Position numbers and translations under genes: made by a program. The notes below the pieces were generated by a model, which did not search any database, was not told the origin of the DNA, and saw nothing but the letters and a program-made list of their open reading frames with translations. Below, in pieces: positions 1 through 39,582 of a DNA stretch of 39,582 nucleotides. The stretch lies in contig NW_021835769.1 of assembly GCF_006345805.1 (NCBI RefSeq), positions 1 to 39,582 of the forward strand, read 5' to 3'. Each line of letters starts with the position of its first letter. Within the stretch, counting starts at the first letter, position 1. The DNA comes from Octopus sinensis. Its lineage: Eukaryota.

Positions 1-560
1 TGTATATATATCAGTATATGTATATATACACGGATATGTATATATACACGTATATGTATATATACAAGTTATATGTATATATATAAGTATATGTATATAT
101 ACCCGTATATGTATATATACACGTATATGTATATATATATAATATATTATATACACGTATATGTATATATATAAGTATATGTATATATACACGTATATGT
201 ATATATACACGTATATGTATATATATAAGTATATGTATATATACACGTATATGTATATATATAAGTATATGTATATATACACGTATATGTATATATATAA
301 GTATATGTATATATACACGTATATGTATATATATAAGTATATGTATATATACACGTATATGTATATATATAAGTATATGTATATATACACGTATATGTAT
401 ATATATATAAGTATATGTATATATCCACGTATATGTATATATATAAGTATATGTATATATGCATATGTATATATATGTATAAATATATAATGTATACATA
501 TATATATGTATTAATATATATGTATATATATATATAGATGTATAAATATATGTATATATA
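1..560. repeat. AT-rich micro/minisatellite with a 36-bp dimeric core (GTATATGTATATATATAA + GTATATGTATATATACAC)
   Basis: Read directly. Alternating 18-mers run over ~160-430, and the ORF track shows a 12-aa periodic [12 protein letters not shown] translation. Confidence 0.95.
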
Positions 561-692
561 TATATAATTACAAATTGAGATAGGGGTTGTGAGTGCAACC
601 CATCATGGGATAACATACATCCGATATACTGCCAGTAAAGCACCCAACAAAGTAAATACATAAATGTTAAGAATTGCGATGCAATTAATTCA

Positions 693-698
693 TTTATT
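693..698 (-). terminator. Candidate poly(A) signal AATAAA with downstream CA and a U/GU-rich tract
   Basis: The minus strand reads gcAATAAAtgaattaattgCAtcgCAattcttaaCAtttatgtatttactttgttgggtgcttt. A second AATAAA lies at 813-818. AT-rich DNA makes chance occurrence likely. Confidence 0.25.
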
Positions 699-1191
699 GC
701 ATTATATGTGCGAAGGTAAAACGTTTTACTACCAATTCATAATCCAAAATAAGAAAATGGAGAAATACACCTTAATCAGTAATCAACTACCAGATAATAC
801 CCATTCACATAATTTATTAAGCAACTTCATATGGACATCAAGGTCAAACATAATAGTACAGAAGAAAACAGTGCACATCAATGAGTAATATGATACAATA
901 GGTACAATAATGAGAGGACGTTAAATAATGTTAAATGACATGACGTTACTTAACGTTAAATGACTTGACGTTAAACGACAAGACGTTAAATAACGTCAAA
1001 GGACGTTGAATGACGATAAATGACATGACATTAAATGATGTTAAATGACATGATGTCAAATGACGTAAAATGATATGTTAAATGACATGATGTTAAAAAA
1101 TATGACGTTAAAAGACATGACGTTAAAAAGCATGACGATAAATAACTTTAAATGACGTTAAATGACATGACACTAAATAACGTTAAACGAT

Positions 1192-4100
1192 ATGACGTTA
1201 AATGACATGATGCTAAATAACGTTAAACAATATGACGTTAAATGACATGACCATAAATGAGGTTAAATGACATGACGTTAAATGACAAGACGTTAAATGC
1301 CTTAAATGACGTTGAATGATTTGACGTCAAATGACGGTAAATGACGGTAAATGACTTGAAATGACGGTAAATGACATGAAGTTAAATGACATGACGTTAA
1401 AAGACATGACGTTAAATGAAGTTAAGTGACATGTCGTGAAATGACGTTAAATGACATGACTTCAATTGACGTTAAATTACATAACGTTAAATAACGTGAA
1501 AAAACATGACGTTAAATGACAGTAAATGACATGACGTTAAATGATGTTAAATGACATGACGTTAAATGACATGACGTTCAATGAAGTTAACTGACGTAAA
1601 ATGACGTTAAATGACATGAAGTTAAATGACATGACTTTAAATGACGTTAAATGATGGTATATGGCATGACGTTAAATGATGTTAAATGAAATGACGTTAA
1701 ATGACATGACTTTAAATGACGTTAAATGATGGTATATGGCATGACGTTAAATGACGTAATATGTCATAACGTTAAATGACATTACGTAAAATGACGTTAA
1801 ATGAAATGATGTTAAATGACGTTAAAAGGCATGACGTTAGATGACGACGTTAAATGACATTACATGAAATCACATTAAATGATGTTAAAGGACATGACGT
1901 TAAAAGGCATGACATTAAATAACATGACGTTAAATGACATGAAGTTAAATGACGTTAAATTACATGACGTAGAATGACATGACGTAAAATGACGTTACAT
2001 CAACGTCAAATGACATGACATTACTTGACGTTAAATAACGTCAAAAAACGTTAAATGACATGATGTCAAATGACGTTAAATTACATAACGTTAAATGACG
2101 TGATGTTAAATAACGTGAAAAAACATGACGTTAAATGACAGTAAATGACATGACGTTAAATGATGTTAAATGACATGACGTTAAATGACGTGACGTTAAA
2201 TGAAGTTAAATGATATGACGTTAACTGACGTAAAATGACGCTAAATGACATGAAGTTAAATGACGTTTAATGACATGACGTTAAATGATGTTAAATGAAA
2301 TGACGTTAAATAACGTAAAATGTCATAACGTTAAATGATATTACGTAAAATGACGTTAAATGAAATGATGTTAAATGACGTTAAAAGGCATGACGTTAAA
2401 TGACATTACATGAAATCACATTAAATGACGTTAAAGGACATGACGTTAAATAACATGAAGTTAAATGACGTTAAATTACATGACGTAAAATGACGTTACA
2501 TCAACGTTAAATGACATGACATTACTTAACGTTACATAACTTGACGTTATATAACGTCTAAAACGTTAAATGACATGACGTTAAATGACGTAAAATAACA
2601 TGACGTTAAATGACGATGTCAAATGACGCCAAATGACATCACGTTAAATCACGTGAAAAGGCATGACGTTAAATGACATGACCTTAAATGAGGTTAACTA
2701 ACATGACGTTCAATGACACGAAGTTAAATGACATTGAATGACGTTAAATGACATGATGCTAAATAACGTTAAACAATATGACGTTAAATGACATGACCAT
2801 AAATGAGGTTAAATGACATGACGTTAAATGACAAGACGTTAAATGCTTTAAATGACGTTGAATGATTTGACGTCAAATGACGGTAAATGACGGTAAATGA
2901 CTTGAAATGACGGTAAATGACATGAAGTTAAATGACATGACGTTAAAAGACATGACGTTAAATGAAGTTAAGTGACATGTCGTGAAATGACGTTAAATGA
3001 CATGACTTCAATTGACGTTAAATTACATAACGTTAAATAACGTGAAAAAACATGACGTTAAATGACAGTAAATGACATGACGTTAAATGATGTTAAATGA
3101 CATGACGTTAAATGACATGACGTTCAATGAAGTTAACTGACGTAAAATGACGTTAAATGACATGAAGTTAAATGACATGACTTTAAATGACGTTAAATGA
3201 TGGTATATGGCATGACGTTAAATGATGTTAAATGAAATGACGTTAAATGACATGACTTTAAATGACGTTAAATGATGGTATATGGCATGACGTTAAATGA
3301 CGTAATATGTCATAACGTTAAATGACATTACGTAAAATGACGTAAATGAAATGATGTTAAATGACGTTAAAAGGCATGACGTTAGATGACGACGTTAATG
3401 ACATTACATGAAATCACATTAATGATGTTAAAGACATGACGTTAAAAGGCATGACATTAAATAACATGACGTTAAATGACATGAAGTTAAATGACGTTAA
3501 ATTACATGACGTAGAATGACATGACGTAAAATGACGTTACATCAACGTTAAATGACATGATGTCAAATGACGTAAAATGACATGACTTTAATGACGTTAA
3601 ATGACGTTAAATAACGTTAAATGACATGATGTCAAATGACGTTAAATTACATAACGTTAAATGACGTGATGTTAAATAACGTGAAAAAACATGACGTTAA
3701 ATGACAGTAAATGACATGACGTTAAATGATGTTAAATGACATGACGTTAAATGACGTGACGTTAAATGAAGTTAAATGATATGACGTTAACTGACGTAAA
3801 ATGACGCTAAATGACATGAAGTTAAATGACGTTTAATGACATGACGTTAAATGATGTTAAATGAAATGACGTTAAATAACGTAAAATGTCATAACGTTAA
3901 ATGATATTACGTAAAATGACGTTAAATGAAATGATGTTAAATGACGTTAAAAGGCATGACGTTAAATGACATTACATGAAATCACATTAAATGACGTTAA
4001 AGGACATGACGTTAAATAACATGAAGTTAAATGACGTTAAATTACATGACGTAAAATGACGTTACATCAACGTTAAATGACATGACATTACTTAACGTTA

Positions 4101-4322
4101 CATAACTTGACGTTATATAACGTCTAAAACGTTAAATGACATGACGTTAAATGACGTAAAATAACATGACGTTAAATGACGATGTCAAATGACGCCAAAT
4201 GACATCACGTTAAATCACGTGAAAAGGCATGACGTTAAATGACATGACCTTAAATGAGGTTAACTAACATGACGTTCAATGACACGAAGTTAAATGACAT
4301 TGAATGACGTTAAATGACATGA
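1192..4322. repeat. Higher-order tandem duplication, 2 x ~1.55 kb
   Basis: Rare markers recur at offsets of 1546-1566: TGCTAAATAACG at 1211/2757, TGATGTCAAA at 2061/3627, ACATGACGTTCAATGACACG at 2701/4267. Confidence 0.9.
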
Positions 4323-5859
4323 CATTAAATGACATGATGTTACTTGACGTTAAATGACGTTACATATCATGACGTTAAATAACGTCAAAGGACATTAAAT
4401 GACAAGACGTTAAATGACATGACGTTAATTGATTTAAATAACGTTAAATGACATGACGCTAAATGACGTTAAATTACATGAAGTTAAATGACGCTAAATG
4501 ACATGACGTTGAAGGACGTTAAATGACATGACGTTAAATGATGTTAAATGGCGTTAAATGACAGGACGTTAATTGACATGACGTTAAAGGACATGACGTT
4601 AAATGACATGAAGTTAAATGACGTTACATGACATGACGTTAAATGACGTTACATGATGTTAAATGACATGACCTTACTTGGCGTTAAATGACGTTACATA
4701 ACATGACGTAAAATGACATGACTTTAAATGACGTGACGTTAAAAGACGTGACATAACATGACATTAACTGACGTGAAGTGACGTTAAATGACAACACATT
4801 AAGTAACGTCAAAGGACGTTCAATGACATGACGCTAATTGCGTAAAATGACGTTAAATGACATGACGCTAAATGAGGTTAAATGACGCTAAATGGCATGA
4901 CGTTAAATAACGTTAAATGACATGACGTTAAATAACGATAAATGTCATGACGTTAAATGACATGACGTTAAATGGCATTCAATGACATGACGGTAAATGA
5001 CGTTAATTGACATAAAGTTAAATGATGTTAAATGACGTTAAATGACGTTAAATTACCTGACGTTAAATGACTTGAAGTTAAATGTTTTTAAATGACATGA
5101 CGTTAAATGACGTTAGATGACATGACGTTAAAAAATATAAATGACGTTAAATGGCAAGACGTTAAATGACATGATGTTAATTGATGTTAAATGTCATGAC
5201 GTTAAATGATATGACGTTAAATGACGTTATTGACGTTATTGACATGACGTTAAGTGACATTAAATGGCATGACGTTAAAAGTCATTAAATAACAAGACGT
5301 TAAATGACATGACGTTAAATGACATTAAATGACAACACGTTAAATGACATTAAATGACAACACGTTAAATGACGTTAAATGACATGACGCTAAATGATGT
5401 GACGATAAATGACCTTAAATGACAATAAACGACATGACGTCAATGACGTGAAATAACATGAAGTTATATGACGTTTAATGACATGACGTTAAATGAACGT
5501 TACATGACGTTAAAGGTTACTTGACCTTAAATGATATGACGTTAAATGACGTTACATGTCATGACATTAAATGATATTACGATAAATAAGGTCAAAGGAC
5601 GTTAAATGACAGAACGCTAAATGACGTTATTTGACGTTAAATTACATAACGGTAAATAAGGTTAAATGACATGACGCTAAATGATGTTGAATGACGTTAA
5701 ATAACGTTAAATGACGTTAAATTACATGACGTTAAGTGACGTTAAATGACGTGAAATGACATGATGTTAAATGACATTAAATAACATGACGTTAAATGAC
5801 ATGACGTTAAATGAAGTTACATGACATGACGTTAAATGACATGATGTTAAATGACATGT

Positions 5860-8800
5860 CGTTAAATGACGTTAAATGACATAAAATGACATGATGTTAA
5901 ATAACATGACGTTAAATAACATGACGTTAAATGACATTAAATGACATGACGTTAAATGACTTTAAATGACATGATGTTAAATGACGTTAAATGAAATGAC
6001 GTTAAATGATATGACGTTAAATGATATGACGTTAAATGACGTTAAATGACATTAAATTTACATAACGTTAAATGACGTTAAAAAGCATGACACTAAAAAA
6101 CGTTGAAAGATATGAAGTTAAATGACGTAAAAGGAAATGACGTTAAATGACGTGATGTGAAATGATGTTAAATGACTTGCCGTTAAATGACTTGCCATTA
6201 AATGACGTGACGTTATAAGACATGAAGTTAAATGATATTAAATGACATAACGTTACATGTCGTTGAATGACATGACGCTAAATAACGATAAATGTCATGA
6301 CGTTAAATGACATGACGTTAAATGACATTCAATGACATGACGGTAAATGACGTTAATTGACATAAAGTTAAATGATGTTAAATGACGTTAAACGACGTTG
6401 AATGACGTAAAATGACATGACGTTAAATGACGTCAAATGATGTTAAATGACGTTAAATGACATGATGTTAAATAACATGACGTTAAATGACATGATGTTA
6501 AATGACATGACGTTAAATAAAATGAAATGACATGATGTAAAATAACGTTAAATGAAATGACGTTAAACGACGTCAAATGATGTTAGATAACATGAAGTTG
6601 AATGATGTTAAACGAAGGTAAATGACATGACGTTAGATGACGTTAAATAACGTTAAAAGACATTACGTTAAATGACGTTGAATGACATTACGTTCAATGA
6701 CGTTAAATGACATGACGTTGAATGACGTTAAATGACGTTAAAAAACATGACGTTAAACAACGTTAAAGGACATGACGTTAAATGACACGACGTTAAATGA
6801 CATGGCGTTAAATGACGCTACATGACGATAAATGACATGACGTTATTTGACGTTAAATGACATGACGTGAAATGACGTGAGATGACGTTAAATGATGTTA
6901 AATGATATGACGTTAAATGACGTTAATATACACGACGTTAAATGACATGACGTTAAATGACGTCAAATGATCAAACGTTAAATGGCATGACGTTAAATGA
7001 CGTCAAATGACACGTCGTTAAATGACGTTAAATAACATGATGTTAAATGACGTTAAATGACATGTCATTAAATGACGTAAAATCACGTAAAATGACATGA
7101 TGTTAAATGACATTAAATGACATGACGTTAAATGACATGACGTTGAATGACATTAAATGACATGACATTAAATGACGTTAAATGAAGTTAAAAGGCATGA
7201 CGTCAAACGACGTTAAATGACATGACGTTAAATTATATGCCGCCAAATGACGTTAAATGACATTAAGTGTGATGAAGTTAAATGACGTTAAATGACGTTA
7301 CATGACAGGACGTAAAATGTCATTAAATGAATTTAAATGACATGACGTTAACTGACGTTAAAAGACGTTAAATAACATGACGTTAAATAACATGACGTTA
7401 AATAAAGAGAAATGACGTTAAATGTCATGGCGTTAAATGACGTTAAATGACGTGACGTTGACATGACGGTAAATGACGTGAATGACGTGACATTAAATGA
7501 CGTTAAATTACATAACATTAAATGACGTTAAATGAAGTTAAATGACATGACGTTAAATGATGTTAATTGGCATGACGTAAAATGACAATAAATTAGATGA
7601 CGTTAAATGAGGTTAAATGATATCATGTTAAATGACGTTAAATGAGGTTAAATAACATGACGTTAAATGACGTTATATGACGTTTAATTATATGACGTTC
7701 AGTGATGTTGAATGAAATGACGTTAAATGACATGATGTTAAATGACGTTAAATGACACGTCGTGAAATGATGTTAAATGACATGATTTTAAATGTCGTTA
7801 AATGACATGACTTTAAATCATGTTAAATGACTTTAAATGACGGTACATAACATGACGTTAAATGACGTTAAATGACATGACCTTACATGCCGTAAAATGT
7901 CATAACGTTTAATGACCTGACGTTAAATGACGTTGAATGACATGACGTTAAATGACGTTAAATGATACGATGTTCAATGACGTTAAATGACATGACGCTA
8001 AATAATGTTAAATTACGTTAAATTACATGACGTTAAATAACGTAAAATGAAATTAAATGACGTTAAATGACGTTATAAATCATGACGTTAAATGACATGA
8101 AGTTAAATGACAAGAGGTTAAATGAAGTTAAATGACGTTCAAGGATATGACGTTAAATTACATTAAATGACATCACGTTAAATGACGTAAAATGACGTTA
8201 AAAGGCGTGATGTTAAATTACATGACGTTAAATGACGTTAACTGACATGACGTTAAATGACGTAAATTAAGATGACGTTAAATGAAATGATATTAAATTA
8301 TGTTAAATGACATGTCGTGAAATGACGTTTCATGATGTTAAATGTCATGATGTTAAATGATATGACGTTAAATGAGGTTAAATGACATGACGTTAAATGA
8401 CGTTAATTAAGATGACGTTAAATGAAATGACGTTAAATGACGTTAAATGACGTTAAATGACATGAAGTTAAATGACGTTAAATGACATAAAGTTAAATGA
8501 CGTTAAGTGATATGATGTTAAACGGCGTTAAATGACATGAAGTTAAATTACATTAAATGACAGGACGTGAAATGACGTTAAATTACGTTTAAATGATGTT
8601 AAATGACATGACGTTAAATAGCATTAAATGACATCACGTTGAATGACGTTAAATGACGTTAAATGACGTTTAAAGGCATGAACTTACATGACGTTAAATG
8701 ACATTAAATAACATGACGCTAAATGACATGACGTTAAATGACATGATGTTATATGACATGTCGTTAAATGAAGTTAAATGACGTTAAATAACATGACGTT

Positions 8801-10900
8801 AAATGACATTAAATGACATGACGTTAAATGACGTTAAAGGACATGACGTTAAATGACATGAGGTTAAATGACGTTAAATGAACTGACGTTAAATGATATG
8901 ACGTTAAATGACATGACGTGAAATGACGTTAAATGACATTAAATTTACATAACGTTAAATGACGTTAAAAAGCATGACGTTAAATGATATGACACTAAAA
9001 AATATTGAATGATATGAAGTTAAATGACGTAAAATGACATGACGTAAACGAGGTTAAATTAAATGACGTTAAATGACGTGATGTGAAATGATGTTAAATA
9101 ACGATGTTTAAATGACTTGCCGTTAAATGACTTGCCGTTGAATGACGTGACGTTATAAGACATGAAGTTAAATGATATTAAATGACATAACGTTACATGT
9201 CGTTAAATAACGATAAATGACATGACGGTAAATGACGTTAATTGACATAAAGTTAAATGATGTTAAATGACGTTAAATAACATGACGTTAAACGACGTTG
9301 AATGACGTAAAATGACATGACGTTAAATGACGTTAAATGATGTTAAATGACGTTAAATGACATGATGTTAAATAACATGACGTTATATGACATGATGATA
9401 AATGACAAGATGTTAAATGACATGACGTTAAATAATATGAAATGACATGACGTAAAATAACGTTAAATGAAATGACGTTAAACGACGTCAAATGATATAG
9501 ATAACATGAAGTTGAATGATGTTAAACGACGTCAAACGACGTAAATGATATAGATAACATGACGTTAAATGACGTTAAATAACGTTAAAAGACATTACGT
9601 TAAATGACGGTAAATGACATTACGTTCAATGACGTTAAATGACATGACGTTGAATGACGTTAATTGACGTTAAAAAACATTACGTTAAATACCGTTAAAG
9701 GACATGACGTTAAATGACACGACGTTAAATGACATGACGTTAAATGACGCTACATGATGATAAATGACATGACGTTATTTGACGTTAAATGACATGACGT
9801 AAAATGACGTGAGATGACGTTAAATGATGTTAAATGATATGACGTTAAATGACGTTAAATGACGTCAAATGATCAAACGTTAAATGGCATGACGTTAAAT
9901 GACGTCAAATGACATGTCGTTAAATGACGTTAAATAACATGATGTTAAATGACGTTAAATGACATGTCATTAAATGACGTAAAATCACGTAAAATGACAT
10001 GATGTTAAATGACGTCAAATGACATGTCGTTAAATGACGTTAAATAACATGACGTTAAATGACGTTAAATGACATGACGTTGAATGACATTAAATGACAT
10101 GACATTAAATGACGTTAAATGAAGTTAAAAGACATGACGTCAAACAACGTTAAATGAAATGACGTTAAATTATATGCCGTCAAATGACGTTAAATGACAT
10201 TAAGTGTCATGAAGTTAAATGACGTTAAATGACGTTACATGACATGACTTAAAATATCATTAAATGAATTTAAATGACATGACGTTAACTGACGTTAAAA
10301 GACGTTAAATAACATGACGTTAAATAACATGACGTTAAATGACGTTATATGACGTTTAATGATATGACGTTAAGTGATGTTAAATGAAATGACGTTTAAT
10401 GACGTTCAGTGATGTTGAATGAAATGACGTTAAATGACATGATATTAAATGACGTTAAATGACATGTCGTGAAATGACGTTAAATGACATGATTTTAAAT
10501 GTCGTTAAATGACATGACTTTAAATCATGTTAAATGACTTTAAATGACGGTACATGACATGACGTTTAATGACGTTAAATGACATGACGTTACATGCCGT
10601 AAAATGTCATAACGTTTAATGACCTGACGTTAATTAAGATGACGTTAAATGAAATGACGTTAAATGACGTTAAATAACGACGTTAAATGACGTTAAATGA
10701 CATGAAGTTAAATGACGTTAAATGACATGAAGTTAAATGATTTAATGATATGATTTTAAACGGCGTTAAATGACATGAAGTTAAATGACATTAATGACAC
10801 GACGTGAAATGACGTTAAATTACGTTTAAATGATGTTAAATGACATGACGTTAAATGGCATTAAATGACATCACGTTGAATGACGCTAAATGACGTTAAA
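5860..10900. repeat. Older, diverged higher-order duplication, ~2.9 kb period
   Basis: Markers AAATTTACATAACG ~6055/8941, GACTTGCC 6174/9114, GATCAAACG 6969/9871, TATATGCCG ~7234/10161. Confidence 0.8.
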
Positions 10901-13900
10901 TGACATGACCTTAAATGACGTAAATGACATTACGTTAAATCACTATAAATGATGTAATTAACATGACGCTTAAATAACGTTAAATGATATTACGTTAAAT
11001 GACGTTAATGAACTGACCTTAAATGACGTTAAATGACATGACCTTAAATGAGGTTAAATGACATGACGTTAAATGACGTTAAATTACATGACGTTAAATG
11101 ACGTTAAATGACATAAAGTTAAATGACGTTGAATGACGTTGAATGATGTTAAATGACATGACGTTAAATGACATGACTTTAAATGACGTTAAATGACGTT
11201 AAATGACATGATGTTAATTGAAATGACGTTAAATGACGTTGCATGACGTTAAATGACATGACGCTACTCGACGTTAAATGACATGACGTCAAATGACGTT
11301 AAATGACAATACATATCGTGACGTTAAATATCGTGAAATGACGTTAAATAACGTCAAAAGACGTTAAATGACATGACTTTAAATGAGAAGACGTTAAATG
11401 ACGTTAAATGAAGTTGAATGACATGAACTTAATGAGGCTAAATGACATGACGTTAAATGACATTATATGACATGACGTTAAATGAGTTAAATGACGTTAA
11501 ATGACGTTAAATTACATGACGTAAAATAATATTTAACTTACGTTAAACGACATGACTTGAAATGACGTTCAATGACATGAAGTTAAATGACGTCAAATAC
11601 ATGACGTAAATGACGTTAAGTGAATTTAAATGACATGATGTTAAATGAAATGACGTTAAATGACGTTCAGTGATGTTGAATGAAATGACGTTAAATGACA
11701 TGATATTAAATGACGTTAAATGACATGTCGTGAAATGACGTTAAATGACATGATTTTAAATGTCGTTAAATGACATGACTTTAAATCATGTTAAATGACT
11801 TTAAATGACGGTACATGACATGACGTTTAATGACGTTAAATGACATGACGTTACATGCCGTAAAATGTCATAACGTTTAATGACCTGACGTTAATTAAGA
11901 TGACGTTAAATGAAATGACGTTAAATGACGTTAAATAACGACGTTAAATGACGTTAAATGACATGAAGTTAAATGACGTTAAATGACATGAAGTTAAATG
12001 ATGTTAAATGATATGATTTTAAACGGCGTTAAATGACATGAAGTTAAATGACATTAAATGACACGACGTGAAATGACGTTAAATTACGTTTAAATGATGT
12101 TAAATGACATGACGTTAAATGGCATTAAATGACATCACGTTGAATGACGCTAAATGACGTTAAATGACATGACCTTAAATGACGTTAAATGACATTACGT
12201 TAAATCACTATAAATGATGTAAATTAACATGACGCTAAATAACGTTAAATGATATTACGTTAAATGACGTTAAATGACATGACCTTAAATGACGTTAAAT
12301 GACATGACCTTAAATGAGGTTAAATGACATGACGTTAAATGACGTTAAATTACATGACGTTAAATGACGTTAAATGACATAAAGTTAAATGACGTTGAAT
12401 GACGTTGAATGATGTTAAATGACATGACGTTAAATGACATGACTTTAAATGACGTTAAATGACGTTAAATGACATGATGTTAATTGAAATGACGTTAAAT
12501 GACGTTGCATGACGTTAAATGACATGACGCTACTCGACGTTAAATGACATGACGTCAAATGACGTTAAATGACAATACATATCGTGACGTTAAATATCGT
12601 GAAATGACGTTAAATAACGTCAAAAGACGTTAAATGACATGACTTTAAATGAGAAGACGTTAAATGACGTTAAATGAAGTTGAATGACATGAACTTAAAT
12701 GAGGCTAAATGACATGACGTTAAATGACATTATATGACATGACGTTAAATGATGTTAAATGACGTTAAATGACGTTAAATTACATGACGTAAAATAATAT
12801 TTAACTTACGTTAAACGACATGACTTGAAATGACGTTCAATGACATGAAGTTAAATGACGTCAAATTACATGACGTTAAATGACGTTAAGTGAATTTAAA
12901 TGACATGATGTTAAATGAAATGACGTTAAATGACGTTCAGTGATGTTGAATGAAATGACGTTAAATGACATGATATTAAATGACGTTAAATGACATGTCG
13001 TGAAATGACGTTAAATGACGTTAAATGACATGACTTTAAATCATGTTAAATTATTTAAATGACGGTACATGACATGACGTTAAATGAAGTTAAATGACAT
13101 GGCGTTACATGCCGTAAAATGTCATAACGTTTAATGACCTGACGCTAAATGACGTTAAATGACATGACGTTAAATGACGTTAAATGATATGATGTTCAAT
13201 GACGTTAAATGACATGAAGGTAAATGACGTTAAATGACATGACGGTAAATAACGTTAAATGACATGACGCTAAAAGATGTTAAATTACGTTAAATGACAT
13301 GACGTTAAATAACGTAAAATGAAATTAAATGACGTTAAATGACGTTATAAAACATGACGTTAAATGACATGAAGTTAAATGACAAGAGGTTAAATGAAGT
13401 TAAATGACGTTCAAGGATATGACATTAAATTACATTAAATGACATCACGTTAAATGACGTAAAATGACGTTAAAAGGCATGATGTTAAATTACATGACGT
13501 TAAATGACGTTAAATGACATGACGTTAAATGATGTCAAATGAAATGATATTAAATGATGTTAAATGACATGTCGTGAAATGACGTTTCATGACGTTAAAT
13601 GTCATGATGTTAAATGACATGACGTTAAATGACGTTAATTAAGATGACGTTAAATGAAATGACGTTAAATGACGTTAAATAACATGACGTTAAATGACGT
13701 TAAATGACATGAAGTTAAATGACGTTAAATGACATGAAGTTAAATGACGTTAAATGATATGATTTTAAACGGCGTTAAATGACATTAAATGACACGACGT
13801 GAAATGACGTTAAATTACGTTTAAATGATGTTAAATGACATAACGTTAAATAGCATTAAATGACATCACGTTGAATGACGTTAAATGACGTTAAATCACG

Positions 13901-14620
13901 TTAAAAGGCATGAAGTTAAATGACGTTAAGTGACATTACGTTAAATCACTATAAATGATGTTAATTAACATGAGGCAAAATAACGTTAAATGATATTACG
14001 TTAAATGACGTTAAATGACATGACCTTAAATGAGGTTAAATGACATGACGTTAAATGACGTTAAATGATATGACGTTAAATGACGTTAAATGACATAAAG
14101 TTAAATGACGTTGAATGACGTTGAATGATGTTAAATGACATGACGTTAAATGACATGAATTTAAATGACGTTAAATGACGTTAAATGACATGATGTTAAT
14201 TGAAATGACGTTAAATGACGTTGCATGACGTTAAATGACATGACGCTACTCGACGTTAAATGACATGACGTCAAATGACGTTAAATGACAATACATATCG
14301 TGACGTTAAATGACGTGAAATGACGTTAAATAACGTCAAAACACGTTAAATGTCATGACTTTAAATGAGAAGACGTTAAATGACGTTAAATGAAGTTGAA
14401 TGACATGAACTTAAATGAGGCTAAATGACATGACGTTAAATGACATTATATGACATGACGTTAAATGATATTAAATGACGTTAAATGACGTTATATTACA
14501 TGACGTTAAATAACGTTAACTTACGTTAAACGACATGACTTGAAATGACGTCCAATGACATGAAGTTAAATGACGTTAAATTACATGACGTTAAATGACG
14601 TTAAGTGAATTTAAATGACA
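10370..14620. repeat. Higher-order repeat, ~1.27 kb unit, two copies plus a longer third copy
   Basis: CTACTCGAC at 11264, 12530 and 14246; GACGTTCAGTGATG at 10401, 11662 and 12932. Confidence 0.88.
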
Positions 14621-15311
14621 TGATGTTAAATGACGTGAAATAACATGACGTTCAACGACGTGAAATGACATGACGTTAAATGAAGTTAAATGACATGACG
14701 TAAAATGACGTTAAATGACTTGATGTTAAATGACGTTATATAACGTTAAATGACGTTTAATGACATGACGTTAAATGACAATAAATGTCGTTAAATGACG
14801 TTAAATGACATGACGTTAAATGACGTTAAATGATGTTAAATGACGTGACATTAAATGACCTTAAAGGACATTACTTTAAATGACGGTAAATGACGGTGCG
14901 TGACATAACCTTAAATGACGTTAAATGACATGACGTTAAATGACGTAAAATGTTATAACGTTAAACGAGGTTTACGTTAAATGACGTTAAATTACATGAC
15001 TTTAAATGACGTTAAATGACACGATGTTTAATGACGTTCAAAGGCCTGACGTAAAATGAAGTTAAATGACGCTAAATAACATGACGTTAAATGACATTAA
15101 ATGACATCATGTTAAATAACGTTAAATGACGTTATATGACTTTAATTGACATGACGTTGAATAACGTTAAATGACATGACTTCAAATGATGTTAAATGAC
15201 GTTAAGTAACGGTACATGACATAACGTTAAATGACATGACATTAAATTACGTAAAATGTCATAACATTAAATGACATTACGTTAAATGGCGTTAAGTGAC
15301 ATGACGTGAAA

Positions 15312-16995
15312 TGACGTTAAATGACATGATGTTAAATGACGTTAAATGTCGTTAAAAGGCATGACGTTAAATGAAGTTAAATGACGTTAAATGACATGAC
15401 GTTAAATGAATTAAATGACGTTAAATGACGTTAACTGAGGTAAAAGGCATGACGTTAAATGACGTTAAATGACATGACGTTAAATGACGATAAATAACTT
15501 GACGTTAAGTGACGTTAATTGACATGACGTTAAATCACGTTAAATGACGTTAACTGACATGATGTTAAATGACTTTGAATGACATGACGTTAAATTACGT
15601 TAAATGACGTTATATGACATGACGTTAAGTGACATTAAATGACATGACGCTAAATGACGTTAAATGACATGATATTAAATGGCATTAAATGGTATCACGT
15701 TAAATGACGTTAAATGACGTTAAAAGGCATGACGTAAAATTACTTTAAATGATGCTAAATGACGTGACGCAAAATAACGTTAAATGATATGACGTTAAAT
15801 GATATGACGTTAAATGACGTTTAAATGATATTAAATAACATGACGTTAAATGACGTTAAATGACATAATATTAAATGGCATTAAATGATATCACGTTAAA
15901 TTACGTTAAATGACATGAAGTTAAATGACGTTGAATGCCGTTAAATGACGTTGTATGACGTTAAATGACGTTAAATGACGTTAAAGGACATGACGATAAA
16001 TGACGTTAACTGACGTTAGAAGGCATGAGGTTTAATGATATGACGTTAAGTGATGTTAAATGACATGAAGTTAAATGACGTTAAATAACATGACGTTAAG
16101 TAACGTTAATTGACATGACGTTAAACCACGTTAAATGACATGAATTTAAATGACGTTAAATGACATGATGTTAAATGACGTTAAATGTCGTTAAAAGGCA
16201 TGACGTTAAATGAAGTTAAATGACGTTAAATGACATGACGTTAAATGAATTAAATGACGTTAAATGACGTTAACTGAGGTAAAAGGCATGACGTTAAATG
16301 ACGTTAAATGACATGACGTTAAATGACGATAAATAACTTGACGTTAAGTGACGTTAATTGACATGACGTTAAATCACGTTAAATGACGTTAACTGACATG
16401 ATGTTAAATGACTTTGAATGACATGACGTTAAATTACGTTAAATGACGTTATATGACATGACGTTAAGTGACATTAAATGACATGACGCTAAATGACGTT
16501 AAATGACATGATATTAAATGGCATTAAATGGTATCACGTTAAATGACGTTAAATGACGTTAAAAGGCATGACGTAAAATTACTTTAAATGATGCTAAATG
16601 ACGTGACGCAAAATAACGTTAAATGATATGACGTTAAATGATATGACGTTAAATGACGTTTAAATGATATTAAATAACATGACGTTAAATGACGTTAAAT
16701 GACATAATATTAAATGGCATTAAATGATATCACGTTAAATTACGTTAAATGACATGAAGTTAAATGACGTTGAATGCCGTTAAATGACGTTGTATGACGT
16801 TAAATGACGTTAAATGACGTTAAAGGACATGACGATAAATGACGTTAACTGACGTTAGAAGGCATGAGGTTTAATGATATGACGTTAAGTGATGTTAAAT
16901 GACATGAAGTTAAATGACGTTAAATAACATGACGTTAAGTAACGTTAATTGACATGACGTTAAACCACGTTAAATGACATGAATTTAAATGACGT
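15312..16995. repeat. Near-identical tandem duplication, 2 x 839 bp
   Basis: GTTAAATGTCGTTAAAAGGC at 15341/16180; TTAAACCACG at 16121/16960. Confidence 0.92.
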
Positions 16996-17049
16996 TAAAT
17001 GACATGATGTTAAATGACATTAAATGACACGACGCTAAATGACGTTAAA

Positions 17050-18510
17050 TGACGTTTAAATGATATTAAATAACATGACGATAATTGACGTTAAATGAAA
17101 TGATATTAAAAGGCATTAAATGATATCACGTTAAATGACGTTAAAAGGCATGACGTTAAATGACATGACGTTAAATGACGTTAAATGACATGACGTTAAA
17201 TTACTTTAAATGATGTTAAATGACGTGACGCAAAATAACGTTAAATGATATGACGTTAAATGAGAGTAAATGACCTGACCTTAAATGAGGTTAAATGACA
17301 TGACGTTAAATGACGTTAAGTGACGTTAAATAATGACGTTTTCCGACATTACGTTAAATGACGTTAAATGACGTTAAATGGCATGCCGTTAAATGACGTT
17401 AAATGACATGATGTTAAATGACGTTGAATGACGTTAAATGACGTTCAATGACGTTAAATTACGTTAAATTACGTTAAAGGACATGATGATAAATGACTTT
17501 AAAAAGCATGACGTTTAATGATATGACGTAAAATGACGTTACATGACTTCACGTTAAATGACATGACGTTAAATGATGTTAAATGACGTTAAATAACATG
17601 ACGTTAAGTGACGTTAATTGACATGACGTTAAACCACGTTAAATGACATGAAGTTAAATGACGTAAATGACATGATGTTAAACGATGTTGAATGAAATGA
17701 CGTTAAATTACGATAAATGACGTTATATGATATGACGTTAAATGACATTAAATGACAAGACGCTAAATGACGTAAAATGACGTTATATGATATTAAAAAA
17801 CATGACCTTAAATGACGTTAAATGACATGATATTAAATGGCATTAATGATATCACGTTAAATGACGTTAAAAGGCATGACGTTAAATGACATGACGTTAA
17901 ATGACGTTAAATGACATGACGTTAAATTACTTTAAATGATGTTAAATGACGTGACGCAAAATAACGTTAAATGATATGACGTTAAATGAGAGTAAATGAC
18001 CTGACCTTAAATGAGGTTAAATGACATGACGTTAAATGACGTTAAGTGACGTTAAATAATGACGTTTTCCGACATTACGTTAAATGACGTTAAATGACAT
18101 TAAATGACATGACGTTAAATGACGTTAAATGACATGATGTTAAATGACGTTGAATGACGTTAAATGACGTTCAATGACGTTAAATTACGTTAAATTACGT
18201 TAAAGGACATGATGATAAATGACTTTAAAAAGCATGACGTTTAATGATATGACGTAAAATGACGTTACATGACTTCACGTTAAATGACATGACGTTAAAT
18301 GATGTTAAATGACGTTAAATAACATGACGTTAAGTGACGTTAATTGACATGACGTTAAACCACGTTAAATGACATGAAGTTAAATGACGTTAAATGACAT
18401 GATGTTAAACGATGTTGAATGAAATGACGTTAAATTACGATAAATGACGTTATATGATATGACGTTAAATGACATTAAATGACAAGACGCTAAATGACGT
18501 TAAATGACGT
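17050..18510. repeat. Tandem duplication, 2 x 726 bp, with a diverged third copy following
   Basis: TGAGAGTAAATGACCTGACC at 17261/17987; TTCCGACATT at 17341/18067. Confidence 0.9.
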
Positions 18511-21500
18511 TTATATGATATTAAAAAACATGACCTTAAATGACGTTAAATGACATGATATTAAATGGCATTAAATGATATCACGTTAAATGACGTTAAA
18601 TGACGTTAAAAGGCATGACGTTAAATGACATGACGTTAAATTACGTTAAATGACATGACGTAAAATTACTTTAAATGATGTTAAATGACGTGACGCAATA
18701 TAACGTTAAATAATATGACGTTAAATGACGGTAAATGACATGACCTTAAATGATGTTAAATGACATGACGTTAAATGACGTTAAGTGACGTTAAATAATA
18801 TGATGTTTACTGACATTACGTTAAATGAGGTTAAATGACATGACGTTAAATGACGTTGAATGAATTTAAATGACGTTAAATGGCATGCCGTTAAATGACG
18901 TTAACTGACATGAAGTTAAATGACGTTAAATGACGTTAAAGGACATGACGATAAATGACGTTAACTTACGTTAAAAGGCATGACGTTAAATGATATGACG
19001 TTAAATGATATGACGTTAAATGACGTTAAATGACATGACGTTAAATGACGTTAAATGACATGACGTTAAATGATGTTAAATGACGTTAAATAGCATGACG
19101 TTAAGTGACGTTTATTGACATGAGGTTAAACCACGTTAAATTACATGAAGTTAAATGACATGATGTTAAAAGACGTTGAATGAAATGACGTTAAATTACG
19201 TTAAATAACGTTATATGACATGACGTTAAATGACATTAAATGACACGACGCCAAATGACGTTAAATGACGTTTAAATGATATTAAATAACATGACGTTAA
19301 ATGACATGATACTAAATGGCATTAAATTATATCACGTTAAATGACGTTAAAAGGCATGACGTTAAATGACATGACTTTAAATGACGTTAAATGACATGAC
19401 CTGAAATTACTTAAAATGATATTAAATGACGTGACGCAAAACAACGTTAAATGATATGACGTTCAATGACGTTAAATGACATGACCTTAAATGATATTAA
19501 ATGACATTACTTTAAATGACGTTAAATAACGTTAAATGACGGTACAAGTTAAATGACGTGAAATGACATGATGTTAAATGCCGTTAAATGACGTGAAATG
19601 ACGTTAAATGTCATGAGGTTATATGACGTTAAATTATGTTAAATTACATTAAATGACAACGTTAAATAACGTTATATGACGTTAAAAGACGTTAAATATC
19701 GTTAAAAAGCATGATGTTAAATGACGTTAAATGACATGACGTTAATTGAAGTTAAATGACATGACATTAAATTACTTTAAATGACATGGCGCTAAATGAC
19801 GTTAAATGATATGACGTTAAATGACATGACGTTAAATGACATGAACTTAAATGACGTTAAATAACATGACGTTAAGTGAACTGACGTTAAATGACGATAA
19901 ATGACATGACGTTAAGTGACGGTACGTGAAGTTAAATAACATGACGTTAAATGACGTTTAATGACGTGAAATGGCATGACGTTTCTTGACCTTAAATGAC
20001 ATGACGTTAAATGACGTCAAATGACGTTACATATCATGACGTTATATGACGTGAAATGACGTTAAAAATAATGACCTTAAATGATGTTAAATGACAAGTC
20101 GTTAACTGCTTTAAATGACATTAAATAACATGACCTTAAATGACGTTAAATGACATGACGTTAAATGACGTTAAATGACATGACGTTGAATGACGTTTAA
20201 TGACATGACACTAAATTACGTTAAATGACGTTAAATAACGTGACGTTAAATGACGTTAAATTACATGTTATTTGGCGTTAAGTGACGTTAAATGACGTGA
20301 AATGAAATGACGTTAAATGACATTAAATGATATGACGTTAAATGACATGACGTTAAATCACGTTAAATGACATGATGTTAAATAACGTTATATGAAGTTA
20401 AATGACGTTATTGACATGACGTCAAATTACATGACGTTAATTGACGATAAATGATAACGAATGACATGATGTCAAATGACGTTAAATGACATGACGTGAA
20501 ATGACGTTAAATGACTTAAAATGACTTGACGTTAAATGGCGTTAAATGATGTTACATGACATGACCTTAAATGACGTTAAATGACATGACTTTAAATGAA
20601 GTTAAATGATGGTAAATAACATGAAGTTAAATAATATTAAACGACGGGAAATCACATGACGTTAAATGACTTTATATAACGTTAAATTACATGACGTTAA
20701 ATGACGTTAAACGACGTTAAATGAATTGACGTGAAATGATGTTAAATGACGGTAAATGACATGATGTTAAATGAAGTAAAAAGACATGACGTTAAAAGAC
20801 GTTAAATTACACGACGTAAAAAGATTTTATATGACGTTAAATGATGTGAAATTATATGACGTTAAATGACATGACGTTAAAAGACGTTAAATGACCTGAC
20901 GTTAAATGACGCTAAATGACGTTAAATGATATGATGTTAAATTACGTTAAATGACATGACGTTTAATGAAGTTAAATGACGTTAAATGACATGACGTTAA
21001 ATGACATTAAATGATATCACGTTTAATGACGTTAAATGACGTTAAAGGACATGGCGTTAAATGATGTTAAATGACATGACGTTAAATGCCGTTAAATGAT
21101 GTTAAAAAACATGAAGTTAAATACTATTAAACGACGTTAAATTACATGACGTTAAATGACGTTATATAACGTTAAATTACATGACGTTAAATGACGTTAA
21201 ATGACATGACGTTAAATGACGTTAAATGATGTTAAAAAACATGAAGTTAAATGCTATTAAACGACGTTAAATCACATGACGTTAAATGACGTTATATAAC
21301 GTTAAAGGACATGACGTTAAATGACGTTACATGACATGATATGAAATGATGTTAAATGTCGGTAAATGACATGATGTTAAATGAAGTAAAAAGACATGAC
21401 ATTAAAAGACGTCAAATGACATAACGTTAAATGATTTTATATGACGTTAAATGACGTGACGTAAAATGATGTTAAATTAAATGATGTTAAATGACGTTAA

Positions 21501-22039
21501 ATGACATGGTGTTAAATGACGTTAAATGACATGACGTGAAATGACGTTAAATGACGTTAAATGACATGACGTTAAATGATGTTAAATTAAATGACGTTAA
21601 ATGACGTTAAATGACATGGTGTTAAATGACGTTAAATGATATGACGCTAAATGACATTAAATGAAGTTAAATGACGTTAAATGACATGACGTTCTCTGAC
21701 ATGATGGTAAATGACGTTAAATTACACGTGGGAGAAGGACGTTAACTGACATTAAATGACCTTAAATGAACTTAAATGATGTTAAATGACATGACGTTAA
21801 ACGACGTTAAATGATATTGAATGATATGACGTTAAATGACGTTAAATGACGATAAATGACATGACGTTAAATGACATATCTAAATGCCGTTAAATGACAT
21901 GCCGTTAAATTACGTTATGTGACAAGAAATGATGTGACGTTAAATGATGTTAAATGACATGACGTTAAATGATATTGAATTACGTCAAATGACGTTAAAT
22001 GACATGAATTTAAATGACGTTAAATGACGTTAAATGACA

Positions 22040-24990
22040 TGACGTGAAATGACGATAAATGACATGACGTTAATTGATGTTAAATGACGTTAAATGACAT
22101 GACGTTAAATAACGTTAAATGGCGTTAAATAACATGACGCTAAATGACGGTAAATGACGCTAAATAACATTAAATGATATGATGTTAAACGAAGTTAAAT
22201 GACATGAAGTTAAAAGACTTTATATGGCGTTAAATGTCTTCAAATAACATGATGTTAAATGATGTTAATGAAACGACGTTAAATGACGTGAAATGACATG
22301 ACGTTAAATAACGTTAAAAGACAAGATGTTAAATGACGTTAAATGACGTTATGAACATGAAATGAACAGACGTTAAATGACGTTAGATGATATGACGTTA
22401 AATGACGTTAAGTGATGATAAATGACATGATGTTAAATAACGTTAAATGACATGACGTTAAATAACGTTAAATGGCGTTAAATAACATGACGCTAATGAC
22501 GGTAAATGACGTTAATAACATTAAATGATATGATGTTAAACGAAGTTAAATGACATAAAGTTAAATGAATTTATATGGCGTTAAATATCTTCAAATCACA
22601 TGACATTAAATGATGTTAATGAAACGACGTTAAATGACGTGAAATGACATGACGTTAAATGACGTAAAATGACGTTAAATGACGTTATGAACATGACATG
22701 AAATGACTTAAATGACGTTAGATGATATGAAGTTAAATGACGTTAAGTGATGATAAATGACATGATGTTAAATGACGTTGAATGATATGACGTGCAATTA
22801 CGTTAAATGACATGACGTTAAATAACTTAAAATGGCGTAAATAACATGACGCTAAATGACGGTAAATGACGCTAAATAACATTAAATGATATGATGTTAA
22901 ACGAAGTTAAATGACATGAAGTTAAAAGACTTTATATGGCGTTAAATGTCTTCAAATAACATGATGTTAAATGATGTTAATGAAACGACGTTAAATGACG
23001 TGAAATGACATGACGTTAAATAACGTTAAAAGACAAGATGTTAAATGACGTTAAATGACGTTATGAACATGAAATGAACAGACGTTAAATGACGTTAGAT
23101 GATATGACGTTAAATGACGTTAAGTGATGATAAATGACATGATGTTAAATGACGTTAAATGACATGACGTTAAATAACGTTAAATGGCGTTAAATAACAT
23201 GACGCTAAATGACGGTAAATGACGTTAAATAACATTAAATGATATGATGTTAACGAAGTTAAATGACATAAAGTTAAATGAATTTATATGGCGTTAAATA
23301 TCTTCAAATCACATGACATTAAATGATGTTAATGAAACGACGTTAAATGACGTGAAATGACATGACGTTAAATGACGTAAAATGACGTAAAATGACGTTA
23401 TGAACATGACATGAAATGACGTTAAATGACGTTAGTGATATGAAGTTAAATGACGTTAAGTGATGATAAATGACATGATGTTAAATGACGTTGAATGATA
23501 TGACGTGCAATTACGTTAAATGACATGACGTTAAATAACGTTAAATGGCGTTAAATAACATGACGCTAAATGACGGTAATGACGCTAAATAACATTAAAT
23601 GATATGATGTTAAACGAAGTTAAATGACATGAAGTTAAAAGACTTTATATGGCGTTAAATAAATGTCTTCAAATAACATGATGTTAAATGATGTTAATGA
23701 AACGACGTTAAATGACGTGAAATGACATGACGTTAAATAACGTTAAAAGACAAGATGTTAAATGACGTTAAATGACGTTATGAACATGAAATGAACAGAC
23801 GTTAAATGACGTTAGATGATATGACGTTAAATGACGTTAAGTGATGATAAATGACATGATGTTAAATGACGTTAAATGACATGACGTTAAATAACGTTAA
23901 ATGGCGTTAAATAACATGACGCTAAATGACGGTAAATGACGTTAAATAACATTAAATGATATGATGTTAAACGAAGTTAAATGACATAAAGTTAAATGAA
24001 TTTATATGGCGTTAAATATCTTCAAATCACATGACATTAAATGATGTTAATGAAACGACGTTAAATGACGTGAAATGACATGACGTTAAATGACGTAAAA
24101 TGACGTTAAATGACGTTATGAACATGACATGAAATGACGTTAAATGACGTTAGATGATATGAAGTTAAATGACGTTAAGTGATGATAAATGACATGATGT
24201 TAAATGACGTTGAATGATATGACGTGCAATTACGTTAAATGACATGACGTTAAATAACGTTAAATGGCGTTAAATAACATGACGCTAAATGACGGTAAAT
24301 GACGCTAAATAACATTAAATGATATGATGTTAAACGAAGTTAAATGACATGAAGTTAAAAGACTTTATATGGCGTTAAATGTCTTCAAATAACATGATGT
24401 TAAATGATGTTAATGAAACGACGTTAAATGACGTGAAATGACATGACGTTAAATAACGTTAAAAGACAAGATGTTAAATGACGTTAAATGACGTTATGAA
24501 CATGAATGAACAGACGTTAAATGACGTTAGATGATATGACGTTAAATGACGTTAAGTGATGATAATGACATGATGTTAAATGACGTTAAATGACATGACG
24601 TTAAATAACGTTAAATGGCGTTAAATAACATGACGCTAAATGACGGTAAATGACGTTAAATAACATTAAGTGATATGATGTTAAACGAAGTTAAATGACA
24701 TAAAGTTAAATGAATTTATATGGCGTTAAATATCTTCAAATCACATGACATTAAATGATGTTAATGGAACGACGTTAAATGACGTGAAATGACATGACGT
24801 TAAATGACGTTAAATGACATGACGTAAAATGACGTTAAATGACGTTATGAACATGACATGAAATGACGTTAAATGACGTTAGATGATATGACGTTAAATG
24901 ACGTTAAGTGATGATAAATGACATGATGTTAAATGACGTTGAATGATATGACGTGCAATTACGTTAAATGACATGACGTTAAATAACGTT
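22040..24990. repeat. Dimeric higher-order repeat (AB)x4, monomers ~355 bp, HOR ~720 bp
   Basis: TATATGGCG at 22221, 22572, 22933, 23285, 23646, 24003, 24366 and 24717, in alternating contexts. CGTGCAAT at 22791, 23504, 24223 and 24952. Confidence 0.93.
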
Positions 24991-27479
24991 AAATGACGTG
25001 AAATGATGTTAAATGAAATGACGTGAAGTGACATTAAATGACGTTAAATGACAGGACTTTAAATGACGTTAAATGACGTTAAATGATGTTAAATGACATG
25101 TCGTTAAATGACTTTAATTGACGTAAAATGACATAATACCGTTAAATGACGTTAAATGACATGATTTTAAATTACGTTATGTGACAAGAAATGACGTGAC
25201 GTTAATGATGTTAAATGACATGACGTTAATTGATATTGGATGACGTTAAATGACGTTAAATGACATGAATTTAAATGACGTTAAATGATATTAAATGACA
25301 TGACATTAAATTACATTAAATGACATGACGTTAAATGACGATAAATGCCATGACGTTAAATGACGTTAAATGACATGACGTTAAATGACGTTAAATGACG
25401 AGAAATGATGTTAAATGACATGACGTGAAATGATGTTAAATGACATGACGTGAAATGACATTAAATGAAGTTAAATGACAGGACTTTAAATGACGTTAAA
25501 TGATGTTAAATGACATGACGTTAAATGACTTTAATTGACGTAAAATGGCGTTAAATGCCGTTAAATGACATGCCGTTAAATTACGTTATGTGACAAGAAA
25601 TGATGTGACGTTAAATGATGTTAAATGACATGACGTTAAATGATATTGAATTACGTCAAATGACGTTAAATGACATGAATTTAAATGACGTTAAATGAGA
25701 TTAAATGACATGACATTAAATGACATTAAATGACAAGACGTTAAATGACGATAAATGTCATGACGTTAAATGACGTTAATTGACATGACGTTAAATTACG
25801 TTCTGTGACGTTAAAGGACATGACGTTAAATGATTTCAAAAGATGTTAAAGGACATGTCGTTAAATGACGTTAAATGACGTTAAACGACATGTCGTTAAA
25901 TGTCGTTAAATAATGTTGAATGACATGATGTTAAATGACGTTAAATGACGATAAATGACCTTAAATGTCGTTTCGTTAAATGACGTTAAATGACATGACG
26001 TTAAATAACTTTTAATGACGTTAAATGTCATGAACTTAAATGACGTTAAATGACATGACGTTAAATGTTTAATGATATGACGTTAAATGACGTTAAATGA
26101 TGTTAAATGACCTAACGTTAAATGACGTTAAATGCCGTTACATGACATGCCGTTAAATGACGTTAAATGACATGACGTTAAATTACGTTATGTGACGAGA
26201 AATGACGTGACCTTTAATGATGTTAAATGACATGACGTTAAATGATATTGAATGACGTTAAATGAGGTTAAATGACATGAATTTAAATGACGTTAAATGA
26301 CATTATTATGACATGACATTAAATGTCATTAAATGACATGACGTTAAATGACGATAAATGTCATGACGTTAAATGACGTCAAATGACATGACGTTAAATT
26401 ACGTTCTGTGACGTTAAATGACATGACGTTAAATGATTTTAAAAGATGTTAAATGACATGTCGTTAAATGACGTTAAATGCTGTTAAATGACATGATGTT
26501 AAATGACGTTAAATGACGATAAATGACCTTAAATGACATCTCGTAAAATGATGTTAAATGACATGTCGTTAAATAACGTTTAATGACGTTAAATGTCATG
26601 AACTTCAATGACGTTCAATGGCATGACGTTAAATGTCGTTTAATGATATGACGTTAAATGACGTTAAATGATGTTAAATTACCTGACGTTAAATGACGGT
26701 AAATGAAGTTAAATGATATGCCGTTAAATTACGTTAAATGACATGACGTTAAATTACGTTATGTGACAAGAAATGACGTGACGTTAAATGAGGTTAAATG
26801 ACATGACGTTAAATGATATTGAATTACGTTAAATGATGTTAAATGACATGACGTTAAATAACTTTAATTGACGTAAAATGACGTTAAATGCCGTTAAATG
26901 ACATGCCGTTAAATGACATGATGTTAAAGTACGTTATGTGACGAGAAATGACGTGACGTTAAATGATGTTAAATGACATGACGTTAAATGATATTGAATG
27001 ACGTCAAATGACGTTAAATGACATGAATTTAAATGACGTTAACTGACATTAAATGACATGACGTTAAATGACATTAAATGACATGACGTTAAATGACGAT
27101 AAATGTCATGACGTTAAATGACGTTAAATGACATGACGTTAAATTACGTTCTGTGACGTTAAATGACTTGACGTTAAATGATTTTAAAAGATGCTAAATG
27201 ACAAGTCGTTAAATGACGTTAAATGAAGTTAAATGACGATAAATGACCTTAAATGACATCTCGTTAAATGACGTTAAATGACATGACGTTAAATAACGTT
27301 TAATGACGTTAAATGTCATGAACTTAAATGACGTTAAATAACATGACGTTAAATGACATGACGTTAAATGTCGTTTAATGATATGACGTTAAATGATGTT
27401 AAATGACATGACGTTAAATGACGTTAAATGATGTTAAATGACATGACGTTAAATGACGTTAAATGGCGTTAAATGACGT

Positions 27480-28750
27480 TAAATGACGGTACATGGCATG
27501 ACGTTAAAAGACGTTAAATGACACGACGTTAAATGATTTTATATGACGTTAAATGACGTTTAATAACCTGACGTTAAATGATGTGAAATTATATGACGTT
27601 AAATGACATGACGTTAAAAGACGTTAAATGACATGACGTTAAATGACGCTAAATGACGTTAAAGGACATGATGTTAAAGTACGTTAAATGACATGACGTT
27701 TAATGAAGTTAAATGACGTTAAATGACATGACGTTAAATGACATTAAATGATATCACGTTTAATGACGTTAAATGACGTTAAAGGACATGGCGTTAAATG
27801 ACGTTAAATGACATGACGTTAAATGCCGTTAAATGATGTTAAAAAAATGAAGTTAAATACTATTAAACGACGTTAAATCAACATGACGTTAAATGACGTT
27901 ATATAACGTTAAATTACATGACGTTAAATGACGTTACATGACATGATGTGAAATGATGTTAAATGTCGGTAAATGACATGATGTTAAATGAAGTAAAAAG
28001 ACACGACATTAAAAAACGTTAAATGACATAACGTTAAATGATTTTATATGACGTTAAATGACGTTAAATGACGTGAAGTAAAATGATGTTAAATTAAATG
28101 ACGTTAAATGACGTTAAATGACATGGTGTTAAATGACGTTAAATGATATGACGCTAAATGACATTAAATGACGTTAAATGACGTTAAATGACATGACGTT
28201 CTCTGACATGATGGTAAATGACGTTAAATTACACGTGGTAGAAGGACGTTAACTGACATTAAATGACCTTAAATGACCTTAAATGATGTTAAATGACATG
28301 ACGTTAAACGACGTTAAATGATATTAAATGATATGACGTTAAATGACGTTAAATGACGATAAATGACATGACGTTAAATGACATATCTAAATGCCGTTAA
28401 ATGACATGCCGTTAAATTACGTTATGTGACAAGAAATGATGTGACGTTAAATGATGTTAAATGACATGACGTTAAATGATATTGAATTACGTCAAATGAC
28501 GTTAAATGACATGAATTTAAATGACGTTAAATGACATGACGTGAAATGACGATAAATGACATGACGTTAATTGATGTTAAATGACGTTAAATGACATGAC
28601 GTTAAATAACGTTAAATGGCGTTAAATAACATGACGCTAAATGACGGTAAATGACGCTAAATAACATTAAATGATATGATGTTAAACGAAGTTAAATGAC
28701 ATGAAGTTAAAAGACTTTATATGGCGTTAAATGTCTTCAAATAACATGAT
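27480..28750. repeat. Second copy of the 20740-22300 satellite block (~6.5 kb offset)
   Basis: GTTCTCTGAC at 21691/28198, GACATATCTAAATGCC at 21873/28380, ACACGTGG..GAAGGAC at ~21723/28231. Confidence 0.88.
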
Positions 28751-31562
28751 GTTAAAAGACAAGATGTTAAATGACGTTAAATGACGTTATGAACATGAAA
28801 TGAACAGACGTTAAATGACGTTAGATGATATGACGTTAAATGACGTTAAGTGATGATAAATGACATGATGTTAAATGACGTTGAATGACATGACGTGAAA
28901 TTACGTTAAATGACATGACGTTAAATAACGTTAAATGACGTGAAATGATGTTAAATGACATGACGTGAAGTGACATTAAATGACGTGAAATGACATGACG
29001 TTAAATGACGTTAAAAGACAAGATGTTAAATGACGTTAAATGACATGACGTAAAATGACGTTAAATGACGTTATGAACATGACATGAAATGACGTTATGA
29101 ACATGACATGAAATGACGTTAAATGACGTTAGATGATATGACGTTAAATGACGTTAAGTGATGATAAATGACATGATGTTAAATGCCGTTGAATGACATG
29201 ACGTGAAATTACGTTAAATGACACGACGTTAAATAACGTTAAATGACGTGAAATGATGTTAAATGATATGACGTGAAATGACATTAAATGACGTTAAATG
29301 ACAGGACATTAAATGACGTTAAATGATGTTAAATGACATGACGTTAAATGACTAATTGACGTAAAATGACGTTAAATGATTTTAAAAGATGTTAAATGAC
29401 ATGTCGTTAAATGACGTTAAATGACATGTCGTAAAATGACGTTAAATGATGTTAAATGACATGATGTTAAATGACGTTAAATGACGATAAATGACCTTAA
29501 ATGACATCTCGTTAAATGACGTTAAATGACATGACGTTACATGACATGACGTTAAATAACGTTTAATGACGTTAAATGTCATGAAGTTAAATGACGTTAA
29601 ATGACATGACGTTAAATGTCGTTTAATGATATGACGTTAAATGACGTTAAATGATGTTAAATGACCTGACGTTAAATGACGTTAAATGATGTTAAATGAC
29701 ATGCCGTTAAATGACGTTAAATGATATGACGTTAAATTACGTTATGTGCCAAGAAATGACGTGACGTTAAATGATGTTAAATGACATGACGTTAAATGAT
29801 ATTGAATGACGTTAAATGACGTTAAATGACATGAATTTAAATGACGTTAAATGACATTATTATGACATGACATTAAATGTCATTAAATGACGATAAATGT
29901 CATGACGTTAAATGACGTTAAATGTCATGACGTTAAATTACGTTCTGTGACGTTAAATGTCATGACGTTAAATGATTTTAAAAGATGTTAAATGGCATGT
30001 CGTTAAATGACGTTAAATGACGTTAAATGACGTTAAATGATGTTAAATGACATGATGTTAAATGACATGATGTTAAATGACGTTAAATGACGATAAATGA
30101 CCTTAAATGACATCTCGTTAAATGACGTTAAATGACATGACGTTAAATAACGTTTAATGACGTTAAATGACTTCAATGACATGACGTTAAATGTCGTTTA
30201 ATGATATGACGTTAAATGACGTTAAATGATGTTAAATTATCTGACGTTAAATGACGTTAAATGCCGTTAAATGACATGCCGTTAAATGACGTTAAATGAC
30301 ATGACGTTTAATTACGTTATGTGACAAGAAATGACGTGACGTTAAATGATGTTAAATGACATGATGTTAAATGATATTGAATGACGTTAAATGACGTTTA
30401 ATGACATGTCGTTAAATGACGTTAAATGACGTTAAATGACATGTCGTAAAATGACGTTAAATGATTTTAAATGACGTTAAATGACGATAAATGACCTTAA
30501 ATGACATCTCGTTAAATGACGTTAAATGACATGACGTTAAATAACGTTTAATGACGTTAAATGTCATGAACTTAAATGACGTTAAATGACATGACGTTAA
30601 ATGTCGTTTAATGATATGACGTTAAATGACGTTAAATGATGTTAAATGACCTGACGTTAAATGACGTTAAATGATGTTAAATGACATGACGTTAAATGAC
30701 GTTAAATCACATGATGTTAAATAACGTTAAATGACATGACGTTAAATGAGGTTAAATGACATGACGTTAAATGATATGATGTTAAATGACGTTAAATGAC
30801 GTAAAATGACATAACGTTAAATGACTTTAAATGACATGACTTTAAATGACATTAAATGACATGACGTTAAATGACGTTAAATGACATGACGTGAAATGAT
30901 GTTAAATGACGTTAAATGACGTAAAATGGCATGATGTTAAATGACATGACGTTAAATCACATGACGCTAAATGACGTTAAATGAGATGACGTTGAATGAC
31001 GTTAAATTACATGACGTTACATGAAGTTAAATGACATGACGTTAAATGACATTCAATGTCATGACGTTAAATGGTGTTAAATGACGTTAAATGACATGAC
31101 GTTAAATGACGTTAAATGACATGACGTTAAACGACGTTAAATGACATGACGTTAAATGATGTTAAATGACATGACGTTAAATGCGTTAAATGACGTTAAA
31201 TGACATGACGTTAAATGACGTTAAATGACATGACGTTAAATGCGTTAAATGGCGTTAATTGACATGACGTTAAATGACTTTAAATGATATGACGTTAAAT
31301 GACATGACGTTGGACGAGGGGGTTGTATTTGTTGTAGGTGGCAGGTGCATACATTCTGTGTCATTGTTGCAGATGATCGATGAGGCTTGTCAGTACTCTC
31401 TCCCATGGATTGTTTACAGGCTAACTCATGGCACAATCAGGTGCAGGACAGGGTACGTTGGTCATACTGACTCGCTTTTTGTCATAAATAAGTCTGACAA
31501 CTGTTTGCTTTCACCAATATTTTACGCAGTTTGAAGCAATGACCAAAGGGTCTTCAGTACAC

Positions 31563-31722
31563 CTGAAACATGAAGGGAAAGATGATGAATAATAAAATGA
31601 ATAATATATGGCTAATTGAATGTAATGTAATAAATTGTAATATATGTGTGTTTAGTTGTAATCCTGTAATCATCACAGAGGAGTTGCTAGGGTCTGCCTG
31701 TTTTATATTCATCTGTTATTAC
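31563..31722 (-). other. Candidate 160-nt GT-AG intron
   Basis: Donor CAG|GTAATA at 31723/31722 and acceptor catctttcccttcatgtttcAG|G at 31563, with an AT-rich interior. Motif evidence only. Confidence 0.35.
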
Positions 31723-31739
31723 CTGAATGATTATGATAC

Positions 31740-31916
31740 CAACAAAAGTCAAGTACAGAAGTTTATACTTGGTTGGGTACTTCTCCTGGGGTTTCTTACT
31801 AGAAATATATCATGACTGGTGCTTCTTCCTGATACAAAACCAAATTGCATCTCATCTAGATTAAGTCTTTTCCTAATTAGTTGGGCTATGATCCTCTCCG
31901 TGATTTTCATAATCTG
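31740..31916 (-). mobile_element. RTE-clade non-LTR retrotransposon reverse-transcriptase fragment (frameshifted)
   Basis: My translation is QIMKITERIIAQLIRKRLNLDEMQFGFVSGRSTSHDIFLVR / PQEKYPTKYKLLYLTFV. It matches the RTE RT segment MKxxERxI...QFGFxxGRSTxDAIFxxRQLQEK...LYxAFVD. Confidence 0.88.
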
Positions 31917-32565
31917 AAGAAATTAGTGCCAGTGCAAGCACTTTATTCTTAAAGCACACATCAAGCATACGTTAACATAATAGCATTGAGAAATATTACA
32001 ACAGATCGATGTCTACCAATATACATACATATGTGCAGAGTAGCCATGTACTTTCTCTACAGCAACACACCTCTGCCTGTCTCTCTATCATACTACAGGT
32101 TAGGATGAAGCCACCTCTCTCACTACTAGCAGTCCACTCATCCTTGAAATTTACTTTTTAATTTTACTAGTGTCTGTGTTACCAAAACTTTTCTCAGACA
32201 TAGAAACCATGTGAAAACAGACATTAGATGTAAGTGTAGTAATTCATCTCAGATAGTGTGAAATAGTCCAACCCATGACAACATGAAAAACGAATGTTAA
32301 ATGATGATGACACACATACACGTTAATTGTATTTCTTATATTAATTTCAATGATTGATATGTTTATATTATAAATAAAAACATCAATTTCATTTCATATG
32401 AAAATGATTAGTTTGATGACTTGTGGAAGCAACGTACTATGTAAATGTACGGACAACTGTATTTATTAAACAAGTGTATTTCATGATTCGACACAGATAA
32501 AACTTGACTTTCAAATGTTGGTTGATATTTTGCTTGTTGTTTGCATATCATGCCTTGTATTATAG

Positions 32566-32582
32566 ATCCCAAATGGCCAAAG
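32566..32582 (+). other. Candidate small exon containing ATG (ATCCCAA ATG GCC AAA G)
   Basis: Perfect donor AAG|GTAAGT at 32582/32583, a T-rich tract ending in TAG immediately upstream, and G/T-rich sequence downstream. No partner exon was found. Confidence 0.35.
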
Positions 32583-32950
32583 GTAAGTGGTTTTTCTTAT
32601 TTTGGTGTGGGTTTGCTGTTAGGATTGGTTTTCAGAGTTTAATCTATATTAGCGTCAGCTTGGGGATTTGTGAACGGTTTTTAGAGAGAATAGTCAATTA
32701 AGAGATCAAAGTTTGAACTAGGGGTTAGGATTTGGGGTGATGAGGAGGGTAGAGATTGAACAGGTTTATTTCGAGTGTTGATCACTGTCTTATATCGAGT
32801 TGAGCATTGAAAAGCAGGGATGAGGGCTAAGGTTAATGCCTTGTGTGATCATGCCTCATCCCTTACTACAATAGGCAAAATATAACCACGGAAAGCATCA
32901 TATAGTTCGTTCTTCTATTGTTAACCATTATTTACAGTACATCCTGACAA

Positions 32951-33107
32951 CCGATGCTGGTGTGTTTACGTTACCGTAACTTAGTGGTTCGGCAAAGGAG
33001 ACCGATAGAATAAATTGTAGGCTTACAAAGAATATGTCCTGGGGTCGATTTGCTCGATAAAAGGTGGTGCTCAAGCGTGGGCACAGTCAAAAGAATGAAA
33101 CAAGTCA
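32951..33107 (+). mobile_element. SINE-like repeat family A
   Basis: GATGCTGGTGTGTTTACG...GGTTCGGCAAA..GAGACCGATAGAATAA...GTCCTGGGGTCGATTTGCTCGA..AAAGG.GGTGCT; six related copies occur in the window. Confidence 0.85.
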
Positions 33108-33112
33108 TTATT

Positions 33113-33175
33113 ATAATATACAAGGGAAGTAACTCTAGAAGATATTTTCCAGTTATCTCCCTTAAATTTGTCAAC
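33113..33175. repeat. Dispersed copy of the CAAGGGAAGTAACTCTAG hairpin-arm module
   Basis: Reverse-complement match to 36795-36850. Confidence 0.8.
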
Positions 33176-33245
33176 AGAATATACACTATATTTCGTTTTG
33201 GGATTTGGTTTGCAAGATTCTTTATATGAGTTCGTGTGTTGAAGC

Positions 33246-33318
33246 ATATTCTGTTGTGTCTGGGAAGAGTTATTCTCTTTTAGTGCCTTATTATTTAACA
33301 GACTCACCGGTAAAAATT
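33246..33318. repeat. Left arm of a ~72-bp inverted repeat (partner 34577-34648)
   Basis: ATATTCTGTTGTGTCTGGGA..AGT.ATTCTCTTTTAGT.CCTTATTATTTAACA.ACTCACC.GTAAAAATT is found in both orientations with ~5 differences. Confidence 0.9.
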
Positions 33319-33419
33319 TCCACTTATTTCTTATTTTTATTTTCTAAAATTTTCATTGCGTCTTGCAACCTTTTCAATAGTCTTGACTCCGTTATTTACA
33401 CTGCGTTCCTTTTTTGTTT

Positions 33420-33955
33420 CTTTGTGCGCATGCATGTGGGTCAGTGTGTGTGTGCCTATACATGCATGTATGTATTATGTGTGTGTTTGCATGTGTATGT
33501 ATATATATATGTGTGTGTATGCATATGTATGTATGTGTGTGCATCTGTATGTACGTATCCTGCATATTTATGTGCTTGTATGTCCGTATTTGTGTATTTT
33601 CTATGTATGTGTGTGTGAGCATATGTTTGTATATGTATGCACCTCTGTCTCCTTGTGTGTGCATATGTGTGTGTGTTATGTAACTATGTACCATGTTTGT
33701 ATGTATGGATGTGCATCTTTATGTGTGGATCCGTGTCTCCATATGTGTCTGTTCTTGTAACCTATGTACCTATCCGTCTGTATGCTGATCTGTTTATTTA
33801 CATATCTAAATGCTTACATACATAAATTTCAAAAAAATAAATAAAAATAAAATATAAATAAATAAGTAAAAAACAAAAAATATAAAAAATAAGAAATATA
33901 AAAAATATTACAAAAACAAAAAGACAAACAAAAAATAATAATGATTAAAAAAAGG
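33420..33955. repeat. Degenerate (TG/TA) microsatellite followed by an A-rich tract
   Basis: Read directly; it accounts for the overlapping C/V/Y/M-rich ORFs. Confidence 0.9.
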
Positions 33956-34057
33956 CATACACACACACTCACACCCACATACATACATTTATCTACCTAA
34001 CAGTCCACTAACTATTCTACTCTACCTGTGTAAACTGTGGGTATGGAGGTATGGTAC

Positions 34058-34576
34058 TTATTGTGTATATTTCCTATTTAATATTGGGGAAGTTTCATTT
34101 ATAAGGACGTACTCCCGTATTTGTCTGAGTGTTGGGTCTTTTGGGTGCTTGGATAAGATGCGGATGTCAAGTTGACCCAAGTTACCTCCATGGTGGTCTT
34201 TGGCATGTTGGTAGAGTATAGAGGACTGTTTTCTGTTGTCAATTTGTCTTAGATGTTCATTTATCCGTTCCGCAATGCTCCTAGACATTTCCCCTATGTA
34301 CATCATGTTCATGTCCTTACAAGCATCTTCTATGCATCTTATACTGTAAACTACATTTCGAGTTCTACAGTTAATACCAGGGCTAATTCTACATACCATG
34401 CAGTTATCATTTGTACATATGGTATTCTTAAACGGGTATGTCCTTCATAATTGTGACTTGACGGAATTACCTGGCATTTCAACAATTTTAATGTTGAGTT
34501 TGGTCTCCTTCAGAGCTTTTCTAAATCTACGGGCTAGTTCTCCATGGGCTGTGGCCTCTACAAACATCACTCCTTG
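34058..34576 (-). mobile_element. Penelope-like element 3' fragment: Cys-rich linker plus GIY-YIG endonuclease, one in-frame TGA
   Basis: ORFs 34445-34723 and 34058-34399 are in the same frame: VMFVEATAHGELARRF...KIVEMPG...SQL*RTYPF...CTNDNCMVC...C..RNVVYSIRC...YIGEMSRSIAERINEH...HAKDHH. This is the VVY-YIG endonuclease with the CCHH pattern typical of PLEs. Confidence 0.88.
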
Positions 34577-34660
34577 AATTTTTACTGGTGAGTGTGTTAA
34601 ATAATAAGGTACTAAAAGAGAATGACTCTCCCCAGACACAACAGAATATACACTGTTTTC
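34577..34660. repeat. Right arm of the inverted repeat (partner 33246-33318)
   Basis: See left arm. 34637-34660 is also a direct match to 33172-33197. Confidence 0.9.
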
Positions 34661-34689
34661 GCTAATTACTCTTTCACTCACTTTTGCTA

Positions 34690-34840
34690 CTTTACTAATC
34701 TGACTGCGGCCATGTTGGAGCACCGCCTTCAGTCGAGCAAATAGAGCTCAGGACATATTCTTTATAGGCCTAGTACTTAATGTATCGGTTTCTTTTGCCG
34801 AACCGTTCAGTTAAGGGGGCGTGAAAACAGCAGCATCGTT
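34690..34840 (-). mobile_element. SINE-like repeat family A
   Basis: TGACTGCGGCCATG.TGGAGCACCGCCTT.AGTCGAGCAAAT...TTTTGCCGAACCG is the reverse complement of family A. Confidence 0.85.
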
Positions 34841-34886
34841 TGTCAAGTGATGTTCGATGGATAAAGAGGCATACAAACGTATATGG

Positions 34887-34895
34887 ATATATATA

Positions 34896-34934
<39 letters not shown>
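34887..34934. repeat. (AT)n microsatellite
   Basis: Read directly. Confidence 0.95.
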
Positions 34935-34937
<3 letters not shown>

Positions 34938-35076
34938 GTCCGGCCAGCCTACGCACAACACACACTCAGTGACACGAGACTGGACAGAGAGCAGAGCCAA
35001 AATTCTTAGAAAACCACAGGAGGTCCAGTAGGCCAACGGAATAATAATACTTCTTCTTCCCTATCAGATACAAATG

Positions 35077-35130
35077 CACACACACAGACACACACACATA
35101 CACACACACACACAGATACACATACACACA
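35077..35130. repeat. (CA)n microsatellite
   Basis: Read directly. Confidence 0.95.
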
Positions 35131-35411
35131 TGTTTTCTCTGTCTCACTTCCTCTTCACCCTTTTATACTGTCTTATTCCTCCCCACCACTACTACGAAAC
35201 TATAAAATTTTCAAATTACCCACAAGGAATTGATTTGATTTGAAAAGCCCACTCGATTGGGAGAAAGCGCTAATCCGAATGATATGATCTGAATGATATG
35301 ATATATATGTAAAAAATGTAATATATAAATAAATATCTATAAATATGAACCATCCGATCTGATTACCTCATTTTTTCTAATATATAATACCTGTACATCA
35401 TCTCCAAACCT

Positions 35412-35415
<4 letters not shown>

Positions 35416-35470
<55 letters not shown>

Positions 35471-35481
35471 ATATATATATA
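35416..35481. repeat. (AT)n microsatellite forming the tail of the adjacent SINE
   Basis: Read directly. Confidence 0.95.
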
Positions 35482-35483
35482 CA

Positions 35484-35637
35484 TACGACGGGCTTCTTTT
35501 AGTTCCGTCTACGAAATCTATTCACAAGGCTTTGGTCGCCCCGAGGCTATAGTTGAAGACATTTGCCCAAGTGGGACTGAACCCAGATCACTGCGGTTCG
35601 TAAGCAAGCTACTTATCACAAAGCCGCTCCTACGCCT
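35484..35637 (-). mobile_element. tRNA-derived SINE family B (CORE-like motif)
   Basis: The family consensus on the sense strand has an A-box-like TGGCTGTGTGG, a B-box-like GGTTCAGTCCC, a CCTTGGGCAAGT core-like motif and a tail ending CCCGTCGTA(TA)n. This copy carries a short internal deletion. Confidence 0.85.
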
Positions 35638-36009
35638 AGCAGTATATATATATATATAACGAAGCTGCAACAACTCAACTTCTATATTCATAAATATTCC
35701 ACACCAGAGATATCTCAGAATGAGACCAATTGTCGCCAGTTCAGGTACATAGATAAGGGAGTTACTGGGTGGTTAGCACACCCAATTTGAATCTCAGCAC
35801 CCTCTACCCCAGTATGAAAATTAGTTTTATCCACTTTAAAAATGATATCTTTTCTCCATCTGCAAACACACAAACACAGAAATGAAAACACCCAGTTACA
35901 CACTCACACACACACACCTAGAAATCAAAACACACATTTACACACGCCCTCAATCACAAACAAATACACACGCGCACGTACAAAAATTGAACTAGAAACA
36001 CTGTCACAC

Positions 36010-36226
36010 ATGCGCGCTCACACACAGACACAGAAATGAAAGCACACACGCACACCCACCCACATTGGCTGACTTGCACACACATACAATTTCTTCAGAA
36101 TGTTACGGTTTTTAAGGTCAACATATTTAAAGCATAAATACCTACAAGTGTGCATCTTTGCATGTATCTGTGTGTGTGTTCGGACGTATGTGCGTTTGTG
36201 CGTGTTTGAGCACAGTCCACACATAC
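36010..36226 (+). repeat. Dispersed repeat C, copy 1
   Basis: ATTGGCTGAC...CATACAATTTCTTCAGAATGT.ACGGTTTT.AAGGTCAACATATTTAAA...TGAGCACAGTCCACACATAC is shared with 39058-39260. Confidence 0.85.
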
Positions 36227-36291
36227 GTAACGTAACGGTTCGGCAAAATAGAAAAAGTTAGAATAAGTGCTAGGCTTCCAAAGAATAAGTC
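36226..36291 (+). mobile_element. SINE-like family A, partial
   Basis: CGGTTCGGCAAAA...AGAATAAGT.CTAGGCTT.CAAAGAATAAGTCCT. Confidence 0.75.
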
Positions 36292-36369
36292 CTATAAGTC
36301 GGGCATATATATAAATATATATATGCATATATACATATATACATAAATATATACATGAATACATACATG

Positions 36370-36469
36370 CACACACACAAACAAATAAAAACACATAGTC
36401 ACTCACACACACACACAAATGAAAACACCCACACATACAAATACGCAGGCACATAAATGAAAGCAGTCC

Positions 36470-36505
<36 letters not shown>

Positions 36506-36617
36506 GACTCTAATGAAAATACTCACACACACACACTCACACACGCACAAACAAACACACACACACGTAGAAATGAAAATACACAGTTCCACAATCAAAC
36601 ACTCACACACATCGAAC
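36370..36617 (+). repeat. GAAATGAAAA..(CA)n minisatellite; further units at 35860-36050 and inverted copies at 37473-37890
   Basis: TAGAAATGAAAATACACAGTT..CA...CAAACACTCACACAC matches the reverse complement of ~37473-37530. Confidence 0.85.
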
Positions 36618-36620
36618 ATA

Positions 36621-36765
36621 ACGTCACTCTAACTTAGCGGTTCTGCAAAAGAGACCGACAGAATAAGTACTAGGCATACAAAGAATAAGTCCTGGCGTTG
36701 ATTTGCTCGACTAAAGGCGGTGCTCTAGCATGGCCGCAGTGAAATAACTGAAAGAGTGTAATAGA
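36621..36765 (+). mobile_element. SINE-like family A
   Basis: TAACTTAGCGGTTC.GCAAAAGAGACCGA.AGAATAAGTACTAGGC...CGACTAAAGGCGGTGCTC.AGCATGGCCGCAGT. Confidence 0.88.
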
Positions 36766-36825
36766 GCGACAAAGTATATATTAAGAGAACTACATATTTA
36801 GGGGAGATAACGACAAAATATATCT

Positions 36826-37012
36826 AGAGTTACTTCCCTTGCATATAATTTAATAACAATAATAAATATGCAAGGGAACTAACTCAAGAATATAATTTGT
36901 AGTTATATCTTAATTATATAGTTAACTACAATATGCATTCTAGAGTTATTTCCCTTGCATATAATTATGTTAGTAATGTTATTCATTTATAATATGCAAG
37001 GGATGTAACTCT
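36826..37012. repeat. Two ~20-bp-stem hairpins flanking a small central palindrome
   Basis: GAGTTACTTCCCTTGCATAT/ATATGCAAGGGAACTAACTC; TTGTAGTTA/TAACTACAA at 36897-36931; TAGAGTTATTTCCCTTGCATAT/ATATGCAAGGGATGTAACTCTA. Confidence 0.9.
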
Positions 37013-37045
37013 ACAAGGTATTTTGTAGAATAATGAAGAGGTGAC

Positions 37046-37207
37046 ACTTGCGTCAGTTGACTGTGCCTCTGCTGGAGCACCGCCTTTTGTCGTGCAAATC
37101 CACACCAGGACTTATTCTTTCTAAGTCTAGTATTATTCCATTTGTCCTCTTTGCCGAACCGCTAATTTACGGGAGCGTAAACACACCAGCATCAGTTGTG
37201 GAGCGGT
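37046..37207 (-). mobile_element. SINE-like family A
   Basis: GCTGGAGCACCGCCTTT...CAGGACTTATTCTTT...TTTGCCGAACCGCTAA.TTACGGG.GCGTAAACACACCAGCATC. Confidence 0.88.
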
Positions 37208-37268
37208 TTTGGGGACACATAAACATACACACACAAACATACATATATATATATATATATTCATATAT

Positions 37269-37431
37269 TCGACGGGCTTCTTTCTATTTCCGTGTACCAA
37301 ACCCACTCAGAAACTTTGGTTTGTCCGAGGCTATATTAGAAGACACTTGCCCGCAGTGCAACGTAGTGGGACTGAACCAAAAGCCATGTGGTTGGGCAGC
37401 AAGCTACATACCACACAGCCACTCTTACGCC
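37269..37431 (-). mobile_element. tRNA-derived SINE family B, near full length
   Basis: CGACGGGCTTCTTTC...AGAAGACACTTGCCC...GTGGGACTGAACC...CCATGTGGTTGGG.AGCAAGCTAC.TACCACACAGCCACTC. Confidence 0.88.
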
Positions 37432-37472
37432 AATATATTTACATATACATATATACGACACTCTTCTTTCAG

Positions 37473-37656
37473 TTTGGGCGTGTGTGAGTGTTTGGATGCG
37501 TAACTGTATTTTCATTTCTATGTGTGTGTGTGTTTGTGCATGTGTGAGTGTGTGTGAGTGAGTGTTTTCATGTATGTGTTTGTCCGTGTGTGTGAGTGTG
37601 TGTGAGTGTTTGTATGTGTAGCTGTGTATTTTCATTTCTATGTGTGTGTGTGTGTG

Positions 37657-37690
<34 letters not shown>

Positions 37691-37890
37691 ATGTGAGTGT
37701 GTGTGTGCGTGTGAGTGTTTTTTTCAGTGTTTTTGTGCGTGGGACTGTTTTTATTTATGTGTGTGTGAGTGTGTGAAAGTGTGTGTGGGTATTTTCATTT
37801 CAGTGTTTGTGTGTGTGTATGTGTGCGAGTGTTTTTATTTCTGTGTGTACGTGTGTGTGAGCGACTGTGTGTGTTTATTCGTTTTTGTGT
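37473..37890 (-). repeat. Inverted arm of the GAAATGAAAA/(CA)n minisatellite
   Basis: Repeated (G)TATTTTCATTTC(TA) units embedded in (TG)n. Confidence 0.85.
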
Positions 37891-38352
37891 GTGCGACAAT
37901 TACAGCTACAACAAACACTTTAAGCATCTCTAAACTACCCATATTTGCAGATCACTAACTACTAAATGAAAAGAAGTTCAATTTATTGCATATTTAGCGA
38001 TTTCAGATATTGCTAATATTTTTCTCAGATGGCGACAATGTTATTCTAACTGGGAGTGCTAAGCACCCAATGCCCCCCCCCCGTATCTACATACCTGGAT
38101 CGGCCATAATTGGCCTCATTCGAAGATCTCTCGGGTGTGGAATATTTATGACTATAGAAGTTAACTTGTTACAGGTTTCGTTTATGGACTAAATTTTGTA
38201 GATTTTGGGAAGTTCATAGATGTTACTGGCTTTGCAATCAAATCTAGTCAAGCAATTTGTCTTCTTTTTTGTTAAATCTTGTTGGAACTGGTGGATAAGA
38301 GTAGACAGTTTGGTCGTTATCTTCGATTGACTGTAGTTGTTGATGTTTTTTT

Positions 38353-38468
38353 ACCGATGCTGGTGTGTTTTACTCCCTATATTTTACCAGTTCGGCAAAA
38401 GAGAATAAGTTAGTATAAATACTAGGCTTACAAAGAAGAAGTGCTGCGGACGATCTGCTCGACTAAAG
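38353..38468 (+). mobile_element. SINE-like family A, degenerate and 3'-truncated
   Basis: ACCGATGCTGGTGTGTTTAC...GTTCGGCAAAAGAGA...TACTAGGCTTACAAAGAA...GCTCGACTAAAG. Confidence 0.8.
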
Positions 38469-38486
38469 ACTATATATAAACATATA

Positions 38487-39046
38487 TACGACGGGATTAT
38501 TTTAGTTTCCTTCCACCAAATCCAATCACAAGGCTTTGGTCGGCCCGGGCCTATAGTACAAGACAATTGCATAAGATGCCAGGCAGTGGTAATGAACACG
38601 AAACTGTAATGGATTAACGGGAGTTCTTTCACTTGTAAGAATACTTGCATTTGTATGTCTGATGGTTCGTGCGTGTTTGCTCGTGGGCCCTTCCAGTGCG
38701 AACAAACACATACATATATAAACATATATACGACGGGATTTTTTCAGTTTCCTTCCACCAAATCCAATCACAAGGATTTGGTCGGCCCGGGGCTACAGTA
38801 GAAGACAATTGTACAAGATGCCAGGCAGTGGGAATGAAACTGATACCATGTGGTTCGTAAGCAAACTACTTACCACATAGCCATTCCTGCGCTGATATTC
38901 ATATATACGACGGGCTCCTTTCAGTTTCCCTCTACCAACTCCACTTAGAATACTTTGGTCGGCCCGTGGGTATAGTTGAATACACTTGCCGAAGGCGCCA
39001 CGCTGTTGGATTGAACCCAGCACATTGCGGTTCATGAGCAAACACT
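38487..39046 (-). mobile_element. Cluster of three family B SINE copies (38487-38612, 38729-38893, 38906-39046)
   Basis: Each begins on the + strand with TACGACGGG and continues CAGTTTCC...TTTGGTCGGCCCG... Confidence 0.85.
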
Positions 39047-39057
39047 CTCACAGACAA

Positions 39058-39260
39058 GCGCGCGCGCAAACAGACACAGAGATGAAAGCACACATATTGG
39101 CTGACCCAGACACTCATACAATTTCTTCAGAATGTCACGGTTTTAAGGTCAACATATTTAAAACATAAATAGCTACGAGTTTGCGTCGTTGCATGTATCT
39201 ATGTTGCATGAGTGCGGAAGTGTGGGTATTTGTGCGTGTGTGAGCACAGTCCACACATAC
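39058..39260 (+). repeat. Dispersed repeat C, copy 2
   Basis: Direct similarity to 36010-36226. Confidence 0.85.
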
Positions 39261-39343
39261 CCAAGGTGGTCGCATCGGCTAATGTGACCCAACCGCGAAA
39301 GTCTGTTTCACCCACGAGACTTCCAGACCCCATTAATGAACTC

Positions 39344-39365
39344 ATTTGCATACAACCAATCAGAG
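39344..39365. promoter_or_regulatory. Octamer ATTTGCAT next to CCAAT-box ACCAATCAG
   Basis: Both motifs are seen 4 bp apart. This may simply be part of a transposon remnant. Confidence 0.2.
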
Positions 39366-39406
39366 CTCATGTTAAACTTGTTAGTTTAACAAACATGATT
39401 TCTGTA

Positions 39407-39550
39407 TGGGAAGTAGCTTGGTTACTAACCACATGGTTCGGGGTTCAGTCCCACTGCGTGGCACCTTGTGCAAGTGTTTTCTACTATAGCCTCGTGCCGA
39501 CCAAAGCCTTGTGAGTGGGTTTCTAGACGGAAGCTGAAAGAGGACTGCAT
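39407..39550 (+). mobile_element. tRNA-derived SINE family B; another copy appears to start at ~39568
   Basis: GTAGCTTG.TTAC.AACCACATGGTTC.GGGTTCAGTCCCACTGCGTGGCACCTTG.GCAAGTG...GACGGAAGCTGAAAG; the window ends in GTCGTAGGAGTGGTT. Confidence 0.88.
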
Positions 39551-39582
39551 GCATATGTAAATATATAGTCGTAGGAGTGGTT

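What the first reader, a model, noticed from the sequence alone, without database searches (positions are those of the whole stretch)
917..31311. 30-kb satellite written in a two-letter pentamer grammar
The array parses in a fixed 5-bp register as X=GTTAA and Y=ATGAC, nearly always as XY or XYY; X rarely follows X. The commonest variants are the X/Y hybrids ATTAA, GTGAC, GTGAA, ATGAA, ATTAC and GTTAC, which complete the set (A/G)T(G/T)A(A/C). This suggests one ancestral pentamer that split into two forms still exchanging by slippage or conversion. The architecture parallels pentamer-derived human HSat2/3. I do not recognise this family as described, but I could not search for it.
Basis: partly seen in the sequence, partly recalled or inferred. 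Interest (0 to 1): 0.75.

Follow-up and report, generated by a model that had tools for sequence, protein, structure and literature searches.

The report
Ordinary 30-kb short-unit tandem repeat array
The window holds a real, complete 30-kb non-coding tandem array built from a 10-base unit and a 15-base variant of it, but its variant spectrum fits ordinary biased point mutation, so it is an apparently undescribed yet ordinary satellite-type repeat, not two pentamers still exchanging.

Summary
The array is real. It spans window 909/920..31311 (30.4 kb), runs in one orientation and has unique DNA on both sides.

**Grammar.** Parsed as X=GTTAA and Y=ATGAC, it gives 6094 tokens, 97.6% of them 5 nt. 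Of 2438 units, 94.9% are XY or XYY. XX and longer Y runs are mostly degenerate tokens.

- The 5-bp register is not fixed; it shifts 143 times.
- The commonest variant is ATGAT (362) and the third is ATAAC (179). Neither is an X/Y hybrid.
- Hybrids are 24% of non-consensus tokens.

**Hybrid model fails.** With six mutation classes controlled, hybrid substitutions are not enriched:
- fold 1.11, p=0.56;
- class-matched observed/expected 1.06, bootstrap CI 1.00-1.11;
- 52 hybrid events against 58 expected among 213 differences between young paralogous blocks.

G/C-to-A/T bias explains the abundant hybrids. X and Y share 2 of 5 positions, which chance gives with P=0.47.

**Best description.** A 10-bp monomer and a 15-bp variant alternate as 25/35-bp units. 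These are nested in 0.35-1.5-kb tandem duplications at 88-99.7% identity, on a 77-80% background.

**Novelty.** I found no coding, RNA or hairpin signal, no published description, and no true relative in the collections I could scan. It is a new member of a known kind, of low interest.

The parts
909..31311 (+). The whole tandem array. Monomers are a = GTTAAATGAC (10 bp, XY) and b = GTTAAATGACATGAC (15 bp, XYY). There are 1358 a units, 955 b units and 125 degenerate units. The array runs in one orientation, averages about 0.5 mismatches per pentamer from consensus, and any two regions are 77-80% identical.
   Evidence: TRF; autocorrelation; tokenisation; blastn self-comparison with no minus-strand hits.
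909..930 (+). Left junction: ...AATGAGAGGAC|GTTAAATAATGTTAAATGAC. The first clean X is at 920. Two degenerate Y-like pentamers (ATGAG, AGGAC) lie at 910-919.
   Evidence: Direct reading.
31300..31320 (+). Right junction: ...ATGACATGACGTT|GGACGAGGGGG. It is abrupt, cuts an X after GTT, and near-consensus units run right up to the edge.
   Evidence: Direct reading. In the last 500 bp 73% of tokens are exact, against 51% in the first 500 bp.
1192..4322 (+). Very young tandem duplication of a 1546-bp block. The two copies differ by 5 mismatches and a few indels.
   Evidence: blastn self-comparison, 97.9% identity including gaps; global alignment.
10375..14833 (+). Tandem copies of a block of about 1261 bp, 88-92% identical to each other.
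   Evidence: blastn self-hits at lags 1261, 1744 and 3005.
15262..17026 (+). Tandem duplication of an 839-bp block at 98.8% identity with no gaps over 926 bp.
16879..19809 (+). About four copies of a 719-bp higher-order block, 85-88% identical.
   Evidence: blastn self-hits at lags 719 and 1445.
21982..25004 (+). About four copies of a 723-bp higher-order block at 94-97% identity. Each block consists of two diverged sub-blocks of about 353 bp (84%). Marker variant units recur every 335-380 bp.
   Evidence: blastn self-hits at lags 353, 723, 1437 and 2155; recurring variant units.

Best explanation
This is a complete, interstitial, non-coding satellite-type tandem array in a eukaryotic (animal) genome.

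**Units.** The working units are not pentamers. They are a 10-bp monomer (GTTAAATGAC) and a 15-bp variant carrying a second ATGAC (GTTAAATGACATGAC). The two tend to alternate, which gives 25-bp (a+b) and 35-bp (a+a+b) periodicities.

**How it evolves (inferred).**
1. Point mutation biased from G/C to A/T, with no extra CpG effect. This generates essentially all the word variants, including the so-called hybrids.
2. One-base slippage in the A/T runs.
3. Gain, loss or replacement of whole 5-, 10-, 15-, 25- or 35-bp pieces by out-of-register exchange between existing units. This shuffles a and b but hardly ever makes new forms such as XYYY.
4. Unequal exchange at the kb scale. This has repeatedly duplicated 0.35-1.5-kb blocks in tandem and created local higher-order repeats of different ages.

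**Shown and inferred.** The structure, the statistics and the nested duplications are shown. The mechanisms are inferred from those footprints and from established models of satellite evolution (replication slippage, unequal crossing-over). No sequence-specific function is indicated. The array is most likely neutral heterochromatin-type DNA.
For: **Array and periodicity:**

**Grammar and unit counts:**
- Unit order is non-random: ab/ba = 776/784 against 532 expected, and bb = 143 against 374 expected.

**Nested tandem duplications:**
- The 1546-bp pair differs by 5 mismatches.
- The 839-bp pair is 98.8% identical with no gaps.
- The 723-bp blocks are 96.9% identical and contain a 353-bp sub-repeat.
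- The background identity is 77-80%.
- There are no inverted self-hits.

**Gap lengths between young paralogues:** 1 bp x37, 5 x14, 10 x11, 15 x9, 20 x1, 25 x3, 30 x1, 35 x2.

**Mutation spectrum, mean rate per token:**
- C>T 0.069 and C>A 0.039.
- T>A 0.018, T>C 0.016, T>G 0.013 and C>G 0.012.

**Per-position conservation:** it follows base type only, with A/T positions at 0.88-0.95 and G/C positions at 0.81-0.87.

**No CpG effect:**
- ATGAT makes up 9.6% of Y tokens followed by A and 10.5% of Y tokens followed by G.
- G>A is 5.5% at the CpG G and 5.1% at the non-CpG G.

**No hybrid excess:**

**The a/b difference does not come from recent Y duplications:** Y1 and Y2 variants within XYY are uncorrelated, with 14 identical non-consensus pairs against 16.5 expected.

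**No functional signal:**
- There is no ORF above 56 aa.
- Rfam and tRNA scans find nothing.
- Single-strand folding z-scores lie between -1.1 and +0.7.

**The variation is real and not read noise:** kb paralogues reach 98.8-99.7% identity, and 97.6% of tokens are indel-free.
Against: - Only one locus is seen. Genome-wide abundance, chromosomal position, chromatin state and transcription are unknown, so 'satellite' in the strict sense and 'neutral' are both assumptions.
- Counts of variant words are inflated by block amplification (dispersion 9.6). The independent-event test rests on only 213 differences, polarised by consensus and not by an outgroup.
- A small hybrid excess of up to about 11% is not excluded.
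- The near-absence of XYYY despite ongoing 5-bp length changes is explained only by inference (exchange among existing units). It could instead reflect a constraint on spacing.
- The + strand C mutates about twice as often as G, and I have no explanation for this.
Confidence: 0.84

Rival explanations
1. One ancestral pentamer split into X and Y, and the two still exchange bases by 5-bp slippage or gene conversion, producing the hybrid words.
For: - The array has 5-bp periodicity.
- All eight words of (A/G)T(G/T)A(A/C) are present, and three hybrids are among the five commonest variants.
- 5-bp indels do occur between young paralogues (14 of 95 gaps).
Against: - There is no hybrid excess once mutation class is controlled: 1.11-fold with p=0.56, 1.06 with CI 1.00-1.11, and 52 against 58.3 independent events.
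- The top variant ATGAT and the third, ATAAC, are not hybrids.
- A/T-to-G/C hybrids are not enriched over non-hybrid alternatives at the same sites.
- Whole-token switches are nearly absent, with XYYY seen 3 times.
- X and Y share 2 of 5 positions, which chance gives with P=0.47.
Confidence: 0.05
2. A functional array. The TGACGT (bZIP/CRE-like half-site) core, or the phased TTAAAT tracts, spaced every 10 or 15 bp, make a protein-binding or centromere/heterochromatin-nucleating platform. Selection on spacing then keeps only XY and XYY.
For: - The syntax is strict: Y runs of 1 or 2 only, and 94.9% of units are canonical.
- CpG observed/expected is 2.8, and there is no CpG-specific decay.
- XYYY is nearly absent although 5-bp length changes occur.
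Against: - Per-position conservation tracks base type only. The CG of the core is the least conserved part: C 0.81 and G 0.85.
- Monomers average about 10% from consensus, and regions are only 77-80% identical to each other.
- No related arrays turned up elsewhere.
- The reading of the motif as a binding site comes from my memory only and was not tested.
Confidence: 0.08
3. An assembly or sequencing artefact, that is, a collapsed, expanded or noisy long-read consensus of a simpler repeat.
For: Long low-complexity arrays are error-prone in assemblies, and I had no reads to check.
Against: - Variation is 97.6% substitutional at the token level.
- The kb-scale paralogues are 98.8-99.7% identical, which random read noise of about 10% could not give.
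- There is a structured, nested higher-order pattern.
- Both junctions to unique DNA lie inside the window.
- The exact array length could still be wrong.
Confidence: 0.03

Closest known systems
Human satellite I (SATI): 42-bp repeat made of alternating A (17 bp) and B (25 bp) units, ABABA, with kb-scale HORs (PMC8125562)
   Same: - Both are AT-rich short-unit arrays built from two unit types of different length that mostly alternate.
- In both, B-B (here bb) is a minority form.
- In both, kb-scale higher-order repeats are superimposed.
   Different: - There is no sequence similarity.
- The units here are 10 and 15 bp, and the longer one is simply the shorter one plus a duplicated pentamer.
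- Only one 30-kb locus is known here; abundance and pericentromeric location are unknown.
Human satellites II/III: arrays derived from the pentamer ATTCC (PMC8125562)
   Same: Both show 5-bp periodicity, degenerate copies and organisation into higher-order blocks.
   Different: - HSat2/3 derive from one pentamer. Here two pentamers agree at only 2 of 5 positions and never replace each other.
- Neither X nor Y, nor their complements, is a rotation of ATTCC (direct comparison).
- The unit of turnover here is 10/15 bp and larger.
Simple-sequence satellites of Drosophila, such as the 10-bp AATAACATAG and the 5-bp AAGAG/AATAT families (from my own knowledge, not checked here)
   Same: Both have very short AT-rich monomers of 5-10 bp, one orientation and long arrays.
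   Different: Those arrays are typically far more homogeneous and Mb-sized. The array here is about 10% from consensus, mixes two unit lengths and is 30 kb long.
15-bp array (GTTAAATGATATGWC)n in metagenome contig Ga0123357_10006685 (L017 6-480)
   Same: - Its unit is the XYY word with Y1 = ATGAT. That is 14 of 15 identical to the b unit, and it is the variant carried by 91 b units in the window.
   Different: - It is a pure 15-bp array with no 10-bp units.
- Only 475 bp is seen, at a contig end.
- The remaining 13.6 kb shares nothing with the window flanks.
- The contig looks eukaryotic but comes from another organism.
- It is most likely a chance or convergent resemblance, picked out by my search pattern.

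Membership tests
Satellite DNA / long tandem array with higher-order repeats | Head-to-tail tandem copies of a monomer, in a single orientation, over tens of kb | tested here: met
   TRF finds an array over 909..31311 with thousands of copies. There are no minus-strand self-hits.
Satellite DNA / long tandem array with higher-order repeats | Higher-order repeat blocks that are more alike than neighbouring monomers | tested here: met
   Blocks of 353, 719-723, 839, 1261 and 1546 bp are 84-99.7% identical, against 77-80% background.
Satellite DNA / long tandem array with higher-order repeats | High genomic abundance at several loci, with heterochromatic or (peri)centromeric location | not testable with these tools
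   Only this window is available. No eukaryotic genome or read set could be searched.
Pentamer-derived satellites of the HSat2/3 type | Derivation from a single pentamer, with all units being diverged copies of one 5-mer | tested here: not met
   X and Y match at 2 of 5 positions, which chance gives with P=0.47. There is no interconversion.
Pentamer-derived satellites of the HSat2/3 type | Sequence relationship to (ATTCC)n | tested here: not met
   Direct comparison: GTTAA, ATGAC and their complements are not rotations of ATTCC/GGAAT. The motif is taken from PMC8125562.
Pentamer-derived satellites of the HSat2/3 type | 5-bp periodicity | tested here: met
   Autocorrelation peaks occur only at multiples of 5.
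Two-unit alternating satellites (human SATI style) | Two unit types of different length arranged mostly in alternation | tested here: met
   ab/ba are over-represented and bb is depleted (143 against 374 expected). This is a likeness in architecture only; no homology is claimed.
Microsatellite tail of a non-LTR retrotransposon, expanded | The array is continuous with the 3' end of a LINE in the matching orientation | tested here: inconclusive
   An RT-like fragment lies on the minus strand at 31749-31910, 440 bp from the array. It is short, has no Pfam hit, and no reading frame continues towards the array.
Protein-coding or structured-RNA repeat | A long open frame, or a match to an RNA family or a stable fold | tested here: not met
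   The longest ORF is 56 aa. Rfam gives no match at gathering score. Fold z-scores lie between -1.1 and +0.7.

The most novel reading that the evidence does not exclude
The 10/15-bp syntax (Y runs of exactly one or two, XYYY essentially forbidden) is held by selection and not by history. On this reading the array belongs to a lineage-specific, probably cephalopod, chromosomal satellite family. Its TGACGT-containing units at fixed 10/15-bp spacing would recruit a sequence-specific protein or mark centromeric or heterochromatic chromatin. The near-identical 15-mer array in an unrelated eukaryotic contig (L017) would then reflect convergence on the same binding word.
Probability: 0.06. Interest if true: 0.5.

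Novelty: new member of a known kind. Interest (0 to 1): 0.2.

Why it matters
The matter is modest. If the family proves abundant in its genome, the consensus gives a ready FISH or k-mer marker for a chromosomal domain in a group whose satellites I could not find described.

The array is also a tidy worked example of nested satellite evolution, from 5/10/15-bp units through 25/35 bp and about 350 bp up to 0.7-1.5 kb.

The main value of this check is negative. The attractive 'two letters still exchanging' reading is not needed, because a G/C-to-A/T-biased point-mutation spectrum reproduces the variant words.

Tried and rejected
1. **CpG-deamination hypothesis (mine).** I expected ATGAT and ATTAA to be CpG decay products. 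This was rejected. ATGAT is as frequent where the C is followed by A (9.6%) as where it is followed by G (10.5%). G>A is equal at the CpG G and the non-CpG G.

2. **'Frozen grammar' (mine).** I supposed a and b no longer interconvert. This is not supported as stated, because 5-bp gaps are as common as 10- and 15-bp gaps between young paralogues. I now read them as replacement of a by b through exchange. That reading is an inference from the rarity of XYYY and from uncorrelated Y1/Y2 variants.

3. **LINE-tail origin.** Inconclusive.

4. **Organism identification.**
   - Two protein searches, with the GIY-YIG ORF and with a SINE-spanning ORF, returned nothing.
   - Rfam and ARAGORN found nothing in the SINE-like repeats.
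   - SINE strings are in no paper and in no viral contig.
   - The octopus attribution therefore rests on my memory of these repeats only.

5. **Relatives of the array.**
   - The exact 25-mer has 0 hits in metagenome and prokaryote-genome collections.
   - The looser pattern GTTAAATGACN{0,5}GTTAAATGAC gave 74, 2 and 51 loci.
   - In the counts over all 127 loci and the sequence stretches I read, the multi-match loci are unrelated minisatellites of other periods and the rest hold too few copies to be arrays. The exceptions are L017 (a 15-bp array) and L071 (six 10-mers).

6. **Literature.**
   - No paper prints the consensus.
   - No cephalopod or octopus satellite paper turned up.
   - A centromere-atlas preprint mentions no molluscs.

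7. **Single-strand DNA folding.** It is not different from shuffles.


Full report
**1. What is there**

Window 909/920..31311 is one uninterrupted tandem array of 30.4 kb.
- TRF reports it with periods 10, 15, 25 and 35. Scores are highest for 35 and 25.
- GC content is a flat 0.29-0.31, with constant positive GC and AT skew.
- Self-identity peaks only at lags that are multiples of 5: 0.67 at 25, 0.64 at 10, 0.62 at 35 and 0.60 at 15, against 0.17-0.29 elsewhere.
- Both junctions to non-repetitive DNA lie inside the window, so the array is complete.
- There are no inverted self-matches, so the orientation is single.

**2. The grammar**

I parsed the array by dynamic programming into tokens that best match X=GTTAA or Y=ATGAC.
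- There are 6094 tokens, 5950 of them (97.6%) exactly 5 nt. X numbers 2563 and Y 3531.
- Exact copies are 58% of X and 54% of Y.
- Transitions are XY 2438, YX 2439, YY 1092 and XX 124.
- Y runs are 1 (1416), 2 (987), 3 (3) and 4 (33).
- As units, XY occurs 1358 times and XYY 955 times, together 94.9% of 2438.
- The exceptions (XXY, XXXYY, XYYYY) are mostly doubly mutated tokens such as GTGAT or GATAA that the parser cannot assign. Several recur every 335-380 bp as markers of a higher-order repeat.

The XY/XYY description is therefore correct, and even conservative.

The register, however, is not fixed. There are 143 shifts and the median in-register stretch is 17 tokens. A naive fixed-phase reading spreads the consensus words over all five phases.

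**3. Units above the pentamer**

Write a=XY (10 bp) and b=XYY (15 bp).
- Unit order is non-random. ab and ba occur 776 and 784 times against 532 expected. bb occurs 143 times against 374, and aa 488 times against 756.
- Runs of a between b units fall off geometrically: 519, 252, 73, 18. This explains the 25-bp (ab) and 35-bp (aab) periods.

blastn of the array against itself shows tandem duplications of different ages nested on top:

| Region | Lag (bp) | Identity |
|---|---|---|
| 1192-2756 / 2738-4322 | 1546 | 5 mismatches |
| 10375-12483 / 11636-13743 | 1261 | 92% |
| 15262-16187 / 16101-17026 | 839 | 98.8%, no gaps |
| 16879-19083 / 17598-19809 | 719 | 88% |
| 21987-24275 / 22710-25004 | 723 | 96.9%, with a 353-bp sub-period at 84% |

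- Any two other regions are 77-80% identical.
- Gaps between young paralogues are quantised: 1 bp x37 (all but two are a single A or T), then 5 x14, 10 x11, 15 x9, 20 x1, 25 x3, 30 x1 and 35 x2.
- The right end is the most homogeneous. In the last 500 bp 73% of tokens are exact, against 51% in the first 500 bp.
- The a:b ratio drifts from 1:1 on the left to about 2:1 on the right.
- Paralogues at 98.8-99.7% identity, together with an indel-poor token profile, show that the roughly 10% divergence from consensus is biological and not read noise.

**4. Test of the hybrid idea**

The variant words rank as follows: ATGAT 362, ATGAA 184, ATAAC 179, ATTAA 141, ATTAC 121, ATGTC 78, GTAAA 75, TTTAA 75, GTGAA 70, GTGAC 64, and so on down to GTTAC 31. 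The first and third are not hybrids.

Grouped by strand-collapsed mutation class, mean rates per token are:
- C>T 0.069 and C>A 0.039;
- T>A 0.018, T>C 0.016, T>G 0.013 and C>G 0.012.

The three abundant hybrids are precisely G/C-to-A/T changes. The three A/T-to-G/C hybrids are no commoner than non-hybrid alternatives at the same site.

Three tests agree that there is no hybrid excess:
- A quasi-Poisson model with the six classes gives a hybrid effect of 1.11-fold (t=0.59, p=0.56). Without classes the apparent effect is 1.61-fold and is still not significant, because dispersion is huge.
- The class-matched observed/expected ratio is 611/579 = 1.06, with a 1-kb block bootstrap CI of 1.00-1.11.
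- To avoid counting amplified copies, I polarised 213 differences between young paralogous blocks. Of these, 52 are hybrid-direction against 58.3 expected.

Three further observations bear on the model:
- Whole-token switching, which a 5-bp out-of-register exchange should produce most readily, is almost absent (XYYY x3).
- X and Y agree at 2 of 5 positions, with chance P=0.47 at this composition. Common ancestry of the two pentamers is neither supported nor excluded.
- Conservation per position follows base type only: A/T positions 0.88-0.95 and G/C positions 0.81-0.87.

**5. Hypotheses of mine that failed**

- CpG decay. ATGAT is equally frequent where the C is followed by A (9.6%) and by G (10.5%). 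G>A is the same at CpG and non-CpG G. By inference, the array has not been subject to methylation-driven decay.
- A strictly frozen a/b pattern. 5-bp gaps between young paralogues are common. But XYYY is nearly absent, and Y1/Y2 variants within XYY are uncorrelated (14 identical non-consensus pairs against 16.5 expected). I therefore infer that these are replacements of a by b, or the reverse, through exchange between existing units, not fresh pentamer slippage.

**6. Function**

- There is no ORF above 56 aa in the array.
- There is no Rfam or tRNA match.
- Single-strand DNA folding is indistinguishable from shuffles.
- Nothing suggests a sequence-specific role.

My committed explanation is a neutral satellite-type array evolving by biased point mutation, small slippage, unit-level exchange and kb-scale unequal crossing-over. 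The structures are shown. The mechanisms are inferred from their footprints and from standard satellite theory.

**7. Context and origin**

The right flank is typical repeat-rich animal DNA.
- There is a GIY-YIG nuclease ORF (Pfam PF01541, E=6e-6) and an RT-like fragment.
- At least two dispersed SINE-like families and many AT, CA and TG microsatellites are present.
No tool could confirm it.

**8. Relatives and prior description**

- The exact 25-mer is absent from the metagenome and prokaryote collections.
- A looser pattern retrieved 127 loci. In the counts over all of them and the stretches I read, they are unrelated minisatellites or hold too few copies to be arrays.
- One exception is L071, which has six 10-mers.
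- The other is L017, with 31.8 copies of GTTAAATGATATGWC at the end of a eukaryote-like contig that shares nothing else with the window. Given the selection by my own pattern, I treat L017 as convergence or chance.
- No paper in the library prints the consensus or describes a cephalopod satellite.
- Repbase and Dfam could not be searched.

**9. Comparison with known kinds**

- The array works like a classical short-unit satellite.
- Its two-unit alternation is closest in style to human satellite I, which has A 17 bp and B 25 bp units in ABABA order with kb HORs (PMC8125562).
- It shares only 5-bp periodicity with HSat2/3. It fails the defining features of that family, namely a single ancestral pentamer and an ATTCC relationship.
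- It is not homologous to any of them.

**10. Verdict**

The mechanistic interpretation is not supported.
- The feature is an apparently undescribed member of a well-known kind.
- Interest is 0.2.

Noticed in passing
window 1-566: An AT-rich 18/36-bp minisatellite (TGTATATATATAAGTATA alternating with TGTATATATACACGTATA). It has 15.8 copies of the 36-mer at 87% match, runs off the left edge of the window, and lies 340 bp from the big array.
   Followed up: partly
window 34058-34399 (-), with inverted repeats at 33246-33318 and 34577-34649: A 113-aa ORF with a GIY-YIG nuclease domain (Pfam PF01541, E=6e-6). It is bracketed by a 73-nt inverted repeat that is 93% complementary. It is probably a transposon remnant. 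It has no homologue in the protein collection.
   Followed up: partly
window 31749-31910 (-): A short reverse-transcriptase-like fragment (...QFGFVSGRSTSHDIF...) lies 440 bp from the right edge of the array. It has no Pfam hit and no continuation towards the array.
   Followed up: partly
window about 35480-35640, 37265-37430, 38485-38660, 38727-38890, 38900-39060 and 39402-39522 (-); second family at 32945-33100, 34667-34845 (-), 36621-36776, 37052-37152 (-) and 38353-38445: Two dispersed SINE-like repeat families, 65-93% alike, often preceded by (TA)n. I recall them as octopus SINEs, but Rfam, ARAGORN, the literature and the collection scans gave no confirmation.
   Followed up: partly
window 36057-36233 and 39089-39267: A further element of about 180 bp is present twice in direct orientation, 3 kb apart, at 81-89% identity.
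   Followed up: no
window 35850-36610 and 37480-37900: Degenerate CA-rich and TG-rich low-complexity arrays face each other in inverted orientation (arms 70-85% complementary).
   Followed up: no
L017 (Ga0123357_10006685) 6-480: A 15-bp tandem array (GTTAAATGATATGWC)n with 31.8 copies at 90% match, cut by the contig end. It is the same XYY word as a common b-unit variant of the window. The contig looks eukaryotic and shares no other sequence with the window.
   Followed up: partly
window 909-31311 (+ strand): Strand asymmetry of substitutions. The single C of Y is changed about twice as often as the G positions (C>T 10.3% against G>A 5.1-5.5%; C>A 5.2% against G>T 2.9-3.4%). This could be a mutational strand bias or the amplification of a few variants.
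   Followed up: no
window 909-31311: Polarity along the array. The a:b ratio moves from about 1:1 on the left to about 2:1 on the right. The right-most 500 bp is the least diverged (73% exact tokens against 51% at the left end), which suggests younger units at the right edge.
   Followed up: partly
window 913-921 and 31306-31318: Both junctions carry GGACG next to the array: left GAGAGGACG|TTAAAT, right GACGTT|GGACGAGG. This may be a trace of the seed sequence from which the array grew, or coincidence.
   Followed up: no
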